NCBI GenBank assembly: GCA_965552055.1
Contig: CBEVQO010000004.1
Span: 169,833-233,832 of the forward strand
Direction: 5' to 3'
From: an uncultured bacterium
GTDB lineage: Bacteria > Hydrothermota > UBA3073 > NMUJ01 > CBEVQO01
Length of the DNA: 64,000 bases
Shown: one piece after another, positions 1 through 64,000 of the stretch
How the letters are laid out: the number at the start of each line of letters is the position of its first letter
How positions within the stretch are numbered: position 1 is the stretch's first letter
Program-made: the position numbers and the translations under genes
The notes under the pieces: model-generated
Database searches by the model: none
The model's input: only the letters and a program-made list of their open reading frames with translations
Told to the model about the DNA's origin: nothing

Positions 1-1738
1 CCTTTAGGTAATATTCTCTGATTTTTTCTGCCGATATTTTCTTTCTTTTTGTTTTTATTCTGTTTATATAATTTTTCGCAGTAATGTTTTGTGGGTCGAG
101 TCTCAACACTGCACTAAATGCAGCTTCTGCTTCGTCATATTTACCTTCGCCATATAATCTGATGCCTTCATTTGTTTTCTCTTTGATTATTTTACTTCTT
201 TCTGCATAAATCTGATTTTTTATTTCCTTTACTTCGGGGTCTTCTGGTGCCAGTTCCTCTGCTTTTTTGATTTTGGAGAGAGCAAGATTTATATTTCCTT
301 CTGATAAGTATTTTCTTGCTTCATTTTTATATGATGTTATAAGTTTCTGTAAAGCTTCTTTTGCTTTTTTAATTCCTTCTTTTGCGGGTTCGAAATCTGG
401 TTGTTTTTTAAGCAATTCCTGCCATTCTTTGATTGCAAGTTCATATTGTCCCTGTGTATAATAGGTTATAGCCTTTTGATGTCTTATTTGTATTTCAAGT
501 GAAAATGCTTCTGTTTGTTTCTTTAATGCCCTGTTTGTTTCGTCCAGTAATTTCTTTGCTTCTTCATTTTCAGGGTCTATTTCCAGCACCGATGCAAACT
601 CTTTAGCAGCTTTCAGGTATTCACCTGCGTTATAAAGAGCCTTGCCATGCTCTAACATTGCTTTTATCTTTCTTCTCCTTGTTTCTTCAATTATTTCTTT
701 TAATTTTTCGCTTGCTTCTTTAAAATCGGGCACATATAACAGTGCTAAAGTGAACTGCTGACGGGCACCTTCGAGGTCACCTTTCTGTAATAATGATAAC
801 CCTGTCTCATAAAACATTCGTGCAGCTTTCAGATACATTTCTTCTTCTCTTTTTTGTATAAGTGCTATGAGATGCTCGGGTGGAGTTGGGGTTATTATCA
901 AATCGAAGCGATGTATCAAGCCGAGCTGAGGATGACCAACCGGAACATAGTTTAGCCCAGAGTTTACCCTTTTGAATCCGAATCCTGCATAGATTTTAAA
1001 TCTGTCGGTCCCGAATCCATACAAATCGGAATTCTCTTTGCCTGCGAAAATATATTTAAGACCGCATCTGAGGAAGAATGTATTTGCGATGTTAAATTCC
1101 TGAAAAAGTCCGAAGTCAGGGGGTGCATCTGCATAGAAATTAAATCCCAATCCAACATCCATCGATGTATTTTGTGATTTAATGACATCAGGATAAAGAA
1201 TCCCCATTGCGACTGTAAGTGCACTTCCTGCACCGATGTTTAAAATAGAGGCACCTATTTGCCATGTCCTGTCATAAATAAAGCCAATATCAAAGTAAGG
1301 ATACCATAGTGAGACATCTTCATCAGTGCCAACGGTGTTAAAGTTCAACAGTTTAAAAGCTAACCCAAAAGAGCCAAGTTTTAATTTCTTTGAATAAGCA
1401 CCATATAGCAATAGGTAAAATAAGTTATACTTTTCCTCCGGTAAACCTGGTGAGTAAGCAAGAGGTATGCCCAAAGCTCCGAATCCTGCTATTCCCCATC
1501 CTATTGTGCCATATTTAGAAGGATGAGCACCACCTCCGCACAATATGTGAGCGCCCCACCATTTTGAATAGGATACCAGATATTCTGAATAGTTGCAGTA
1601 AGATAACCCGGCAGGATTGAAGAACAATGCATATATTCCGTTGTGACCGATGCCATAAAATCCACCTGTGGATAAAAATTGCGCTGTACCTGTAACCCTG
1701 TTAAATGCAAAGAAACTCGAAATTAAAAATACCAGCAT
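1..1738 (-). CDS. PorV/FadL-like outer-membrane beta-barrel fused to C-terminal TPR repeats (3' end runs off the window; absent from the ORF track)
   Basis: ATG at 1738 with SD AAGGAGGTGG. Manual translation MLVFLISSFFAFNRVTGTAQFL...YALFFNPAGLSY... (NPAGL motif of PorV/FadL barrels), then amphipathic strands, then TPR-like helices (YETGLSLLQKGDLEGARQQF; GIRLYGEGKYDEAEAAFSAVLRLDPQN). Confidence 0.8.
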   Translation of the reverse strand, partial: MLVFLISSFFAFNRVTGTAQFLSTGGFYGIGHNGIYALFFNPAGLSYCNYSEYLVSYSKWWGAHILCGGGAHPSKYGTIGWGIAGFGALGIPLAYSPGLPEEKYNLFYLLLYGAYSKKLKLGSFGLAFKLLNFNTVGTDEDVSLWYPYFDIGFIYDRTWQIGASILNIGAGSALTVAMGILYPDVIKSQNTSMDVGLGFNFYADAPPDFGLFQEFNIANTFFLRCGLKYIFAGKENSDLYGFGTDRFKIYAGFGFKRVNSGLNYVPVGHPQLGLIHRFDLIITPTPPEHLIALIQKREEEMYLKAARMFYETGLSLLQKGDLEGARQQFTLALLYVPDFKEASEKLKEIIEETRRRKIKAMLEHGKALYNAGEYLKAAKEFASVLEIDPENEEAKKLLDETNRALKKQTEAFSLEIQIRHQKAITYYTQGQYELAIKEWQELLKKQPDFEPAKEGIKKAKEALQKLITSYKNEARKYLSEGNINLALSKIKKAEELAPEDPEVKEIKNQIYAERSKIIKEKTNEGIRLYGEGKYDEAEAAFSAVLRLDPQNITAKNYINRIKTKRKKISAEKIREYYLK

Positions 1739-1815
1739 AACCACCTCCTTAATTATCTTTATTCATTTTCTGGAAAAGTCAAGTAAAATTTTTTAAATTT
1801 TTATCAAATTTTATC

Positions 1816-2991
1816 TTATTTATCATGTAATTTTTTGCGTAAGATGAGGTGGGTTCCTTTTCCGAGTGTGATGCCCGGGTGTGGCTTTTCGGGTGCTGGT
1901 TTTATCTCTATTTCATCGAAAATTTTCTTGAGATAATAAAGCCCTCCTTTCTTTGAGAAAGCAGTTTCTTTTGAAAGTCCCACGCCGTAATCAATAATGT
2001 TTAAAGATAAAGTATTGTCCTCTTTTGTAAAACTCACTTCAACTATTCCTTCTTTTCTTCCTTCGTATGCATAGGTTATAACATTTGCCATTATTTCTTT
2101 TGCGATAAATTCAAGAACTCCTCTATCAATCTCTTCCTCTGGAACTTTTGCTTCTTCGTAAAACACTTTTTCAAGGAACTTGAAGAAAGCAGGTGTAAAA
2201 CTTTCTTCTGCTGGCAATGTCAAAGTTTGGGCTATCTTTGCTTCTCTTATAAATGGACTTATTTTCCTTATCGCAGAAAATATCTCGTCTTCCTCAACCA
2301 GGTCAGCAAGTATTCTCAGCCACCATTTATCGTCGGGTATTTTTCTCAACAGTATCTCCTGTTGCTCTTTTAATACATTGTAAAGGTCTTTTGATATTAA
2401 ATTTTGTGTATAAAGTTCATCAAGATTTTCGAATCTTTCGAGCAATTCGTTTATTCCGAGCAATTCAATCGTTTTTTTGATATGCCTGTTTGGCATAGAG
2501 AAATATGCGAAATTTTCTTTTTTCTTTTCAAATAATGTAAGCAATGCAAGTCCTCTCGAGCTTATATAGCGCAAAGTGTTTATCAAAATCACATAATTAT
2601 ATTTTCTATCGAAGCATTTCAATTTTATAATGCGGGTGATGTCTTCTGCAGGGATTGTATCCATAGAGCCCGAGAATATAATTCCCCAGGTATTTCTTTT
2701 TTCATCGTAATTTAAAAGTGTTCTCAGGGAGCCAAAAACCCTTTCTTCTGTGATTACAGGTGTTTCTCCCCATCTGTAAGGCAATACACTTGGTTTTTCC
2801 TCAATAGAAGGTGGTTTAGATGTCTCTTTTTTTAGCCACTCATCGATAAGGTCTTTTGGAAATCTCCAGCTTCCTCCTATCTTTTTCGCCGGAATTTCTC
2901 CTGCTTTCACTTTCCTGTAAATGGTAATCTCACTTAAACCAAGATATTCCGCAAGTTCCCTTACCGTTAAAAGCTTTTTCTCTTCCATCAT
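1816..2991 (-). CDS. Excisionase-type HTH + STAS + RsbW/SpoIIAB-like HATPase fusion regulator
   Basis: LLTVRELAEYLGLS...IPAKKIGGSWRF (HTH_17); LRYISSRGLALL (STAS Ser motif); KEIMANVITYAY...DYGVG...GGLYYLKKIFD (GHKL N/G boxes). Start may be 2988. Confidence 0.8.
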   Translation of the reverse strand: MMEEKKLLTVRELAEYLGLSEITIYRKVKAGEIPAKKIGGSWRFPKDLIDEWLKKETSKPPSIEEKPSVLPYRWGETPVITEERVFGSLRTLLNYDEKRNTWGIIFSGSMDTIPAEDITRIIKLKCFDRKYNYVILINTLRYISSRGLALLTLFEKKKENFAYFSMPNRHIKKTIELLGINELLERFENLDELYTQNLISKDLYNVLKEQQEILLRKIPDDKWWLRILADLVEEDEIFSAIRKISPFIREAKIAQTLTLPAEESFTPAFFKFLEKVFYEEAKVPEEEIDRGVLEFIAKEIMANVITYAYEGRKEGIVEVSFTKEDNTLSLNIIDYGVGLSKETAFSKKGGLYYLKKIFDEIEIKPAPEKPHPGITLGKGTHLILRKKLHDK

Positions 2992-3033
2992 TAATTATAC
3001 TTAAAATTTTAAATTTGTCAACACTTTTTTATC

Positions 3034-3060
3034 TTGACAATTTTAATTTTCATTTAAAAT
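3034..3060 (+). promoter_or_regulatory. sigma70-type promoter TTGACA-N15-TAAAAT, leaderless to ATG 3066
   Basis: TTGACA 3034-3039, TAAAAT 3055-3060, ATG 5 nt later, no SD. Confidence 0.65.
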
Positions 3061-3065
3061 AAATT

Positions 3066-4019
3066 ATGAAAATCTCTATTCCAAAGGGCTTACTTTACTA
3101 TAAATATTTCCCGATGTGGAAAGTATTTTTTGAAGAACTTGGATTTGATGTGATGACATCAAGGGATACATCCAAGAAGATTATGGAAAGCGGACTTAAA
3201 ATAGCGAACGATGAATTATGTTTGCCTGTAAAGATATTTCACGGTCATGTTGCAGATGTTAAAGATAAATCGGATTATATTTTTATTCCAAGGATTATAA
3301 ATATGCGAAAAGGAAAAAATTTTTTCACATGTCCCAAGCTGATGGGCTTACCCGATATGATAAAGGGATGTTTTGATGATATTTCTCACAGATTGCTTGA
3401 GCCCGATATAAATTTGGCAAAAGAACCGCTTGAAAAAACTTTTATAAAACTGGGGAAGAAATTGGGGGAAAAAGAAAAAGCAAAGAAAGCGATTAAGAGG
3501 GCAATGAAAGCACAAAAAGATTTCGAAAAATTACTGGAAAAGGGATACATGTTCGAAGAAGCGCTCAATATTTTATTCAAAGGAGAAAAAGTTAAAAGAA
3601 GGGAAAGAAGATTTAAAAAGAGGGTAGGTATAATCGGGCATTCTTATATTGTGTTTGATAAATTTTTGAATTTAAATTTATTTGAAAAACTTGAGAAACT
3701 CGAAGTCGATTACATTACAATGTATAATTTGCCTTTTTCTTTTCTTGATTTTGAGGATGATTATTGGAATGTTGCATGGATTTACGAAAGAGAAATCATA
3801 GGAGCTGTGAAATATTTTATTGAAAAAGAGAAAGTTGATGGTATTATTTATCTTTTAAGTTTTGGTTGTGGCACAGCGATAGTCGTTCGTGAGATTATAA
3901 TGAGGGATGTTATAAAGGGCGCAAATATACCTTTTTTGCCGCTTATACTCGATGAGCATACAGGAGAGGCAGGTTTTATGACGCGTCTGGAATCTTTTTG
4001 TGATATACTCAAAAAATGA
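3066..4019 (+). CDS. Acyl-CoA dehydratase activase-related protein (DUF2229 family)
   Basis: IPKGLLYY, ELCLPVKIFHGHV, CPKLMGLPD, SFGCG, LDEHTGEAGFMTRLESF motifs. Confidence 0.8.
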   Translation: MKISIPKGLLYYKYFPMWKVFFEELGFDVMTSRDTSKKIMESGLKIANDELCLPVKIFHGHVADVKDKSDYIFIPRIINMRKGKNFFTCPKLMGLPDMIKGCFDDISHRLLEPDINLAKEPLEKTFIKLGKKLGEKEKAKKAIKRAMKAQKDFEKLLEKGYMFEEALNILFKGEKVKRRERRFKKRVGIIGHSYIVFDKFLNLNLFEKLEKLEVDYITMYNLPFSFLDFEDDYWNVAWIYEREIIGAVKYFIEKEKVDGIIYLLSFGCGTAIVVREIIMRDVIKGANIPFLPLILDEHTGEAGFMTRLESFCDILKK

Positions 4020-5119
4020 GGGTAGCTTTTCCACATATGGGCAATCTATATATTCCTTTGACTTCGCTTCTTGAAAATCTGGGCTGTGAAGTAAAATTAC
4101 CCCCTAGACCTTCTCGCAAAAGCATAGAACTTGGGGTAAAATATTCACCTGAATGGATGTGCTTTCCATACAAGGCGAATCTCGGTGATTTAATACTTGC
4201 TCTTCAAAATGGTGCGGATACTCTTTTATCGGTAAAAGGTGATTGGGCTTGTAGATTCGGGTATTACGGAAGATTGCATCATAAGACATTGAGAGATATG
4301 GGGTTTAAGTTCGAAAGTATAATAATAGGTAAAAATAGTGTGATGTATGTGATAAACAAAGTCAAAAAGTTAAAAAAAGGAAGTTTAACAAAAACGATTC
4401 TCCACATGATAAGGGGTTTCTGGATGTGCTGGAAGAAATCGAAACTTGTGGATTTAACGGAGAGATTAGCGAGAAAATATCGCCCGTATGCAAAAAACAA
4501 AAAGGATGTGGAGAGGGTTCTGAATAAATGTTTAAGATGGATATATAAAGAGAAGACCTTATCAGGGCTTGATCGTTTGAGAAAGAAAATAATTAAGGAG
4601 TTCGAAAAGATAGAATGTGACTGGGGGAAAGAGGTTTTAAAGGTTAAGCTGGTTGGTGAAACTTATATCGTCATAGAGCCTGCTGTTAATTTTGATATAG
4701 AGCGTCGTTTGGGTGAAATGGGGGTATATGTTGAGCCATTTTTAACGATACATAAGTGGATATGGCATCCTTTTCACATTGGTCTTGGTGGTAGGCGTGG
4801 TGAGCGTGCTGCACGCAGAGTTGCCAGAAAATACCTGAAACATTGTATAGGAGGAGAAGAACAGTTATCCATAGGGTATACGATATTTGCTGCGAAAGAC
4901 GGATTTGATGGCGTTATACATTTGTATCCTTTTACCTGCATGACAGAAAATGTTGCAAAAGAAATCTTGCCAAAACTCCAGAAGGAATATAATATACCTG
5001 TGATGAGTATCACGATCGACGAGCATACGGGTGAGGCTGGTTTTATATCAAGGATAGAAGCTTTTGTTGACCTTTTAAAAGCAAGGAGGAAAAATGCGAA
5101 TACTGGTAGCAGATGCTGA
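4016..5119 (+). CDS. 2-hydroxyacyl-CoA dehydratase-like / CoA protein activase-associated protein
   Basis: FPHMGN, SPEWMCFPYK, CRFGYYG, PFTCM, DEHTGEAGFISRIEAFVD motifs; the usual partner of DUF2229. Confidence 0.8.
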   Translation: MRVAFPHMGNLYIPLTSLLENLGCEVKLPPRPSRKSIELGVKYSPEWMCFPYKANLGDLILALQNGADTLLSVKGDWACRFGYYGRLHHKTLRDMGFKFESIIIGKNSVMYVINKVKKLKKGSLTKTILHMIRGFWMCWKKSKLVDLTERLARKYRPYAKNKKDVERVLNKCLRWIYKEKTLSGLDRLRKKIIKEFEKIECDWGKEVLKVKLVGETYIVIEPAVNFDIERRLGEMGVYVEPFLTIHKWIWHPFHIGLGGRRGERAARRVARKYLKHCIGGEEQLSIGYTIFAAKDGFDGVIHLYPFTCMTENVAKEILPKLQKEYNIPVMSITIDEHTGEAGFISRIEAFVDLLKARRKNANTGSRC

Positions 5120-6731
5120 CCATTTTACACTAAAGCAGATGAAAAAAATATTAACAGAAGAAGGATATGATGTAGAAACTGTTACAACTGGCGAAGAGGC
5201 AATAGAAATGATAAAAAAGGGTGAATTCGAACTGATAATCCTTGGTGTGTTGCTCGGCGATGACATGGATGGTTTTACAGTGCTAAGGGAGATAAGGAAA
5301 ACTTTGAAGAAGGAAATACCTGTTATGGCGATTGGAAGAAGGGACCAGGGAGAAGAGCTTAATGATATGCGAAGTGTCGGTGCAAAAGAGTTTATGTTCA
5401 AACCAATAGATGAAAAAACACTCCTCCAGAGGATAAAAAAATTGGTAGGAACAGTGGAAAAGAAAGTAGAAGCGAAAAAATATGATGAAATAGTGAAAAA
5501 AGCCAGAGAATATCTGGAAGAAGAAATAAAAACAGGAACAGAGATAATTGTAAAAGTAACAGAGGATGAGTTGATAGCTTATGGATACATTAAACAAATA
5601 GGAAATAAGTTTGAAATTACAGTGGAAGACCTTAAAAGAGCACTGGAAGAAAAGGGCGTAATTCTTATAGATGAGGATATTTTGAAAGATATAGTTGAGA
5701 AAAGGAGGGTGAACGAACCTTTGATATTCGCAAAGGCAATATTGCCCGAAATTGCAGAAAGTGCAGTTGAGTTTCGTTTTGATATTAAAAAAGAAGGCTT
5801 TGAATTTGAAAAAGTAAAAGCAGGGACAGTTCTTTGCAAACATATTACGCGTGGAGAAGTAAAAGCAGGTAGAACTGTAAGGGGTAAAGTATTAACTGCT
5901 CCTGCACCCCATATGGCTGCCATGCCTCAGCCCGGCGAAAATGTATATTATAGTGAAAAGAAAGGTGAATTGATAGCAGAAGTAGATGGCGAAATTTATT
6001 ATGATGGCAAAAAGATAAATGTTTTTCCGATAGAAGAAATAGCACAGGATTTAAAGCCATCAATGGGTGAAGTGACATCAGAAGGCACTTTGCATTTAAA
6101 AGGCAACATACATGCGAATGTGAGAATAAAAGCTAAAGGTAGTGTTTTGTGCAATGGCTGTTGTGATGCAGCAGAGATAAAGGCAGGTGGTAAAGTTTTT
6201 ATTCAGGGCGGATTTTTCGGAAGAGGAAAGGGCAAAATAGAAAGTAACGGCGATGTATTTGTCTCAAAAGCAGAAAATGCCGAAATAAAAAGCAAAGGAA
6301 ATCTTTATTGCAGTGAAAAACTGGAAGAATGTAGAATCGCAGTTGAAGGAAAAGTGCAAATTGAAGATGGTATGATAATCGGTGGCGTAATAAAAGCAGC
6401 GGAAATTATCGCAAAAAATATAGGAACACCTTTTGAAACACCAACAGAAATAATATTGACAGGAAAAGGTATATTAACAGAAATTGAAGAAGCTTTAAAC
6501 GAATTAAAGAAAGAGAAAAAGCCCGAATTAAGGGGAATACAGACACATCTCGAGAATATAAAATCGAAGCTTTCGCAAAAAATGCCTTGTCGAATTGTAT
6601 GTAAGGGAAATCTTTATCCCGGTGTAGTCATAAAATATTTTGGAGAAGAGTTAAAAGTAGATAATGTCTTGACAAATTGTGAAATTAAGGTAGAAGAAGG
6701 CAGGTTAAAAATTGTAAAGGGGGCAAAATGA
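5094..6731 (+). CDS. Degenerate receiver domain fused to a FapA/DUF342 domain
   Basis: N-terminal REC fold (RILVAD...FKP) with the phosphoacceptor Asp replaced. C-terminal GRTVRGK, AEVDG, GGFFGRGKG, IIGG, YPGVVI motifs of DUF342. Confidence 0.75.
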   Translation: MRILVADADHFTLKQMKKILTEEGYDVETVTTGEEAIEMIKKGEFELIILGVLLGDDMDGFTVLREIRKTLKKEIPVMAIGRRDQGEELNDMRSVGAKEFMFKPIDEKTLLQRIKKLVGTVEKKVEAKKYDEIVKKAREYLEEEIKTGTEIIVKVTEDELIAYGYIKQIGNKFEITVEDLKRALEEKGVILIDEDILKDIVEKRRVNEPLIFAKAILPEIAESAVEFRFDIKKEGFEFEKVKAGTVLCKHITRGEVKAGRTVRGKVLTAPAPHMAAMPQPGENVYYSEKKGELIAEVDGEIYYDGKKINVFPIEEIAQDLKPSMGEVTSEGTLHLKGNIHANVRIKAKGSVLCNGCCDAAEIKAGGKVFIQGGFFGRGKGKIESNGDVFVSKAENAEIKSKGNLYCSEKLEECRIAVEGKVQIEDGMIIGGVIKAAEIIAKNIGTPFETPTEIILTGKGILTEIEEALNELKKEKKPELRGIQTHLENIKSKLSQKMPCRIVCKGNLYPGVVIKYFGEELKVDNVLTNCEIKVEEGRLKIVKGAK

Positions 6732-8158
6732 AAGAATTTCTAGAATCTGCACTTGATGAAATGAAATTTCAAAAAGTTGATTACGGCGATATAAGAATAG
6801 TTAATCGAATTTATCAGTATATTGTGTATTGCGATGGCAAAGTGGATAATGTTTCGTATGGTGAAGATTTAGGCTTCGGGATAAGGGTTTTGAAAGGAGG
6901 ATGCTGGGGATTTTCTGCGTCATCTTCTCTCACAAAAGATGAGGTTATAAAAGCAGTGAGAAAGGCAGTAAAAATAGCAGAAGAATCGGCTCGTTTTAAA
7001 AAAGAGGATATAAGACTTGCAGAAGCAGAAATCGTCAAAGGCAAATATAAAACAGAAATAGAAGAAGACCCGTTTAAAGTTTCACTGGAAGAGAAAATAA
7101 ATTTACTGGCAGAAACCGACGAAATAATGCATAAAGTAAAAGGGATAAGGACAACACGCAATCATTTATTTTTTAAGAAGGAACATAAATTTTTTTCATC
7201 AACAGAGGGAACAGAAATTGAGCAAGAGATTTATCAATCAGGTGGTAGAATATCGGCTACTGCTGTTAAAGATGGGCTAACAGGAGAGAGGTCGTATGAA
7301 GGCACCGGTGGGAAGACCTGCGGTTATGAACTTATAAGGAGATTGAATTTGAAAGAAGAAGCACAAAGAGTTGCAGAAGAAGCAGTCGCACTATTGTCTG
7401 CAAAAGAATGTCCAGAGGGAGAGATGGATGTAATTCTTGATGGCTCTACAGTAGCTCTTACAGTGCACGAAACAGTGGGTCATCCAACAGAGCTGGACAG
7501 GGTTTTTGGTTATGAAGTGAGTCTGGCTGGCACAACCTATTTAACACCCGACAAACTTGGGAAATTTAAATTCGCATCGGAAATTGTAAATATTGTGCAG
7601 GATGCAACAGCAAAAGGCGGACTTGGAACTTTTGGATATGACGATGAAGGAATCCCAGCCCAAAAAACATATCTTATAAAAGACGGAATTTTTGCAGGAT
7701 ATTTGATGTCAAGGGAAACGGCTATAAAACTTGGTTTAAAGAGCAATGGCACGATGCGAGCAGATGGATGGTCGAGAATTCCTTTGATTAGAATGACAAA
7801 TATAAATTTGCTACCTGGAAACTGGGAGCTTGAGGATTTAATAAAGGATACAAAAGATGGAATTTATCTCGTTACTGCTACATCTCCGAGCATCGATGAT
7901 AAGCGTCTTAATTTTTCGATTTCAGCAGAAATTGGCTGGAGAATAAGGAATGGCAAATTATGTGAAATGATAAGGCGTCCTTTTTATGGTGGTATATCTT
8001 ATGAGGTATGGCGCAAATGTGATGCTATCTGCAACGAAAAATACTGGGATATATGGGGAATATGGGGATGTGGTAAAGGCGACCCAATGCAGGAGATGCA
8101 GGTTGGGCATGGTGCTTCACCTTTGAGATTTCGCAAAGTAAAAGTCGGGAAGAAATAA
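6728..8158 (+). CDS. tldD: TldD metalloprotease
   Basis: HETVGHPTELDR zinc motif, YDDEG, RMTN, CGKG. Confidence 0.9.
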   Translation: MKEFLESALDEMKFQKVDYGDIRIVNRIYQYIVYCDGKVDNVSYGEDLGFGIRVLKGGCWGFSASSSLTKDEVIKAVRKAVKIAEESARFKKEDIRLAEAEIVKGKYKTEIEEDPFKVSLEEKINLLAETDEIMHKVKGIRTTRNHLFFKKEHKFFSSTEGTEIEQEIYQSGGRISATAVKDGLTGERSYEGTGGKTCGYELIRRLNLKEEAQRVAEEAVALLSAKECPEGEMDVILDGSTVALTVHETVGHPTELDRVFGYEVSLAGTTYLTPDKLGKFKFASEIVNIVQDATAKGGLGTFGYDDEGIPAQKTYLIKDGIFAGYLMSRETAIKLGLKSNGTMRADGWSRIPLIRMTNINLLPGNWELEDLIKDTKDGIYLVTATSPSIDDKRLNFSISAEIGWRIRNGKLCEMIRRPFYGGISYEVWRKCDAICNEKYWDIWGIWGCGKGDPMQEMQVGHGASPLRFRKVKVGKK

Positions 8159-8167
8159 GGAGGAGAG

Positions 8168-9484
8168 ATGCTCAAAATGTCAAATTTAAAAGATTTGGCG
8201 GATAAAAACTTAAAAGAAGTAAAAGCAGATTGTGAGATAACTTTAAGCAGTTATTTCCATGGTACCACTCGCTTTGCGGAATCACAGATACATCAAAATA
8301 TGGATGTATTGGAAAATGATTGCATTGTGCGGATAGTGAAAGATAAAAAAATAGGGATATCCGGAACAACTTTTGGTGACGAACAAAAAATAAAAAATTG
8401 TATAAAAAGAGCAGAAGAGATAGCAAAATTTTCTTACGAAGATAAGGATTTTGTGAAATTACCGGATGAAAAAGGAATAGAATACGATGAAGAAATAAAA
8501 GAAATGTCTCCAGAAGAAAGAGCAGAGGCAGTTTCTAAAATTTTTGATGTTGCACGAAAATATGATTTATGTTGTGCAGGTGTAATTCACACTATTTCCG
8601 GCAGAAAAGTTATAGCGAATACCTTGGGATTGAGAAGCGCAGGTGCAGAAGCCTATGTAACAGGTACAATAACAATGATGACAGAAAATAGTTCGGGATA
8701 CGCAATATTCGGTGCCAAGAATTTGAATGAAATAGATTTTGAAAAAGAAGCAGAAATATCTGCACAAAAAGCAATGTTATCGAGTAATCCTAAAGATTTT
8801 AAACCCGGGAAATATGTTGTTCTGCTTGAAGAGCCAGCAGTAGCAGAGATACTCGTGTTTTTGTCGCATCTTGGATTTAGTGCAAGGGATTTTGAAGAAG
8901 GACGCAGTTTTATGTGCGATAAAATCGGTAAAAAGATAACAGGCGATAATGTTACGATTTACGATGATGTAAATCATCCTCTACAAATTGGATTGAAATT
9001 TGATAGAGAAGGCGTTCCCAAACAAAAAGTTACTTTAATAGAAAATGGAGTGGCAAAATCCGTTGTATACGATTCTTATTATGCTTATAAATCGGGTAAG
9101 AAACCAACAGGACATTGTGCATGGCAAAGATATCCTTATCCTATGAATCTTGTAATGAAAGGAGGTGAAACAAAAAGAGAAGATTTGATAAAAAAGATAG
9201 ACGAAGGAATCCTTATAACAAGGACCTGGTATTGCAGAGTAGTAGACCCCGATAAAACCCTGATAACCGGTATGACCCGTGATGGCACATTTTACATAAA
9301 AAACGGCGAAATAAAATATGGAATAAAAAACATGAGGTTTACAATAAACATTCTCGAAACATTTAAAAATATAATAGCTGTATCTCGAGAACAAAAAGCA
9401 ATTGTCTCTGAGTATGGCGGAGTGTATGTTGTGCCAGCATTGCTGATAAAAGATTTTAATTTTGAAAGTGCAACTCATTACTGA
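8168..9484 (+). CDS. pmbA: TldE/PmbA family protein
   Basis: TRFAESQIHQN, FDREG, TGH, TGMTRDG; no HExxxH; directly follows tldD. Confidence 0.85.
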   Translation: MLKMSNLKDLADKNLKEVKADCEITLSSYFHGTTRFAESQIHQNMDVLENDCIVRIVKDKKIGISGTTFGDEQKIKNCIKRAEEIAKFSYEDKDFVKLPDEKGIEYDEEIKEMSPEERAEAVSKIFDVARKYDLCCAGVIHTISGRKVIANTLGLRSAGAEAYVTGTITMMTENSSGYAIFGAKNLNEIDFEKEAEISAQKAMLSSNPKDFKPGKYVVLLEEPAVAEILVFLSHLGFSARDFEEGRSFMCDKIGKKITGDNVTIYDDVNHPLQIGLKFDREGVPKQKVTLIENGVAKSVVYDSYYAYKSGKKPTGHCAWQRYPYPMNLVMKGGETKREDLIKKIDEGILITRTWYCRVVDPDKTLITGMTRDGTFYIKNGEIKYGIKNMRFTINILETFKNIIAVSREQKAIVSEYGGVYVVPALLIKDFNFESATHY

Positions 9485-9485
9485 A

Positions 9486-10697
9486 ATGATTTTATTTTTA
9501 ATTCTTACGAAAATTTTGATTCCCATGGATTTTGACCAGATAAATCATTTGAAAGCATATGGTGTAGTTTACAGGACTTTGCAAAAAGATATAAAAGTAG
9601 AATGGCTTTTGAACTACAGAGGCGGTTCTTTTTTGATGGATTATTATGATTTCATTGAAAAAGAGTTATTAAGAGAAGGGGTTTCCTATGAGATAATTTC
9701 CGAATCAGAAGCACAGGCAATTTACAAAGATATAGAGCAACATAATATGGAAAGAATAGTTCTTGAAGTAGCTCCGAAGATTGCGGTATATGCTCCGCCT
9801 TATGCCGAGCCATGGGATGATGCAGTAAGATTAGCACTTGACTATGCTGGCATACCTTATGATGTGATATACGATCCAGAAGTGTTATCGGGCGCACTAT
9901 CAAATTATGACTGGTTACATTTACATCATGAAGATTTTACAGGGCAATTTGGTAAATTTTATGGTTCTTACAGGTATGCTCCGTGGTTTAAGCGTCAGGT
10001 TGAGTTCAATAAAAGTCTGGCGAGGAAACTTGGCTTCAAAAAAGTGTGGCAGATGAAACATGCCGTTGCCCAAAAAATAAAAGAATATGTTGAAAAAGGC
10101 GGATTTTTGTTTGCTATGTGCTCGGCTACAGAAACGATTGACATTGCTCTTGCAGCACTCGGTATGGATATCGTTCCTTTAATAGATGGTGATGGAGTGG
10201 AACCCAATTGTCAGGAAAAATTAAATTACGAGAATACTTTTGCATTTACAAATTTTGAAGTTGACTTAAATCCCTATAGATACAGGCATTCTGACATTGA
10301 TGTTACAGATGAAGCAATTATAAGAGGTCCCAAAACTTACTTTAAATTGCATACATTTTCAGCGAAATATGACCCAATACCAACGATGTTGACGCAAGAC
10401 CATACACATCTTATAAAAGAGTTTTTGGGTCAAACAACTGGTTTTCGTCGCAGTTTGATAAAGAAAGATGTTGTGATACTTGCAGATGTACCCGGTACAG
10501 AAGAAGTTAAATACATTTACGGGAGCTGTGGTAAGGGCTTTTTCGCTTTTTACGGTGGACATGACCCTGAGGATTACGCACATTATGTAGGCGAGCGACC
10601 AACAAATTTAGAGTTGCACAAAAATTCACCAGGTTACAGATTGATTTTGAATAATGTATTATTCCCGGCAGCAAAAGTCAAGAAGTTAAAGACATGA
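9486..10697 (+). CDS. Conserved exported protein with a class I glutamine-amidotransferase-like fold (family often labelled 'asparagine synthetase B' in Bacteroidota)
   Basis: LIPMD..Q.NHLKAYG, WDDAV, DWLHLHHEDFTGQ, FAMCSAT, GGHDPEDY, NSPGYRLILNN. ATG 9486 sits just after the pmbA stop. Confidence 0.75.
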   Translation: MILFLILTKILIPMDFDQINHLKAYGVVYRTLQKDIKVEWLLNYRGGSFLMDYYDFIEKELLREGVSYEIISESEAQAIYKDIEQHNMERIVLEVAPKIAVYAPPYAEPWDDAVRLALDYAGIPYDVIYDPEVLSGALSNYDWLHLHHEDFTGQFGKFYGSYRYAPWFKRQVEFNKSLARKLGFKKVWQMKHAVAQKIKEYVEKGGFLFAMCSATETIDIALAALGMDIVPLIDGDGVEPNCQEKLNYENTFAFTNFEVDLNPYRYRHSDIDVTDEAIIRGPKTYFKLHTFSAKYDPIPTMLTQDHTHLIKEFLGQTTGFRRSLIKKDVVILADVPGTEEVKYIYGSCGKGFFAFYGGHDPEDYAHYVGERPTNLELHKNSPGYRLILNNVLFPAAKVKKLKT

Positions 10698-11329
10698 GTT
10701 TAAGGCTTATAATAATACGACATGGAGAAAGCGAGGGCAATGCTCAAAACTTATTCAGAGGACAGATGGATTTTCCTTTGACACAAAGAGGAGTGGAACA
10801 GGCAAAATCACTTGCAGAAGAATTATCAAAAAGATTTGAGATAAAAACAATTTATTCAAGTCCATTACAAAGGGCAAGGGAGACCGCAAAAATAATTGCA
10901 GAAAAATGCAATGCAAATCTCATAATAGATGAAAGTTTTAACAATATAAAACTCGGTGATTGGGAAGGCAAACCCAAAAATGAGATTGCACAAAAATATC
11001 CAAAAGAATGGAAAATATGGATTACAGAGCCTGAAAAGTTGAAACTCAAAGGTGCAGAGACGCTCGATAATGTGCAGAAGAGAGCGGTAGAAGCAGTAAA
11101 AAGGATAGTAAATACAGAAAAAGAAGGAGATATATGCATCGTTACCCACAGAGCCGTAATTAAGCCATTAATCGCAGGGTTAATCGGTATCACCAAACCT
11201 TATTTCTGGAAAATACACACAGATACCGCATCATTTAGTGTCATAGAATATGAAAAAGAAAGAGGTTTTATTTTGAAACTTTTAAATTACACAGACCATC
11301 TTAAAGAATTTATAGAAGAAAAAGTATGA
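10694..11329 (+). CDS. Histidine phosphatase (phosphoglycerate mutase family)
   Basis: IRHGES, YSSPLQRARETA, VTH. Confidence 0.9.
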   Translation: MSLRLIIIRHGESEGNAQNLFRGQMDFPLTQRGVEQAKSLAEELSKRFEIKTIYSSPLQRARETAKIIAEKCNANLIIDESFNNIKLGDWEGKPKNEIAQKYPKEWKIWITEPEKLKLKGAETLDNVQKRAVEAVKRIVNTEKEGDICIVTHRAVIKPLIAGLIGITKPYFWKIHTDTASFSVIEYEKERGFILKLLNYTDHLKEFIEEKV

Positions 11330-12381
11330 TTTTGATTTTTATACTTATTGCAGGCTGGCAAAAAGATTTAATGAACGCAAAAAAGTATGAGAGAAAGGGG
11401 AATTTTACAAAAGCAGAAAGTTTGTATATTAAGGCATTTAGAAAAGCACCCGAAAGGGTTTATTCTGAACTGAAAAGGTTTTACGAAAAAAGAGAAGAAT
11501 ACGAAAAATTGAAGAAAATAACTCTGGAGTTTTTAAAAGAAAATCCATATCACAAAAAGGCTATAAAAACATTGATAAAAGTTTGCGAAAAACTCGGCGA
11601 TAAATATTCGGCAATCAATTATCTCAAAAAATTAAAGAATAAAATGGTTTACGAAGAAATAGCAAATCTCTATCTTGAACGAGGCGATACTTTAAAAGCA
11701 CTCAAATATTATAAAAAAGCACAGAACAATTTAAAAATTGGGTTAATTTTGAAAGATAAAAAACCTGAAAAAGCGATAAAATATTTGAAAAAGGAAAAAG
11801 GTGATAAAGCGAAGATAGGGCTTTTTGAATGTTATTTAAAACTTGGAAGATTTGAAGATGCCAAAAGAGCAATAGAAGGCACACGCGATGAGAATTATTT
11901 TATAGGACTTGTAGATTTTTATGATGGCAATATAGAATCCGCGAAACTACATTTTTCCAGAGTTTTACCATCTTCTCCCTATGCTCGTGAGGCTATGAAA
12001 AGAATTTTTTTGATTTCAGAATCTCAATCAGAAGATGATTTAAAAACAATTGCATTTGCCGAATTTTTAGTTTTTCAAAGGAAATTTAGGGAAGCGAAAA
12101 GAGCTCTTATGAGTGTGCAGGATAGTACTTTGCGTGATGATGCTTTCCTTTTGCTCGGTGAAATTTATGAAAAGGAAAAAAATATAAAGTCGGCTATATC
12201 TGCTTATACTTATATAATAACACATTACAACAATTTTTCAGCACAACTTGCATACCTAAAATTATGTAAAATATTTAAGAAACAAAAGAAGAAAGAAGAA
12301 ATTAAAAATTTAAGAGAAGAATTTATAAGAAAATTTCCAGCGAGTCCACTTTTGCCATATATAAAAGAAATAACAATGTGA
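11326..12381 (+). CDS. Tetratricopeptide repeat protein, probably exported
   Basis: Short hydrophobic N-terminus, repeated TPR-like helices, ending FPASPL. Confidence 0.75.
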   Translation: MILIFILIAGWQKDLMNAKKYERKGNFTKAESLYIKAFRKAPERVYSELKRFYEKREEYEKLKKITLEFLKENPYHKKAIKTLIKVCEKLGDKYSAINYLKKLKNKMVYEEIANLYLERGDTLKALKYYKKAQNNLKIGLILKDKKPEKAIKYLKKEKGDKAKIGLFECYLKLGRFEDAKRAIEGTRDENYFIGLVDFYDGNIESAKLHFSRVLPSSPYAREAMKRIFLISESQSEDDLKTIAFAEFLVFQRKFREAKRALMSVQDSTLRDDAFLLLGEIYEKEKNIKSAISAYTYIITHYNNFSAQLAYLKLCKIFKKQKKKEEIKNLREEFIRKFPASPLLPYIKEITM

Positions 12382-12382
12382 G

Positions 12383-14485
12383 ATGAAAAAGATTTTGCAA
12401 AATTATAAAACAGGAGAAATCGAAATTGCAGAAGTACCTGTTCCGGCTGTCAAAAAGGGCTATATTTTGGTGAAAAACCTTTATTCTGCTGTGAGTGTGG
12501 GAACCGAGCGTGCCAAAGTTGAACTTGCTCGCAAAAATATTTTGCAAAAAGTTATGGAAAGGAAAGATGATTTAAAAAAATTCTGGATGATGGTGAAAAG
12601 AGAGGGCTTCTTATCTGCTTACAGGAAAGCGAAAACTATTTTAGAAACCCCAAGACCACTTGGTTATTCATGCTGTGGAAAGGTGGTTGAGATTTCAGAA
12701 GGTATAGATAACATAAGAGTGGGTGACATTGTTGCATGTGCAGGCGATGATGCTCATCATGCAGAGTTTGTGTGCTGTAACAGAGCGTTATGTGTGAAAG
12801 TGCCAGAAGAAGTTTTGCCAGAAGAAGCCGCTTTTGTAGCACTTGGTTCAATCGCAATAAATGCCGTAAGAAAAGCAGAAGCACAAATCGGAGATAAAAT
12901 ATGTGTAATAGGGCTCGGATTAATCGGACTTATAATCACCCAAATTTTAAAATCAGCAGGCTGTAAAGTTTATGGAATCGATGTAAATGAAAAACGAATC
13001 GAACTGGCAAAAAAATTCGGAGCAGAAGTTAGCAATAAAATAGATTTTGAGAAAATTAAAGATTTTACAGAAGGAGTTGGATTTGATTCTGTTATTTTAT
13101 CTTTGTCAACATCAGAGGAAGATATAATGGATAAAGCAGGTAAAATTGCCCGTGATAGAGGCAAAATAATAATCGTAGGAGTGTTCCCCATCCAGATTCC
13201 CCGTGACATTTACTATTACAAAGATTTAGAAGTAAGAATTGTAAGGTCTTATGGTCCCGGTAGATATGACCCGATTTATGAAGAGAAATCAATAGATTAT
13301 CCTGTTGGATATGTTAGATGGACAGAAAATCGCAATATGAAGGAATTTATCGAATTGCTGAAGAATAAAGAAATCACTTTAAGACCTTTAATAACCCATA
13401 TTTTCCCGATTGAAAAAGCAAAAGATGCCTATCAATTGATTCGTGAGAAAAAAGAAGAGTTTGTAGGAGTGTTATTTAAATATCCAGAGGAAGAAAAGGT
13501 AATAAGAGTGATTGAGAAGAAAAGGGAATATAAAGGTGAGAAGGTGAATCTTGGGGTTATAGGTGCAGGTAAATTCTGTCAGTCAAATCTTTTGCCCCAT
13601 TTAAAAGAGAAAGTTTATTTTAAAGCGGTATGTAATGAGCATCCTGAAAGTTCTTTTTATGTTCAGAAGAAATTTGGATTTGAGCGCGCTACAACCAATC
13701 CCGAAGATATTATAAATGACAAAGAAATAAATGCAGTTTTGATTGCAACGAGACACGATACACATGCGGAATTGATAAAAAAATCATTATTAAAGGATAA
13801 ATATGTATTTTGCGAAAAACCACTTGCGATAAAAATTGAAGATGTGTTTGAAATTAAGAAGATAGTTGAAGAAAGGGGTAGTAGATTGCAGATAGGTTTT
13901 AACAGAAGGTTTTCGCCATCGGTTGTTGAGGCAAAGAAAGAGATGGGAGATGGTATCTTTTTAATAAATTACAGGGTTAATGCAGGTGAGATTGAAAAGA
14001 CTCACTGGGTGCAGGATTTGGATGTAGGTGGTGGCAGGATTATAGGTGAAGTTTGTCATTTTGTTGATACTCTTATTTATCTTCTATCCGATAGACCTGT
14101 TGAAGTTTTTGCATACTCTACGCCTGATTCTGTAAATTTTGACAATGCAATTATAAATTTGAAGTTCGGGCGCGGTTCAATCGCAAATGTAATTTACGCA
14201 TCAAAAGGTGATAAATATTTTGAAAAGGAGAGGATAGAAATCTTTGGCAAAGGTAAAGTTATAATAATCGAAGATTTTAAAAGGTTGAGGATTTCAAAAG
14301 AAGGTGTAGAAAGAGTAAAAGAGTTAAAAGGTAAAGGTTTTAAGGAAGAACTTCGGGCATTTATAGATGCTGTAGAAAAAGGCAAACCCTCGCCCATAAG
14401 TTTTGAGGATATTTTCTATACGAGTTTAACGACATTCGCAATAATCGAAAGCATAAAGAAAAATTCACCAAAAAATATTCGATAA
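12383..14485 (+). CDS. Bi-domain oxidoreductase (Zn-ADH-like + Gfo/Idh/MocA), sugar-nucleotide modification
   Basis: SVGTE, PLGYS, GLGLIG, SYGPGRYD, RWTENRNM; GAGKF, ATRHDTHA, EKP, GFNRRF, IGEVCHF. Confidence 0.9.
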   Translation: MKKILQNYKTGEIEIAEVPVPAVKKGYILVKNLYSAVSVGTERAKVELARKNILQKVMERKDDLKKFWMMVKREGFLSAYRKAKTILETPRPLGYSCCGKVVEISEGIDNIRVGDIVACAGDDAHHAEFVCCNRALCVKVPEEVLPEEAAFVALGSIAINAVRKAEAQIGDKICVIGLGLIGLIITQILKSAGCKVYGIDVNEKRIELAKKFGAEVSNKIDFEKIKDFTEGVGFDSVILSLSTSEEDIMDKAGKIARDRGKIIIVGVFPIQIPRDIYYYKDLEVRIVRSYGPGRYDPIYEEKSIDYPVGYVRWTENRNMKEFIELLKNKEITLRPLITHIFPIEKAKDAYQLIREKKEEFVGVLFKYPEEEKVIRVIEKKREYKGEKVNLGVIGAGKFCQSNLLPHLKEKVYFKAVCNEHPESSFYVQKKFGFERATTNPEDIINDKEINAVLIATRHDTHAELIKKSLLKDKYVFCEKPLAIKIEDVFEIKKIVEERGSRLQIGFNRRFSPSVVEAKKEMGDGIFLINYRVNAGEIEKTHWVQDLDVGGGRIIGEVCHFVDTLIYLLSDRPVEVFAYSTPDSVNFDNAIINLKFGRGSIANVIYASKGDKYFEKERIEIFGKGKVIIIEDFKRLRISKEGVERVKELKGKGFKEELRAFIDAVEKGKPSPISFEDIFYTSLTTFAIIESIKKNSPKNIR

Positions 14486-14546
14486 AAATTTTAACACAAA
14501 TTTCAAAATTTTAACATGTACCATTAAAAATTTTTTCATTTTACCC

Positions 14547-14573
14547 TTGACAAAAAAACGAGTATATTAAAAT
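14547..14573 (+). promoter_or_regulatory. Promoter TTGACA-N15-TAAAAT
   Basis: TTGACA 14547-52, TAAAAT 14568-73, then a G-rich SD and ATG 14587. Confidence 0.65.
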
Positions 14574-14586
14574 AAAAAGGGGGGAT

Positions 14587-16989
14587 ATGTTGTTGCTGTT
14601 GATTTTAAGTTTAAATGTGGACTGGTTGAAGTATTATGGATTTCCCTGGTGGGGCAAAGACATCGGTAAATGTTCTTTTAAATGTTCAAATGGCTATATT
14701 GTGTTTGGTAATTCTGATGGTAAAACTTATTTAGTAAGGATAGATGAAAATGGCGATACTTTATGGACGAAGAAGATAGGAGGCGGGCTTATAAGCGTTG
14801 AAGAAGCTATTGACGGAGGATATATTGTAATATGCGAAAAAGCGCCTCATTATTATGCTGAAAAGATTGATGAATTCGGGAATGTGCTGTGGGAAAAGGA
14901 ACTTCCGGAAACCAGTTACGATTATTATCAACCTGTGATTATACGCTCTGATAGCGGTTATGCGGTGTTGCGTATGGCATTTGATACAGTTAGTGGAGAT
15001 TGTGGTATGGCTCTGTTGAATGCGGATATGAATTTTAATATTATGTGGGAAAAAATTTATTTCCCGCCACCGGAAACCTCTTTTGGATTCGATAAAGATT
15101 TCTGCAAAACAAAAGATGGCTTTGTTATAGTGGGTGAAAAATACCCGGGAGGTACTTTTGTAATGAAAGTCGATAAATCGGGCAATATTATCTGGAATAA
15201 AAATTATTATCGTTTTACTCCTTATGATATTATAACTACGAGCGATTCTTTTTATGTAATTGTGGGTGAAAAAGATAAAGACATTTATCTGTTGAAACTG
15301 GATAAAAATGGTGATACTTTATGGTCAAAGAGATATGGCGATACTTTGACCGATTGCGGATATTGTGTAAAAGAAATTCCATCGGGATACATAATCGGAG
15401 GATTTACAACCTCACAGGATACTGATTTTTATCTCTTAAAGGTTGATAAAGATGGTAACATTATATGGTCAAAAATTTATCAAAGGGAATCAATTCAAAA
15501 GCTATACGATGTACTTATCATGGATAATGGCTTCTTACTCACAGGATATTATCGTTTTGATGAAAATCCTTATGAGGAAGTTTATATTATGCTTGTTGAT
15601 ACTAATGGTGCGCCAATGTGGGAGAAGACATTTGGTTATCCACGGGGATGTGAATCAGGTGTTCGAGTGATTCGCACTTCTGATGGCAATTTTGTAATCG
15701 CTGGATTAACAGAATTATTTTTTTCAAATTCCCATCATTCACATCTCTGGGTGCTAAAAATAAATGCAGATGGTGATACACTTTTCAGTAAAAAATATAA
15801 AATAGGTGAAAATACGGCAGGACTTTATGTCGAAGAAGATAGTGACTCTGGGTTTATAATATGTGGTATCGTTGATACTGCAGAAGATGGAATTGAAAAT
15901 TATGATTTGCTTATCATGAAACTTGATAAATACGGTAATTTGGTGTGGTACAGAAATTTTGATGCAGGGATGCAGGAAGAAGGATTGGAGATTCATAAAA
16001 CAAGTGACGGCGGATATATAGTGGTTGGTAACTTTGGACCTTATCTTATAAGTTACGGTGGACCTTACTATAAATCCGAATCTTCCTATTATGTTTATCT
16101 TGTAAAACTGGATAAAGAAGGAAATCTCGAATGGTCGAAAACATATTCTTTTGCAGATGATTGGACCGGGTGGTCTGTGGTAGAAGACAGTGGCTTTGTA
16201 GTATCTGGTTATATTTTTAGAGATCATCCTTTTCCTTTGCTTTTTAAATGTGATTATAATGGAAATTTAATCTGGTATAAAATTTATGATGATTCATCGC
16301 ACTCTCCTCGTGGTGAAATCTATCGCATGTTAAAAACAGAAGACGGATATATTCTTTGTGGTAATTCTATACATCCCATGAGTGGCAGTTACAATTTTAG
16401 AGTGTTTTTAATGAAAGTAGATAAATTAGGTGAAATCTTGTGGTTAAAAGAGTATGGTCCTGACACTACTCCTATTGCATGCAGGGGACTTGATGTTAGG
16501 TTTGATGATGCAGGCTACATAATTTGTGGGTTAAAAGGTTATTTTGAGTGCGGTGGGATAAATTCCCCTGATATTTATATTGTGAAAGTAGATAGTCAGG
16601 GTAATCTCATTTCCCGGGGTGAAGCAGGAGAAGATTGGATGTGGATTCAAGCAAATTCAATTCAACCATTTGAAGGAGGATATATCGTTTGTGGTTTCGG
16701 ACGCAGTGAAATTTACCCATCCGACGGCATCATAGCATTGAGAATATCGAATATAGGAATGGAAGAAAATAAGAAATTTAACGATATAAAAAAATGCATC
16801 TTAACACAGGGGATTATAAATTTTGACTCAAAAATCAATTTAAAACTCTATGATATTACAGGTAGATGCATAAAAAATATAAGGGGAACCAGGATTTTGA
16901 ATATAAGAGATTTACCACAAGGAATTTATTTCTTGCATACAAAAAGAGAAGATAAAAAAGACAAAATAAAAATCATTCTGATAAAATAA
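14587..16989 (+). CDS. Beta-propeller repeat protein with a T9SS type-A C-terminal sorting domain
   Basis: Many (K)xDxxGxxLWxKxY repeats; C-terminal LYDITGR...LPQGIYFL...KIILIK. Confidence 0.8.
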   Translation: MLLLLILSLNVDWLKYYGFPWWGKDIGKCSFKCSNGYIVFGNSDGKTYLVRIDENGDTLWTKKIGGGLISVEEAIDGGYIVICEKAPHYYAEKIDEFGNVLWEKELPETSYDYYQPVIIRSDSGYAVLRMAFDTVSGDCGMALLNADMNFNIMWEKIYFPPPETSFGFDKDFCKTKDGFVIVGEKYPGGTFVMKVDKSGNIIWNKNYYRFTPYDIITTSDSFYVIVGEKDKDIYLLKLDKNGDTLWSKRYGDTLTDCGYCVKEIPSGYIIGGFTTSQDTDFYLLKVDKDGNIIWSKIYQRESIQKLYDVLIMDNGFLLTGYYRFDENPYEEVYIMLVDTNGAPMWEKTFGYPRGCESGVRVIRTSDGNFVIAGLTELFFSNSHHSHLWVLKINADGDTLFSKKYKIGENTAGLYVEEDSDSGFIICGIVDTAEDGIENYDLLIMKLDKYGNLVWYRNFDAGMQEEGLEIHKTSDGGYIVVGNFGPYLISYGGPYYKSESSYYVYLVKLDKEGNLEWSKTYSFADDWTGWSVVEDSGFVVSGYIFRDHPFPLLFKCDYNGNLIWYKIYDDSSHSPRGEIYRMLKTEDGYILCGNSIHPMSGSYNFRVFLMKVDKLGEILWLKEYGPDTTPIACRGLDVRFDDAGYIICGLKGYFECGGINSPDIYIVKVDSQGNLISRGEAGEDWMWIQANSIQPFEGGYIVCGFGRSEIYPSDGIIALRISNIGMEENKKFNDIKKCILTQGIINFDSKINLKLYDITGRCIKNIRGTRILNIRDLPQGIYFLHTKREDKKDKIKIILIK

Positions 16990-16992
16990 AAC

Positions 16993-17100
16993 TGCTGAAA
17001 AATATTAACCTTATAGAAATGGGTCGCGGAGGGCGGAGCCCTCCGAAAAATCTCTGGGCGGGTGGGATAAATAAAAATTGAAAAATAAAATTTTTCAGCA
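16993..17100. mobile_element. Putative MITE/IS-end remnant with an internal REP-like hairpin
   Basis: 11-bp perfect terminal inverted repeat TGCTGAAAAAT (16993-17003) / ATTTTTCAGCA (17090-17100). Internal GC hairpin CGGAGGGC-GGA-GCCCTCCG (17027-17045). Confidence 0.5.
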
Positions 17101-17149
17101 ACCTCTAAAATAAATTATTGACTTTTTAATTTTTTGCATAAATTAAAAG

Positions 17150-17533
17150 ATGGGGAAAGTGGTGGAGAAGATAAAATTAAAAAATTTATTTGAGCCAGAG
17201 AAATCTGTGGAAGTGGATGCAGTCATAGATACAGGTGCAACAATGTTAGTTTTGCCTCAGGATATAGTAGAAAAGCTCGGCTTGCAAAAAGTAGATGAGA
17301 GAAGAGTGAGATACGCAAATAACCAAATTCAAATAAGACCTATTTACAGGGGCGTAATACTTGAACTAAAAGGCAGAGAAGGAATATTTGATGTGCTGTG
17401 CGAGGTAAAGGTCGCAGAACCACTTGTTGGACAAATAGTATTGGAAACTTTAGACCTAATAGTTGACCCTATCACAAAAACAGTGAAACCAAATCCAAAA
17501 TCACCAGATATGCCCACGGCAGAGATACTTTGA
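17150..17533 (+). CDS. Clan AA (retropepsin-like) aspartic protease
   Basis: AVIDTGAT motif; PLVGQIVLETLDLIVDP. Confidence 0.85.
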   Translation: MGKVVEKIKLKNLFEPEKSVEVDAVIDTGATMLVLPQDIVEKLGLQKVDERRVRYANNQIQIRPIYRGVILELKGREGIFDVLCEVKVAEPLVGQIVLETLDLIVDPITKTVKPNPKSPDMPTAEIL

Positions 17534-17556
17534 AAAGAGTCCAAGGGAGGTGGTTT

Positions 17557-17736
17557 ATGAAAAAGAAGAAAGAATTTGACGCTGTAAAGATGATGAGAGA
17601 GATTCGAGATAAATTGAGCAAAATATACAGTAAAGACCCAGAAGCTGAGGTAAAAGATTCGCAGAAAATAAGAGCAAAGTATGGAATCCATGCAAGAAGA
17701 AATAAAAAGGTTACTTTTAAAGATATTAAATTTTAA
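17557..17736 (+). CDS. Small hypothetical protein (KxFDAVKMMREIRD type, possibly antitoxin-like)
   Basis: SD GGGAGGTGG before ATG 17557; 59 aa. Confidence 0.55.
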   Translation: MKKKKEFDAVKMMREIRDKLSKIYSKDPEAEVKDSQKIRAKYGIHARRNKKVTFKDIKF

Positions 17737-18805
17737 TTTAGGGAAAAATTTTTGTGGCTTTGACCCCTATGATGGTATTTTTTGTGATTTGGGTTGCAAA
17801 ATTTTGCGTCAAATCTCGCAACAGACAATCAAATTATCACCCATAAATTTCAGGAAAGCACTTTTAATAAAAGAAAAAGTACATCCAAAAACTCTTGCGC
17901 TATTTTCAATGGGTTTATCAAATCTTTATGAAGTTTTAAAAGAAGAAAAATGTTTGGAACTCGCAGAAAATTTATTGATAAAATTAAAAGATTTAAAATC
18001 AAAGTATTTTCCGGAGTATTGCTGGGGGCATACTTTTGCGTGGCAAACAAGGGAAAAACTTATTCCTGAAAATTATCCAACTGCCGTAAATACCGCTATC
18101 TGTGCATCTGCATTTCTCGATTTTTATAAGCACAAAAGAAAAAAAGATTTTATCGAGATAGCAAAAAGTGCAGGTGATTTTTTGATGAAAAGGTTAAATA
18201 TTAAAGAAGATAGATTTTATTTGAGTTATACTCCCATTGATAGAAATTTCGTTCATAATGCAAATTCTTTATCTGCTGGTTTTTTATGCAAATTGTTTCA
18301 TTATACAGGAGAGCAGGAATATTTGAATTTTGCAGAAAAAGTGTTTGATACACTTATTTTTTATCAAAATTCTGATGGCGGATGGAATTATGGTTTAGCA
18401 CCTTATCAAAGGTGGATTGATGGCTTTCATACTGGTTTTACGCTGTGGGGTCTAAAATGGGCATTGGAATACGGAGGCACTGCGAAATATCAGGAAAATT
18501 TATCAAAGGGATATGTTTTCTACAGGGAAAAATTATTTGAGGCTGATTTCCCAAAATATTATTTGCATAAGTTTTATCCCACTGATTCTCATAATCTTGC
18601 TGTTGCAATCATTATCCTGTGTGAATTTAGGGAGATAAAAACTGCACTTGACATTGCAAGGTGGGTGATAGACAACTTTTATTGTTCATCAGGCTATTTT
18701 TATTTTCGTGATTATGGCTTTTACAGGATAAAAATACATTATCCGAGATGGAGTGATGCATGGCTTTTTTATTCTTTTTCTCTGCTTTTAAAAGAAATTA
18801 TTTGA
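17681..18805 (+). CDS. (alpha/alpha)-barrel protein of polysaccharide loci (GxDPYD family)
   Basis: GFDPYDG, CWG, LSYTP, VHNAN, QNSDGGW, WIDGFHTGF, YPRWSDAW. Confidence 0.7.
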   Translation: MESMQEEIKRLLLKILNFNLGKNFCGFDPYDGIFCDLGCKILRQISQQTIKLSPINFRKALLIKEKVHPKTLALFSMGLSNLYEVLKEEKCLELAENLLIKLKDLKSKYFPEYCWGHTFAWQTREKLIPENYPTAVNTAICASAFLDFYKHKRKKDFIEIAKSAGDFLMKRLNIKEDRFYLSYTPIDRNFVHNANSLSAGFLCKLFHYTGEQEYLNFAEKVFDTLIFYQNSDGGWNYGLAPYQRWIDGFHTGFTLWGLKWALEYGGTAKYQENLSKGYVFYREKLFEADFPKYYLHKFYPTDSHNLAVAIIILCEFREIKTALDIARWVIDNFYCSSGYFYFRDYGFYRIKIHYPRWSDAWLFYSFSLLLKEII

Positions 18806-18828
18806 CATTATGAGGATATGAATATATT
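18802..18828 (+). promoter_or_regulatory. Promoter TTGACA-N15-TATATT for the DUF4190-alaS run
   Basis: TTGACA 18802-07, TATATT 18823-28, SD GGGGGTGA, ATG 18842. Confidence 0.6.
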
Positions 18829-18841
18829 AAGAGGGGGTGAG

Positions 18842-19129
18842 ATGAGTACTTCTGGCAAAGCAATAACGAGCCTTGTACTTGGAATATGTGGCTGGGTGCT
18901 ACCAGTTGTGGGTGTTGTCTGCTCCATCCTTGCCATTATTTTCGGTATTCTTGCGAGAAATGAGATCAGGTCATCTGAAGGCAAACTGAGTGGCGAAGGC
19001 ATGGCACTTGCGGGCTTCATACTCGGTGTAACAGGACTTGCTGTGAATGTAGGAGTGTGGCTGTTTGTATGGAAATTAATTGTGGAGATAATAAGAGCAA
19101 CGCTTACTGTAAGTTCTATGTGTTTATAA
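18842..19129 (+). CDS. DUF4190 membrane protein
   Basis: SGKAITSLVLGI...AIIFGILARNEI...GEGMALAGFILG. Confidence 0.8.
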   Translation: MSTSGKAITSLVLGICGWVLPVVGVVCSILAIIFGILARNEIRSSEGKLSGEGMALAGFILGVTGLAVNVGVWLFVWKLIVEIIRATLTVSSMCL

Positions 19130-19144
19130 TTTTGTCTGTAAGAA

Positions 19145-21718
19145 ATGAAGTCAAATGAATTTCGCAGAATATTTCTTGAATTTTTTAAAGAAAGGGGGCA
19201 CAAAATTTGTCCTTCTTCTCCTTTGATTCCCCGTGACCCCACGCTTTTATTCACATCGGCTGGTATGGTGCAGTTTAAACCTTTATGGTCAGGAGAATCT
19301 CCCCTTACATTCAGGCGAGCCACTTCCTGTCAGAAGTGCCTGAGAGCAACAGATTTGGAACAGGTAGGTTTTACTCCCCGTCATCTTACATTTTTTGAAA
19401 TGCTTGGTAATTTTTCTTTTGGTGATTATTTTAAACTGGAAGCGATAAAATGGGCTTGGGAATTCGTTACAGAAGTTATGAAACTTCCCAGAGATAGATT
19501 GTATATCTCTGTTTATGAAGAAGATGAAGAGGCATATAATATCTGGCGCGATGAGATAGGCATTTCTCCTGACAGGATTTATAAGTTTGGCAAAGAGGAT
19601 AATTTCTGGGGACCTGCGGGTGATACAGGACCTTGTGGTCCCTGCACTGAAATTTTTTACGACCTCGGAGAGGAGATAGACCCCGGTAAAACAATTGCAG
19701 ATGATAGTGATAGATATTTCGAAGTCTGGAATTTAGTTTTTCCTCAATATGATGCCCAGAAAGATGGTACATTAAAACCTTTGAAAAACAGGGGAGTTGA
19801 TACAGGTATGGGACTTGAGCGCGCACTTTGTGCAATGCAGGGTAAAAAAACAGTTTTTGAAACTGATGTTTTCGAACCAATAATTCAAAATATAGAAGAT
19901 GAAATAAAAATTAAATACTTTGAAAAAAGAAAAATGTTCAATATAATAGCCGACCATATAAGGGCTTTGACATTTGCCATTTCCGAAGGTGTATTTCCGG
20001 GCAATACCGGCAGGGAGTATGTGATTCGCAGGATATTGCGTCGTGCAGTAAAAGAATATTATGATGCAGGGATTAAGGGACCTTTGCTTTATAAGTTTGT
20101 AAAATCTGTGGTTGATGTTATGGGTGATGCTTATCCCGAAATAAAAGGGAAAGTTGAGAGTGTATCTCTTGTCATAAAAGCTGAAGAAAAGCGTTTTCTT
20201 GATACCCTCTCAAGGGGCAAAGTCATTTTCACTGTTATAAGCAATAGTTTGAAAGAAAAAGGCAAAAGAGAATTTCCGCCAGAAGAGGCATTTAAACTTT
20301 ATGATACCTATGGATTTCCTTTTGAATTAACAGAAGAATATGCGAAAAAGGAAGGTTTTGAAATTTCCCGCGAGAAATTTGAAAAATATCTTGAAAAACA
20401 AAGGGAACTTGCAAAGCGTTATGCGAAATTTAAAGCGGAAAAATTCGAGTGGAATATTTTGAAGGAAATCGAAAAAGATGAATTTGTGGGATACAATACT
20501 TTGAAAATAGAAAGCAGGATTTGTATGTGGCGTAAAGATGATAAAAAATACTATTTAATACTTGAAAGAACTCCGTTTTATGCAGAAGAAGGAGGGCAGG
20601 TTGGAGATACGGGCAGGATTTATAATGATGATATGGAATTTATCGTTGAGGATACGCAATATTTTGACAAATACAGGATGCATATCGGTATTTTGAAACA
20701 GGGGCAAATTACGGAAAGGGAAGTTATCTGTGAAGTTGATAAGGAGAGGCGTTTGTCGATTCAGCGCAATCACACTGCTACTCATTTATTGCAATCTGCG
20801 TTAAGAAAGGTTTTGGGCGAGCATGTTCATCAGGCAGGTTCACTTGTTGCACCGGATAGATTGAGATTCGATTTCACACATTTTTGCAAACTCGAAAAGT
20901 TTGAGGTTGATAAAATAAGAGAATTGGTTAATGAATGGATAATGCAGGATGTTGAAGTTTTAACTTATAATAAGAAATATTTTGATGCAATTGCAGAAGG
21001 TGCAATTGCTTTACCTGGAGCACAGTATGGAGAGATTGTAAGAGTTGTTGATATTAAAGGAATTTCAAAAGAATTATGTGGAGGTACTCATTGTAGAAGA
21101 ACAGGTGAAATTGGCTTTTTTGAAATAATAGAAGAAAGTGCAATACATGCAGGTGTTAGAAGAATTGTTGCTCTAACGGGATTTTCCTTTTTGAATTTTT
21201 ATCTTGACAATCAGCGGATTTTATTAAAATTGGCAAATATGATGGGTGTGGATGTTAATAATGTCCTTAAAAAAGTAGAGGGGGTCTTAAGTGAAAGAGA
21301 TTTGCTCGAAAAAAAGTTAAATGAAGTTATGCGCGAAATGATTAAGTATAAGGCAAATGAATTGAGGGAGAAAAGCAAAAAGGTAAATGGAGTTGAAGTT
21401 ATAATGTCTGAAGTATCTTTTGATGATATTGAATATGTGAGGTCTTTTGCTGATGTTTTGAGGAAAGAAAACAGTGTAGGAGTACTTGGATTTAAAAAGG
21501 GAAATAAACCTTCATTTATTGTTTTTGTAGGTGATAAATTGAAAGATAAGTTGAAAGCAGGTGATCTTGCTCGTGAACTGGGTAAGCTTGCAGGTGCAGG
21601 TGGAGGTGGCAAGCCCCACATGGCTCAGGCAGGCGGAGCAGTAGGAGCAGAGGTATCAAAAGTGTTGAAAGAATTTGAGAAAATAATAATTGATAAGATT
21701 AAAAAGTTAAATGTTTGA
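19145..21718 (+). CDS. alaS: Alanine--tRNA ligase
   Basis: DPTLLFTSAGM, FFEMLGNFSFGDYFK, GPCGPC, DTGMGLER, HTATHLL, LCGGTH, GGGGKP. Confidence 0.98.
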   Translation: MKSNEFRRIFLEFFKERGHKICPSSPLIPRDPTLLFTSAGMVQFKPLWSGESPLTFRRATSCQKCLRATDLEQVGFTPRHLTFFEMLGNFSFGDYFKLEAIKWAWEFVTEVMKLPRDRLYISVYEEDEEAYNIWRDEIGISPDRIYKFGKEDNFWGPAGDTGPCGPCTEIFYDLGEEIDPGKTIADDSDRYFEVWNLVFPQYDAQKDGTLKPLKNRGVDTGMGLERALCAMQGKKTVFETDVFEPIIQNIEDEIKIKYFEKRKMFNIIADHIRALTFAISEGVFPGNTGREYVIRRILRRAVKEYYDAGIKGPLLYKFVKSVVDVMGDAYPEIKGKVESVSLVIKAEEKRFLDTLSRGKVIFTVISNSLKEKGKREFPPEEAFKLYDTYGFPFELTEEYAKKEGFEISREKFEKYLEKQRELAKRYAKFKAEKFEWNILKEIEKDEFVGYNTLKIESRICMWRKDDKKYYLILERTPFYAEEGGQVGDTGRIYNDDMEFIVEDTQYFDKYRMHIGILKQGQITEREVICEVDKERRLSIQRNHTATHLLQSALRKVLGEHVHQAGSLVAPDRLRFDFTHFCKLEKFEVDKIRELVNEWIMQDVEVLTYNKKYFDAIAEGAIALPGAQYGEIVRVVDIKGISKELCGGTHCRRTGEIGFFEIIEESAIHAGVRRIVALTGFSFLNFYLDNQRILLKLANMMGVDVNNVLKKVEGVLSERDLLEKKLNEVMREMIKYKANELREKSKKVNGVEVIMSEVSFDDIEYVRSFADVLRKENSVGVLGFKKGNKPSFIVFVGDKLKDKLKAGDLARELGKLAGAGGGGKPHMAQAGGAVGAEVSKVLKEFEKIIIDKIKKLNV

Positions 21719-21839
21719 TTTTGAGAAATATTTTAAAGAGGAGATATTTGGCGTAAAGCATGAATTATGCATACAGAAGGTTTTCATGAAAAGAGATATT
21801 AGGAAATTGATTGAATTTGTAAATAAATAAGGGGGGTGT

Positions 21840-22847
21840 ATGCGTAAGTTGTTGTACTTGTTGTTGTGTGGTGTTTTGGCGACTGCATGTATAATCATAA
21901 TATCGGGGGAGCCAGAGGTTGCAGAAGTGCACTTGATGGGGTCTGTGCAATACGCTCCGGATTTCGATACATCCGGCAAGTTCTCGATACCAATAATAGC
22001 ACTGACAGAAGATGGTGATGTGATATCTTTGAAGTCCTCTAATGTGGCAATAATTGTAGATTCGGTTTCTCCTTCGGATGCATATTATGAAGTTACTGTG
22101 ACGAGCGTTAAAAATACATCTCCTACTTCTAAGAAAATCGCAGTAGGACTGTTGCTTGACTCAAGCGGAAGTATGGAATGGAATGATTCTTTAGAGCTTC
22201 GAAAAGATGCAGCTAAAGAGTTTATAAGAAAATTGTTAAATAATTCTACTTCGCATTTGTGCGGTGTGTTCGATTTTGCTGCAGGACACGGTGATGCGAA
22301 TAACGATGGAATAGATGACTATTATTTCAGAATAATATGCGATTATAGGAGCGTGAAGGATACCGTTGAGCTCTTTGGAGCAATTGAAAGTGTCACTGCA
22401 GAGGGCGGAACTCCTTTATACGACGCAATATGTTATTTGCTCGACCATACCAATAATAATGTATCCACTTCTTATGGGAGAGCAATTTTATGCTTAACGG
22501 ATGGAGAAGATAATGATAGTTACAATGATACTTCGGATGTTATTTCTAAATCTATTGATTATGGGATACCGGTTTATGGGGTTGGCCTTGGTGACACATC
22601 TGATATAGACTTTTCTGAATTTAAGGAAACCTGTGAGAGGACGGGAGGAGTATTTGCTTATGCAATTGATCCTGATGCTCTTGATAAAATATTTACTGCA
22701 ATGGGTACAGGACTCACAGAGGGCTATACATTAGTTGGAGCACAAATAAATCCGGTTCCAGAAGCAGGTCATATAATTTATTGTAGAATTGAAGTTAATT
22801 CGGGCGGTTCCTCTGCTTATGCTCATTTTGTAATTTACGCTCCTTAA
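21840..22847 (+). CDS. VWA-domain exported/lipoprotein
   Basis: DSSGS MIDAS motif, GGTPLYDAI, LTDGED; signal with LATAC. Confidence 0.85.
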   Translation: MRKLLYLLLCGVLATACIIIISGEPEVAEVHLMGSVQYAPDFDTSGKFSIPIIALTEDGDVISLKSSNVAIIVDSVSPSDAYYEVTVTSVKNTSPTSKKIAVGLLLDSSGSMEWNDSLELRKDAAKEFIRKLLNNSTSHLCGVFDFAAGHGDANNDGIDDYYFRIICDYRSVKDTVELFGAIESVTAEGGTPLYDAICYLLDHTNNNVSTSYGRAILCLTDGEDNDSYNDTSDVISKSIDYGIPVYGVGLGDTSDIDFSEFKETCERTGGVFAYAIDPDALDKIFTAMGTGLTEGYTLVGAQINPVPEAGHIIYCRIEVNSGGSSAYAHFVIYAP

Positions 22848-23464
22848 TGGTAGTACTTGCTATAGGAGCACATCCTGATGATATTGAATACGGCTGCGGT
22901 GGTAGCTTGTTAAAACATAAGTTCTTGCACAATCACAAAGTATATTTGCTCGTAATTACAAGGGGTGAGATGTCAGGTGGAGCAGAAGTACGGACCAGAG
23001 AGCAGGAAGATGCTGCACGCTTTTTAAAAGCAGATGGATTGTTCTGGGGAGGATTTAAAGATACAGAGATTCCCGAAGGTAAACCTTTGATAGAAAAAAT
23101 TGATGAGATAATATCCAAAGTAAAACCCGACTTAATTTATGTTAATTATCCGGACGATGCACATCAGGACCACAGAGCTGTTGCAAATGCAACAATAGCT
23201 GCCTGCAGATATTCGAAAAGAGTTTTATTCTATGAAGATTATACCACAAGAAATTTTGAGCCCAATGTATTTGTTGATATTGCAGATGTACTTGATAAAA
23301 AAATAGAATTGCTGAAAATTCATCGCTCACAGGTTGAGAAACCTTATCCTACGGGTCTTGATATGCTTGAGAGTGTGCATTCTATTGCCAGTTTTCGTGG
23401 CTTTCAGGGTAAGGTGAAATATGCAGAAGGTTTTGTAGCTTTGCGTTATCTTTTGCCAATTTGA
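22847..23464 (+). CDS. PIG-L/LmbE family deacetylase
   Basis: AHPDDIE.G.GG, HQDH. Confidence 0.9.
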   Translation: MVVLAIGAHPDDIEYGCGGSLLKHKFLHNHKVYLLVITRGEMSGGAEVRTREQEDAARFLKADGLFWGGFKDTEIPEGKPLIEKIDEIISKVKPDLIYVNYPDDAHQDHRAVANATIAACRYSKRVLFYEDYTTRNFEPNVFVDIADVLDKKIELLKIHRSQVEKPYPTGLDMLESVHSIASFRGFQGKVKYAEGFVALRYLLPI

Positions 23465-23465
23465 T

Positions 23466-23894
23466 ATGGAAAAGTGGATGAGAGAAGCGTTAAAGGAAGC
23501 TATTAAAGCGTTTCATGAAGGTGAAGTTCCTGTTGGTGCTGTTGTTATACACGAGGATAGAGTAATAGGGCGTGGTCATAATCAGGTTGAGCACTTAAAA
23601 GACCCCACGGCTCATGCAGAGATAATTGCTATAACTGCTGCTGCAAATACGCTCGGTGACTGGCGACTCGATGGATGTGAAATTTATGTTACAAAAGAAC
23701 CATGTCCTATGTGTGCAGGTGCTATAATGCTATCACGCATCAAAAAATGTGTGTTCGGGATAAAAGATGAGAAAATGGGAGCACTTTTGAGCCGTTATTC
23801 GATAAAAAGAGAAGACCTCGAAATTTATTATGGTGTGCTTGCAGATGATTGCTTAAACCTACTTCAGGAATTTTTCCGCAGACTACGGGTGTAA
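23466..23894 (+). CDS. tadA: tRNA adenosine(34) deaminase
   Basis: EVPVGAV, DPTAHAE, EPCPMCAGA, FFRRLR. Confidence 0.9.
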   Translation: MEKWMREALKEAIKAFHEGEVPVGAVVIHEDRVIGRGHNQVEHLKDPTAHAEIIAITAAANTLGDWRLDGCEIYVTKEPCPMCAGAIMLSRIKKCVFGIKDEKMGALLSRYSIKREDLEIYYGVLADDCLNLLQEFFRRLRV

Positions 23895-23896
23895 TA

Positions 23897-24589
23897 TTAT
23901 AAATAAGTTCGGTAAACTATTTTTATAGTGCGATTCGTTGTTTTCTCTGTATATTTTTTGGTGCAACTGAATAAATCTCTAAAAAGTAATTCGATTGATA
24001 TATCTTCGTATTTGAATCTTATCCCAAATGATAAGTATCCCGGGAATTCCATTTGTGGCTGATTTAGTCCCAAATAATATTCAGCGAGTAATGAAAATTC
24101 TTCCGTTACTTTAAGAGATACTCCTCCGAAGATATCAAAAGGATTTTGTCCTTTTTTAGTTTCTGTCAGGTTATAGTTTGCACCTGCGCCCCATGTGATT
24201 ATTTCTTTAAAGTCAGAGCCAGCAACAAGGTAAGCTCCTTTTGATTTGATAAAATATCCTTCATATTCTATTCCGTTTGCGCTGTGAGTTGCCCATTCTT
24301 CATGTCCCTGTATATCCAGTCCGATGGCTATTTTTGGTTTTTCCCACAATTTATATTTTATCTGAGTGCCAATCCTTGGATAAAAGCGTGGTTTACCATA
24401 TCCTATTATTTTTTCGCCACCATAAGAGACACCTATCAGGAAATTGTCAAGTATGCCGACATCTATATATCCAACGAGCCCGCCCTCAGGTTCTGCTCTT
24501 AATTTAACTTCTATCTGTGCTCTTTCAAGGGCATCAGGTGTGGGACAATCGATAAATTCGGTCATTGCTATAAAAATTAATGTAAGCAT
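23897..24589 (-). CDS. Putative outer-membrane beta-barrel protein (YjbH-like)
   Basis: FIDCPTP near the N-terminus, amphipathic strands, aromatic C-terminus. Confidence 0.55.
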   Translation of the reverse strand: MLTLIFIAMTEFIDCPTPDALERAQIEVKLRAEPEGGLVGYIDVGILDNFLIGVSYGGEKIIGYGKPRFYPRIGTQIKYKLWEKPKIAIGLDIQGHEEWATHSANGIEYEGYFIKSKGAYLVAGSDFKEIITWGAGANYNLTETKKGQNPFDIFGGVSLKVTEEFSLLAEYYLGLNQPQMEFPGYLSFGIRFKYEDISIELLFRDLFSCTKKYTEKTTNRTIKIVYRTYL

Positions 24590-24590
24590 T

Positions 24591-25928
24591 TTACCCCCCT
24601 GCTTCTTTTATAATGCGCCATAGTTCTTCGGCAGAATAGATAAAATTTAAGCACAGAAATAGGGTTATATCGGCAAATCCTCTGTATAATGTGGGATAAA
24701 TTATAAATGCGTCAAAATAGAGATTTTGACCCCATAAATATCTTATTCCAAGAGCAAATACATTATAACCCGTTACATCTGATTTTAGATTGTCGCAATC
24801 AAATTTTAATCTGTGTTCCCTTGAGTATTCAGCAATAAGAGTTATTGCGTTTGTAAGTGATATGTAGCCTGCGAGTCCTGCATCGAAGTTTAATGTCTTT
24901 TTTTCCTGTATATCATAACCATCTGTTACAATTTTTGTCCTGTGGTCATAAATTCCCAATTTTGCTAATGCTTTAATTTTGCCGAAATCCTTTTCGAATA
25001 TCACACCAAGTTCACCATACCTTGCTCCGAGATAAAATACATTTGTCGGAGAGACAGCACTTTCGTAATAAATACTTTCCCAGTGAATAAGGGGAGATAA
25101 TTTTCCAAAAAGAGCAATAGCCGGTATCATTTTGCCTTTTTCTTCCAGTAATTTTAATTTTAAAATTCCTCCTCCCATTGTAAATGTTTTGTAATATCTT
25201 TGTGGTAAGAATTTGCCTGCAGGTAAATTTGTTAGTTTTTCTTCAAAGAAAATGCCAGCTTCAGCGATATTGCCAAAACCTATCCTTAAATTTGTACAAC
25301 GCATAAAAGATGTAAAAGGATAAATTCCAGAAGATAAATCAAAAAACAAAAACCTATCTGTAACAGGATAAGCTCTTTCCGATAAAAATAATCGAGGTAA
25401 AGTTAATTGAGAAAACAAGTTAAAGGCTAAAAATAAAGCGATGATAAAACCCTTGCATTTTAATGCAATGCTAAATTTTTCTGCTTCTTTGAAAGTGCTT
25501 TTTAAAATCTGGGAGAAAATTTTAAAAAAAGGTAAATTTCTTTTTTGTAAAATAATCATTTTCTTTTTAAAATTTTCGGCAATTTTTAAAGATATTAAAG
25601 TGATGAAAGTAAAATTGTTTTTAAATTTTGTGAAATCTTTTTTCTTTAACAATAGTGATAAAGATATTGCGAATATTATCCAGAAGTAGATTTTTATGCT
25701 TTGAAGTAGAGCAGAAGTTAAATCTCCGGTATCGATAAAAATAAACATGAAATTAAAAAGTGGTATCGGACAAAAGATGATAGATGGTAATAAAAATTTT
25801 TTCCTGTGAAAGAAGGAAGAGACGAAAAAGATGAAGAAAAGACCAATAAGAGGTTGAAAAAAGAAAAGGGGGAGGGAGGGGAGGATTAAACTAAGATTTA
25901 TCTTCCTGTTCTTCCTTATATTCTTCAT
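24591..25928 (-). CDS. Hypothetical: EcfT-like membrane segment fused to a beta-barrel-like domain (start uncertain)
   Basis: Hydrophobic N-part ending EAEKFSIALKCKGF (EcfT A-x-A-M-x-x-RGF-like), then IIALFLAFNLFSQ and a strand-rich C-part. Confidence 0.5.
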   Translation of the reverse strand: MKNIRKNRKINLSLILPSLPLFFFQPLIGLFFIFFVSSFFHRKKFLLPSIIFCPIPLFNFMFIFIDTGDLTSALLQSIKIYFWIIFAISLSLLLKKKDFTKFKNNFTFITLISLKIAENFKKKMIILQKRNLPFFKIFSQILKSTFKEAEKFSIALKCKGFIIALFLAFNLFSQLTLPRLFLSERAYPVTDRFLFFDLSSGIYPFTSFMRCTNLRIGFGNIAEAGIFFEEKLTNLPAGKFLPQRYYKTFTMGGGILKLKLLEEKGKMIPAIALFGKLSPLIHWESIYYESAVSPTNVFYLGARYGELGVIFEKDFGKIKALAKLGIYDHRTKIVTDGYDIQEKKTLNFDAGLAGYISLTNAITLIAEYSREHRLKFDCDNLKSDVTGYNVFALGIRYLWGQNLYFDAFIIYPTLYRGFADITLFLCLNFIYSAEELWRIIKEAGG

Positions 25929-27510
25929 ATGCTCTTCTTTCCATTTCTTCATAATAACCTGTTTCTGATAAAATAACACTTCTTCTTTTTTCGTTTATTT
26001 CGATTACTTTTAGATTCAGGATATCTCCTATTGAGTATTTTGTGTGTATTTTTCTTGCTTTTTCTACCAGATGCGAATAAGGCACAAATCCTTCGACCTC
26101 AGGGACATCAGGAAATTCTATTATTACGCCTTTGTTGTGTATCCCTTTGATTCTGCCTTTAACAAGGTCTCCTATGGGATGTTTCCTCTGGAATTCTTTC
26201 AATGGGTCTTCTTTTAATTGTTTCAGTCCGAGTGATATTCTTCTGTTTTCTTTATCAACTTCGAGCACCTTACATTGTATAATTTCTCCTCTTTTTAATA
26301 TATCAGATGGGTGTTCGATTTTCTTTGTCCATGACATATCTTTTATGTGTAAGAGACCATCTACCCCGTCTTTCAATGTTATGAAAGCACCGAAATTCGT
26401 GAAATTCTTTACCTTGCCTTTTACCACAGAGCCTACGGGAAATTCTTTATCAACGGTTTCCCATGGGTCAGGTAAAGTTCTTTTTAAAGATAGTGCTATC
26501 TTTTCATTTTCCTTATCGACATTTAATACAACTACTTCGACTTCATCTCCTACTTTTACAGCCTGAGATGGATGCTTTATTTCTCCCCATGATAGTTCAG
26601 AGATATGTATAAGTCCTTCTACTCCTGGCTCAAGTTCAACGAATACTCCGTAATCTACAATTGATACAACTTTGCCTTTTACTTTTGAACCAACGGGATA
26701 TTTTTTATCAACATTTTTCCATGGATATTCCTGTAAATCTTTAATTGATAATGTTACTCTTTTAGATTCTTTATCGACCTCTTTTACTTTTACTTTTACT
26801 TTGTCTCCCACCTGCACAACTTCTGATGGATGGGTTACCCTACCCCAGCTCAGGTCAGATATATGGATGAGGCCCTCGAGTCCTCCGAGGTCAACGAACA
26901 CCCCGAAATCTGTTATGGTTTTTACAGTGCCCTCCCATACTTGTCCTGGTTCTATTTTTTCAAGTATTTCTTTGGCTTTCTTTTGAGCTTCTTCTTCGAG
27001 AAGTTCCCTTCTTGAAACTATGATATTTCTTTGTGCTCTATTTGCTTTTATTACTTTAAATCTGAATTTCTCACCGATTAGTTTATTAAGGTCTGTTACT
27101 GGTTTTATATCAGCGTGTGAGCCTGGCATGAATGCACGCACACCATCTATATCCACGATGGCTCCTCCTTTTACAATTTTTATCACCCTGCCCTCGACAG
27201 GAGTTCCTTCGGCGAATGCTTTTTCAATCTTATCCCATACTATCATCTGGTCTGCACGCTCCTTCGAGAGAACAGGTATGCCTGTTTCGGGTTCAATCCT
27301 TTCGATAAAGACCTTTATCTCGTTGCCTTCTTTCAGCTCTTCCTCTTTAAATTCGGTGATGGGAACAACTCCTTCTGCTTTATAGCCGATATCAACTATC
27401 ACTTCTTTTTCCGTTATCTTTACGATTTTGCCATCCACTATTTCGCCTTCTGATATTTTTCTCAGATATTTATCAACCGATGCAAGGAGGTCTTCTTTCT
27501 TTACTTCCAT
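25891..27510 (-). CDS. rpsA: 30S ribosomal protein S1
   Basis: Repeated S1 domains (GVFVDLGG..GLIHISDLSW); SD GGAGGTGAGG before ATG 27510. Confidence 0.97.
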   Translation of the reverse strand: MEVKKEDLLASVDKYLRKISEGEIVDGKIVKITEKEVIVDIGYKAEGVVPITEFKEEELKEGNEIKVFIERIEPETGIPVLSKERADQMIVWDKIEKAFAEGTPVEGRVIKIVKGGAIVDIDGVRAFMPGSHADIKPVTDLNKLIGEKFRFKVIKANRAQRNIIVSRRELLEEEAQKKAKEILEKIEPGQVWEGTVKTITDFGVFVDLGGLEGLIHISDLSWGRVTHPSEVVQVGDKVKVKVKEVDKESKRVTLSIKDLQEYPWKNVDKKYPVGSKVKGKVVSIVDYGVFVELEPGVEGLIHISELSWGEIKHPSQAVKVGDEVEVVVLNVDKENEKIALSLKRTLPDPWETVDKEFPVGSVVKGKVKNFTNFGAFITLKDGVDGLLHIKDMSWTKKIEHPSDILKRGEIIQCKVLEVDKENRRISLGLKQLKEDPLKEFQRKHPIGDLVKGRIKGIHNKGVIIEFPDVPEVEGFVPYSHLVEKARKIHTKYSIGDILNLKVIEINEKRRSVILSETGYYEEMERRAYEEYKEEQEDKS

Positions 27511-27566
27511 ACCCTCACCTCCTAATCTCTTAAAATAATGAAATATGGTTTTCGTCAAGTAAAAAT

Positions 27567-27911
27567 TTAAATTTCTTCAATCTCCTCAGGAGTGCCGTAA
27601 ACTTCTTCTAATTTTATCATCATTATTCTTGATACTCCTTTTGCCTCGAGGTCAATATCCACGGTTTTCAGCATATTTATCAGCTCTTTTCCTGCGTTTT
27701 TATTATCCGTTATTGCGAATATTACCTTTGAGAAGGGTCTTTCTCCCATACCGAGTCTTAATCCTGCGAAAATTGGCACCCTGTAAGCCAAAGCACGCTT
27801 CGTGCTCTCTGCATCCATGGTTATGGCGTCTTCAACTCCAAGCTCAAGCAAAGCTTCAAGAATATCATTTAAATATTCTTCACGATGAAGGATTATTATC
27901 AAAAGATACAT
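27567..27911 (-). CDS. PII-like small protein
   Basis: 114 aa; LLIIILHREEYLNDILEAL..LGV..AIT, PIFAGLR loop, KVIFAI; ferredoxin-like PII pattern. Confidence 0.65.
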   Translation of the reverse strand: MYLLIIILHREEYLNDILEALLELGVEDAITMDAESTKRALAYRVPIFAGLRLGMGERPFSKVIFAITDNKNAGKELINMLKTVDIDLEAKGVSRIMMIKLEEVYGTPEEIEEI

Positions 27912-28429
27912 TACTCCTCCTGTTTGTAAATAATCCTTCCTTTTTTCATCTTTACTTTTACTTCTTCTGGTGCGATTCCATCGAAGTCAGCTATCACTTT
28001 TATTATATCGTCTTCGGATGTTGCCTTCTTCAATGCTTCTCTCATTATTTTTGATTTCAGTAATCTTGCTATTTTTGCAACTGTTTGTATGTATTCCTTT
28101 CTTGCTTTCTCCGGTGCAAGAATCATAAAAATCACATACACAGGTTTACCATCGAGTGCTTCAAAATCGACCCCCTTTCTGGATATCCCAAGTGCTACCT
28201 TAAGTTCTTTTACTTCAGAAGACCTGCAGTGAGGAATCGCTATACCTTCGCCAATAGCAGTAGATTCAATTTGCTCCCTTTGCATAACAGCATCTATCAC
28301 TTTCCTTTTATCTCCTATGACCCCCTTTTTCTCAAACAATTCGACCATTTCTTTTATTATGTCTTCTTTTTTTGTTGATTCTATTTCGAGTTTGATCAAA
28401 TCCCCATCTATTAAGTCACTTAACAACAT
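27911..28429 (-). CDS. PTS EIIA (Ntr/fructose-type) protein
   Basis: REQIESTAIGEGIAIPHCR (phospho-His motif), GVDFEALDGKPV. Confidence 0.9.
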   Translation of the reverse strand: MLLSDLIDGDLIKLEIESTKKEDIIKEMVELFEKKGVIGDKRKVIDAVMQREQIESTAIGEGIAIPHCRSSEVKELKVALGISRKGVDFEALDGKPVYVIFMILAPEKARKEYIQTVAKIARLLKSKIMREALKKATSEDDIIKVIADFDGIAPEEVKVKMKKGRIIYKQEE

Positions 28430-28440
28430 CTCCCCCTCCT

Positions 28441-29646
28441 TTAATATATCTCTTTTTTGGTTTTGTCAATTCTTTTTACCTCTCCTGCTTTTTTAATTGC
28501 CCATTTTGTGAGTATGGGACCTACGAATTCCGTTACTATTGTTGTCCCAAGTGCTATTGCTATTATTGTATCTCCAACCTGTGGAAATTCTTTTGCTGCG
28601 TAAAGGCATAGACCTATTGCTATCCCTGCCTGTGAAAATAATCCAAAGCCCGTGTATTTGCGAAGAACAGCAGGCGCTTTTCCAATAACTGCACCAAAAA
28701 ATGCACCAAAGATTTTACCGCTGAATCTACAAAGTAAGTAAACAAGAGCAACGAGACCCAGTTTCATCAACAGATGAATATTCAGGCGCGCACCAGCAAG
28801 CACAAAATAAATTACATAAAAGGGAAGTGAGAAATTTTCAAAAACAGTGAAAACAGTTCCCCTGCGTACAGAATAATTTGAGACTATAAATCCGAGCATC
28901 ATTGCACATAAAAGAGGAGAAAAGCGAATACCCCATGGTTTAGTCTGCAATAAGCCAGAAAACAACATTATGGTGCCGATTGTGACAACAAGAACATTTA
29001 ATGGGTCTTTTACTTTTCTTAAAATAAAAAGAAGTAAAATCCCGGAGAGCCATCCTGTAAAAAGCGAGAAGAATATCCCCGCTATAATTTTTAATAGTAA
29101 AATTCCGAAAGATATTTTCAATTTATCAAAAGCAATATGTGCGATTGATGCAGAAATCGAATAGAGCATGAGACCTATTGCGTCATCCATACCGACGCAG
29201 GCAAGGAGAGTTTGGGTTAAAGGACCTGATGCCCTGTATTCCGCGAGCACCATAACGGTTACTGCAGGAGCAGTTGCGCAGCCAATAGCCGCAATTAAAA
29301 GCGAAAGCGGTAAAGATAAATGGAGCAAAAACATACCAATAAAGAGGAATAAAAATGTAAATAATGTCTCAAAAATTATTATTAAAATTAAAGGTTTACC
29401 AAGTCTTTTAAAAGTCGAAATCTTCAATTCCATTCCGACATTGAATGCAACAAGCAAAAGAGCGAATTCAATGAGCCATGTTAATTCAAGGTTCAATTCA
29501 AGTGGAATTAATTTTAAGAAAGATACACCAAAAGCAAGTCCAATTAGAATATATCCCGTTACCGTTGGAAATTTTAATTTAGAAATAAATTTGCCAGCGA
29601 AAAATCCAAAGAATAATATTATACCTATTGCAAGAATTTCACTCAT
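28441..29646 (-). CDS. Cation:proton antiporter (CPA family)
   Basis: Multi-TM; PTVTGY, ATAPA, GMDD, SQAGIAIGL. Confidence 0.9.
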   Translation of the reverse strand: MSEILAIGIILFFGFFAGKFISKLKFPTVTGYILIGLAFGVSFLKLIPLELNLELTWLIEFALLLVAFNVGMELKISTFKRLGKPLILIIIFETLFTFLFLFIGMFLLHLSLPLSLLIAAIGCATAPAVTVMVLAEYRASGPLTQTLLACVGMDDAIGLMLYSISASIAHIAFDKLKISFGILLLKIIAGIFFSLFTGWLSGILLLFILRKVKDPLNVLVVTIGTIMLFSGLLQTKPWGIRFSPLLCAMMLGFIVSNYSVRRGTVFTVFENFSLPFYVIYFVLAGARLNIHLLMKLGLVALVYLLCRFSGKIFGAFFGAVIGKAPAVLRKYTGFGLFSQAGIAIGLCLYAAKEFPQVGDTIIAIALGTTIVTEFVGPILTKWAIKKAGEVKRIDKTKKEIY

Positions 29647-30776
29647 TTGAATAATAGCCTGAGAAGCAAAGGAGTAAATATTGCCGTCACCAGCGATAAA
29701 ATTACGGTTAACGAGAATTCAAAATGACCTATTAGATTTTTTGAAAGCCCGATAGATGCGATTATCAAAGCTACTTCGCCTCTGGGTACCATTCCTACTC
29801 CGATTCTCAAAGATGTTTTTGCAGGCAGCTTTGCTATTTTCGCACCAAGTCCGCATCCTATTATTTTGCTCATTATAGCGATTAAAATAAAACAAATGAG
29901 GAATAAAACATTGCCCGAAATTTTGTGAATTTGTGCTTTTAAACCTATGTTTGTGAAGAAAACAGGGACAAATAGACCATGAGCCATTGCTTCTAATTCT
30001 CGCATTACTTCTCTTCTCATCTCCCTGCTTGAAAAAAGTCCAGCAAGATATGCTCCTGTTATTTCTGCTATGCCCATAGATTTTGCGAACCATGCATAGA
30101 AGAGCACGGTAGATAGTGCTATCGCAATAGTTGCACGAGAAGCACGCAAGCGCTTTGAAAATTTATAAGAACGACGAACGAGAAAAAAACCAAGAAAAGA
30201 TGCTATAACAAAGAAAATTATCATCTTTGCGAAAGAGATAAAAATACGGGTTTCTTTTCCAATTAAACTTAAAACGAATGCTAAAAGTATAACAGAGAGT
30301 GCATCGTCAATTACCGCAGCAGATAAAATTGTCCTCCCTTCGATTGTTTCGAGTTTTTTAAGGTCATAAAGTGTCATCACAGTGATTGCCACAGAAGTTG
30401 CAGTTAAAATTGTGCCAAGGAAAAGTGACTTATTTACTTCAAAGCCAAAACTTCTTGCAATACAGAAACCAAGAAAAAAAGGAAGCACCACTCCCCATAT
30501 AGCCGTTGTAAAAGATATGCGAGCTTCTTTGCGTACCTGAGCAATATCGGTTTCGAGACCAGCCATAAAAAGTAAAAGTATCGCTCCAATCTCTGAAAAT
30601 ACTTCAATAACTTCGTTGGAACGCAAAAATTTAAAACCAGATTCCCCGAGAATTAATCCTGTAAGTAATAGACCAAAGACAGGTGGTTGTTTTATTTTTT
30701 CACAAAAATGTGATACGATTTTCGAAAGAAAGATGACGACCGCAAGCTCAAATAATATGTTTTTCAACCCATACAT
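29643..30776 (-). CDS. Cation:proton antiporter (CPA2, NapA/GerN-like)
   Basis: LLFMAGLE, TATSVAIT, AAVIDD, GMVPRGE. Confidence 0.9.
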   Translation of the reverse strand: MYGLKNILFELAVVIFLSKIVSHFCEKIKQPPVFGLLLTGLILGESGFKFLRSNEVIEVFSEIGAILLLFMAGLETDIAQVRKEARISFTTAIWGVVLPFFLGFCIARSFGFEVNKSLFLGTILTATSVAITVMTLYDLKKLETIEGRTILSAAVIDDALSVILLAFVLSLIGKETRIFISFAKMIIFFVIASFLGFFLVRRSYKFSKRLRASRATIAIALSTVLFYAWFAKSMGIAEITGAYLAGLFSSREMRREVMRELEAMAHGLFVPVFFTNIGLKAQIHKISGNVLFLICFILIAIMSKIIGCGLGAKIAKLPAKTSLRIGVGMVPRGEVALIIASIGLSKNLIGHFEFSLTVILSLVTAIFTPLLLRLLFK

Positions 30777-31188
30777 TCAAAATTTCGAGCAAATTTATCT
30801 CCCCTATTACTCTGTCTTCCTCATCTACTACAGGTGCTTCTTCTATACCGTTTTCGAGCATTTTCTTTAAAACTTCCTCAATGTTATCTTCGTCTCTTAC
30901 CTTTAAAGGTGCTTCTATCATTATTTCTTTTGCACATCTACCACGAAATGTATGTAAAATTTCATAACCTGTTTCAATTTTTATCACTTCAGGGAAAATA
31001 ATTTCTACAATGTCATCAAGGGTAATTATCCCTTTTAATCTGTTTTCTTTATCGACTACATAAATGGTTCTTGTTTTTGGATTATCGCAGAATGCTAAAG
31101 CGATTTCTGGAAGTGTTTCATCTTCTTCAACGGTCGCAGGCGTATCACAAATCAATTTTCTTACATTTTTCACTTTTATTTTTTGCAT
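30748..31188 (-). CDS. CBS-domain protein
   Basis: Two CBS repeats (YVVDKENRLKGII; PVVDEEDRVIGEI). ATG 31188 lies 6 nt after a TATCAT -10 box. Confidence 0.85.
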   Translation of the reverse strand: MQKIKVKNVRKLICDTPATVEEDETLPEIALAFCDNPKTRTIYVVDKENRLKGIITLDDIVEIIFPEVIKIETGYEILHTFRGRCAKEIMIEAPLKVRDEDNIEEVLKKMLENGIEEAPVVDEEDRVIGEINLLEILNVWVEKHII

Positions 31189-31251
31189 TACAAAATGATA
31201 ATCATTTTGCTGATATGTCAAGGGATAAATTTTATAAATTCAAAAAAATGC

Positions 31252-31278
31252 TTGACATCTTCTTATTGTCTATAAACT
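31252..31278 (+). promoter_or_regulatory. Promoter TTGACA-N15-TAAACT for kbl, divergent from a minus-strand TTGACA-N15-TATCAT (31221-31195)
   Basis: Counted spacers are 15 nt on both strands. Confidence 0.6.
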
Positions 31279-31297
31279 TATTGATAAAGGAGGGGTT

Positions 31298-32473
31298 ATG
31301 ATTGAACTTGATTTTTTACAGGAAGAAATTAATAAACTGAAAGAAGAAGGCAGGTATAACATAATAAGGACGATTGGCAGTGCTCAGGGTTCGTGGATTA
31401 TCTGTGATGGCAAAAAGGTGCTGAATATGTGCTCCAACAATTATCTTGGATTCGCAAACGACCCTGTTTTAAAAGAGCGTGCCAAAAAAGCAATTGATAA
31501 ATATGGCGTGGGACCAGCAGCTGTTAGAAGCATCGCAGGAACACTTGACCTTCATCTTGAACTCGAAAAGAAGCTCGCAGAATTCAAAAAAGTAGAAGCA
31601 ACCCTCTCTTTACAATCAGGATTTATTTGCAATGTCGCCACAATTCAGGCAATAATGTCTTCACCCGATGATGTTATAATTTCTGACGAACTAAATCATG
31701 CGTCAATAATAGACGGATGTAGATTGACAAAAGCACAGCGTCACATTTATAAACATCTTGATGTTAATCATCTTGAAGATGTGTTGAAAAATGTAAAAGG
31801 AAGGCGTAAAATGATTATAACGGATGGTGTTTTTTCAATGGATGGAGATATTGCGCCTTTGCCCGATATCGTTGAAGTAGCAGAAAAATATGGTGCAATG
31901 GTTATGGTTGATGATGCTCACGGTGAAGGTGTACTCGGAGACCATGGCAGGGGCATTACAGATTATTATGGGTTACACGGAAGAGTTGACATCGAAATAG
32001 GCACTTTATCAAAGGCATTTGGTGTTGTGGGTGGCTATGTTGCTGGTAGTTCTACTTTAATCGAATTTTTGCGTCAAACAGCAAGACCTTTCTTATTCTC
32101 TTCAGCAGTAACAGCAGCAGATGTAGCAGCATGCATCGCAGCAACGGAAATTTTGATGGAATCAGATGAAAGGGTTAAAAAATTATGGGACAACACAAAT
32201 TATTTCAAACAAAAACTAAAAGAACTTGGATTTGATACAGGACAGAGCAAAACACCGATAACCCCTGTAATGCTTGGAGACGAAAAATTGGCATGGAATT
32301 TCTCAAAGAGACTTTTCGAAGAAGGGATATTCGCCCAGGCAATCTGCTATCCCACAGTGCCCCGTGGTAAAGCAAGAATAAGGCTAATGGTATCCGCTAC
32401 TCATTCAAAAGATGACCTTGATTTTTGTCTCGAAAAATTTGAAAAGATAGGAAAAGAGTTGAGAGTTATCTAA
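31298..32473 (+). CDS. kbl: Glycine C-acetyltransferase / AON-synthase family PLP enzyme
   Basis: [51 protein letters not shown]. Confidence 0.9.
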
Positions 32474-32474
32474 A

Positions 32475-33668
32475 TTGGACATACTTTTATTTATTGCAAT
32501 CGCATTAATTTGCGGATATATCGGTGGTAAAATAAGTAACCGTTTTCGTTCGCCTGCCGTTGTAGGATATTTAATAGTTGGGTTATTACTCGGACCTTCT
32601 GTCTTTAAAGTTTTCGATTTAAAGACACTCGATAAACTCGGTATTATTTCCGATGTTACTCTTTCTGTTGTTGCTTTCATAATAGGTAGTGAAATGTTAC
32701 TCAGCACTTTGCGAAGAATTGGCAAAGGCATCGCCATAATAATTTTGAGCGAATCATTTCTTGCATACTTCCTGGTTCTAATCGGTGTTTATCTTTTGAC
32801 CCATAAACTTTATCTTGCTTTGATTTTCGGTGCAATGGCTCCTGCTTCTGCACCTGCTGGCACTGTTGCAGTTGTGCAGGAATATCGTGCAAAAGGACCG
32901 CTTACAGATGCCTTGTTTGCAGTAGTGGGACTTGACGATGGACTCGCGATAATGATTTATGCATTCTCATCTGCACTCGCAAAAATGTTAATAACAGGAA
33001 AATCAATATCTGTGGCAGAAGCCATAGGCAAACCTCTACTTGAAATAACAATCGCAATAGCACTTGGTGCAGGGATAGGTTTTCTTATGGGCTTACTTAT
33101 GCAAAAAATAAGAACAACAGAAGAACTTCTTACAACAACATTTGCGGGAATATTTTTATGCACGGGATTGTCAAAACTCCTTCACTGTTCGCTCATTCTG
33201 TCAAATTTAAGTTTAGGTATGGTTTTTGCCAATCTTTATCTTCGCACAAATAGAAGGGCATACAGGGCAATTGAGCCTTTATCTTATCCCCTTTACATTG
33301 TGTTTTTCCTTATAGCTGGTGCACATCTACAAATAAAACTTTTACCTGCGATGGGTGCCATTGGTGTAATTTATATAATTTTAAGGTCATTGGGACTTAT
33401 AGCAGGTGCTTCACTTGGTGCAACTATTGCTCGCGCACCTTCTGTTATGCGTAAATACCTAGGCTTTGGTATTTTATCGCAGGCAGGTGTAGCTGTAGGA
33501 CTCGCTATGCTTGTAACACGAGAATTCGCACAGCTTGGGGATGCAGGTGCTCATCTCGCTACCACAACCATAAACATAATAGCAGCGACAACCATATTCT
33601 TTGAAATTATAGGACCAATCGGTGTAAAATTTGCATTATCAAAAGCAGGAGAAATCGGCAAAAGATGA
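32475..33668 (+). CDS. Cation:proton antiporter (paralogue of 28441-29646)
   Basis: PAVVGY, ASAPA, EYRAKGPLT, GLDD, SQAGVAVGL; TTG start. Confidence 0.88.
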   Translation: MDILLFIAIALICGYIGGKISNRFRSPAVVGYLIVGLLLGPSVFKVFDLKTLDKLGIISDVTLSVVAFIIGSEMLLSTLRRIGKGIAIIILSESFLAYFLVLIGVYLLTHKLYLALIFGAMAPASAPAGTVAVVQEYRAKGPLTDALFAVVGLDDGLAIMIYAFSSALAKMLITGKSISVAEAIGKPLLEITIAIALGAGIGFLMGLLMQKIRTTEELLTTTFAGIFLCTGLSKLLHCSLILSNLSLGMVFANLYLRTNRRAYRAIEPLSYPLYIVFFLIAGAHLQIKLLPAMGAIGVIYIILRSLGLIAGASLGATIARAPSVMRKYLGFGILSQAGVAVGLAMLVTREFAQLGDAGAHLATTTINIIAATTIFFEIIGPIGVKFALSKAGEIGKR

Positions 33669-34639
33669 GAATAACTTTAGCACATGGAGCAGGAGGAAAA
33701 GCACAATATGACCTTCTCAAAAATCACATTCTAAAATATTTTGGTAATGAAATACTTACAAAACTTGAAGATAGTGCAATACTTGAAGATATTGTTTTTA
33801 CAACAGATTCTTATACAGTATCTCCTGTATTTTTCCCTGGTGGTGATATAGGCAAGCTCGCTATCTCAGGCACTATAAACGACATTCTATGTGCAGGAGC
33901 CAGCCCCCTATACATAAGTTTTTCAATAATATGTGAAGAAGGTTTTGAAATTGAGAATCTTGAAAAAATTTTAGAATCTGCAAAGAAAGAAGCAGAATTC
34001 TCTGGCGTCAAAATAGTTTGTGGCGACTTCAAGGTTGTGGAGCATGGTAAGATTGACAGCATTTTTATAAATACTTCGGGAATAGGCAAAGCAATTTATA
34101 ATTATTCGCCCGATAAAATAAAAGTTGGTGATAAAATAATAGTTACGGGGACAATTGGAGACCATGGGATTGCGATTGTATGTGCAAGAGGTGAACTTGG
34201 TTTGATGTCCGATATTAAAAGTGATTGCAGAGCATTGATTAAATTTCTTGATATTTTTGATGAGAATATTCATTGTGTTAGAGACCCTACTCGTGGTGGA
34301 CTTGGTGGCATCCTTGCAGAAATATGTGAGGGCAAAGAATGGGGGATAGAAATATGGGAAGAAAAAATCCCTGTAAATGGAGAAGTAAAATCTGCATGCG
34401 AATTGCTTGGCTTTGACTATATATATCTTGCGAATGAAGGCAAATTTGTGATTTTTGTTGATAAAGATTATGCAGATGAAATTTTAAGTAAAATAAGAAA
34501 TTTGGAAGAAGGCAAATATGCAGAGATTATAGGCGAGGTTGTTTCATCGCATCAAGGTAGGGTGCTTTTACATACCGGTGTGGGCGGTGCACGCATAATA
34601 GACCTGCCATCAGGCGAACTCCTTCCCCGCATCTGCTAA
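33665..34639 (+). CDS. hypE: Hydrogenase maturation protein HypE
   Basis: AHGAGG, TTDSY..P.FFPGGDIG, RDPTRGG, ANEG, C-terminal PRIC. Confidence 0.95.
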   Translation: MRITLAHGAGGKAQYDLLKNHILKYFGNEILTKLEDSAILEDIVFTTDSYTVSPVFFPGGDIGKLAISGTINDILCAGASPLYISFSIICEEGFEIENLEKILESAKKEAEFSGVKIVCGDFKVVEHGKIDSIFINTSGIGKAIYNYSPDKIKVGDKIIVTGTIGDHGIAIVCARGELGLMSDIKSDCRALIKFLDIFDENIHCVRDPTRGGLGGILAEICEGKEWGIEIWEEKIPVNGEVKSACELLGFDYIYLANEGKFVIFVDKDYADEILSKIRNLEEGKYAEIIGEVVSSHQGRVLLHTGVGGARIIDLPSGELLPRIC

Positions 34640-35881
34640 CACAAAATAAAAAGCAGGCATTATTTTTATACTTACATCTTCCTTTATCTCTCCAAAATCT
34701 TCCAGAGTTATTAAATAACCCTCTTTTACATCTAATTTTTTCAGAGCTTTTTTAAATTTTCTAACACTCACCTTATCTGCTTTTAATTTGCACTCAATAG
34801 GTATAATTTTATCTCCCTTGCGTAATATTATGTCAATCTCTGTTTGATTTTTCCTGAAATAATTTTGTGGGTTTATTTCATTTATGATGAATGTTTCAAG
34901 AATTTCGCCTGTCATTTTATGCATGTTTTCCATAAAAATGAAACCTGTCGATGATGGATAAATCTTCCTATTTTTGCGTGAAGAAGTAAGGGTTCCTTTT
35001 CTGAAATTTGAAAGTATTTTTATAAGCATCGCATATTTCAAATAATGGATATAATTTGCAATGGTGCGTCTATCCCTGTTAAATTGGTTTGATAAATTTT
35101 CATACGAAATCATTAAACCGGGAGAGGAAAAAAATAACTTCAATAAATTTTCGAGTAATTCAAAATCTTTTAATCCAAATTCAAGAGGCAAATCTTTATA
35201 AATAATTCTATCTATAACCGAATTTTTGAAATACATTTTTATTTTCTCATCATCCTCTTCAAATGTAAGTTCGGGAAATCCTCCTTTTTTAATAAAATCA
35301 AAAAACAAGGGAAGAATTTGAGGGGCAATGAGTTTGGGATTTGATAAATCGAATTCTTTTCCCATCATTTTCAGAAATTCCCGAAAAGATAAAATAGGAA
35401 GTGTAAATTCAAAAACTCTTCCTGCGAGACTTTCTGCACTCTTCTTCTGCAAAATAAGCGATGCAGAACCCGTTAAGAAAAATTTCAGCATGGGATAAAG
35501 GTCATAATAAACTTTTATTTTATTAGCCCAGTCATCTGCTTTCTGTATTTCATCAAAAAATATATAAACTCTTTCTTCACCTATCTCTTTGTTTAAAATT
35601 TCATTGTGATAAATTTTTAAAATATCATCAATTTTTGACCTGCTTACATCAAAGGAAAAATAAAGAATGTTTTTAGGATTTACCTTTTTGAGCAATTCAT
35701 TTATTATTTGATAAATCAATACTGTTTTGCCGACTCTTCTCATTCCTGTCAGAAGAATTATTTGCCTTGTTTCAATTTGTTTTATGAGTTTATAAAATAA
35801 ATCCCTTTTGAATTCAAAGAGCAATCCATCCGGAACCCTCCCGGTAGCCCACCATGGATTAAACCTAAAAATCTCCTCCAC
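34610..35881 (-). CDS. ATP-binding protein (AAA_14 + DUF4143-type)
   Basis: NPWW, GMRRVGKT, FDEIQ, TGSAS, ESLAGR, GGFP, EID...PIECK. Confidence 0.9.
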   Translation of the reverse strand: MEEIFRFNPWWATGRVPDGLLFEFKRDLFYKLIKQIETRQIILLTGMRRVGKTVLIYQIINELLKKVNPKNILYFSFDVSRSKIDDILKIYHNEILNKEIGEERVYIFFDEIQKADDWANKIKVYYDLYPMLKFFLTGSASLILQKKSAESLAGRVFEFTLPILSFREFLKMMGKEFDLSNPKLIAPQILPLFFDFIKKGGFPELTFEEDDEKIKMYFKNSVIDRIIYKDLPLEFGLKDFELLENLLKLFFSSPGLMISYENLSNQFNRDRRTIANYIHYLKYAMLIKILSNFRKGTLTSSRKNRKIYPSSTGFIFMENMHKMTGEILETFIINEINPQNYFRKNQTEIDIILRKGDKIIPIECKLKADKVSVRKFKKALKKLDVKEGYLITLEDFGEIKEDVSIKIMPAFYFVLADAGKEFA

Positions 35882-35972
35882 ACATATTATAACCAGAAAT
35901 AAAATTTTGTCAAGATTTTTTCATCATGATGCACAAAAAATTAAATTATTCGTACATTGCGATGTACAAATA

Positions 35973-36578
35973 TTAATCTTTTGATATTTCTACGATAGTG
36001 CCTTCTTTTATCAGGTTGAAAAGTTTTATTATATCTTTATTTCTCATTCTGATACAGCCGTGTGATGAAGGGGTACCTATTAATCCTTCTTCTGGTGTTC
36101 CGTGTATGTAGATACATCTCTCTTTTGTATCAACATCTCCTCCTTTGTTGATACCTTCTTCTAAACCTTCGAGCCATATTATTCTTGTAGTTATAATGTC
36201 TTCTTCGGAACATCGTTTAAGTGTGCATATTTCTGCAATTTCGTTTGTTGGTCTTCTAAATCTGAATATAGTACCGATTTTGGCATTTTCACCTATTTTC
36301 TTATAAACACGATGTGTGCCAGTGGGAGTTTTGAAACTTCCTTTTTTATTGCCTATGCCATATTTAGAAGTAGAAACATCGTAAATTTCTATGATTTTTT
36401 TGCCTTTGAGAAGATAAAGCTTTTGTCGTGCTATGCTTACAATGACGAATATTTCGTTTTCTATGCCATATTTTCTTTTGAGTTTTTCAGTCACTTTTCT
36501 TATTATAAAAGGAATCTGGGCATCGCTCAACAGAGAGGCGCAACTAATAAATAATATTATTGCAATAATCCTTCTCAT
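35973..36578 (-). CDS. L,D-transpeptidase (YkuD family)
   Basis: TPTG, IYIHGT, SHGCIRM. Confidence 0.9.
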   Translation of the reverse strand: MRRIIAIILFISCASLLSDAQIPFIIRKVTEKLKRKYGIENEIFVIVSIARQKLYLLKGKKIIEIYDVSTSKYGIGNKKGSFKTPTGTHRVYKKIGENAKIGTIFRFRRPTNEIAEICTLKRCSEEDIITTRIIWLEGLEEGINKGGDVDTKERCIYIHGTPEEGLIGTPSSHGCIRMRNKDIIKLFNLIKEGTIVEISKD

Positions 36579-36664
36579 AATTATTTTTAAAAATTTGACA
36601 GGATTGTCAATAAAAATATTGACAGATTGATTGTGTGATTAACATAATAAAAATGGGGTTTGAA

Positions 36665-37636
36665 ATGATACTTCTAATCTTACTTTTAAAATTGCCGGGG
36701 TGGGTTAAATCTCCTCCTTCTTACCATTATGTGGGTGTAGCTGAGCATTCGCGACTTGATAGTGCACTCATTCTCGCAACTACAAATGCAATCAAAGAAG
36801 TAATAAAAGCACTTGCGGTTAAAATTGAAACAGAATTTGAAACAAGAGAATTATCGCAAAAAGGTAATTATGATGTTAAAATAAAAGGAAGAACGATGGA
36901 GCGTGCAAGGGGGTATATATCTGGTGTGAAAAGAGTTGCTTATCACGATGAGAGGGTGAAAAATGGCTTCAGAGTATGGGCAATGGTGAGGGTAAATCCC
37001 GAAGATTTTGAAAAAGCAAAAAGAGAAATTGAAGAATCAAATAAAAGATTGAGAGAATATGCTCAAAAATTGATAGAAGAAGCAAAGGAAAAAGAGAAAA
37101 GAAAAGATTTTTATGGTGCATTCCTGAATTATAAAGCAGTTCTTGATGTGTGCAAAGAAATAGATGCAAAAGATCTGGAAAAAATCGCACAAATTGGTAT
37201 TGAAAATTTGCTTGAAGTAGCAGGAAAAGATATATTGCTCGAGATAAAACCAGAGGATTTTAGATTGAAAGAAGTTTATCTTGTGGATTTAAATGGTGAT
37301 AAAATCCCCAATCAAATAAAAATTGGAAAGGGTATAAAGATAAAAGTTAAAATCGCAAAGCCATCTTACATTTATATTTTGAGTTATGACAAAGAAGAAG
37401 AAAGATTTTACTGGATTCTGCCCTGTATCTATGAGAAAGAAAACTTTTTTACAGGAGATGTTATTTTGCCTCAAAAGATAAAGATAAAAGCTGTGCCACC
37501 TGCTGGCAGGAATGAAATTTTGATATTTGCAACCGATAAACCTGTAAATTGCGGGGATATAAAGGAATTTTTAAACGATTTAAAGAGGGTAAAATTTGAC
37601 ATAAAAAAGATAATCTGCTGGCTGGTGGAGGATTAA
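36665..37636 (+). CDS. Exported protein with an LPP20-like N-domain and a DUF4384-like C-domain
   Basis: LPGWV..P..YVGV; KPSYIYILSYD...WILP...PPAGRNEILIFAT. Confidence 0.6.
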   Translation: MILLILLLKLPGWVKSPPSYHYVGVAEHSRLDSALILATTNAIKEVIKALAVKIETEFETRELSQKGNYDVKIKGRTMERARGYISGVKRVAYHDERVKNGFRVWAMVRVNPEDFEKAKREIEESNKRLREYAQKLIEEAKEKEKRKDFYGAFLNYKAVLDVCKEIDAKDLEKIAQIGIENLLEVAGKDILLEIKPEDFRLKEVYLVDLNGDKIPNQIKIGKGIKIKVKIAKPSYIYILSYDKEEERFYWILPCIYEKENFFTGDVILPQKIKIKAVPPAGRNEILIFATDKPVNCGDIKEFLNDLKRVKFDIKKIICWLVED

Positions 37637-38781
37637 AGATTATTTGCAATTTTACCATATTCTGTGAAGCATTTTAATGCCTCTTTGTAAGTTAATCTTT
37701 CTTTTTCATTTGGGTGATTCATGGCAGACCTTATTCCTTCTTCTGGGTCGATATCCGTAACAGGTGAATCCGAGCCAAAAGCGAGTATTATACCCCTTTT
37801 AAAAGCGCTCTTCAACGGGTTTAACCTCATCGCCCTTTCTTTCCCCAATCTCTCAATATACAAATTTTTAAATTTTGTACAAAAAGAAGGTTGCATTGAC
37901 AAAATTATACCATACTTTGCTACAATATCAAGTTGTTCCTCTGTTATAGCTTCTGCATGTTCTATTCTGTTGCCTGCATTTCCGACTCTTTCGTAAGATT
38001 TCACAACCACTTCCACTGCTTTATCACCGATGGCATGCAAGGCAACCCGTAAACCTTTATCATTTGCCTTTTTAACAAATTCATAAATTTCTTCTTCTGT
38101 TTTATAAAGAATTCCATATTCACCGGGAGCATCACGGTATTCTTCTTTAAATGCAGAAGTGCGAGAAGATATGGAGCCATCCACAAGTAAACATCCGCCT
38201 ATCTGTTTGAGACCGAGATTCAAAACTTCATCAATATTCCATGTTTGGATGAAAGGTGTAACTTTTAAATCAATTTTATCTTCTATTTCTTTAAATATCA
38301 GGTATTCTTTAATATTCGAAAAGAGACCGGATATTGCCCATACATTTTTTTCTTTGCATATTTTTGCAGTATAAAAAATCGCTTCTTTTATTTTTTCTTC
38401 GTCTGTTCTTTCTTTTAAAAAAGCCATTACTTTTTCAAAATCTTTTCCCCTTAATAAACCGTCTTTTGTTTTGATTTTTAAAATTTCCTCAGCTTTTGAA
38501 TTTATTACACATGAATGTAAATCTTCACGCACTATAATAACAGGTCTTTTACTTTCGACTTTGTCAATTTCGTCTTTTAACGGTAATCTTTTTTCTTTAA
38601 GATTATAGGGAATTAGCTGGTAAAACTCGACAAAATCTCTTTCATCTTTTTTGATTTTTTCAAGAATTTCTTCAATACTTTTACAATTTGCGAGAGAATA
38701 TTTTTTAACGATGCCTGTTTCGACGATATGCACATGTGAGTCTATAAATTTTACCTCAGTATTACTATTTTTCCTCTGCAT
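37633..38781 (-). CDS. Amidohydrolase family protein (YtcJ-like)
   Basis: FIDSHVH, DGSISSRT, HAIGD, RIEHA, MQP, GSDSPV. Confidence 0.85.
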   Translation of the reverse strand: MQRKNSNTEVKFIDSHVHIVETGIVKKYSLANCKSIEEILEKIKKDERDFVEFYQLIPYNLKEKRLPLKDEIDKVESKRPVIIVREDLHSCVINSKAEEILKIKTKDGLLRGKDFEKVMAFLKERTDEEKIKEAIFYTAKICKEKNVWAISGLFSNIKEYLIFKEIEDKIDLKVTPFIQTWNIDEVLNLGLKQIGGCLLVDGSISSRTSAFKEEYRDAPGEYGILYKTEEEIYEFVKKANDKGLRVALHAIGDKAVEVVVKSYERVGNAGNRIEHAEAITEEQLDIVAKYGIILSMQPSFCTKFKNLYIERLGKERAMRLNPLKSAFKRGIILAFGSDSPVTDIDPEEGIRSAMNHPNEKERLTYKEALKCFTEYGKIANNL

Positions 38782-41700
38782 TTTGCTATTTGTCCTTTCC
38801 CTTTTGCTTTTATTTCGTAAAGATAAACACCATTACTTACAATATCTCCAAAATCATCTCTTAAATCCCACATTATTTCGTTAAAGCCGGGATAACCCGA
38901 TAATTCAATTTTTTTAACTAATCTGCCTTTTATAGTGTAAATCAAAATTTTTACATCAGCTTTGTCTGTTAGATAAAATCTAAATTTCGTCCAGTTGCCC
39001 TTTACTGGATTGGGATAATTTAAAGCACGCATAATTTTTAATTCGCCTGTACTTTTTATAATTGCAGTAAATTTGATTACCTTTCTATTGCCGGCATTAT
39101 CCGAAACTTTAAAATATACGACTGCACTGTCATCTGGCTCAAGGTTCAAAACATAGGAGAAACTACCTTTATAGGGATTATTTATATCATATTTGAAATA
39201 GTCAGAAATACACTTGGGATAAGTAAATTGTGAGTCATTTATGCTTAAGCTCATGGCATAAGGTCCTTCTTTTTCTGCGATATTTATTCCCGAAGAGTCC
39301 CAGATAACCCCCGATAATACAAATTTTTTAGGCACAATAGCTCTATTTTTAATAAGCTCACCGTTTGCATAGAGTATAACTTCTGGAGGGATGGTATCTT
39401 TGGGTCTGCCTTTAACCACAGGGATACTATCAATTCCAAGAGATGCTTCTCCATTTTCGTCGTAAATGTATATCGAAATCCTTCCAAGGTTTCCTGTTAT
39501 CAGGTTCTGATTCGGTATAAAAAATTTGGCTTTAATTTTGTAATTTTTAATTTTATAGATGCCTTTAAAGAGAACATCGTAAAATCTCCTGTCATAATTT
39601 TCAAAAGAAAGGACATATCCCCTTGAGTAATATTTTAGATTTACATCGTAATCAGGGCTGTCAAGATAAGCAGAAGAAAAGCATGTTACTACGGCGTAAC
39701 CTCTCGGGATAGAAGTTGTTGCTTCAATTGTGAAGCTTTCACCGCCTTTTAAAGTATCACTTTTGTTTACAGAAATGATTTTATGATTTCTTTTAGACAG
39801 AACTAACAATGGGTCAGCCAGCAATACCCTATTAGCCCTGTTTGAATGTAATAATGCATACATAAAGGCGTCACCAGCAATTGATATAGAATCGACTAAA
39901 ATTGCTTTTGCCATATTTTTACTTAATGATTTATAATCCGTTACTGTGCGTGTTGAACCTATTGTTAAGATAGCTCCTTTATTTTCTGCAGTAACAAGAT
40001 ATTCTGCCATACCGTCTTGAGAGGGTCTGTCAAAAGCAGCTACACCACATGCACCAAACAGAAACATACAATACTTGCCTTTATTTGTCAGTGCATCTAT
40101 ACTTTGTGGATTTACAAAAAGCTTTTCAGAAGCTATTTGCTCGATACTCCCATGTCCCCAGTATATCACAATATAACAGCCATCCGAAATTGCTCTGATT
40201 AATTCCTTTTGAGCACCTATTTTATCACCGGGGTCCCTTCCAGGATGCCATGATTCATCCTGATTTGTGCCATGATACTCTGTTGGATAAATTTTATAAA
40301 CATCATAATTTTGAGGAATTAGAGGTACAAATTCATGTTCCATACTATTAGTGAACTCTAGGTTAATGCTTCCTCGCTGAGGGTCATATTCGTCTTCTGC
40401 TGTGCATACTATTTTATTTCTGAAATCTCCATAATTTTTTTCAAATTCTTTGATTTTATTCAAAATATTTCTTACTTCTGTTAAATTTTTAGCTGGCAAT
40501 CTGCCGATACACATTTCGGGATAGTCATCGTCTGTAAATTCTGCGAACCACCAATCGCAACATTTTGAAAGATTCGCAGGAACATAGCCAAATTCTCCAA
40601 CCACTACACCTGTTTGATATACGGGTATCTTATTTTTAGCAACTTCTTCTTTATAATCGAAAGTCCCTGCACCAAGTAATAGGCAATAAAAAGGTTCTCC
40701 CCAGTTCTCATAGGCAAACCTTAAAAAATGCTTCAAAGCATAAGGTGTCCTTATTCCATAAGTGAAGTTGTTTACAATATCTTCAAAATCAACAACACAT
40801 ACCATTAAAGTATCGCCATAAATTTTTTTTCTATAGTTTGCCAGAATTTTTGCATAGTCTAAAAATTCGTGAGGACTCACAATTATATAATCTATCTTTC
40901 CATAATTTAATTTCTTAAGATTATCAATCTGTGCTTTTTCAATTGCCAGAGGTTTTTTTAAATTATGAGAGTAATAAAAAACTTCCATTCCATTTGCAGG
41001 ATAATAAAAAATCAATGTATCTTTGTGAAAAGTTGTGTTACATATTCGTATGGGCTTTAAGGGGTTTGTGATGTTAAAAACAATTCCTTTTTCTTTTGCT
41101 CCCGCAATTTTAAACATTACAGTATCCATAGCGTATGCTTTGAATTTTAATTCTCCTTCTCTTACTATGAATTTCCTTCGATAAATTACTTCATAAAAGT
41201 CAAAGAATATCTTATCATTTTTTATGGAGTTGCCTTTGAATAAAGTTAATGTAAATTTATTTTCTCCGGCTTTCAATGTATAAGCTGTGGCGGATGTATC
41301 GTCGCGATAGACACTTGGACCCTCTTTTGAGAAAGTGAGAAAAGTTGAATCATTTAAAGATAGTTTAATGTTGTGAAGAAGATTGTCATCAATTTCTTTA
41401 TAATTTGTCCAGTATCTATAATAACCTATTCTGATTTTGCATTCATTTGAATAAGGGTCATAGATATCGAAATAATAATCTCTTTTTACCTCCTGCTGTG
41501 TTATTCCTCTTTCTATTAATTCCCAGTATTTTGCGAGTCCACATTTTGTTGTGTAAATATCTTCTTCAATATGTAAAGTATCTAAAAACCATTCGAAATA
41601 CACGGGATTTTTGCAAGAGCTAGATACGAAACTATCACGCAGACCATCTTCTCCACCAAATGTAAGCCAGTAAACCATGGTGTCAGTATAAGGATTATAA

Positions 41701-42515
41701 TAAAGATTATCGTTTTTACCCCAGCCATGCACACTTTGACCATAAAACAAAATATAAGAATTTTTGTCAAAAGTTATTCCGCTTTTTACATAAATTGGCA
41801 CTTCTTTGAATTCTACACCATAAGGTATTTCTCTCTGTGGAGAGATTGCATAAATTTTTATAGTTTTTGGGTCTATCTGAGATGGGTCAATTCCGGCCTT
41901 TTTCAAGTCATTATAAGTTATTTTATAAATGCCTTCTTCAGTTATTTTTATTTTATAAAAGTCACCTGATATTTGTTTAATTTTCTTTTTTCTTTCTAAC
42001 TTTCGCCAATATTTTCCCGTCTCATAATTTATCACCGTTTTTTTAAGCAATTTTTCTATTCTTTTATCGGGTGGATTTTTTATTTTTTCTCCTTTTTCAA
42101 ATTTTATTTCAACTTTTACAGCATCTGTTTTTTGCAAAATTTTTTTGACAGGGTTATATTTTTCGGGAGATATTTTGATTTGCACTATCCTGTAACCTCT
42201 AAAGATTCCGTCGTTTATTATTTCTGCAAATTTTTCAGGATAGAATTTGTCTTCTTCTTTGAAAGTATCAGTAAGCCATGGAAGGATATTTCTCTTTAGA
42301 TTTGCTTTTTCTTCTTTTAAATTTAAGGGGATGGCTTTTAATTTTAATTTTGCTCCATGGGGCGCGATTATGTTTACAATGTAATGAGATGTAAATTCAC
42401 CGTGAGATGTAATTTCATCTTTTTTTTCCGGGTGATAGATAAAAGTGAGAGAAGAAAGGGAAGAATTAATGATTTTGCAGTAAGTCAGGATTATAAGGGT
42501 TAAGCGATACGCCAT
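38751..42515 (-). CDS. porU: PorU-like C25 (gingipain-family) peptidase/sortase with a FlgD-type C-terminal domain
   Basis: YKIKITEEGIYKIT, NPYTDT.VYWL, YCLLLG, IGRLP, YWGHG, FGAC, DP, NYPNP...WDLRD..G..VSNGVYLY. Confidence 0.8.
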   Translation of the reverse strand: MAYRLTLIILTYCKIINSSLSSLTFIYHPEKKDEITSHGEFTSHYIVNIIAPHGAKLKLKAIPLNLKEEKANLKRNILPWLTDTFKEEDKFYPEKFAEIINDGIFRGYRIVQIKISPEKYNPVKKILQKTDAVKVEIKFEKGEKIKNPPDKRIEKLLKKTVINYETGKYWRKLERKKKIKQISGDFYKIKITEEGIYKITYNDLKKAGIDPSQIDPKTIKIYAISPQREIPYGVEFKEVPIYVKSGITFDKNSYILFYGQSVHGWGKNDNLYYNPYTDTMVYWLTFGGEDGLRDSFVSSSCKNPVYFEWFLDTLHIEEDIYTTKCGLAKYWELIERGITQQEVKRDYYFDIYDPYSNECKIRIGYYRYWTNYKEIDDNLLHNIKLSLNDSTFLTFSKEGPSVYRDDTSATAYTLKAGENKFTLTLFKGNSIKNDKIFFDFYEVIYRRKFIVREGELKFKAYAMDTVMFKIAGAKEKGIVFNITNPLKPIRICNTTFHKDTLIFYYPANGMEVFYYSHNLKKPLAIEKAQIDNLKKLNYGKIDYIIVSPHEFLDYAKILANYRKKIYGDTLMVCVVDFEDIVNNFTYGIRTPYALKHFLRFAYENWGEPFYCLLLGAGTFDYKEEVAKNKIPVYQTGVVVGEFGYVPANLSKCCDWWFAEFTDDDYPEMCIGRLPAKNLTEVRNILNKIKEFEKNYGDFRNKIVCTAEDEYDPQRGSINLEFTNSMEHEFVPLIPQNYDVYKIYPTEYHGTNQDESWHPGRDPGDKIGAQKELIRAISDGCYIVIYWGHGSIEQIASEKLFVNPQSIDALTNKGKYCMFLFGACGVAAFDRPSQDGMAEYLVTAENKGAILTIGSTRTVTDYKSLSKNMAKAILVDSISIAGDAFMYALLHSNRANRVLLADPLLVLSKRNHKIISVNKSDTLKGGESFTIEATTSIPRGYAVVTCFSSAYLDSPDYDVNLKYYSRGYVLSFENYDRRFYDVLFKGIYKIKNYKIKAKFFIPNQNLITGNLGRISIYIYDENGEASLGIDSIPVVKGRPKDTIPPEVILYANGELIKNRAIVPKKFVLSGVIWDSSGINIAEKEGPYAMSLSINDSQFTYPKCISDYFKYDINNPYKGSFSYVLNLEPDDSAVVYFKVSDNAGNRKVIKFTAIIKSTGELKIMRALNYPNPVKGNWTKFRFYLTDKADVKILIYTIKGRLVKKIELSGYPGFNEIMWDLRDDFGDIVSNGVYLYEIKAKGKGQIAKCRGKIVILR

Positions 42516-43414
42516 TCTGCGAGTTTAGTAGCAAGTGCGATTGAAGCCAGTTTAGATTTCTCTGAATCGGCTCGCGAAGTAAGGACACAGGGATGTGTTG
42601 TGCCTGTTACAATTGCAGCTATTTCACCTTTGCATAATTTTGTTATAGTTTTGAAAAACACATTACCAGATTCTATATTTGGGAAAATAAGTATATCTGC
42701 ATCTCCTGCTACAGGGCTTTTTATTTTCTTTATTTCTGCTGCTTCCTTTGAAACTGCTGGGTCAAGTGCAAGTGGACCATCAACTATTGCTTTACCAATT
42801 TGTCCTCTTTCTGCCATTTTTGCTATAATGGCTGCTTCGGTTGTTGCTGGCATTTTGGGGCTTACTTTTTCTACTGCTGCGAGTAAGGCAACTTTTGGCA
42901 TCTCAATACCAAGCGCATGTGCTACTTCAATTGCATATTTTGTGATTGCTATCTTTTGCTCGAGGTCAGGTGCAGGGATAACTGCTACATCTCCAAAAAT
43001 TAAAAGCTTATGATAAGTTGGTATCTCTCCAACGGTTATATGGCTTAAAATTTGACCGGGTGGTAATAAGCCTTTTTGTTTATCAAGTATGCCTCGCATG
43101 TAGGTTGCAGTATCTACAAGCCCTTTCATCAGTATTGTGTTTTTGCTTTCCTTTACAATTTCTATTGATTTGATTATCGCATTTTTGGGGTCTTCTTCTT
43201 TTTCTATTTTAAATTTATCCGGGTCAACATTGTGTTCTTTTGCTACTTTTTTAATCTCATCGGGATTTCCCACGAGCACTGCTTCTACAATTTCTTTTTC
43301 AACTGCTTCAGATACTGCGGATATCGTGTGAGGGTCCTCGCCTTTTGCTACCACTAATTTTCCAAATTTCTTGCCTTCGACTTCCTTTATTAAATCATCC
43401 AAACTTTTAATCAT
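42500..43414 (-). CDS. ptb: Phosphate butyryltransferase
   Basis: LMKGLVDT, DGPLALD, GDADIL, PNIESGN, LTSRADS; lies in the buk operon. Confidence 0.9.
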   Translation of the reverse strand: MIKSLDDLIKEVEGKKFGKLVVAKGEDPHTISAVSEAVEKEIVEAVLVGNPDEIKKVAKEHNVDPDKFKIEKEEDPKNAIIKSIEIVKESKNTILMKGLVDTATYMRGILDKQKGLLPPGQILSHITVGEIPTYHKLLIFGDVAVIPAPDLEQKIAITKYAIEVAHALGIEMPKVALLAAVEKVSPKMPATTEAAIIAKMAERGQIGKAIVDGPLALDPAVSKEAAEIKKIKSPVAGDADILIFPNIESGNVFFKTITKLCKGEIAAIVTGTTHPCVLTSRADSEKSKLASIALATKLAEWRIA

Positions 43415-43853
43415 TATCCCCTCCTTTATTTTTATCCTTAATGGATAATTTTTCGATTATAAATTTGGCTTCTTTAACTCCGATTTTTATAATCCTTGCA
43501 TCATTACCGCCATTATAATAGCCATAGGAATGTATTACATCCCATACTGTGTCAAATGCATCAATAATTTTGCCATCATGAACGGGATATTTTTTCAATA
43601 TTCCCCAATAAGCATCTGTTGTTTTTGGTAAATTTTCATATTTTACTCCTCTTTTCATCAAATAACCATCAATTGCAGATAGCACAGCTAACCACATCAA
43701 TCCACATGCTTTTTGAACTTTTTTAATATTTGAATATCTATCGTTTTTTACTTCTATTTCATTTAAAATTTCCTTTGCATTTTCAAAATATTCATTCGCT
43801 ATTTTAAAACATTCTTCAGGTGTTTTCTTTTTTCTTTTCCATTTTATTTTCAT
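43407..43853 (-). CDS. DUF5618-type (HEPN/PaREP1-like) protein
   Basis: [11 protein letters not shown]...Y...K.VQKACG..WLAVL.A...IH..GYY.G. Confidence 0.6.
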
Positions 43854-44938
43854 CCTTCCCTTCCTTTGTATTCTTTAGGTTTTTCTTCGCCTCTTAATAC
43901 TCTCAGTGCACCCATTGCAAGTGCTTCCATCTCTTTTTCACCGGGGAATACCATCACCTTTGCGATGAATTTAACATATTCTTTTATCGAATTTGTGAAA
44001 TCCTTTTCATTTGCCAGTCCGCCTGTTAAAACTATTGCATCAACCTCACCTTTGAGTGCCGCAGCAAGTGCACCTATTTCTTTTGCTATCTGATAGACCA
44101 TTGCATCATAAATCAATTTTGCTTTTTTATCACCCTGAGCAATTCTTCTTTTTACTTCTTTAAAATCATTTGTTCCCAAATATGCTACCATTCCTCCTTT
44201 TCCTGCCAATTTCTTTTTTAACTCATCTTTTGTGTATTTACCGGATAATGCAAGCTGTATTAAATCCCATGCTGGCAAACCACCTGCTCTTTCCGGAGAA
44301 AAAGGACCATCACCGTTTAAAGCATTGTTTACATCGATAACTTTTCCCTTTTTATGAGCACCGATAGAAATTCCGCCTCCCATGTGCGCTACAATGAGAT
44401 TACATTCTTCATATTTTTTTCCAAGTTCTTTTGCTGCCAATCTTGCTACATATTTCTGGTTTAAAGCGTGAAAAATGCTTCTTCTTGTAATTTCCGGTAA
44501 ACCTGATATTTTTGCTATTTCTTCCATTTCATCGACTACAACCGGATCAACAATAAAAGCAGGAATGTTAAGAGGTTTTGCAATAGCATTTGCTATCAAT
44601 GCACCGAGATTTGATGCATGTTCGCCCTGTACCCCCTGGCGCAGATGTTCAAGCATAAGTTCATTTACTTTGTAAGTACCGCCTTCTTTTAAGGGATATA
44701 AAAGTCCTCCCCTGCCAACGACTGCCGATAATTCCTTAATATCTATTCCAGCGTCTTCCAATGTCTTTAGAATTATTTCTTTTCTGAATTCATACTGGTC
44801 AATTATTCTTTCGTATTTCGATAATTCTTCAACGGGGTGTTCAATTTTTTTATTGAGAATACATTTTTCGTTTTCGAATACTGCGATTTTTGTAGAAGTT
44901 GACCCGGGATTTATGACAAGAATTTTATAAACATCCAT
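43850..44938 (-). CDS. buk: Butyrate kinase
   Basis: [43 protein letters not shown]. Confidence 0.95.
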
Positions 44939-44990
44939 CTTCCCCCTCAATATTTTAATCTGTTCCTTAATTTGTCAATTATTTTTTGAC

Positions 44991-45017
44991 TTGACAAATT
45001 AAAATTTTCAATATAAT
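44991..45017 (+). promoter_or_regulatory. tRNA promoter, perfect TTGACA-N15-TATAAT (divergent buk promoter TTGACA-N15-TAAAAT at 44978-44952)
   Basis: TTGACA 44991-96, TATAAT 45012-17; the mature tRNA begins 8 nt later. Confidence 0.75.
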
Positions 45018-45025
45018 AAATGAGT

Positions 45026-45109
45026 GCCGAGGTGGCGGAATTGGTAGACGCACCAGTTTGAGGGACTGGGGCCCGTATGGGCGTGCAGGTTCGAGTCCTG
45101 TCCTCGGCA
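45026..45109 (+). tRNA. tRNA-Leu(GAG), CCA not encoded
   Basis: Acceptor GCCGAGG/CCTCGGC+A, D-arm GCGGAATTGGTAGACGC, anticodon arm CCAGT-TTGAGGG-ACTGG, long variable arm, T-loop TTCGAGT; followed by CTC. Confidence 0.97.
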
Positions 45110-45384
45110 CTCCATTTTTATTCCTTACTTAAAAACCAATATAAACCAAAAGTCCCAATGGGATCAGCAATTGATATTTCCTTTCTGTGAAAATTTATTT
45201 CCAATAAAAAAGCCAAAGGTATCTCTGATAGCATGGTAAGGTTTTAATTTTAATTTATTTGAGATTTTTCCCTTACAGTGTCTCCCTTTGCTTCTTTTAC
45301 TGCCAATAAAAATACAAACACAAGCATACTCCCCCTTACTCATATTAACCCTATTTTAAAAATGTCAATATAAAAAATTTTATT

Positions 45385-45480
45385 ACGAGCGAAGCGAGTG
45401 CATTACCAATGGGTTGTGAGCCAACACCCCGACTGAAAGGAGGGGTGTGCACGAGGGCGGTGGGGACAGGGAGGCGGGGC
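45385..45480. repeat. GC-rich palindromic intergenic element (REP/MITE-like)
   Basis: CGAGCGAAGCGAG; hairpin CACCCC-GACTGAAAGGA-GGGGTG (45425-45447); outer GTGCA/TGCAC pairing; sharp GC contrast with flanks. Confidence 0.45.
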
Positions 45481-45522
45481 TAAAAATATTTGACAAAACA
45501 ATTATTCGATTAAAATTATTGA

Positions 45523-46500
45523 ATGGTTAATCTTAAAAATATATTGGATAGTTTAGACGCCGGAATAATGATTACCGATATAAATTTAAACATAAATACA
45601 GTTAACAAAGCTTTACTAAAAATGTTAAAAAAGCAATCCAGCGAATTGATCAATAAAAATTTGCTTCAAATACCCTTTTTAAAAGATCTGGAAAAAGAAG
45701 ATGTTATCAGGATTAAGCTGGAAGACAATTCTTATTTAGTTAAGAAATTGCCCATTACCGAAGGAGGAATTAATCTGGGTTTCCTTATAATTTTTAACGA
45801 TATAACAAAGGAAAAAGAAAGGACAGAAAATATAATTTTTGATTTTATCACCAAAGTATCACATGAGATGCGCACACCTTTATCTGTTATGAAAGGTTAT
45901 ATTACAATGATGCTCACAGACCCAACGATAACAAAAGAAGAAAGAAAAGAAATTTTAAAGACGATGGAGAAAGAATGTGAGAGATTGGAAAGGATTATTG
46001 AAAATGTGCTCGATACTGCCAGAATAGAAACAGGACAAATTAGATATAAACCCCAAAAAATTAATTTGAAAGATACATTATCACATACAATTTCTCTATT
46101 TGATAGAAAGATAAAGGAAAAGAATTTAAGTTTTGAAGAAAAGATAGAAGATATAGAAATTACGGCAGACCCCACTCTTTTATCTCAGGCAATTTTGAAT
46201 TTGCTTGATAATGCGATAAAATTTACTCCTGCAGGTGGCAGAATATGGCTTCATGCACAAAGAAGCGGTAATCAGGTGAGAATAGAAGTAGGGGATACCG
46301 GTTCGGGCATTCCCAGAGATATTTTACCCAATATTTTTGATAGATTTTACAGGGCAGAAGATAAAGCTCATACATTGCCAGGCTTGGGGCTCGGACTTTA
46401 CATAACAAGGGAAATAGTAGAAATGCATAGAGGCAGGATAGAAGTAGAAAGTGAAGAAGGTAAGGGGACTGTTTTCAGAATTTACTTACCTTATGAATGA
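45523..46500 (+). CDS. Cytoplasmic PAS-domain sensor histidine kinase (no adjacent regulator)
   Basis: PAS-like N-terminus; VSHEMRTPL H-box, NLLDNAIKF, DTGSGI, FDRFYR, GLGLGL. Confidence 0.92.
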   Translation: MVNLKNILDSLDAGIMITDINLNINTVNKALLKMLKKQSSELINKNLLQIPFLKDLEKEDVIRIKLEDNSYLVKKLPITEGGINLGFLIIFNDITKEKERTENIIFDFITKVSHEMRTPLSVMKGYITMMLTDPTITKEERKEILKTMEKECERLERIIENVLDTARIETGQIRYKPQKINLKDTLSHTISLFDRKIKEKNLSFEEKIEDIEITADPTLLSQAILNLLDNAIKFTPAGGRIWLHAQRSGNQVRIEVGDTGSGIPRDILPNIFDRFYRAEDKAHTLPGLGLGLYITREIVEMHRGRIEVESEEGKGTVFRIYLPYE

Positions 46501-47278
46501 AATCCAGAAGATAAAAGATTTTTTGAAAAAAGTAAAAAAGATAGTTGCATTAACTGGTGCCGGTATTTCACAGGAGTCGGGCATTCCTACATTTAGAGGA
46601 AAAGGTGGATTATGGGAGCGCTATGACCCCGAAAAATATGCAACACTTGCAGGTGTGATTGCGCTTTTAACCTTTCAACCGCAGAACCTTGCTAAATTTG
46701 CGACAGAACTTTACGAAACAATAATGCATGCAAAGCCTTCAAAAGCACATTATATTTTGGCAAAATTAGAACATTCGGGAAAACTACTCGCTACAATAAC
46801 ACAAAATATCGATAATTTACATCAGGAAGCAGGGCAAAAAAGAGTGATAGAATTACACGGAAATATTTTTGAATATCGATGCGATAAATGTGGCAAAATC
46901 GAGAAAATGGAAAAAGAATATTTTGAAGAGAAAATTGAGTTTTTAAAGAAAAGACCTACTCGAAAAAATCTCATAGCGTTTTTGTTTAGAAAATGTGATT
47001 GCAAAGGTAAAATGCGTCCCAATATTGTTATGTTTGGCGAAAGTTTGCCACGAGATGCTTTGAGAAAAGCATATGAATTAATGGAAGAAACAGAAGCAGT
47101 TCTCTTAATAGGCACATCAGGTATTGTTGCACCAGCATGTTATTTGCCACATCATGCTAAATCTTTTGAAAAAGTCATAATCGAGATTTCTCCAGAAGAA
47201 ACAGCCCTTACACCCATCTGTGACTTCTCAATAAGAGGAAAAGCATCACAAACTTTATCCTTACTTTTTGAAGAATGA
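46493..47278 (+). CDS. cobB: NAD-dependent deacylase, Sir2 family
   Basis: TGAGISQESGIPTFRG, TQNIDNLH, ELHGN, CxxC/CxC, RPNIVMFGE, GTS. Confidence 0.9.
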   Translation: MNEIQKIKDFLKKVKKIVALTGAGISQESGIPTFRGKGGLWERYDPEKYATLAGVIALLTFQPQNLAKFATELYETIMHAKPSKAHYILAKLEHSGKLLATITQNIDNLHQEAGQKRVIELHGNIFEYRCDKCGKIEKMEKEYFEEKIEFLKKRPTRKNLIAFLFRKCDCKGKMRPNIVMFGESLPRDALRKAYELMEETEAVLLIGTSGIVAPACYLPHHAKSFEKVIIEISPEETALTPICDFSIRGKASQTLSLLFEE

Positions 47279-48126
47279 TTTCAATCATCATTCCAAATTT
47301 TAACGGTAAAAATTTATTAAAAAGGAATTTACCTAATCTCTTAAAAGTTTTAAAAAAAGCAAATTTTAAGTGGGAAATAATTATCGTTGATGATGGAAGT
47401 ACGGATGGCTCTGTCTCCTTTTTGAGGGAGAACTTTAAAGAAATTAAAGTGATAGAAAAACCGCATACAGGTTTTGCCGATAGTTTAAACAAAGGTGCGA
47501 AAGTTGCTTCTTATGATATATTATATTTTATGAATTCCGATATAGAAGTTTTTGAAGATTTTTTAACCCCTTTGCTCTCTCATTTTAAGTCAAAGAAAGT
47601 TTTTGCAGTGGGCAGTGCTGCTTTTTCTAAAGAAGGAAAACTTATATCATCTAAATGTGAATTGATTTTTAAAAGAGGATTATTAGATGTAAATCGTGAA
47701 ACTGTTCTTTCAAAAGATACCTGTGAGTGTGATTGTGTATCTGCCGGGCATTCAGCCTTTTCGAAAAAGATTTTTTTAAAATTAAACGGCTTTGATACAT
47801 TATTTTACCCATTTTATTTTGAAGATGTTGATTTATGTTACAGGGCAAAAATTTTGGGTTATAAAATTCTTTTTGAACCCAGAAGTAAAGTCATACATCC
47901 TGCTGGTACCACCATTTCAAAATATTATAATAGGAGAAAAAAAGAAATCATTCACAGAAGAAATAAGTTACTCTTTAACTGGTGTAATCTGTCTTTTAAG
48001 AAATTATTTTTGCATATTATTTTTTTGCCGTTATATTTTTTAAAAATTTCGTTTTTTATATCTTTTTTGTATGCGATTTCGAAGTTGCCTTATGTTTATA
48101 AAAGGAGAAGATGGAAATATCTGTAA
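47275..48126 (+). CDS. Glycosyltransferase family 2
   Basis: SIIIPNFN, VDDGSTDG, NSD, FEDVDLCYR. Confidence 0.9.
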   Translation: MISIIIPNFNGKNLLKRNLPNLLKVLKKANFKWEIIIVDDGSTDGSVSFLRENFKEIKVIEKPHTGFADSLNKGAKVASYDILYFMNSDIEVFEDFLTPLLSHFKSKKVFAVGSAAFSKEGKLISSKCELIFKRGLLDVNRETVLSKDTCECDCVSAGHSAFSKKIFLKLNGFDTLFYPFYFEDVDLCYRAKILGYKILFEPRSKVIHPAGTTISKYYNRRKKEIIHRRNKLLFNWCNLSFKKLFLHIIFLPLYFLKISFFISFLYAISKLPYVYKRRRWKYL

Positions 48127-49061
48127 ACATAGTTAATCTCAATCAGAAAGAACTTTTGAGAAAATGTCTCAAATCACTTGAAAAGAATTGCAAAGGGATG
48201 GATTATGAAGTATATGTGGTGGATAATGGCTCTGATGATGGAAGTCAGGAGATGATAAAAAATGAATTTAAGAAAGTAAAGTTAATTGAAAACAATGAAA
48301 ATATAGGTGTGAGCAAAGCAAGAAATAAGTCCTTAAGATTATCTGCCGGAAATTTTATTCTTTTGATGGATAATGATGTAGAGTTGCTTAACGATTCTTT
48401 AAAATTGATGCTGGATACTTTAAAAGGGGATGAGCGTGCAGGAGCAGTAACCTGTCAGATTTTGAATCCAGATAAAACGATAAGACCTTCCCACAATGAC
48501 CGCTTTCCGAATTATTTTGATGTATTTTTTGACATGCTCTTCTTCTGGTCGAATATAAAAAGTTTCTTCTGGAAATCAAAATTGTTTATGAAATACCTTT
48601 TCCCTTTGCTATTCAGATGTTATTTTAAAAAACATTATATAGCATGGACGGGTAATATGTGTTTATTGATTAAAAGAGAGATTCTGGAAAAAATAGGTTT
48701 AATGGATGAGAATTTTTTCATCTATGGGGATGATATTGATTTTTGTATGAGAATTAAAAAAGCAGGTTATAAAATTTTGTTTTTGCCTTCGGCACAGGCT
48801 ATACATCATATTGGAAAAGTTGTTTTAGAAAGGAAAGACCTTTATCCTGAAATCATAAAATCTAAAATTTATTTTTTCAAAAAGCATTACAGGAAAAGTA
48901 TTGCAAAAGCAGTTGAAAAAACAATTTTTTATGGGATAATGTTGCGTAAATTTATCTTAAGTTTTCTTTTCAAGGTAAGGAGGGATGAGCGATGTCAGAA
49001 GAGGTTAAAGTCGTATTGTACGCTGATAGCACTGGCAAAATCAAAGGCGGTGGTCAACTGA
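48111..49061 (+). CDS. Glycosyltransferase family 2
   Basis: VVDNGSDDG, DND, MDENFFIYGDDIDFC. Confidence 0.9.
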   Translation: MEISVNIVNLNQKELLRKCLKSLEKNCKGMDYEVYVVDNGSDDGSQEMIKNEFKKVKLIENNENIGVSKARNKSLRLSAGNFILLMDNDVELLNDSLKLMLDTLKGDERAGAVTCQILNPDKTIRPSHNDRFPNYFDVFFDMLFFWSNIKSFFWKSKLFMKYLFPLLFRCYFKKHYIAWTGNMCLLIKREILEKIGLMDENFFIYGDDIDFCMRIKKAGYKILFLPSAQAIHHIGKVVLERKDLYPEIIKSKIYFFKKHYRKSIAKAVEKTIFYGIMLRKFILSFLFKVRRDERCQKRLKSYCTLIALAKSKAVVN

Positions 49062-50098
49062 GTTTATACCATCTTATAAAAAGATTAAATAGAAAAAAAT
49101 TTGAGCCACAGGTAATTTTACCAGAAAAAGGAGAATTTTATGAAATGTTAAAAGAACTTGGTATAAAGATACATCTTGTAAAAATGCGGGAAATAAGAAA
49201 AGGTAATATTGCGGATATTATGAAGACTTCTTTTGATATAGCGAAGATAATAAAGAAAGAAAAGGTTTCTTTAATTCATGTAAACAGTTCTCGTTCAGCG
49301 ATTTACTGCGGGATTGCAGCTAAAATCACAAGGATACCTTTAATAACACATATAAGAGTGATTCAGAGAGAGCCTCTCTATGACTGGGTTATCGCTTTTT
49401 TATCCACAAAAATAATAGCAATTTCAAAAGCAGTAAGAAAAAGATTTGATTACCTATCGGATAAAAAAGTTAAAATAATTTATAATGGCATTGATGTAAA
49501 TGAGTTTAAACCAGGAGGTGAGAAAAAGTTAAAAAGAGAATTAAATTTGAAAGATGAATTTTTACTTGCTTCGGTAGGGAATCTAAATCCCTATAAAGGG
49601 CATGATTATGTAATAATGGCGTTTAAAGAAGTAAAGGCTAAGATAAAGAAAGTAAAGTTAGTAATATGTGGTGAAGGTGAACAAAAATCATATTTTATGA
49701 GATTATCAAAAAGGTTAGGATTATCTCAAGATGTCATATTTCTCGGGAGAAGACAGGATATTGTTGATGTAATGGATTCTATTGATGTTTTTTTGATTTC
49801 TTCTTTTTCTGAGCCTTTTGGCAGGGTAATTTGTGAGGCGATGGCATGCGAAAAGCCAGTGGTAGGTGTTAAAGCAGGAGCAATTCCAGAAATAGTCGAA
49901 GACGGTAAAACCGGTATTTTATGTAAACCAAAAGATATAAAAGAGTTTGCAGAGGCTATAATAAGACTTTTGAAAGACGAAAAATTGAGAAAAGAGATGG
50001 GAAAAAGGGGCAGAGAAAGGGTTGAAAAATTTTTTACAATCGAGCGAAATGTAAGAGAGATTGAGAACTTATATGATGAAATCTTAAAATGTTGTTAA
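48992..50098 (+). CDS. Glycosyltransferase family 4
   Basis: GGGQ, YNGID, KGH, EPFGRVICEAMA. Confidence 0.9.
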   Translation: MSEEVKVVLYADSTGKIKGGGQLSLYHLIKRLNRKKFEPQVILPEKGEFYEMLKELGIKIHLVKMREIRKGNIADIMKTSFDIAKIIKKEKVSLIHVNSSRSAIYCGIAAKITRIPLITHIRVIQREPLYDWVIAFLSTKIIAISKAVRKRFDYLSDKKVKIIYNGIDVNEFKPGGEKKLKRELNLKDEFLLASVGNLNPYKGHDYVIMAFKEVKAKIKKVKLVICGEGEQKSYFMRLSKRLGLSQDVIFLGRRQDIVDVMDSIDVFLISSFSEPFGRVICEAMACEKPVVGVKAGAIPEIVEDGKTGILCKPKDIKEFAEAIIRLLKDEKLRKEMGKRGRERVEKFFTIERNVREIENLYDEILKCC

Positions 50099-51339
50099 TT
50101 CTTGGTGGAGGATTAACGGGGTTAAGTACAGGTTATCATTTGAAAAAGAAAGGATTCGAAGATTTTTTAATAATTGAAAAAGAAGAAAAACCGGGTGGAC
50201 TTTGTAAGTCCTATTTTAAAGATGGATTTACTTATGACTACGGAGGGCATTATTTACATTTTCGAACCGAATATGCGGAAAATCTTGTAAAAAATTTGTT
50301 GAAAAATAATTTGAAAAAACACGAAAGAAAATCCGTGATATATATAGATGGGAAGTTTATACCTTATCCCTTTCAACGAAATTTAAGAGGATTATCTTTT
50401 AAAAAAATATCAGAATGTCTATTTGGCTTAATTTTTGCCAGATTACAGAGGAAAAAAGCTTTGAATTTTAAAGACTGGATAATCCAAAATTATGGCTATG
50501 GGATGGCGAAATATTTTTTTATCCCGTATAATGAGAAGCTGTGGGGTGAACTCACTGAAATAACAACAGAATGGACAAAAAGATTTGTACCCGATACTTC
50601 TTTTTTAAAAATTTTAAAAAGTTTAGTGAAACCCGATTTAAAAGCAGGATATAATCCTGAATTTTATTATCCCGAAAGGGGAGGGATACAGGTATTGACT
50701 GATAAAATTTTTGAATACATAAAAGACAAAGTGAAGCTTAAAGAAAAAGTGGTAGAAATTGATATTGCCAAAAAGGAAGTGAGAACAAATAAAGGAATAT
50801 ATACTTACGAAAAATTGTTGAATACGATTCCTTTACCCGAATTTTTAAGGATTTTGAAAAATGTTCCTTTTCAATTTAAAGAAATAGGTGGAAAGTTGAA
50901 ATGTGTAAGCGTTTATGTTTATTGTATAGGTTATAGGGGAAAAACGCCACCTTATCACTGGATATATGTACCGCAAAAGGAATTTAAATTTTACAGGGTG
51001 GGATTACACAGTAACATTTCTGCGAATCTTTCGCCCGAAAATTGGCAGGCTATCACATGTGAATCGAGAGAAAATTTGAAATTTGACGAAATTATAGAAG
51101 GACTCAGAAAAATGAGGGTTATAGGAGAAGGAGAAACAAAAGATAACGGCAAGCTTTTTATAAAATATGCATATGTTATATATGATGAGTATCGCAGGTA
51201 TTTATCTTTTGTTTTTTCTTTTTTAGAGAGTAAAGATGTCTTTTGTGGTGGACGCTTTGGTAGATGGGAATATTCAACGATGGAAGATTCTTTAATCTTT
51301 GGTAAAAATTTTTCGGAATTTTACTTGAGAAATCCATAG
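50089..51339 (+). CDS. FAD-dependent oxidoreductase (HemY/UDP-galactopyranose mutase-like, glycan locus)
   Basis: GGGLTGL, GGLC, DYGGH, YNEKLW, FYYP..GG, GRFGRWEY. Confidence 0.85.
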   Translation: MLLILGGGLTGLSTGYHLKKKGFEDFLIIEKEEKPGGLCKSYFKDGFTYDYGGHYLHFRTEYAENLVKNLLKNNLKKHERKSVIYIDGKFIPYPFQRNLRGLSFKKISECLFGLIFARLQRKKALNFKDWIIQNYGYGMAKYFFIPYNEKLWGELTEITTEWTKRFVPDTSFLKILKSLVKPDLKAGYNPEFYYPERGGIQVLTDKIFEYIKDKVKLKEKVVEIDIAKKEVRTNKGIYTYEKLLNTIPLPEFLRILKNVPFQFKEIGGKLKCVSVYVYCIGYRGKTPPYHWIYVPQKEFKFYRVGLHSNISANLSPENWQAITCESRENLKFDEIIEGLRKMRVIGEGETKDNGKLFIKYAYVIYDEYRRYLSFVFSFLESKDVFCGGRFGRWEYSTMEDSLIFGKNFSEFYLRNP

Positions 51340-51360
51340 TTAAATTTTGCATTAAAAAGC

Positions 51361-51387
51361 TTGACAGACTTTTATTTTGATTATAAT
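51361..51387 (+). promoter_or_regulatory. Perfect TTGACA-N15-TATAAT promoter of the insert
   Basis: TTGACA 51361-66, TATAAT 51382-87. Confidence 0.7.
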
Positions 51388-51465
51388 AGGATGATGAGGG
51401 AGTTTTTAATTTGGGTTAATGTAATTAGGGAGAGGGGGACACATTTTAAAAGCATAAGAGATTTT

Positions 51466-51490
51466 ATCCTATCCTATCCTATCCTATCCT
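51466..51490 (+). repeat. (ATCCT)5 microsatellite
   Basis: Five exact tandem copies. Confidence 0.9.
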
Positions 51491-51647
51491 TGGTACTTTA
51501 GTGAAGGCGTTCCCTAGAGGCGTAAATTCATTTAGTGAGCCCCGACCCCTTTAGGGGATAGGGGACGGGCGCCATCCCGACCCGAATGGGGCAGGGCAGG
51601 TGAATGGGGTTTGTTCTTTGAGAGGTTAAAATTTTTAAAAGGAGGGT

Positions 51648-52229
51648 ATGATGTTAAGGAAGATAAGTCTTTTGGCAATTATCATAGTTTTTCCTTTGTT
51701 TGGAGAAGTAACTACGGAAATGACTACAATAGAAGTGAAAACAGACGAAGATTGGAAAGCTATAATTCAGCAACATCCTGAATGGGTGGCGCTTAAGAAC
51801 CCCGGTAAAGTTTATTTTGTAGAAATCATATTAAAAAATATTGATAAACTTGCGTTTGATTCAGAAGGTCACCGTAGAGCTTATTTAAATAAACTTAAAG
51901 CAGTTATAGCTACAGCTAAAACTCAAAATTGGCAAGGAGTAATTCAAAAGATTGAGAACGATCTTATACCACATGCAAAATCTTGGTTAACAAAAGAAAA
52001 TCATATAATTGCAGTAGAACTTTTACTTAAATTACAAAAGTTAACTTACGAAAAGCGGGCTACTACTTTATATGTTTGTGAAAGTTGTATAGAAGAGCTC
52101 TTTTCAAGAATGCTTGAAGAAGAACTTACGTGTAAAATAAAAATAAAGTTTTATTTCAAATGCAAATGGACTCAGAAAGGCGGTCTTAGTTGCGAGGTAG
52201 GAATAACAATTGAATGGGAACGGAAGTGA
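51648..52229 (+). CDS. Secreted hypothetical protein: helical body plus Cys-rich cationic beta-hairpin C-terminus
   Basis: SD AGGAGG; signal peptide; all 5 Cys fall in the last ~50 aa. Confidence 0.75.
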   Translation: MMLRKISLLAIIIVFPLFGEVTTEMTTIEVKTDEDWKAIIQQHPEWVALKNPGKVYFVEIILKNIDKLAFDSEGHRRAYLNKLKAVIATAKTQNWQGVIQKIENDLIPHAKSWLTKENHIIAVELLLKLQKLTYEKRATTLYVCESCIEELFSRMLEEELTCKIKIKFYFKCKWTQKGGLSCEVGITIEWERK

Positions 52230-52235
52230 AAAGCC

Positions 52236-53783
52236 ATGCAACATATTTTTATTAAATGCGCGGTTGGATGTTTAGTTATCCTCTCCGGGTGCTATTATTC
52301 TCTGGCTAAAAAAGAAGTAGGATGTGCATGTACTTTAGGTGTTGGAGGAGGAAATCTACAGGTAATAAGTAAAAGTGGACGAGTTTTATCATACCAGAAT
52401 ATTAAAGTATTCTTTAAAGATGCTGATCAAGAAGATAAAGCAAAAGAAGCATTGGAGTTGCTTAAATGTGGTAAAAAAACTATAGAAGAAATTACAGGAT
52501 TAAAAACAATACCTATAAATGTAAAAATAATTAAAAAGGGGAGCTTTATTGGGAAAGGAGATATCTGGGGTGTTTCGATTAAAACAGATGAAACATTTAA
52601 AAGTGATTTAGCTACTGTGATTCACGAGATAACAGAACAGACGATTAGAAGAGAGCAAATTAAGGGCAGGTTTGTTTTTGATGGGATAGCTGAGTATGTA
52701 AGGTTAATATTCCAAGAGAAGTACTTACCAACACTTTTTTATAAAGAAAATACAGCGTTTTATTTTTTATTTTATCCTCTTGATAGAGAAAAAAGATTTG
52801 ATATATGTAAATGGAAGGCGGTTTCTCCTATACTGCTCTTCAAGATGATTTTCTTACCGGGTAAAATGAAGGAAAAAGTAGCAATTAGTCAAGTAATTTA
52901 TTATTGGATTTCAGCGTATTTTTGGGCCAAAATGGTTGACAAATCAGGCAAAACAGATTTAATTCGTGCTTTTATTGCTAAAGTGTTAAGCTTACCTCCA
53001 AAACATCGAAAAATTGAGTCAGAAATTAAAATACTGGAAGAGCTTACAGGATTGGAAGTTCGAAAAGAGATGGTAATTTCTGTAAATGAAATGATAGAAA
53101 ATTTACCTAAATATTTTTTATTTTTTAAAATACCCAAGAATATGGTACCTATAAAAATAGAAGACGAAAAATATATTTTCATAGATAAGTATGAAGTTAC
53201 AAATGAAGAATTTGTAAAATTTCTTAACGAATGTGGCAATCAAATAGAAGGGGGGAAGCCATGGTTATGCGAAGAGTGTAATAGGGAAATAGAAAAAATA
53301 GGGAAGAGATATAAGGTTAAACCAGGGTACGAAAATTACCCCGTGAGATTTGTTACATGGTACGGAGCAAATGCTTATGCTAAGTGGGTTGGGAAGCGTT
53401 TACCTACAAAGGAAGAATGGATAAAGGCTGCTGTTGGAGATAAATATAAGAGATATCCATGGGGTAATAAATGGCAAAAAAATTATTGTAATTGGGGTGA
53501 ATACGGTAAATATGACAAGTATAAGGAGACATCTCCGGTAAATAGTTTCGAAAAAGGTAAGTCAGAATATGGATGCTATAATTTAGTGGGAAATGTAGCA
53601 GAGTGGGTTCAACCTTTTGAAGGAAATTACTTATATTTAGGTGGTTCATATATGGATGATAAAAATTTCGTAAATGTTTATTCTTTCGGAAAAGGCACTC
53701 CTAATAGCAGCTATTCATATGTAGGATTTAGATGTGCAAAAGACTTCCCAACAATTAACGAGTTGCGTGAATTACATAAATGA
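52236..53783 (+). CDS. Putative lipoprotein: gluzincin-like domain (HExxE) + FGE-sulfatase/SUMF1 domain
   Basis: LSGC lipobox; VIHEITE...FDGIAEY; IDKYEVTN, YPV..VTW, KRLPT.EEW, YPWG, GNVAEW, VGFRC. Confidence 0.75.
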   Translation: MQHIFIKCAVGCLVILSGCYYSLAKKEVGCACTLGVGGGNLQVISKSGRVLSYQNIKVFFKDADQEDKAKEALELLKCGKKTIEEITGLKTIPINVKIIKKGSFIGKGDIWGVSIKTDETFKSDLATVIHEITEQTIRREQIKGRFVFDGIAEYVRLIFQEKYLPTLFYKENTAFYFLFYPLDREKRFDICKWKAVSPILLFKMIFLPGKMKEKVAISQVIYYWISAYFWAKMVDKSGKTDLIRAFIAKVLSLPPKHRKIESEIKILEELTGLEVRKEMVISVNEMIENLPKYFLFFKIPKNMVPIKIEDEKYIFIDKYEVTNEEFVKFLNECGNQIEGGKPWLCEECNREIEKIGKRYKVKPGYENYPVRFVTWYGANAYAKWVGKRLPTKEEWIKAAVGDKYKRYPWGNKWQKNYCNWGEYGKYDKYKETSPVNSFEKGKSEYGCYNLVGNVAEWVQPFEGNYLYLGGSYMDDKNFVNVYSFGKGTPNSSYSYVGFRCAKDFPTINELRELHK

Positions 53784-53797
53784 ATAATAAAATGTGA

Positions 53798-55105
53798 GTG
53801 AAAGTGAATGATATTTGGCTGCTATTTCTTATTATCTACAATAACTTTAAATTCTCCTCACACTCTGATTTTACAAATACTATATTTTCTTATGATGAAA
53901 AAGCTTCTACTATAAATGAATTGAGAAATAAATTTGATGCGATATTAAGATACGATTTTAAAAATATTTCATTGCAAACTAAATTATTTGCTGAATTCAA
54001 ATATGATTTTGATACGCTTATTAATTATAAAATTCCATTTGATTTAATCTTTTGCTATATGCCAAACAAGAATTATTCTATTGGATTGGATTCACGATTC
54101 TATAAGTCTTCGAATGATTCACTAATTAAAATTTATTGGATAAATATGAAATATCGGTACAAAGATAATACAATAAAATTGTCTCAATTGAAATTTCGGG
54201 GTGTCAGAACCACAAGTTGTATTTTTGAAGGTAAAACTTATACCCTTGGTTACGCCCGCAAATTTACAGGTGCAAAAACTTATAAAAGTTTATTTGCTTC
54301 AAAAAGATTTAAAAAATTTACCATAAGGACGAATATTGAATCAAGAACATTTATGTGCGGAGTTTATGCATCTCACAATACCCCGTCAGGGAAAAGGAAG
54401 CTTAAATTTACTTTTACAGGGAATCATAACGAATTTAAATTTTATAAATATTCATCCTGCATAGGTTATGAAACCAGCAAACTAAATCTTGAAATAAACA
54501 CGCAGATTGATTCTCTAAAAGATTGCAATTTAAAATTAAAATCTAATCTAAAAGAGAAGCGTTTCAAAACAGATATTGCATATAGGGGATTTAGAAATTT
54601 TGAATATGGTGGGGTGATTTTTACAATTACGCCGAATGACTGGTTAGAAGCTACTTTTAGGGCTTCTATTACTCGCAGTTTTGATAGGGTCGATTCAATA
54701 GGTGTAGAACTTGGTCATTACTTTGAATCACTATTTTTGAATTATGGAGCAAGTCGAATTATAAAATTTAGCGAAGTAAAGAATATATTTTATGAGAATA
54801 TTGAAAAGGAATTTTATTTCAGCAATATGGGGCTGATTTTTTCTATCATTTTATCACAGGAAATTTGCAAGGAGAAATCATTTATGCATGAAATAAGTAT
54901 TACTTTTTTCCATAAGGATTTATATTTTGGAATAAATTACCAGAATGACATTAGTTCTGGTAGTTATACATGGCATGATGCATATTTCACATTGGGGTAT
55001 AATTTTAAAAAACATAAATTTGAACTTTGTTATTTCATTTCGGGAGAGAAAATTAAACATCCAGAAATGAAAACCTTCTCATTCTCATATTTGCATAAAT
55101 TTTGA
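53798..55105 (+). CDS. Putative outer-membrane beta-barrel hypothetical protein
   Basis: Strand-rich and aromatic-rich; C-terminal FSFSYLHKF; GTG start. Confidence 0.55.
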   Translation: MKVNDIWLLFLIIYNNFKFSSHSDFTNTIFSYDEKASTINELRNKFDAILRYDFKNISLQTKLFAEFKYDFDTLINYKIPFDLIFCYMPNKNYSIGLDSRFYKSSNDSLIKIYWINMKYRYKDNTIKLSQLKFRGVRTTSCIFEGKTYTLGYARKFTGAKTYKSLFASKRFKKFTIRTNIESRTFMCGVYASHNTPSGKRKLKFTFTGNHNEFKFYKYSSCIGYETSKLNLEINTQIDSLKDCNLKLKSNLKEKRFKTDIAYRGFRNFEYGGVIFTITPNDWLEATFRASITRSFDRVDSIGVELGHYFESLFLNYGASRIIKFSEVKNIFYENIEKEFYFSNMGLIFSIILSQEICKEKSFMHEISITFFHKDLYFGINYQNDISSGSYTWHDAYFTLGYNFKKHKFELCYFISGEKIKHPEMKTFSFSYLHKF

Positions 55106-55155
55106 AATTTTTCGGAATTTTACTTGACTACTCTCTAATTTGATTAAAATTTTTA

Positions 55156-56160
55156 ATGGAGGGTAAGATGAGGTTGTGGCATTATGTTGTGATTGCGTTG
55201 TTGGGGACGAGTCTGATGTGTTCTCGTGCGAAGCCTCCTACGAAAGAAGAAACCGAAGAAGAGTTCCTTTCTCAGCCTCAAAGGATATCCGAAGATGTTG
55301 AAAATTCTCTTGCAGGACAGGCACTTGCGGATTTTGCAGAAAAACAAGAAAGTTATAAAGGTAAAGTAAAACTTTTCTCAAAGGAATTCGCACTGAGCTA
55401 CTATAAGATTTTCAGAAAAAGTAAACAGGAGGAGTCTTATGGAACCTACGAATGGGATACCACATTTCATCAATGGGTGCTTGTTGACTCTACTTATCCT
55501 GCTGATGGCTGGCTCTTTAAATGGACATTTACAGATACCGCAGGCAACCCGCATTCAGCTGAATTTCTAATTGATTCTTTAAAATATCAGGTGATAGTTT
55601 ACGATGAGTATCCTGATTCAATACCAACGAGGGCTCATGCTTCTTTAAAAGTGGATAACTCCGAACTCGCCTGGATGTTATTCCATGCACAATATACAAC
55701 AGAAGGAATACCCGAAAAAGCAGACCTTACACTTGAATTAGTAGGCGTAATACAAGTTGGAATGGAGTTAGAACTTTCTGGTGTTACAACTGAAGAAATA
55801 CCCATCGGTAGCGTTCATTTCTGGATGATAGATTATAAACAAAACAATTATCGGATTGATTTAACTATAAAAGGTAATCAGGATTCTTCTATTGACATTA
55901 CACTTGAAGATAATAATGGCTGGAAACTCGTTATGGATATAAGTGCACCCGAGGCAGTTGTAGAAGCGAGTTATGCTGGAAAGAAATGGGAAGTCACAGG
56001 CGAAATCACACGCAAAGGAGCGCATGCTGCGGATATCGAAGGAACTATCTGGGACCCCGATGTGGAACCCGACCATGTATCTGAAATATGGGTTGTCTTT
56101 CCTGACGGGACAAAGAAATCTCTTGAAGATTATTTTAGCTTCCTTGAGGAAGAAGAGTAA
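55156..56160 (+). CDS. Hypothetical lipoprotein
   Basis: Signal with SLMC; acidic beta-rich body; promoter TTGACT-N15-TAAAAT at 55124-55150. Start may be 55168. Confidence 0.7.
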   Translation: MEGKMRLWHYVVIALLGTSLMCSRAKPPTKEETEEEFLSQPQRISEDVENSLAGQALADFAEKQESYKGKVKLFSKEFALSYYKIFRKSKQEESYGTYEWDTTFHQWVLVDSTYPADGWLFKWTFTDTAGNPHSAEFLIDSLKYQVIVYDEYPDSIPTRAHASLKVDNSELAWMLFHAQYTTEGIPEKADLTLELVGVIQVGMELELSGVTTEEIPIGSVHFWMIDYKQNNYRIDLTIKGNQDSSIDITLEDNNGWKLVMDISAPEAVVEASYAGKKWEVTGEITRKGAHAADIEGTIWDPDVEPDHVSEIWVVFPDGTKKSLEDYFSFLEEEE

Positions 56161-57207
56161 TTATAATTTGCGTGATAGTAAAATACTTATCAGACAACAT
56201 ATTGTTGCGAATATCATTGGAGAAAGCGGGAAAATTCCGTAAATCGCACCGCCTATAAGGGGTCCTGCAATGGAGGAAAGGGAAATGGTCGAAAATGTAA
56301 TGCCTGAATATGTAGCCCTCTCATCTGTCCTCTCAAAAATATAGCGTGTAATACCTACGAATAAAAAAGACCAGCTAAAAGCAATCAAAATTTGTGCAAA
56401 AAATAAAAATTTGTAATGTGTTAAAATGCTCCACAATAAAAATCCGCAAAAAGAAAATATAAAGCCAAGTTTAACAGAAAGATCGCTATCAACTCTATCA
56501 ATAAAATTCATTATTATGAACTGAAAGAGCGGATTTATACCTGTTATAAAACTTATCCAGAAGTCATTTGCTCCTTTTGACCTTAAATAAATCGCAAAGA
56601 TAACCCATACCGCTGTTGCACCAAGATGCCTTATGAAAAACGCAAAGAAGAGGTTTAAAAAATTTCTAGGAATCCTTGGAAATAAACCACTTGCTTTTAT
56701 TTGGGGTTGAACATCTCTAACGGGTAAAAAGAAAAATAGAGCCGAAAATAACAAAATTGCGGATGCAAAGAAACACTTTGTTAAATCTTTTATGAAGCCA
56801 AAGAGGAAACTCCCAATAGCCCATCCCAAACTGCCGATGCTTAAAAAAGTACCATATCTAACACCAAGTTCATATCCATAAGCAGTAAAAATCGAAAAGA
56901 AACCACCTGCAAAGAAAGCAAAAATCATCCTTAAAATTGTAAAAGAAATGATGTTTCGAGCTAAACCCTGACAGAATAAAAAAGCCGAAGAAAGAATTAA
57001 TAACACAATAGTTATATTTTTTCTGATTCTGAAAATGTCCGATAATCTACCTGCAAGGTAAGAACCCAGGAAGAAAAATACACCATGTAAACTGACAATG
57101 GCACCTATGGTGGAAGAAGGGGCGCCTATTTCTGAAAGATAAAGAGGGGTTATTAAAAATAAAAGAGCATAAGAACATTCCGATAAAAATTTTGAAAGAT
57201 AAATCAT
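56161..57207 (-). CDS. MFS transporter
   Basis: AGRLSDIFRIRK motif A; about 12 TM segments. Confidence 0.85.
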   Translation of the reverse strand: MIYLSKFLSECSYALLFLITPLYLSEIGAPSSTIGAIVSLHGVFFFLGSYLAGRLSDIFRIRKNITIVLLILSSAFLFCQGLARNIISFTILRMIFAFFAGGFFSIFTAYGYELGVRYGTFLSIGSLGWAIGSFLFGFIKDLTKCFFASAILLFSALFFFLPVRDVQPQIKASGLFPRIPRNFLNLFFAFFIRHLGATAVWVIFAIYLRSKGANDFWISFITGINPLFQFIIMNFIDRVDSDLSVKLGFIFSFCGFLLWSILTHYKFLFFAQILIAFSWSFLFVGITRYIFERTDERATYSGITFSTISLSSIAGPLIGGAIYGIFPLSPMIFATICCLISILLSRKL

Positions 57208-57866
57208 TTAATGAATTTCCATTTTATAAGTGTAAAAATTGCTTTGAAACCATCTTTTACACCGATTTTTTTCCCTTTGCGTCGTGCACTATAAGAAATC
57301 GGCACTTCATAAATTTTATAACCCAATCTGCAAACTTTTGCAGTAATTTCTGGCTCTATGTCAAATCTATTTGCTTCTATTTTTAATTTTTTAAACAATT
57401 GTGTGGGCATCATTTTATAACATGTTTCCATATCGGTAATTTTTGCACCAAATAATAAATTCGTTAAGAAGGTTAAAAATTTGTTCGCTATATAACTTTC
57501 GGGTAAGAATTTTCCTTTGCCTTTAAATCGTGAACCGTAAATAACTTTTGCTTTTTCTTTTTTGGCGATTTCGAACATTTTTATCAAATCTTTGGGATTA
57601 TATTCAAGGTCTGCGTCCTGAATGACAGCATACTCGCCTGTTGTGGCATTTAAACCCGTCTTTATAGCTGCTCCTTTGCCCATATTTTTTTCATGATGCA
57701 AAACTTTTATGCCTTCGATTTTTTTTAGAATTTCATAGGTTTTGTCTTTTGAACAATCATCTATTACTATGATTTCTTTATCAATTGGTAATTTTTTGAC
57801 ATTTTCAATAACCTTCTCGATTGTGCTTTCTTCATTGTAGACAGGTATAAGGATTGATAGTTTCAT
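57204..57866 (-). CDS. GT2, polyprenol-phosphate glycosyltransferase (DPM1-like)
   Basis: IPVYNEE, DDCSKD, GKGAA, QDADLEY, TDMETCYK, FDIEPEITAK. Confidence 0.9.
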   Translation of the reverse strand: MKLSILIPVYNEESTIEKVIENVKKLPIDKEIIVIDDCSKDKTYEILKKIEGIKVLHHEKNMGKGAAIKTGLNATTGEYAVIQDADLEYNPKDLIKMFEIAKKEKAKVIYGSRFKGKGKFLPESYIANKFLTFLTNLLFGAKITDMETCYKMMPTQLFKKLKIEANRFDIEPEITAKVCRLGYKIYEVPISYSARRKGKKIGVKDGFKAIFTLIKWKFIK

Positions 57867-57935
57867 CTTAAAAGATAATCAAGATTACAATTTGTCAATT
57901 CTTTCTTGACATTTTTTGAGATTTAATTAAATTTA

Positions 57936-60900
57936 ATGATGATAATTTATTTGCTTACATTTAGTTTAATATGGCAGAAATTTCTGGATTTCGGTGGTAT
58001 TGATGAGGCACATGATGTAGCGGTGTCTTCCGATGGCTACATTTATGTGATAGGAGAAGACAGGAAAGATGTTATTTTATGTAAATTGACACCTCTTGGG
58101 GATACGGTTTTCACAAAGAGATTTGGCTCATCTGGACAGGATTTTGGTGAAGGGATTGCGATTGATAAGACGGACACTGCGATTATTTCCTGCGGCGGTT
58201 ATAACGGTTACTCTGATATTTTCCTTGCGAGACATAAAAAGGATGGGAGCAATGTTTTTCTCAATACTTATAATCATGGTGCACTTGAAATTGCAGAAGA
58301 TGTTTGTGTTGATGCCAATCGTTATATAGTATTATGTGGATGGGTGACACCAGCTATTCTTCAACAACATAATTTTCTTGTTAAAAAATTAAATCAGGCA
58401 GGTGCAACAATATGGACTAATACTTTCAAGATAATCAATTGCGACTCAAGATTAAGAAGTATTTCATGTGATAATACCGGGAATTATTATTACGCGGTAG
58501 GAAGTGTGTGGGATTCAACTGTTGCTCAATCTGACTGGATAATTTTGAAATTTGATTACAATGGAAACTGTATCGATACTTTGAGATGGGATGGCGGAAG
58601 CGATGATGATGCTTATGGGATTTGTGTTGATAAATCGGGTAAGATTGTAGTTGTCGGTGGAACTGAAATTTCCACCTGGGATATAAAAATAATGCGACTT
58701 TCTGAAAATCTTTCTATTTTATGGGAAAGAACATTTGATAATGGTGGATTTGATTGTGCTTATGGAGTATGTGTAGATGATAACAATAACATTTATATTT
58801 GTGGTGAAACTGAAATCGGGTCAGAAAGACATTTATTTGTCGCAAAATATGATAGTGCAGGAAATTTGCTTGACAATTTAGATATAGATGTGGGAGATAA
58901 AGCAAGGGCTTATGGTGTTGCTTACAAAGACGGAGAAATTTATATTACAGGTTTCAGAGAATTAGCAGGTGATACCGACTGGGTTATAGTTAAACTTTCA
59001 GATTTCACAATTTTAAAATTTACTGCAGATTTCGATGATACAAACAATTTCTATGCAAGAAAGCGCCTTTATACTATTGAAGTTGATTTATTCAATGTTT
59101 CTGGTGGAAATGCAATTGATACTGTGTATCTTGAAATTTTGAAAAATGGAAATGTTATCTTTCGCAGTATTTATAATAGAAAAAGCTCAGACCCTGACTC
59201 TTTTGAAATTTTAACAGGTGCTCAATATGTTATTGATAAGGACTCCTGTTACCATGTGATAACAGGTGATACTTTAAAGTGTTATTTCAGGTACTGGTTT
59301 GACTGGGATTTCCCCGGAGACACAGGACTTATCCTGCGTACTTATGCAGTTGATACAGCAGGACATAGAACAGCAAATTATAACTTATCATGCGATGTAG
59401 ATACTGCCATAAAAATCGATACATTTTATATAAATCCAGAAACAACAAATATAGGGGATACTATTATCTGGTATTACAAAATACTTTATAAACTTTCGCA
59501 AACGATAACGCCACCTGACTCCGAAATAGACACCGCTTTTCTACTTTTAGAAAATTTAGCACTTTGCAGGGATACGGTATTAAGAAAAGTCGTTTCTACG
59601 GATACTACACATGCCGAATATGTGAAAGGTGTTTATATTTATCATCCACAGGTTAAATTATCGCATCAAGGTGGATTTTATGATTTTACACAATTGAAAG
59701 ATACTGTTTATGTTCTTTCGCCGTTTAAAATAATTTCTTTATCTGCAGATTTTGATGATACAAATAATTTTTATGCGAGAAAAAGACTATATACAATAAA
59801 AACACAGGTAACGCATTATTTAGGGGGCGGTGCGATAGATACATTTTACTTGGAGATTATAAAAGGAAATATTATCCTTCGCAGTATTTATAATAGAAAA
59901 AGTAGCGATCCGGATTCTTTTGAAATTTTAGTTGGTTCTCAATATGTTATTGATCAAGATTCTTGCTATCATCTAATATTAGATGATACTTTGAAATGTT
60001 ATTTCAGATATTGGTTTGATTGGGATTTTCCTGGGGATACAGGCATTATATTACGGGTTTGTGCGGTAGATAGCTTCTCGAATCGTAGTAAATGGGATAC
60101 AATATATTGCGATGTAGATACTGCCATAAAAATTGATACATTTTATATGTATCCTGAAAGTGTATTGATACTTGACAAAGTTTACTGGCATTGCGAAATA
60201 CTTTACAGCATGTCAAATTCAATCGCACCTCCTGATTCCGAAATAGATACCTGTTTCTTATTCCTTGAAAACTTATCTTCGAAAAGAGATACAGTTTTGA
60301 GAAAGTCAATCTTTACAGACAGTTTATTTGCTGAGATTTTACCTGGTACTTATATTTATCACCCACAAGTTGTTCTTGCGCATCAAGGTGGATATTTTGA
60401 TTTTGTTCAATTCAAAGATACAATTTATGTCTCTTTAACAAAAGTAAATCCTATCTCTCCGCTTGATTCTTCGGCACTCAATACACCCACACCTCTCTTT
60501 GTATGGCATGTGGTACCTTCTGCAAATTATTACCACTTACAGATAGCAACTGATACTCTTTTTGTAAAATCTTTAATTCTCGATACAGCAGGGATTACAG
60601 ACACCTTTTTTGCATTGAAAGATACTTTGGAGGATGGGATTTATTACTGGCGAGTAAGAGCTTACGATACCCTTGGCAATACCGGTGAATTTTCAAATAA
60701 AGTTATGTTCTGGATAGATACTCATTCACCTGAAATTTTAAAAGTATATTACGATTATTATCAGGATTCTTTACCTAATTCCGTTATTTTCTATGCTATT
60801 GTTCGAGATAACTTTTGTGTAGATTCCGTATGGTTTCACTATCTCCCGGGATGGGAGCAGTGCGATACTTTTAAAATCTTAGAAATGCAATTGGAAGATA

Positions 60901-61277
60901 CGGTGTGGAAAACGCCGCCGATAATTTTTGAAAGCTCTCCTTGTATGATTTATTTTGTTAGAGCAAAGGATAAGGCAAATAATTTTGCATATTCAGATAC
61001 CGGTTTCATCGATGTTACCTTTGAATCTATCACAAAGCCAGAAATAGAGATATATCCTACAATTGTTAGAAATGTTATCAATTTAAAACTTCCAAAGAAT
61101 AAAATTGCACGATTTGAAATTTATGATTTAACTGGAAGAAAAATCAAAGAGTTAAAAATACTTTCCGATGGAAAGGTGCAAAAGGTTAATTTGAAATACT
61201 TACCAGCAGGGATTTATTTTGTTAAGATGAGATGCGAAAATTCAGAAAGAATTTTCAAGATCCTTGTTATAAAATGA
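57936..61277 (+). CDS. Large T9SS-cargo surface protein: beta-propeller, two ~240-aa tandem domains, Ig/FN3-like domains, CTD
   Basis: Propeller repeats; duplicated ADFDDTNNFYARKRLYTI module; YYWRVRAYD; C-terminal IYP...IYDLTGR...LPAGIYFV...KILVIK. Confidence 0.8.
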   Translation: MMIIYLLTFSLIWQKFLDFGGIDEAHDVAVSSDGYIYVIGEDRKDVILCKLTPLGDTVFTKRFGSSGQDFGEGIAIDKTDTAIISCGGYNGYSDIFLARHKKDGSNVFLNTYNHGALEIAEDVCVDANRYIVLCGWVTPAILQQHNFLVKKLNQAGATIWTNTFKIINCDSRLRSISCDNTGNYYYAVGSVWDSTVAQSDWIILKFDYNGNCIDTLRWDGGSDDDAYGICVDKSGKIVVVGGTEISTWDIKIMRLSENLSILWERTFDNGGFDCAYGVCVDDNNNIYICGETEIGSERHLFVAKYDSAGNLLDNLDIDVGDKARAYGVAYKDGEIYITGFRELAGDTDWVIVKLSDFTILKFTADFDDTNNFYARKRLYTIEVDLFNVSGGNAIDTVYLEILKNGNVIFRSIYNRKSSDPDSFEILTGAQYVIDKDSCYHVITGDTLKCYFRYWFDWDFPGDTGLILRTYAVDTAGHRTANYNLSCDVDTAIKIDTFYINPETTNIGDTIIWYYKILYKLSQTITPPDSEIDTAFLLLENLALCRDTVLRKVVSTDTTHAEYVKGVYIYHPQVKLSHQGGFYDFTQLKDTVYVLSPFKIISLSADFDDTNNFYARKRLYTIKTQVTHYLGGGAIDTFYLEIIKGNIILRSIYNRKSSDPDSFEILVGSQYVIDQDSCYHLILDDTLKCYFRYWFDWDFPGDTGIILRVCAVDSFSNRSKWDTIYCDVDTAIKIDTFYMYPESVLILDKVYWHCEILYSMSNSIAPPDSEIDTCFLFLENLSSKRDTVLRKSIFTDSLFAEILPGTYIYHPQVVLAHQGGYFDFVQFKDTIYVSLTKVNPISPLDSSALNTPTPLFVWHVVPSANYYHLQIATDTLFVKSLILDTAGITDTFFALKDTLEDGIYYWRVRAYDTLGNTGEFSNKVMFWIDTHSPEILKVYYDYYQDSLPNSVIFYAIVRDNFCVDSVWFHYLPGWEQCDTFKILEMQLEDTVWKTPPIIFESSPCMIYFVRAKDKANNFAYSDTGFIDVTFESITKPEIEIYPTIVRNVINLKLPKNKIARFEIYDLTGRKIKELKILSDGKVQKVNLKYLPAGIYFVKMRCENSERIFKILVIK

Positions 61278-61286
61278 TGTTTAATC

Positions 61287-62357
61287 TCAACTTTCTAACA
61301 ATTTTTCGAACAGTTCAATAAATTTTCGTGCAATTTTTTCTGCTGACCTTTCTTTTACAAATTTTATCGCATTCTCTCTTATTTTTTTAAATCTTTCTGT
61401 TTCTTCAAAAATATCAATCAAAGCATTTTTCAATTCATCAAAGTTTTTATATTTAAATATTTCGTCTTTAAAGTCTTCTGTAAATCCCGATGAGAGCGCG
61501 ACAATGGGAGTGCCCGAGCCTATGCATTGATAAAGGGTGCTCGATAATACAACCCATCTGGGGGAAGGTTTGTTGAAAATTAGTGCATCAACAGCATGTA
61601 AATAATCGTATAATTCAGAAAGACTGGGTGTTTCTTCTTTTATTATCACATCAATTTTACCCTTTGCTTTCTCAAATCCAGATAATGCTTCTTCATTTTT
61701 GCTCACCAGCAACAAAGTGATAGGATACTTTTTTGAAAGTTCAATATAAACAGGTATTGTTTCAACAGCATATTTTGCAGCGGGACCGAAAAAGAAAAGG
61801 ATTTTTCTGTTAATTGGAAGATTAAATTTTTCTCTCAATTTTATTTTCTCATCTTCAGAAACGAGTTTCAAAGGATGACAGGGGTACGGGATGATATATA
61901 CTCTATCTTTTGGATAAGCGGTTTTGACCCATTTTTCGTATCTTTCGTCAAAACATACGATTGCATCCCAATCAAATTGATAGAAGCGAGGGTCTTTTTT
62001 CAATTCACCGTCATGAATAACAGTTACAGTTTTGGCTTTCCTTTTTATATGCGGATAAAATATTTTAGCGAGAAGGTCATAGGGTAGCATTCCGAGGTCT
62101 TCTGTTACAAAAATTTCATAATCTGTGGTGAGAAAAGGTCGAGCATCGAGGTCAGGCTCTTTATAATTTGAAGTTGTAAAACATCTTATAACATAATCTT
62201 CGTCTTCGCCCACGATCGCAGTACCGTGAAAACTATATCTGTAGAATGTGAAGACAGTAAGATTATGCCCCATTTTAACCCATTCTCTGCCGATAAACTC
62301 TGCATGAATCGAGGCTCCAGAATTTGTATTCCAGGCAGACATCAATCCAATTTTCAT
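61287..62357 (-). CDS. GT-B fold glycosyltransferase (GT4-like, divergent)
   Basis: MKIGLMSAWNT.SG, K.GH.LTV, LFFFG, GTPIV, S.EKIA.KF.EL. Confidence 0.65.
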   Translation of the reverse strand: MKIGLMSAWNTNSGASIHAEFIGREWVKMGHNLTVFTFYRYSFHGTAIVGEDEDYVIRCFTTSNYKEPDLDARPFLTTDYEIFVTEDLGMLPYDLLAKIFYPHIKRKAKTVTVIHDGELKKDPRFYQFDWDAIVCFDERYEKWVKTAYPKDRVYIIPYPCHPLKLVSEDEKIKLREKFNLPINRKILFFFGPAAKYAVETIPVYIELSKKYPITLLLVSKNEEALSGFEKAKGKIDVIIKEETPSLSELYDYLHAVDALIFNKPSPRWVVLSSTLYQCIGSGTPIVALSSGFTEDFKDEIFKYKNFDELKNALIDIFEETERFKKIRENAIKFVKERSAEKIARKFIELFEKLLES

Positions 62358-62601
62358 AGCATTATAATTTAAAGAAAATATCCATTTGTCAACCGAAAAT
62401 TTAATTTTCCACCGATATATAACTGCAAAATCAATTTTTCTTTACGAGAAAGGATTATAATTAAATTAAGGAGGGTATAGTTTTGTCGTTTTTAAGTGGC
62501 GGATTGATACCATTGGAGATACAATATCTGCAAAAGTGGTTTCAAATGAGATTGAATTAAAATGGAAAGACAATTCAAAATATGGAAATAAGAATTTCAG
62601 C

Positions 62602-62630
62602 TTGACAACTTTTTTTTTTTCGATTATAAT
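62602..62630 (+). promoter_or_regulatory. Promoter TTGACA-N17-TATAAT with a T11 tract in the spacer
   Basis: TTGACA 62602-07, T11 62610-20, TATAAT 62625-30. Confidence 0.65.
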
Positions 62631-62680
62631 AAATGAAATGAAGGTATGTCTCAATAAGGTAAGATTAAAAAGGAGGGGGT

Positions 62681-63649
62681 ATGGTAAGGATTAATTTTTG
62701 GATGATTTTTATAGTTATACTAATGTCTTATTCTATTCCATTATATAGTGAAGAAAAAGGTAAGAGAAAAGTTATGCAATGGGAAGTGGAGAAAGCAGAA
62801 CCGCTCTCGCCAGCATTTGATAGGAGTAAAAGGAAAACGAACTGGTTGGGATTGTGGTTGTCATTTTTTGAAGAAGCTTTGGATGAGCGGAAGCGCATTC
62901 CAAGAGCGATCAGCCGATGGAAAGAACTTGAAAGTTCTGCTACATATAGCTCACCTTTATATGGAGATGGTACACCGATGTATAAAAGTAAAAATGAAGA
63001 AAAGCGGGCGATAGTAGAACTAATAGGTAAAGCTTCGGATAAAAGAGGATTATTTATAATTAAGCAAGCCCTAATCAATGGGGATAAAAAATTAAAACTT
63101 TCTGCAATGAGAGCGCTTATAGGATTTAATGATTCTTTAGTGGTAAAGGAGTTCAAGCCGATTTTGAGAAAATTCCTCGAAGATAAAGATGAGGAATTAA
63201 AAGTTTCAGCTGCTGTGACATTAGCATTCTGGAGAGACACTGCGGCTTGGGATGTTCTTAAGGAACACCCTAACCCGGATGCTTTAATGGCCTTGGGTAC
63301 AGAGGAATCAGTAGCTTTTTTAGAGGAAATAAGAAGAAAATTACCTCCTTCTCCTATAGGAAAAGTAAAAGACCCTTGGTGTGAAGTTGTTATGACACAC
63401 ATCGCTGGAGTCATATACCCTTGGCATGAGATTTTAGAAAGGTTAAAGAGTGATAATTTTGTCTTGCGCGAGATAGCACTTATACATTTGATGATGATAG
63501 ATACGCCTGAGGCAATTGAACTAATAAAAAAGTGTCTCAATGATCCAAATCCTTATGTGCGACAACATGCTGAGGAGGTGTTAAATTTTTTACCTACATG
63601 GAGAAAATTTGTGAAAAAGCAAAAAGAATTTGAAGGAGGTGAAAAATGA
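62681..63649 (+). CDS. Exported HEAT-repeat protein
   Basis: Signal peptide; LEDKDEELKVSAAVTL, LNDPNPYVRQHAEEVL. Confidence 0.8.
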   Translation: MVRINFWMIFIVILMSYSIPLYSEEKGKRKVMQWEVEKAEPLSPAFDRSKRKTNWLGLWLSFFEEALDERKRIPRAISRWKELESSATYSSPLYGDGTPMYKSKNEEKRAIVELIGKASDKRGLFIIKQALINGDKKLKLSAMRALIGFNDSLVVKEFKPILRKFLEDKDEELKVSAAVTLAFWRDTAAWDVLKEHPNPDALMALGTEESVAFLEEIRRKLPPSPIGKVKDPWCEVVMTHIAGVIYPWHEILERLKSDNFVLREIALIHLMMIDTPEAIELIKKCLNDPNPYVRQHAEEVLNFLPTWRKFVKKQKEFEGGEK

Positions 63650-64000
63650 AGATGAAAGTTTTGTTTGTGGGCTTCTGCATAATTACCAATATCTACGGAT
63701 ATGAAAGAAGTCAAGCGGCCCGCTATGCTGATAGATGGGTAAGAGATTGGGATTATTATCCGGGTGATACATTACGAAATAACGGAGGTCCATTATGCAC
63801 TCCACATGTAAATTGGCCGTATGCTAATGAATGGCCCTATCATAGTTATTCTCGTCCACGCCCTCAATTAGGTTCAGGTGGTGACTGTGCCAATTATGTA
63901 TCACAGTGTTTAATAGCGGGTGGGTTAACTTTCTGGAAGCCTCCGCATCTTGACGAGGAGGGTAATATAATTTATCCACCATGGACAGATGACAGAGGTG
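63646..64000 (+). CDS. Exported putative amidase (Amidase_6-like), partial
   Basis: SD GGAGGT; manual translation MKMKVLFVGF...YERSQAARYADRW...GGDCANYVSQCLIAGG; runs off the window. Confidence 0.8.
   Translation, partial: MKMKVLFVGFCIITNIYGYERSQAARYADRWVRDWDYYPGDTLRNNGGPLCTPHVNWPYANEWPYHSYSRPRPQLGSGGDCANYVSQCLIAGGLTFWKPPHLDEEGNIIYPPWTDDRG

Follow-up and report, generated by a model that had tools for sequence, protein, structure and literature searches.

Promoter boxes of ordinary sequence lie 15 bp apart in a Hydrothermota genome and its three closest relatives

Throughout the window, which is the whole 64-kb stretch of DNA analysed here, the pattern TTGAC(A/T/G)-Nx-TAnnnT occurs 20 times with a 15-nt spacer (N15), three times with N16 and twice with N17. 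The preliminary description had listed 16 N15 sites, two of them perfect TTGACA-N15-TATAAT (44991 and 51361), as well as three N16 sites (minus 3021, minus 35913 and plus 57906). All 16 N15 sites have the pattern at exactly the positions and on the strands given, both perfect sites are borne out, and the N16 sites are correct. The lone N17 site that it mentioned is plus 62602. Absent from its list are one good N15 site (minus 28469) and three N15 sites within genes. The features are the following.

2994..3021, minus strand: N16 promoter, back to back with the promoter at 3034
3034..3060, plus strand: N15 promoter, TTGACA/TAAAAT; the ATG of a DUF2229 gene lies 5 nt past the −10 box
14547..14573, plus strand: N15 promoter, followed by a G-rich ribosome site and the ATG at 14587
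17118..17144, plus strand: N15 promoter, TTGACT/TAAATT; ATG 17150 at 5 nt
18802..18828, plus strand: N15 promoter upstream of a DUF4190 gene and alaS
27532..27558, minus strand: N15 promoter, TTGACG/TATTTT, upstream of rpsA (ribosomal protein S1)
28443..28469, minus strand: N15 promoter inside the final codons of the gene before it; precedes a PTS IIA gene
31195..31221, minus strand: N15 promoter of a CBS-domain gene, TGAT preceding the −10 box
31252..31278, plus strand: N15 promoter, divergent partner of that at 31221; aminotransferase gene
35886..35913, minus strand: N16 promoter, TTGACA/TATAAT
36619..36645, plus strand: N15 promoter with TGAT
44952..44978, minus strand: N15 promoter, back to back with the tRNA promoter at 44991
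44991..45017, plus strand: perfect N15 promoter, 8 nt upstream of tRNA-Leu
45026..45110, plus strand: tRNA-Leu(GAG), a housekeeping gene, downstream of the N15 promoter at 44991
45342..45368, minus strand: N15 promoter
45490..45516, plus strand: N15 promoter; ATG 45523 of a PAS-histidine kinase gene at 6 nt, likely leaderless
51361..51387, plus strand: perfect N15 promoter with TGAT
55124..55150, plus strand: N15 promoter, TTGACT/TAAAAT, with TGAT
57872..57898, minus strand: N15 promoter; a GT2 gene, likely leaderless, opens with ATG 57866 at 5 nt
57906..57933, plus strand: N16 promoter, back to back with that at 57898
62366..62392, minus strand: N15 promoter
62602..62630, plus strand: the window's one strong N17 site, with an 11-T run in the spacer

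The N17 site at 62602 is one of three genome copies of a duplicated promoter. A scan with the conventional 16–18 nt spacer between positions 44000 and 58500 returns 60 matches against 60.2 ± 7.7, which is the chance level. The DUF2229 gene behind the promoter at 3034 is likely leaderless, since the space before its ATG is too small for a Shine-Dalgarno sequence. In the encoded proteins, the Pfam DUF2229 domain starts at residue 2, and the PAS fold of the histidine kinase behind the promoter at 45490 starts at residue 4.

Across the genome (2.23 Mb in 15 contigs), TTGACA-Nx-TAnnnT occurs 416 times at N15, 93 times at N16 and 106 times at N17, and 26 to 95 times at each of the other spacers from 11 to 23; for TTGACA-Nx-TATAAT the N15, N16 and N17 counts are 121, 27 and 7. 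TAnnnT lies at N15 behind 285 of the 485 intergenic TTGACA boxes, whereas the control, in which TTGACA is kept and the next 30 nt are shuffled 1000 times, gives a mean of 26.8 (sd 4.9, maximum 42). N16 accounts for 44 of these boxes and N17 for 62, 20 of them N17-exclusive. At the N15 −10 positions behind 489 intergenic TTGACA boxes, T, A and T reach frequencies of 0.84, 0.79 and 0.66. The genome-wide spacer mode, for which 17 had been named beforehand as the refuting value, is 15. Both boxes are canonical, namely TTGACA at −35 and TAnnnT, best as TATAAT, at −10, and the spacer lies outside the canonical 17 ± 1 bp.

It is highly improbable that the N15 register is wrong, with the true −10 or −35 box elsewhere, or that the peak is an artefact of repeats or composition. 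The register is predicted from sequence. At the sites listed earlier, an N17 register indeed yields no TAnnnT, but genome-wide 42 of the 285 intergenic N15 sites match N17 too and thereby supply 42 of the 62 N17 matches. However, 238 of the 285 match at N15 only, the spacers are unrelated in sequence, no N15 peak is seen with 13 variants of the −35 box, and an N17 register would put the −10 box only 3 nt before many start codons.

Gene context points the same way. At the head of a same-strand gene stand 383 of 453 N15 sites, against 12.5% of random positions. When each of 348 divergent gene heads is assigned its first match in the order N15, N16, N17 and N14/18, the counts are 203, 23, 11 and 5, with none at 106 heads; in addition, N15 precedes 20 of 47 stable-RNA genes. 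An ATG 5–6 nt past the N15 −10 box opens a frame of at least 80 codons in 155 cases and does not in 30, whereas an ATG at 3–4 nt does so in 10 cases and fails in 38. A purine is located 5 nt past the −10 box in 87% of sites (n = 261). Start-codon and tRNA positions, taken as proxies for RNA start sites, favour the N15 register, and transcription would start 5–6 nt past the −10 box. Upstream, a C directly precedes TTGACA in 50% of intergenic sites, a feature known in other bacteria according to the available text of PMC12641261. TG is found at −16/−15 in 75 of 261 sites against 13 of 261 at the canonical extended −10 place, −15/−14, and thus lies one base farther upstream than in a canonical extended −10 promoter. 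Among the N15 sites, TAnAAT (261) is preferred to TAnnTT (94); two promoter classes within the genome were considered and rejected, as both kinds of site share C-36, G-15 and the ATG peak.

The spacer survey covers 272 genomes of the phylum, likely WOR-3, with the tables read by eye. A 15 mode above background is confined to an order of four genomes, and the other families have 16 or 17. The counts at 15, 16 and 17 are 324/59/28 in this genome and 25/9/2, 25/6/0 and 17/3/2 in its sisters G001, G002 and G003; the four group together on RpoB in a quick tree (SH-aLRT 92). Two boxes of ordinary promoter sequence placed 15 bp apart are confirmed in this genome and its three closest relatives. The earlier suggestion that the housekeeping holoenzyme measures the spacer with an altered ruler gains support from this mode, which is both genome-wide and order-wide. 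The −10 box differs within the order: G001 has TAnnTT without TG (60 N15 sites against 18 with TAnnAT, counted over 595 kb of 1.4 Mb), whereas the TAnAAT preference of this genome resembles that of RpoD-bearing relatives.

Two sigma factors are candidates for reading these promoters. The long RpoD has the marks of a group 1 factor, including PF03979 (region 1.1), the region 1.2, 2, 3 and 4 families and a position after dnaG. Its TIGR02393 scores of 288 and 285 bits fall below the cut-off of 354, which 18 of 37 matching genomes miss too. It carries R441K, V454P and E458N on the spacer-facing surface; the accessible part of PMC4593229 describes R441, V454 and E458 as reading the extended −10 element and as invariant in 1002 primary sigmas. 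Against conserved columns of 37 sequences, the departures number 8/17 in regions 2.4–3.0, 6/27 in 2.1–2.2, 1/11 in 2.3 and 1/18 in 4.2. The distance of RpoD to outgroups is 0.83, against 0.53–0.69 in class mates, while RpoB is unchanged. Scans for close relatives gave four distant loci in GTDB and three loci, one of them identical, in metagenomes; the nearest proteins among the best 7998 candidates are 53% identical over residues 330–575. An AlphaFold model from one sequence (mean pLDDT 54.5) was set aside.

One possibility, which appears improbable, is that the ruler resides in each sigma, rewritten in regions 2.4–3.2 of RpoD here, where the extended −10 contacts are lost, and shifted separately to the same value in the short sigma of the sister genus. 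The RpoD changes are unique among the aligned relatives and clustered on the spacer-facing surface, region 2.4 resembles short sigmas (mean 0.42, best 0.63) about as closely as it does long ones (mean 0.44, best 0.53), and three 16-dominant genomes show milder changes in region 3.0, namely V454A/S together with E458D. However, two separate shifts to one value would be needed in sister lineages, and family f15, with RpoD regions 2.4–3.0 equally altered, remains at 16. The proposed indels in RpoD regions 3–4 exist, as three one-residue indels in regions 3.0–3.2, but they amount to a net gain of one residue rather than a shortening and cannot be the general cause of N15, because the three sisters keep N15 without a long RpoD. 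The acceleration, the score below cut-off and the departures in 2.1–2.2 are as compatible with a sigma that is fading as with one that is remodelled.

The second factor is a short sigma of 272 residues without region 1.1. No other group 1/2-like sigma was found in the three sister genomes (99, 87 and 66% complete), and the gene after dnaG is not rpoD in either of the two in which dnaG was found. A single reader in both genera would result if this factor had taken over as housekeeping sigma in the order's ancestor and were the part that measures 15 bp, with RpoD fading here and lost in the sisters; this account is rather unlikely, though it has points in its favour. Region 4 of the short sigma is intact (1/19 departures) and it evolves among the slowest of its class (1.02–1.05 against 1.00–1.23), whereas RpoD is fast. 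In an unrooted FastTree phylogeny it lies outside the long-RpoD clade, beside two short primary-type sigmas of Bacteroidales, and the short primary sigma of Bacteroidota offers a parallel. Nevertheless, of 40 relatives most have the same short sigma, the strict-17 family f4 and the 16-dominant G035 among them, with no separate 15 peak there, so its mere presence does not explain N15. The −10 box also differs, being TAnAAT with TG here and TAnnTT without TG in G001, and RpoD retains regions 2.3 and 4.2, its gene still following dnaG. In two-sigma genomes no distinct 15-bp class with a T-rich −10 box was seen, as TAnATT follows the main mode in G022, G031, G018 and G004.

On the core side, the RpoB flap-tip indel that had been suggested is absent from the alignment of 34 sequences, and no indels were found in the beta flap, the beta′ zipper, the zinc domain, the clamp helices or the dock. 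Comparison of RpoB and of RpoC up to about residue 480 yields only four residues uniquely common to the order. All four N15 genomes have D42 in the beta′ zipper, where E42 lies near sigma D445 and R451 according to the accessible part of bioRxiv 2023.02.08.523653. The RpoD and zipper substitutions of this genome fall on residues that touch the spacer in complexes of solved structure. The zipper pattern was found in 56 matching genomes, of which 3 are off-target, 5 further ones are confirmed as rpoC, and the rest, including G199 and G204, are putative. As a spacer switch, E42D was rejected, since a 16 mode can arise without it and it does not by itself give 15: families f17 and f38 share D42 with the N15 order yet are 16-dominant, five 16-dominant genomes checked have E, and G199, a putative rpoC match, has the D42 pattern without a spacer shift from its family mates. 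A search for CarD in five genomes of 15, 16 and 17 mode found only an Mfd-sized match in each.

DNA topology offers a different kind of explanation, in which the holoenzyme is ordinary and the DNA relaxed or overwound, so that a 15-bp spacer sets the two boxes at their usual angle. This genome has reverse gyrase, and its sole GyrA lacks the GyrA-box. The twist model in the available text of PMC9303308 provides a published basis for relating the spacer optimum to supercoiling, and it computes an optimum of 16.0 bp for relaxed DNA and 15.1 bp at a superhelical density of +0.06. However, the model requires strong positive supercoiling and treats twist only, ignoring the shorter distance. In addition, G001 and G002 have an intact GyrA-box and the same 15 mode, and G026 has reverse gyrase and gyrase yet a 17 mode (6/4/27). 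These three genomes contradict topology alone, and the explanation as a whole is decidedly improbable. The preference would reside in the proteins and not in DNA topology.

The ancestor of the order may well have reset the box-to-box distance of its holoenzyme from 16–17 to 15 bp, probably on the core side rather than by one sigma indel, a reading of the sequences that falls only a little short of an even chance. Somewhat more tentatively, a ruler set by the core moved to 15 bp in this one order, and two different sigmas read the shortened geometry. Sigma4 would grip TTGACA and sigma2 would open TAnnnT as usual, with the two held ~2 bp closer. In this genome the putative main reader would be the long RpoD, its regions 2.4–3.0 rewritten to fit the shorter spacer, and in the sister genus the short sigma would read promoters on a similarly reset core. 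Several observations count against this core-side reading: the lack of indels in the core parts compared, the small number of residues peculiar to the order, the presence of D42 in 16-dominant families, an RpoD that also fits a fading sigma, the 16 mode of family f15 despite its similarly altered RpoD, and the spacer G of N16 sites, which is spread over three positions, so that it is only tentatively anchored to −10. If the reading is true, a few residues at the junction of the beta′ zipper, the flap and sigma 2.4–3.0 would set spacer length, the 15-, 16- and 17-bp relatives would form a three-step natural series within one phylum, and one branch would later have dropped RpoD entirely.

To our knowledge, the determinant of the 17-bp optimum has been studied almost solely by altering DNA. 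The polymerase of this order likely measures promoters differently and provides a natural test of what determines the distance; since the lineage keeps textbook boxes but spaces them by 15 bp, and its relatives space them by 16 or 17, sigma and core swaps could reveal the ruler surface. Because the lineage uses 15-bp spacing, standard 16–18 bp promoter finders overlook the promoters of this organism. Foreign promoters are likely read poorly in it, and a partly orthogonal transcription system might be built on a 15-bp holoenzyme.

Among known systems, canonical sigma70 promoters have a 17-bp spacer and 6 bp to the start site (PMC8407463), and 17 bp predominates across 49 species in the available text of PMC12641261; as far as these sources extend, that optimum is taken as fixed across bacteria. 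The promoters here resemble those of sigma70 and sigmaA in E. coli and B. subtilis in TTGACA, TAnnnT, the C before −35, the upstream A/T tract, the T tract and G near −10, the purine at the likely start and their use at tRNA and ribosomal-protein genes. They differ in the mode of 15, the TG at −16/−15, a −35 box in which hardly any mismatch is tolerated except at the last base, a likely start 5–6 nt past −10 and an RpoD without three residues invariant elsewhere. Spacers of 13–16 bp on an ordinary core are used by sigma28, sigmaB, sigma32 and some ECF factors, with other box sequences and small regulons; unlike these, the present genome has textbook boxes at some 400 sites, those of stable RNAs among them. 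In the same phylum, the 16-bp promoters of families f17, f38, f31, f33 and f37 have the same boxes and a family-specific shortened spacer, and the four-genome order is one base shorter again, with RpoD remodelled or lost. In Bacteroidota and Chlorobi, promoters of the short primary sigma follow TTG-N17-23-TANNTTTG, according to the accessible part of bioRxiv 172254, whereas the dominant motif here and in G001 is TTGAC-N15-TAnnnT. The likeness lies in a short sigma without region 1.1 that is able to be the main factor, and in a sister genus with only this sigma and a T-rich −10 box. There, however, the boxes changed and the spacer lengthened, while here the boxes are canonical, the spacer is shorter and a long RpoD is still in the genome.

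In the window, the pattern TTGAC(A/T/G)-Nx-TAnnnT matches 20 times with 15 bp between the -35 box and the -10 box (N15), three times with 16 bp (N16) and twice with 17 bp (N17); the 16 N15 sites and the three N16 sites listed in the preliminary description are all present in a check of the sequence. Across the whole source genome (G000; 2.23 Mb in 15 contigs, G+C about 35%), the matches number 416, 93 and 106 for N15, N16 and N17, with 26–95 at the remaining spacers, and the perfect boxes are distributed as 121, 27 and 7, respectively. As a control, 485 intergenic TTGACA boxes were kept while the next 30 nt were shuffled 1000 times. N15 matches follow 285 of the 485 boxes, versus 26.8 ± 4.9 in the shuffles (maximum 42), and N16 matches follow 44, just above the shuffle maximum. 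The suspicion raised from the window holds genome-wide, the spacer mode being 15 and not 17 (285 against 62 matches), and 42 of these 62 N17 matches are N15 sites read two bases further on. The peak is confined to the -35 boxes TTGACA, TTGACT and, weakly, TTGACG; the 13 other -35 variants checked in G000 have no N15 peak.

Further features of the window are as follows.
3021/3034, 31221/31252, 44978/44991 and 57898/57906: back-to-back promoter pairs, with -35 boxes 8–31 nt apart and an A/T-rich upstream stretch common to both
62602–62630: strong N17 promoter in three copies, two of them on G000:C12, with an internal 11-T run that could slip
5094–6731: response-regulator receiver fused to FapA-like domains
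38751–42515: peptidase C25 protein
57936–61277: protein whose C-terminal tail is of the type IX-secretion type
The last two are in line with an FCB-group organism. Of the 17 TTGACA-N17-TAwAAT sites in G000, 11 seem to belong to three groups of repeats.

The N15 sites of G000 are promoter-like by position. Same-strand gene heads, taken from simple longest-frame calls, hold 383 of the 453 sites, whereas 12.5% of random positions fall there. An N15 site is also present at 203 of the 348 divergent gene heads. Among 47 tRNA and tmRNA genes, 20 lie within 70 nt of an N15 site and one has N17 alone; many of the 26 without a site sit inside arrays. In the window, tRNA-Leu and rpsA are each preceded by an N15 site. 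The register was judged by internal rulers, namely the purine, the ATG, the Pfam start and the base before the -35 box. Of 261 N15 sites, 87% have a purine 5 nt past the -10 box. Of the ATGs lying 5 or 6 nt past this box, 155 begin a frame of 80 codons or more and 30 do not; of those at 3 or 4 nt, 10 do so and 38 do not. In three window genes, the Pfam domain begins at residue 2–4 counted from the promoter-proximal ATG, and a -10 box shifted two bases downstream would leave only 3 nt before those start codons. The base before TTGACA is C in half of the G000 sites, as in other bacteria (PMC12641261, partial text). The positions of purine, ATG and C thus suggest that both boxes are in the usual register, the distance itself being shorter. 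TG occurs at -16/-15 in 75 of the 261 sites and at -15/-14 in 13, and the spacer G of N16 sites is scattered over three positions. With such an ATG of a long frame at 155 of the 453 N15 sites, leaderless translation is likely common; at many others, a ribosome site begins 7–8 nt past the -10 box.

One pattern at three spacers was applied to all 272 genomes of the phylum, and the tables were read by eye. The phylum is probably WOR-3, partly judging by the named matches of the G000 RpoD, which include WOR-3 and Cloacimonadota labels. The N15/N16/N17 counts are 324/59/28 in G000 and 25/9/2, 25/6/0 and 17/3/2 for the other three members of its order (G001–G003, sister genus). Outside the order, N15 reaches at most 29 and is nowhere the mode, except in a few genomes with background counts (G085, 7/2/5). 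In the same class, family f4 holds strictly to 17 (G009, 10/13/291), families f17, f38, f31, f33 and f37 are 16-dominant (G035, 7/264/24), and f3 is broad (G004, 29/39/30). In families f25–f27, f30 and others, TTGACA-based sites are scarce at all three spacers, and a different -35 box, or no such box, may be in use. The four N15 genomes cluster on RpoB in a quick tree (SH-aLRT 92) and, as kin rather than independent cases, represent one event. Judged by these motif counts, the 15-bp feature is real, genome-wide and limited to one small order.

In the sister genus, the sigmas found are one short sigma (272 aa in G000, lacking region 1.1) and one ECF-sized sigma (L042–L045, L083–L088, L096, L097); no long RpoD was found in the three assemblies, and a gene other than rpoD follows dnaG in the two of these genomes where dnaG was located. 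In 595 kb of the 1.4 Mb of G001, TTGACN-Nx-TAnnnT gives 88/58/33 matches on a background of 18–39, with a T-rich -10 box and no TG. Also in G001–G003, rpoB and rpoC lie on separate contigs, with other genes after rpoB (L089–L091, L151–L154). The short sigma could itself measure 15 bp; it is, however, present in most of 40 relatives regardless of their spacer. In a tree it does not fall among the long RpoDs but towards the short sigmas of Bacteroidales. G000 carries both the short sigma and a long RpoD after dnaG, and its promoters keep an A-rich -10 box, as in RpoD-bearing relatives; this favours RpoD as the probable reader there, against which the speed-up of RpoD argues. In family f15 (L052, L053; G036, G030), a strongly altered RpoD, with R451S in G030 and departures in 4.2, stands next to a short sigma that is well kept, which may be a second case of one sigma taking over from another.

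In the long RpoD of G000 (L001), 8 of the 17 conserved columns of region 2.4–3.0 are changed, as are 6 of 27 in 2.1–2.2, 1 of 11 in region 2.3 and 1 of 18 in region 4.2. Alignment for the indels suggested in the preliminary description reveals one deletion and two insertions in RpoD regions 3.0–3.2, one residue each; the RpoB flap tip, named there as well, has none, and neither do the beta' zipper, zinc domain, clamp helices or dock in the core alignments. This RpoD (L001:499-2226) appears to hold two tandem region-1.1-like units at its N-terminus, and its sigma-finger lacks the acidic residues present in relatives. E. coli residue numbers were assigned by offset from the tryptophan pair, whose anchor number is assumed, as is the E. 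coli numbering for the arginine of the zipper. R441, V454 and E458 are replaced by K, P and N in G000 and D445 by E, and R451 and H455 are unchanged. In a solved open complex, the first three residues read the extended -10, and the -17/-16 phosphates are held by R451, H455 and two zipper residues (PMC4593229, partial text); the R451 contact also appears in the consulted part of PMC3130263. Zipper E42 lies near sigma D445 and R451 (bioRxiv 2023.02.08.523653, in part). Among 36 aligned genomes, position 42 is D in five, the four N15 genomes and the strict-16 G035, and the zipper arginine is lysine in G000 alone. Across the phylum, this D pattern is found in f17 and f38 as well, but five 16-dominant genomes have E; E42D is a lead, not a switch.

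DNA topology may contribute to the shift. G000 has a reverse gyrase (G000:C4:82901-86113), and its sole GyrA (C1:27241-29584), unlinked to gyrB (C4:72212-73990), lacks the GyrA-box kept in all four relatives checked, so its chromosome may be without negative-supercoiling activity. The twist model of PMC9303308 (partial text) puts the spacer optimum of relaxed DNA at 16.0 and lowers it to 15.1 at a superhelical density of +0.06. However, topology does not suffice, since N15 also holds in G001 and G002, whose gyrase is complete, and G026 combines gyrase and reverse gyrase with a 17 mode.

A ruler set by protein in some form, be it an order-wide resetting of the holoenzyme, probably through the core enzyme, a short sigma measuring 15 or a ruler in each sigma, is very probable; among these the core-enzyme version is favoured, though tentatively and at slightly less than even odds. 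A core element influences activity across spacer lengths (bioRxiv 534826, partial text). The 15-bp finding, drawn from sequence, would surprise a specialist and could be tested directly by exchanging sigma and core. Searches largely outside subscription journals listed no paper reporting a 15-bp housekeeping spacer mode and found none combining WOR-3, promoter and sigma factor. In the parts of the sources consulted, 17 bp predominates over 49 species in PMC12641261, whose model is built so as to favour 17, and is also the mode in every species of PMC8407463; Bacteroidota and Chlorobi are a known exception, in which the boxes differ and the spacers are longer (bioRxiv 172254). Compared with the sigma70 promoter, the N15 feature of G000 probably works alike, but its spacing falls outside 17 ± 1 bp.

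What the first reader, a model, noticed from the sequence alone, without database searches (positions are those of the whole stretch)
51306..55127. Integrase-less 3.8-kb island bounded by a perfect 23-bp direct repeat
Seen: AAATTTTTCGGAATTTTACTTGA occurs at the 3' end of the oxidoreductase gene and again at the stop of the third island gene. Deleting the insert would give an alternative gene end (...NFSEFYLTTL*) and place the 55124 promoter directly behind it, a clean empty site. No recombinase or transposase is inside. Inference: the insert arrived by site-specific or microhomology recombination acting in trans, and may excise as a circle.
Basis: partly seen in the sequence, partly recalled or inferred. 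Interest (0 to 1): 0.7.

Follow-up and report, generated by a model that had tools for sequence, protein, structure and literature searches.

The report
Recent recombinase-free insertion duplicating its target
A 3.8-kb block of three genes, predicted to encode exported proteins, sits between two identical 23-base copies of a gene-end/promoter overlap; one related sample has the clean empty site, so it is a real, likely recent insertion, most likely made by the host's own DNA repair or recombination rather than by a mobile-element enzyme, a known pattern.

Summary
The 23-bp repeat is exact (51306-51328, 55105-55127) and occurs only twice in the genome. The predicted empty site exists: a contig from run X3 joins 51305 to 55105, skipping exactly 3,799 bp. 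Runs X1, X2 and loci L080/L081 carry the filled form. Between strains the insert differs at 0.25% of sites against 1.4% in the flanks, so it is likely young and the empty form likely ancestral. The repeat is both the oxidoreductase's last codons and the UP/-35 part of the next promoter, so duplication spares both. No circle junction, att-like dyad, terminal inverted repeat or cognate recombinase was found. The host encodes Ku plus ligase, ComEC and DprA. Best reading: host-made 'insertion with target duplication' (PMC2853133), here with non-RM cargo and a shorter repeat. This scan has reported this pattern before on other DNA, including another 23-bp case on this contig. One open lead: the insert's 240-nt promoter-leader has one paralog, which also lies just inside a (17-bp) repeat; about 1% by chance, untested.

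The parts
50089..51339 (+). Host FAD-dependent oxidoreductase; its last codons hold the left repeat; ends ...FYLRNP* in the filled form and would end ...FYLTTL* (same length, 416 aa) in the empty form
   Evidence: Pfam NAD_binding_8/Amino_oxidase; translations; homologs end at about the same position
51306..51328 (+). Left copy of the 23-bp target duplication (followed by G, so the -35 box TTGAC is broken here)
51329..55104 (+). Inserted DNA, 3,776 bp, 31.7% GC against 35.6% for the genome (lowest 4% of 582 windows); absent from the X3 contig
51361..51387 (+). Insert's own promoter-like site TTGACA-N15-TATAAT, in the geometry typical of this genome
   Evidence: consensus match, not tested for activity
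51352..51593 (+). Promoter plus long leader shared with one other locus (C2:208058-208293), 83% over 246 nt, 96.6% over the 119-nt core 51475-51593
51465..51489 (+). (TATCC)5 tract; 4 units in L080, 3 at the C2 paralog; X2 and X3 contigs have 5- and 10-nt gaps consistent with 4 and 3 units
51648..52229 (+). g1, 193 aa, signal-peptide-like N terminus, no Pfam/NCBIfam family; distant homologs sit directly upstream of g2 homologs
52236..53783 (+). g2, 515 aa: predicted gluzincin (M1/M61 aminopeptidase-like) fold with HExxE in place of HExxH, fused to an FGE/sulfatase-modifying-factor domain
   Evidence: Pfam PF03781; model pLDDT 80.8; Z 12.5 to M1/M61 aminopeptidases over about residues 47-313 and Z 18.6 to FGE paralog over 300-504; conserved H, E, E
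53798..55105 (+). g3, 435 aa orphan, beta-rich, possibly an outer-membrane barrel (weak); its stop codon ends on the first base of the right repeat
   Evidence: weak, recognition below threshold; model unusable
55105..55127 (+). Right copy of the 23-bp duplication; UP-like region and start of the -35 box of the downstream promoter
   Evidence: upstream 19-mer scores at the 85th percentile of 291 promoters; 0.4% of random sites score as high
55124..55150 (+). Host promoter-like site TTGACT-N15-TAAAAT for the 55156 gene, kept intact in both forms
55156..56160 (+). Host gene downstream of the site (334 aa, lipoprotein-like signal, no family)

Best explanation
The block is a presence/absence insertion bounded by an exact 23-bp duplication of its target, likely recent and likely made by the host's own repair or recombination machinery rather than by an element-encoded or site-specific enzyme. 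Shown: filled and empty forms both exist; the empty form has one copy of the 23-mer; the insert varies far less between strains than its flanks. Inferred, step 1: DNA from a related lineage carrying one whole transcription unit (promoter and leader through the stop codon of g3) entered the cell, likely by natural transformation. Inferred, step 2: it was joined in at an AT-rich gene-end/promoter overlap by short-homology joining (template switch and return 23 bp back, fill-in of a staggered break, or a single crossover), which duplicated the target. Inferred, step 3: the event survived because the duplication gave the oxidoreductase a same-length end and left the downstream promoter whole. Inferred, step 4: it has since moved between strain backgrounds by ordinary homologous recombination in the flanks, and can likely be lost again through the repeat.
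For: Empty junction in X3. Strain differences against L080/L081: 9 of 3,648 sites inside, 81 of 5,703 in the near flanks, Fisher p = 1e-9; synonymous 3 of 645 against 46 of 1,046. X1 and X2 contigs show the same pattern, 0.12-0.21% inside and 1.0-1.65% outside. Flank alleles are mosaic: X3's empty contig matches the window on the left (0 differences over 51112-51305) but shares 55192, 55294 and 55308 with L081 on the right. The 23-mer scores like a promoter upstream region while coding the enzyme's last residues, as expected if the single-copy state is the old one. No dyad or terminal inverted repeat above background. Isolated exact repeats of 20 bp or more within 0.5-15 kb are 37 direct against 3 inverted in this genome, with unrelated sequences and lengths (some are paralog-internal). 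ComEC, two DprA, and Ku next to an ATP-dependent ligase are encoded. PMC2853133 describes insertions with variable target duplication and no mobile-element genes, often spanning start or stop sites and often in competent species. PMC6379672 shows bacterial NHEJ capturing foreign DNA at a break.
Against: The enzymatic route is not shown; the evidence for it is mostly the lack of signs of other routes. 23 bp lies within the range of att cores and below the >30-bp cut-off of PMC2853133. The NHEJ junctions in the passages read from PMC6379672 were mainly deletions, and the word 'duplication' does not occur in its main text. ComEC and DprA are common (they ring in 10 and 11 of 14 control genomes). 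The empty site rests on one contig in one run, and X3 also holds insert pieces at depth 3.5-4.5. L080/L081 share alleles with X2 and may not be independent of it. The C2 leader paralog inside a second repeat is not explained by this reading.
Confidence: 0.62

Rival explanations
1. The 23-mer is an att core and the block is a CIME-like remnant, integrated or excised by a tyrosine or serine recombinase supplied in trans.
For: Exact repeat of att-like length at a gene's 3' end, with a replacement tail of equal length (RNP* for TTL*), as integrative elements give. An integron-like tyrosine recombinase and an IS110 transposase are in the genome. The empty site is clean.
Against: No arm symmetry above background. 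No second copy in the genome. The exact 23-mer in JGI metagenomes gave only 2 loci, both this site. No circle joint in the runs laid. None of the 24 g2-homolog loci screened has a repeat pair that I read as bounding the module. No resolvase-family enzyme found. An in-frame stop at that codon is not rare in promoter spacers (11-19% at neighbouring positions).
Confidence: 0.14
2. The shared 240-nt promoter-leader is the cis-acting end of a non-autonomous element that captures different cargo and inserts at promoters with a variable 17-23-bp target duplication.
For: The only other copy of the leader (C2:208058) starts 28 nt inside a unique 17-bp direct repeat (C2 208014/211412, 3.4 kb apart); the window copy starts 24 nt inside its repeat. 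Only 4 of 284 promoters have such a repeat; two are long tandem duplications and the other two are these two loci, about 1% for C2 by chance. The core is 96.6% identical while its flanks are less alike.
Against: The C2 repeat is a -10 box plus start codon with a full -35 box at both copies, so promoter consensus can explain it; 90 of 42,195 promoter pairs share 17 or more bases in register. No C2 empty site could be tested. The two blocks share nothing at the other end. The leader folds no better than shuffles, shows no compensatory change in 3 sequences, has no Rfam match, and was not found in 250-271 other phylum genomes, viral contigs or GTDB genomes (one 3-mismatch hit in G010, not examined). 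No Y1, TnpB, DDE_1, rve or RT family in the genome.
Confidence: 0.12
3. The filled form is old and fixed, and X3's empty form is a recent deletion through the repeat; low diversity inside reflects selection or a sweep.
For: Filled form in the window, X1, X2 and L080/L081; all 4 clustered oxidoreductase proteins end RNP. Direct repeats are deletion substrates (established knowledge). Only one empty contig was seen.
Against: Synonymous differences are about 9-fold lower inside, which protein-level selection does not explain. The repeat still needs a duplication to arise. g2 is missing from all 21 other genomes of the class searched. X3's own allele may be a re-deletion without changing the insertion history.
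Confidence: 0.09
4. The X3 junction is an assembly or library chimera across the repeat, and the repeat is a chance match between AT-rich sequences.
For: One contig only; one search was run at 85% likeness; the repeat resembles promoter consensus.
Against: 194 and 287 nt on the two sides, 0 and 3 differences, depth 6.78, seen again at 90%. The 23-bp overlap is shorter than the 31-letter words the tool names, so a join needs real reads (inference). The cut falls exactly on the repeat, and the diversity drop follows the same borders.
Confidence: 0.03

Closest known systems
[quoted passage not shown]
   Same: Small insert without mobile-element genes, direct duplication of the target, clean empty site in another strain, repeat at a gene boundary that spares the target gene, competence genes in the host.
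   Different: Cargo is not restriction-modification, so no nuclease in the insert could make the break; 23 bp is below that paper's >30-bp criterion.
CIME, cis-mobilizable element (definition read in PMC5704250)
   Same: No integration or transfer genes; flanked by direct repeats at the 3' end of a gene.
   Different: No sign that the repeats are attL/attR of a known integrase, no recombinase remnant, no tandem ICE/IME, no circle seen.
Long-TSD transposons and casposons (IS1630 19-26 bp as stated in PMC2853133; casposons recalled)
   Same: Duplication length in the same range.
   Different: No terminal inverted repeats above background, no transposase or casposase inside; the only cas1 found lies by a CRISPR array on C1.
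Ku/LigD capture of foreign DNA at breaks (PMC6379672)
   Same: Host encodes Ku beside an ATP-dependent ligase; needs no element enzyme.
   Different: Reported junctions carry mainly deletions; a 23-bp duplication is not reported in the passages read; the ligase here is 306 aa, ligase domain only.

Membership tests
Insertion with long target duplication (PMC2853133) | Single copy of the repeat at an empty site in a related strain | tested here: met
   X3 contig
Insertion with long target duplication (PMC2853133) | No mobile-element genes in an insert under 20 kb | tested here: met
   3.8 kb; Pfam and NCBIfam scans
Insertion with long target duplication (PMC2853133) | R and M genes in the insert | tested here: not met
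   g1-g3 hit no RM family; g2 is gluzincin-like plus FGE. It works like this class but is not a member as defined.
Insertion with long target duplication (PMC2853133) | Duplication longer than 30 bp | tested here: not met
   23 bp exact; 80% over 41 nt if extended
CIME / att-flanked integrative element | Direct repeats at both ends, no own integrase | tested here: met
CIME / att-flanked integrative element | Repeats are recombinase core sites (inverted binding arms around a 6-8-bp spacer) | tested here: inconclusive
   Best dyad 7 of 11, at background; real att sites can be degenerate
CIME / att-flanked integrative element | Excision as a circle by a cognate integrase | tested here: inconclusive
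   No circle joint in contigs of 6 runs; contigs drop rare forms
CIME / att-flanked integrative element | Descent from an ICE/IME with the same att sites | tested here: inconclusive
   No such element in metagenome, phage, plasmid or viral searches
Transposon or casposon with long TSD | Terminal inverted repeats just inside the duplication | tested here: not met
   Score reached by 19% of random pairs from the insert
Transposon or casposon with long TSD | Transposase or casposase in the element or in trans | tested here: inconclusive
   None inside; genome has one IS110 transposase and one cas1, none of Y1, TnpB, DDE_1, rve; other transposase families not searched
Xer/dif-type module (IMEX, pdif) | Repeat resembles the host dif site | tested here: inconclusive
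   A recalled dif pattern gave 3 weak candidates, none at this site; the host dif was not identified
Zinc gluzincin peptidase (g2 N-terminal domain) | HExxH motif plus downstream Glu | tested here: not met
   HExxE in g2 and in the aligned homologs; fold matches; activity untested

The most novel reading that the evidence does not exclude
The 240-nt promoter-leader is the end of an undescribed non-autonomous element. A host or visiting enzyme uses it to insert whole transcription units with unrelated cargo at promoters, leaving 17-23-bp target duplications; the window block and the C2 block would be two members, and the varying TATCC tract would tune cargo expression.
Probability: 0.12. Interest if true: 0.7.

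Novelty: new variant of a known kind. Interest (0 to 1): 0.38.

Why it matters
It is a well-documented case of an uncultured vent bacterium gaining a whole operon without any mobile-element gene: filled and empty forms coexist, and the diversity contrast dates the event. It extends 'insertion with target duplication' from restriction-modification genes to envelope-type cargo that cannot itself cut DNA, which points to host machinery. How such duplications form is still open, and this site gives exact junctions to test. The pattern itself is known and recurs in this scan, so surprise is moderate. Interest would rise if the leader proved to be a mobilisation signal, or if the g1-g2 pair (small exported protein plus HExxE gluzincin-FGE fusion, seen in two phyla) proved to be a new processing system.

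Tried and rejected
Close relatives in GTDB: no other genome of the same family is held; the best oxidoreductase homolog among 40 relatives is 43% identical, in other contexts, so no outgroup for the site. Circle junction: none listed. CRISPR link: 147 spacers, best matches 11-15 nt. IS110 element on C6: shares only 8-10-nt AT-rich words with the junctions. Diversity-generating retroelement for the FGE domain: no template repeat and no RT family. Leader as a known RNA or IS end: no Rfam match at E<=1, no folding signal, no exact 21-mer in viral or GTDB contigs; its likeness to IS605-type end hairpins is recalled only. Phage or plasmid origin: no match. The GC-rich intergenic repeat family beside the integron-like recombinase is distinct from the leader (81 BLAST hits, only CCCCGAC shared in the part shown; that output was cut). 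g3: no homolog beyond its own cluster, fold prediction failed (pLDDT 33), and the search of 50%-identity representatives was still queued at submission, so remote g3 homologs are untested. The g2 'pdb' fold search showed only the FGE domain. Paper searches were for the class, not this locus; I make no claim that it is absent from print. No supplements were read.
Full report
Observation. The 23-mer AAATTTTTCGGAATTTTACTTGA is exact at 51306-51328 and 55105-55127, with 0 matches in 100 shuffles. The genome (2.23 Mb, 15 contigs, 97% complete; window = C4:169833-233832) has no other copy within 3 mismatches. Between the copies lie a promoter-like site, a long leader and three same-strand genes, none hitting a recombinase or transposase family. 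Homologs of g2 come mostly from WOR-3 genomes (record titles), and runs holding the stretch are labelled hydrothermal vent where labelled.

The empty site exists. Of 10 runs listed I laid 6. In X3 one contig of 481 nt (depth 6.78) runs 51112-51305 and continues at 55105-55391, skipping 3,799 bp with 23 letters fitting both sides. At 90% likeness its loose end is window 51276-51305. X1 and X2 bridge both filled junctions. A scan of JGI metagenomes for the 23-mer gave 2 loci, L080 and L081, both filled. X3 also holds insert pieces (51332-51597 at depth 3.5; 54776-54971 at 4.5), so it is probably mixed. X4, X5 and X6 did not decide the matter. No circle joint appeared among the 4 joints or the 4 loose ends; these are contigs and cannot show absence.

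Age and direction. Against L080/L081 the insert differs at 9 of 3,648 sites and the near flanks at 81 of 5,703 (p = 1e-9); synonymous differences are 3 of 645 against 46 of 1,046 over five flanking genes. X1 and X2 contigs agree: 0.12-0.21% inside, 1.0-1.65% outside. L080/L081 share alleles with X2 and may not be independent of it. The nearest flank differences lie 115 bp left and 26 bp right of the repeats. X3's empty contig has the window's alleles at 51180-51190, where X1, X2 and L080 differ, and L081's alleles at 55192, 55294 and 55308. I infer a young insertion whose flanks have been reshuffled by homologous recombination. Repeated insertion, or re-deletion in X3, would give the same picture and is not excluded.

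Why this site. The genome's promoters peak at TTGAC-N-N15-TA(A/T)AAT (291 sites against 7-54 at other spacings). The first 19 bases of the repeat score at the 85th percentile of their upstream regions, and 0.4% of random sites score as high. In the empty form the oxidoreductase's last codons overlap the next gene's promoter. Duplicating 23 bp leaves the promoter whole on the right and gives the enzyme an end of equal length on the left (RNP* for TTL*). The insert runs from 32 bp before its own -35 box to the stop codon of g3, so it is one transcription unit. Its promoter has the host's N15 spacing, whereas 18 g2-bearing loci of other genomes peak at 16 (13 of 23 sites), which suggests a close donor or a host-derived promoter (inference).

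Mechanism. Tests for a dedicated enzyme were negative. The dyad at the modelled left, right, empty and circle junctions is 7 of 11, matched by 65% of promoters; the terminal inverted-repeat score is matched by 19% of random pairs. The genome has XerD, an XerC-like enzyme and an integron-like recombinase, one IS110 transposase and one cas1; Y1, TnpB, DDE_1, rve, resolvase and RT families were not found (the assembly is incomplete and other families were not searched). It does encode ComEC, two DprA, and Ku next to an ATP-dependent ligase. Isolated exact repeats of 20 bp or more within 0.5-15 kb number 37 direct against 3 inverted after removing CRISPR and the GC-rich family; some are paralog-internal. 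One, at C4 165762/167455, is also 23 bp but unrelated in sequence. Different sequences and lengths argue against one att core. I therefore favour host short-homology joining (0.62); which of template switching, fill-in of a staggered break or a crossover did it cannot be told from sequence.

Cargo. g2 has a predicted gluzincin-like N-terminal domain (Z 12.5, rmsd 4.2-4.6, 223-249 aligned, to M1/M61 aminopeptidases) and an FGE domain (Z 18.6, rmsd 2.8, 194 aligned), with HExxE for HExxH. Its N-terminal part is found in 12 of 271 other phylum genomes, 10 of them in one family, and in a Cloacimonadia genome. A g1-like small gene lies directly upstream in 7 of 18 fetched loci (BLAST support is strong for 1, E 3e-4 to 0.01 for 3, 0.3-0.8 for 2, and 1 was added by position and alignment), and a profile of these finds the Cloacimonadia neighbour at E 2e-15. 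So g1-g2 travel as a pair in varied contexts. g3 is an orphan, perhaps an outer-membrane barrel (weak); all 4 differences from L081 change the protein. Function is untested; an exported processing or binding module is my guess.

The open lead. The promoter-leader has one paralog at C2:208058-208293, before unrelated genes. It begins 28 nt inside a unique 17-bp repeat spaced 3,398 bp. Only 4 of 284 promoters have such a repeat, two being long tandem duplications. Against this, the C2 repeat is a -10 box plus start codon with complete promoters at both copies, 90 of 42,195 promoter pairs share as much, the far ends share nothing, and no empty C2 allele could be sought. I give the element reading 0.12.

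Known work. PMC2853133 (12 passages, sections 15 and 18 read) defines insertion with long target duplication for RM genes with repeats over 30 bp, notes repeats spanning start or stop sites and competent hosts, and suggests double-strand breaks. This block works like that class but fails two defining criteria. PMC5704250 (one passage) defines CIMEs. PMC6379672 (8 passages) shows NHEJ capture with mainly deletions at junctions. PMC12359135 (abstract and outline) links transformation to gains of small gene sets. Earlier notes of this scan pointed me to the same class and report similar inserts in other genomes and one on this contig; they are unchecked AI notes and not support.

Verdict.

Noticed in passing
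window 54972-55027, run X2: X2's contig across the right junction (2,509 nt, depth 10.7) fits only 55027-55266; the other 2.27 kb upstream is unlike the window and its last 30 nt are not in this genome. A second insertion or alternative cargo in the 3' end of g3.
   Followed up: partly
G000 C2:208014-211428 (L101): Second block with the same promoter-leader, bounded by a unique 17-bp direct repeat; four genes (173 aa exported-type, TPR, 284 aa, 249-aa membrane protein).
   Followed up: partly
window 51465-51489: TATCC tract in the leader varies between strains (5, 4, 3 units); it is complementary to GGATAGG further down the leader, so it could alter leader folding (untested).
   Followed up: partly
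whole genome: Promoter-like TTGAC...TA(A/T)AAT pairs peak at a 15-bp spacer (291 against 22 at 17 bp); already noted by the scan (e1-5215273).
   Followed up: partly
G000 C7 78835/79436, C12 1376/10383, C8 88524/89387, C1 358408/398149, C4 165762/167455: Other isolated direct repeats of 23-39 bp that contain promoter or start-site sequence and bound gene blocks; candidates for the same insertion route.
   Followed up: partly
about window 45380-45490 (C4:215259) and dozens of other places: GC-rich intergenic repeat family, usually just upstream of promoters; one copy lies beside an integron-like tyrosine recombinase at C9:28375-29418 whose Pfam match is split in two.
   Followed up: partly
G000 C2:375208-376886 (L123): ku next to a 306-aa ATP-dependent ligase, right behind three tandem near-identical coiled-coil genes.
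   Followed up: no
G000 C6:126424-127452: Single intact-looking IS110 transposase, with fragments of the same element at C1:171684, C1:358245-358403 and C5:37460.
   Followed up: partly
window 57936-61277: 1,113-aa protein with a T9SS-type C-terminal domain and an internal 717-bp repeat; much more variable between strains (126 differences in 3,224 sites) than its neighbours.
   Followed up: no
window 62681-63649 and G000 C12:352-1329: Two HEAT-type genes begin with the same 55 or so residues and then diverge.
   Followed up: no

Follow-up and report, generated by a model that had tools for sequence, protein, structure and literature searches.

The locus raises the question of whether three adjacent genes, ORF1, ORF2 and ORF3, act together as one secreted system and, if so, what each contributes. 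They lie in the window, the stretch of 64,000 nucleotides that was analyzed. The original prediction regarded ORF1 as the precursor of a cationic beta-hairpin peptide, ORF2 as its dedicated processing or binding protein and ORF3 as an outer-membrane conduit.

A mobile insertion carrying ORF1, ORF2 and ORF3

The following features were assigned at the locus:

51306..51328, + strand: left copy of the 23-bp direct repeat, which overlaps the upstream FAD-oxidoreductase gene at its 3' end
51352..51593, + strand: promoter/leader block with GC-rich palindromes (sequence comparison)
51361..51387, + strand: promoter-like TTGACA-N15-TATAAT (sequence; putative function)
51648..52229, + strand: ORF1, 193 aa, variable pair member, predicted secreted
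51648..51704, + strand: ORF1 signal-peptide-like stretch, residues 1-19 (hydropathy; common to homologues; putative cleavage site)
51792..52058, + strand: ORF1 four-helix bundle, about residues 49-137, conserved carrier domain of the family (predicted helices and structural match)
52077..52124, + strand: ORF1 CxxC (144-147) to EEE (157-159), found in this copy but not a conserved feature of the family
52125..52226, + strand: ORF1 beta-hairpin tail, residues 160-193 (model and alignment)
52236..53783, + strand: ORF2, 515 aa, conserved pair member
52236..52292, + strand: ORF2 lipoprotein-type signal, LSGC at residues 16-19 (sequence)
52395..53090, + strand: ORF2 zincin-like domain, with HEITE at 52623-52637 (residues 130-134) and DGIAEY at 52680-52697 (149-154)
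53175..53741, + strand: ORF2 FGE-sulfatase (C-type-lectin-fold) domain, PF03781, residues 314-502 (E 1.7e-36)
53798..55105, + strand: ORF3, 435 aa, an orphan with a beta-barrel-like sequence, restricted to this cassette and starting 15 nt after ORF2
55105..55127, + strand: right copy of the 23-bp direct repeat, ahead of the next gene

All three genes were located inside a 3.8-kb insertion with the 23-bp direct repeat at each boundary. The repeat is exact and occurs in just two copies in the genome, even with three mismatches allowed. The exact empty site was found in one public run, in which a contig joins 51305 to 55105. The motifs listed by the original prediction were all found in place; the direct repeat bracketing the genes had escaped it. 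The 15-nt spacer of the promoter-like element was the commonest spacing in a genome-wide spacer count of the source genome. A second copy of the leader block, 83% identical, lies at G000:C2:208058-208293 ahead of two unrelated genes; the block had no Rfam match and a folding z of -0.39. Loose read ends at 52152 and 52401 were considered as a swapped-tail allele and rejected, being 18-nt chance matches to unrelated contigs.

ORF3 contained 13 alternating strand-like windows versus 7.0 +/- 2.1 in shuffles (4 of 500 reached 13) and ends in Phe, so the alternating strands and the C-terminal aromatic residue agree with the suggested beta-barrel resemblance. No match was obtained in Pfam, NCBIfam, PADLOC or the PDB. 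Homologues were absent from the 271 other genomes of the phylum, the only ones among the ORFs of the fetched loci were copies of this same locus, and unrelated genes come next at the other paired loci with downstream DNA. The trio thus holds together only in part: ORF1 and ORF2 form a dedicated pair, while ORF3 accompanies them in 1 of 272 genomes, and a role for it as a conserved conduit is not supported. An obligate three-gene system with ORF3 as outer-membrane conduit would suit the position of ORF3 within the same insertion, its short distance from ORF2 and its barrel-like sequence, as well as the small barrel-like genes that follow related carriers with other cargoes. Given the distribution of ORF3 and the unrelated downstream genes elsewhere, we consider such a system very improbable here and largely refuted as a general rule; ORF3 is proposed to be a passenger or local accessory.

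The ORF1-ORF2 pair and the exchange of ORF1

ORF1 homologues were found immediately before an ORF2 homologue, both in WOR-3 and in two further phyla, and 25 distinct ORF1s were paired in this way. With profile A2, which predates any information on ORF2, ORF2 was the next family gene at 8 of 8 non-self loci, all with a hairpin-type ORF1 bearing a signal peptide. With profile A5 in 272 genomes, ORF2 came next after 13 of 13 signal-bearing hairpin-type ORF1s, a count that is partly circular and mostly from one family. Single-sequence searches from the window recovered its own ORF1 and the N-terminal half of ORF2 alone and gave nothing significant in 60 near relatives. Two candidates were discarded, P0002 (a repeat-protein artefact) and L202 (a spurious match inside a large unrelated protein).

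The linkage was asymmetric. Of the 33 ORF2 clusters that bear an FGE domain and have their upstream DNA in view, 12 had no ORF1. As many as 6 matches to the ORF2 domain were counted in single genomes, and among 13 genomes in which a close ORF2 was present, 4 were without a hairpin-type, signal-bearing ORF1. Linked and lone ORF2 copies interleave on the tree, where well-supported branches force at least 8 changes. All 45 distant HExxE clusters (39 with visible upstream DNA) were without ORF1, and lone ORF2 copies may therefore be ordinary secreted peptidases.

At fixed loci ORF1 was swapped and ORF2 stayed 76-91% identical. Between loci L086 and L052 the identity is 97% in the upstream DNA and 91% over ORF2 and the DNA after it; within ORF1 the two loci have only the promoter/signal region in common (78%), and the mature proteins are unalignable. 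Likewise, ORF2 pairs of 76-83% identity carry ORF1s just 23-38% identical, one ORF2 follows two unlike ORF1s, and tandem ORF1s precede one ORF2 at some loci. Among P0003-P0015, one contig of 108,614 bases carries three alleles. The dN/dS values (5 pairs each) were 0.07-0.24 for ORF2, 0-0.5 for the ORF1 body and 0.5-1.0 for its tail; between L089 and L148 a single change in 75 body codons stood against 15 in 38 tail codons. The anticipated hypervariability of the tail was thus borne out: it is the most variable part of ORF1 and is replaced independently of the body. Other C-terminal cargoes are found on the same four-helix carrier as well, and downstream of each lies a small membrane or small beta-barrel-like gene of its own. 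Three proteins more than 90% alike in the core carry unrelated Cys-rich tails.

Another cassette was inserted at the 3' end of a 5S rRNA gene. In the other two phyla the cassette was present in one genome each, out of 201 and 26 respectively. The 18-bp repeat that surrounds the L098 cassette was rejected as a target duplication, since it belongs to a local repeat family; among 11 other cassettes tested, 9 lacked any repeat of at least 15 nt. A diversity-generating retroelement, suggested by Avd-like bundle matches and the FGE domain, was rejected as well: no RVT_1 was found in the genome, and neither the genome nor any of the 25 loci tested contained the 3' end of ORF2 a second time.

Predicted structure of the two proteins and the explanations it allows

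The description of ORF1 was accurate, with an N-terminal hydrophobic stretch, no Cys in residues 20-143, C144-E-S-C147, E157-E159 and a 34-aa tail at 160-193. The tail alternates in register, with LCIIFFC..LCVIIW on one face and TKKKYKK..SEGTEE on the other, and has a net charge of +5. Among 33 homologues the median charge was 0 and only 3 reached +3 or more, and an EEE-like run preceded the tail in just 5; neither a cationic tail nor cleavage after EEE is a rule of the family. CxxC is not conserved. In contrast to these features, the last Cys of the tail (C182 here) is invariant across the ORF1 family, and 19 of 25 paired tails contain at least one H-x3/4-C knuckle, many of them two. These knuckles presumably resemble a His/Cys metal ribbon. 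The window's tail lacks the His borne by the other 24 paired homologues.

An AlphaFold model of mature ORF1, built with the 33-sequence alignment, predicted a compact fold in which the four-helix carrier is packed with the His/Cys hairpin as one domain (pLDDT 89.8, pTM 0.84). This speaks against a free-standing hairpin and agrees with an outcome that the original prediction had named as refuting it, although a latent pro-form would give the same one-domain model as an integral tail. Single-sequence folding was poor (pLDDT 53.5). ORF1 has no lipobox, and its model is alpha/beta. The best VIA-align match of the bundle was 7nsn 1319-1411 (Z 8.0, rmsd 1.9, 85 aligned); the matches were helical bundles only, which does not make the fold new. 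Foldseek searches of the PDB and of viral libraries returned nothing at E <= 0.001, and family and structure searches matched no toxin fold or family. A resemblance of ORF1 to the FIMAH domain (PF22888) was also considered; that profile did not match ORF1, even at a cut-off of E 1.

ORF1 might be considered a variable periplasmic or surface protein (a His/Cys metal binder, adhesin or fibre subunit), with ORF2 as its handler or anchor and no conflict involved. The frequent knuckles and the compact single-domain model would fit this, as would a similar four-helix bundle of a GH92 mannosidase, which aids binding to a cell-wall extract according to the available part of PMC10167667. However, conflict genes more typically show such fast exchange of alleles, tandem arrays and insertions that are either present or absent, and the window's ORF1 lacks both His, so we regard this explanation as quite unlikely.

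In ORF2 the lipobox, the HEITE...DGIAEY site and the SUMF1/FGE-fold domain were all confirmed, the FGE-sulfatase profile scoring 126.6 bits against a curated cut-off of 23.3. Residues 20-51 are a remnant of the family's N-terminal domain (9.5 bits versus at most 3.6 in 999 shuffles), and a strict lipobox was present in 2 of 48 homologous N-termini. The lipobox was considered as an artefact of the truncated N-domain and this was rejected; because the remnant begins after C19 and a few homologues are lipoproteins, it is plausibly genuine, judged from sequence. The Atlas model of residues 20-295 aligned with Peptidase_MA_2 proteins at TM 0.61 over 220 residues (range 0.57-0.61, both sides predicted). 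A zincin fold and an unusual metal-dependent peptidase are thereby predicted for a domain without a Pfam match by sequence. No relative of it was found in viral contigs.

HExxE was found in 87 of 92 clusters of this domain and is a family hallmark, not decay. The third ligand is Asp, not Glu, in 86 of the 87 (pattern scans selected for DG, HMM searches did not), within a (D/E)G.A.Y helix that lies mostly 17-22 residues after the HExx. helix. The family thus departs from the HExxH rule of gluzincins (clan MA), with one member reading HEWTH; the literature searched uses HEXXE for other families only. One lineage lost the His-Glu of the motif, and its pair is still under purifying selection (dN/dS 0.13). 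In the FGE domain, the catalytic Cys pair, which we take to follow the GGSY/F strand, is absent, the position reading GGSYMDDK.

These properties would be compatible with ORF2 as a maturation peptidase that cuts ORF1 and frees the His/Cys hairpin for an antimicrobial, signalling or metal-binding role, ORF3 being left aside. One generic enzyme with many variable substrates, tandem ORF1s included, follows the usual logic of peptide maturation; the motif is kept in nearly all clusters, the tail evolves fastest and independently of the body, and FxSxx-COOH systems, in the accessible text of PMC7159879, also combine a zincin with a small precursor that diverges fast. Nevertheless, no conserved cleavage motif precedes the core, the tail is predicted to fold into the ORF1 domain, the lineage without His-Glu keeps its pair, and many ORF2 copies have no substrate gene. 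Maturation is possible, if doubtful.

Alternatively, ORF2 would be a secreted peptidase and ORF1 its co-transcribed inhibitor, whose hairpin His/Cys closes the metal site in a potempin-like manner. An inhibitor is useless without its enzyme, which matches ORF1 never being alone while the ORF2 domain stands alone in other phyla, and metal coordination by the invariant Cys and the frequent His is conceivable. The small gene directly upstream of the peptidase gene recalls potempins, as far as the consulted portion of PMC9890683 describes them, yet those are beta-barrel lipoproteins and ORF1 is neither. Moreover, a lock on an active site that is conserved would not normally be replaced wholesale, as ORF1 is against so steady an ORF2, and ORF1 is retained beside ORF2s with a lost motif. 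On balance, inhibition appears unlikely.

The reading that we prefer, at a probability of roughly 0.38, is that ORF1-ORF2 is a polymorphic conflict module composed of a variable secreted effector and a broad protective peptidase or binder. ORF1, a rapidly exchanged small protein predicted to be secreted, would likely act against competing microbes. It would leave the cell in a folded, latent form, and its active part would be the exchanged surface, mostly the hairpin. ORF2, a predicted envelope metallopeptidase with a lectin-fold domain, would shield the cell: it would bind proteins of the ORF1 type and likely cut them. It may recognize the common His/Cys or fold rather than one sequence, and lone copies would hence serve as broad shields. 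As in polymorphic toxins, a carrier with variable C-terminal cargo has its partner directly downstream, and the partner is found alone too. FGE-domain proteins act as immunity proteins elsewhere, Tsi3 being the example in the available part of bioRxiv 10.1101/2021.05.21.445229. Against the conflict module, ORF2 does not track ORF1, so that only a broad, enzymatic shield fits, and the asymmetry of the pair suits the inhibitor equally well. The missing toxin match and the generally non-cationic tail also count against it. No gene dedicated to export accompanies the pair, and VipB, the one marker family of type VI secretion searched, had no match in the 97% complete source genome. A wider version, in which a plug-in four-helix carrier delivers at least four cargo kinds, each with its own partner, and a His/Glu/Asp zincin with a lectin-fold domain releases, cross-links or destroys the hairpin, would make a new class of secreted conflict systems; this we consider rather unlikely.

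Meaning and comparison with known systems

The trio had been thought to match no described system, and the ORF1-ORF2 pair was likewise not found described in the literature searched; neither family was found in Pfam, the PDB or that literature. Two protein families outside the searched libraries and literature thus form a mobile and diversifying linked pair, present in WOR-3 and in two other poorly known phyla, whose hosts are little-studied sediment and vent bacteria. If the conflict module is real, it provides this lineage with a concrete antagonism module whose protection is broad and not of the lock-and-key kind. A zincin family in which nearly all members retain HExxE...D in place of HExxH...E probes the limits of variation in the zincin metal site, and the 25 natural ORF1 alleles are a ready substrate panel. 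If the carrier with multiple cargoes is correct, it would be a new source of beta-hairpin antimicrobials and of new peptidase chemistry.

Tse3-Tsi3 and polymorphic toxin modules resemble the pair in having a variable gene followed by an FGE partner without the catalytic Cys, judging from the part of 10.1101/2021.05.21.445229 at hand. Polymorphic toxin and effector-immunity modules, as the excerpts consulted portray them, also have lone partner copies, mobile cassettes and a common carrier with exchangeable cargo. In contrast to Tse3-Tsi3, ORF1-ORF2 has Sec-type signals, no type VI marker found and no known toxin domain matched; ORF2 bears a zincin-like domain and does not co-vary with ORF1, whereas Tsi3 immunity is cognate-specific in the same portion of that source. 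FxSxx-COOH systems, in the accessible text of PMC7159879, place a zincin-like peptidase gene beside a small, rapidly diverging protein as here. Compared with that description, ORF1 and ORF2 both have signal peptides, ORF1 is most variable at its C-terminus and has a folded four-helix domain, and ORF2 has the HExxE...D motif and a fused FGE domain. Potempin/KLIKK-peptidase pairs of Tannerella forsythia share the gene order of a small exported protein directly upstream of a peptidase; the consulted portion of PMC9890683 presents potempins as beta-barrel lipoprotein inhibitors specific to their own peptidase, whereas ORF1 is alpha/beta by its model, no lipoprotein, and exchanged against a steady ORF2. 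The bundle of NnGH92, a GH92 mannosidase (PDB 7nsn), is the best structural match to ORF1 residues of about 49-137. It shares 8% identity with ORF1, its Z of 8 lies within the generic helical-bundle range, and no match spans the whole alpha/beta fold; its own nearest structural homologue is reported, in the available part of PMC10167667, to be the enterocin A immunity protein. Finally, gluzincins (Peptidase_MA_2, PF13485) are like ORF2 in predicted fold, in the HExx. helix and in the downstream acidic ligand, and differ from the ORF2 family in that its second His is replaced by Glu and its third ligand by Asp.

The ORF1-ORF2 pair and the third gene

All three reading frames of the original prediction (51648..55105) were found in the sequence, together with every motif named there. 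They lie within a 3.8-kb insertion (the cassette):

51306-51328 and 55105-55127: 23-bp direct repeat
51648-52229: ORF1, 193 aa, variable, predicted secreted; tail at residues 160-193
52236-53783: ORF2, 515 aa, conserved, with a zincin-like (HEITE...DGIAEY) and an FGE domain
53798-55105: ORF3, 435 aa, orphan

A Pfam search assigned ORF2 residues 314-502 to the FGE-sulfatase domain, and predicted-structure comparison related its N-terminal half to Peptidase_MA_2 proteins (TM 0.61). No model in Pfam, NCBIfam or PADLOC matched ORF1 or ORF3. ORF3 contains 13 alternating strand-like windows against 7.0 ± 2.1 in its own shuffles (4/500 reached this value) and ends in Phe. Each gene is single-copy in the host genome G000 (2.23 Mb, 97% complete), which belongs to the same phylum as genomes labelled WOR-3 or Ca. 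Stahlbacteria.

Using an ORF2-blind profile of ORF1, ORF2 was found to come next in 8/8 non-self type I loci (signal peptide and beta-hairpin tail), and an improved profile (A5) gave an ORF2 partner for 13/13 type I ORFs, which bears out the predicted dedicated co-occurrence. The type I loci derive mostly from one family and are therefore not independent. The pair is also present in two other WOR-3 families, those of G000 and of genome G209, and outside WOR-3 in one Cloacimonadia genome, out of 201 genomes of that phylum that were searched, and in one of 26 genomes of a third phylum. The prediction had counted ORF3 into the same system; however, a single-sequence query retrieved no ORF3 homologue from 271 other genomes of the phylum, and other pairs have unrelated genes on their 3' side, which makes an obligate three-gene system highly improbable. 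We conclude that ORF1 and ORF2 are a real, conserved two-gene module within a mobile cassette and that ORF3 is outside the conserved system.

Variation in ORF1 and conservation of ORF2

Among 1.84 billion representatives searched, 10 sequences besides self matched ORF1, and 9 of these are real. All relatives share the helical core and have divergent, Cys-containing C-termini; tails are unrelated even among three members of one 90% cluster. These (P0007, P0014, P0015; longest contig 108,614 bases each) carry Cys-rich tails past a common motif. Among 272 genomes of the phylum, the first profile matched 18 places in 12 genomes and A5 28 places in 18. Of these 28, 13 are type I ORFs, the type of the window ORF1. 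Another 7 are signal-less hairpin ORFs, and the gene after them encodes a small membrane protein or lipoprotein; 2 combine a signal with the bundle and lack the hairpin. The remaining 6 carry helical cargoes that are larger or rich in Cys, and the genes that come next are small membrane or small barrel-like ones. These partner types were assigned from sequence, with no support from Pfam.

The signal-less subfamily (L040, G134:C151 1502-3557; L180, L181, L187, L190; three in tandem in G134) precedes a membrane protein of 140-160 aa in a toxin/immunity-like layout. At L041 (4590-6104), L043 (3-1540) and L046 (4857-5737) the four-helix carrier bears Cys-rich hydrophobic C-termini, with a small membrane protein next in each. 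At L042 (5235-7712), L044 (1830-3968) and L045 (4943-7045) it is part of lipoprotein-like proteins whose C-terminal domain is larger, and one or two barrel-like genes of 170-195 aa come next; two of the three are split over two frames.

In an alignment of 33 ORF1 sequences the last Cys is invariant and the tail His nearly so. His precedes Cys in 24/25 paired type I tails, 19 of the 25 having an H-x3/4-C knuckle, and the sole tail without His is that of the window. A cationic, free-standing hairpin behind an acidic EEE linker had been proposed, but the median net charge of the tail is 0 across the 33 homologues and only 5/33 have an EEE-like linker. AlphaFold, supplied with this alignment, places the whole mature protein in a single predicted domain of five strands and six helices (pLDDT 89.8, pTM 0.84), which argues against a hairpin standing free, though a latent pro-form would give the same picture. 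Structural neighbours were obtained for the four-helix bundle only. The best of them, a bundle at the C-terminus of a GH92 mannosidase (Z 8.0; PMC10167667), is a generic match; a large GLUG-repeat protein carries the same bundle C-terminally, and Pfam FIMAH did not match it.

The zincin-like domain was detected at 33 genome and 63 metagenome loci, and within the phylum in 15/272 genomes (one marginal), a single genome having as many as 6 matches. Clustering at 95% gave 92 clusters, of which 47 are close and 45 distant; the distant ones come from Verrucomicrobiota, Planctomycetota, Bipolaricaulota and other groups. HExxE was found in 87/92, the scan patterns having contained the DG motif and not HExxE. 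FGE fusion is confined to the close group, and ORF1 stands beside 0/45 distant clusters.

Close ORF2-domain clusters by FGE fusion and ORF1 linkage
FGE, with ORF1: 21
FGE, no ORF1: 12
FGE, upstream DNA not visible: 3
No FGE: 10 (1 with ORF1, 7 alone, 2 with upstream not visible)
Sequence cut: 1 (with ORF1)

In most homologues the signal peptide is plain and the N-domain longer; a few are lipoproteins, as in the window. The window FGE domain lacks Cys at what we take to be the catalytic position. In the G209-type lineage the His-Glu of the motif is gone, and ORF1 and purifying selection are retained.

The homologue encoded at L169 (G137:C124, 825-2471) reads HExxH, the canonical form, and could serve as a natural control for the HExxE site. 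L103 (135-2186) has a tandem ORF1-ORF2-ORF1 arrangement, its ORF2 being without FGE domain and degenerate in the motif. In L075 and L079 (Bipolaricaulota/Thermotogae-labelled) a distant HExxE gene has, 14 nt 5' of it, the gene for a hydrophobic, Gly-rich protein with two Cys in a strand segment, which may be an alternative partner of the same peptidase domain. A planctomycete HExxE homologue (L077, 4351-5658) is fused to a PDZ domain; such domains are found in many secreted proteases.

ORF1 was exchanged in place between flanks 97% and 91% identical, the mature ORF1s being unalignable. ORF2s of 76-83% identity accompany ORF1 cores of 23-38%, and two unlike ORF1s precede one ORF2. Linked and lone ORF2 copies interleave in a tree of 56 rows (37 distant clusters excluded). 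ORF2 had dN/dS values of 0.07-0.24; those of ORF1 were 0-0.5 in the body and 0.5-1.0 in the tail (few codons).

The cassette and its surroundings

The exact 23-bp repeat at 51306 and 55105 has no further copy in the genome. Three of 400 random placements gave an exact match of at least 18 nt, two of them of 23 nt and maybe this cassette. One of four public runs compared with the region has a contig of 481 nt, at a depth of 6.8, that fuses 51305 to 55105, omitting 3,799 bases, with 23 letters common to both joined ends; this is the precise empty site. The filled form was recovered as long pieces in public runs X1 and X2. The cassette has its own promoter/leader and contains no integrase. Another family member adjoins a 5S rRNA gene on the 3' side, the rRNA 3' end being repeated downstream of that member; a flanking repeat of at least 15 nt was absent from 9/11 other cassettes tested, and in one cassette the repeat belonged to a different kind.

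The promoter/leader block (240 nt, GC-rich palindromes) occurs twice, at 51352-51593 and at G000:C2:208058-208293, each time 5' of genes with an exported look, those at C2 being two unrelated genes for a 174-aa and a TPR-like protein. It had no Rfam match and may be a small element, either mobile or regulatory. Across G000, TTGAC(A/T)...TAnAAT pairs show a sharp maximum at a 15-nt spacer (289 sites; 55 at 16 nt, 25 at 17, 4-26 at others), exemplified at 51361-51387. The organism thus seems to use unusually short sigma70-type spacing, and promoters so spaced go undetected by a standard scanner. The right repeat overlaps a TTGAC 5' of the first gene past the cassette (55156-56160), whose 334-aa product is probably a lipoprotein and has no confident match in Pfam. 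The protein encoded at 57936-61277 (1113 aa) contains beta-propeller repeats and, at its C-terminus, a type IX secretion sorting domain.

Proposed function and relation to known systems

By analogy, the overall pattern is most like effector-protection modules: the variable exported protein was never seen without its partner, the partner is steady, often lone and multicopy, ORF1 is exchanged in place, the cassettes are mobile and the carrier is reused with other cargo-partner pairs. ORF1 would thus be an exported effector and ORF2 its protective partner, a reading to which we give a probability of roughly 0.38, with export route, binding, cleavage and toxicity all putative. Because ORF2 does not change in step with ORF1, it would need to protect broadly, either by proteolysis or by binding of a feature common to ORF1s. 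Maturation, in which ORF2 would process ORF1, ranks second; inhibition of ORF2 by ORF1 is judged less probable than maturation, and a role of the pair outside conflict slightly lower still. As to protection by ORF2, FGE domains act as immunity proteins, e.g., Tsi3 (bioRxiv 10.1101/2021.05.21.445229), and have been proposed as recognition modules in conflict systems (PMC7159879, PMC8195603).

No description of the pair was found in the literature searched, which covered few subscription journals and no supplementary tables, and the module is apparently undescribed. The ORF2 family differs in motif from gluzincins in the strict sense, ORF1 falls outside FIMAH, and the locus is distinct from DGRs. 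The pair does not fit Tsi3/T6SS or the potempins (PMC9890683) either. In its working, ORF1-ORF2 can be likened to a polymorphic effector/immunity pair or to a precursor/peptidase pair.
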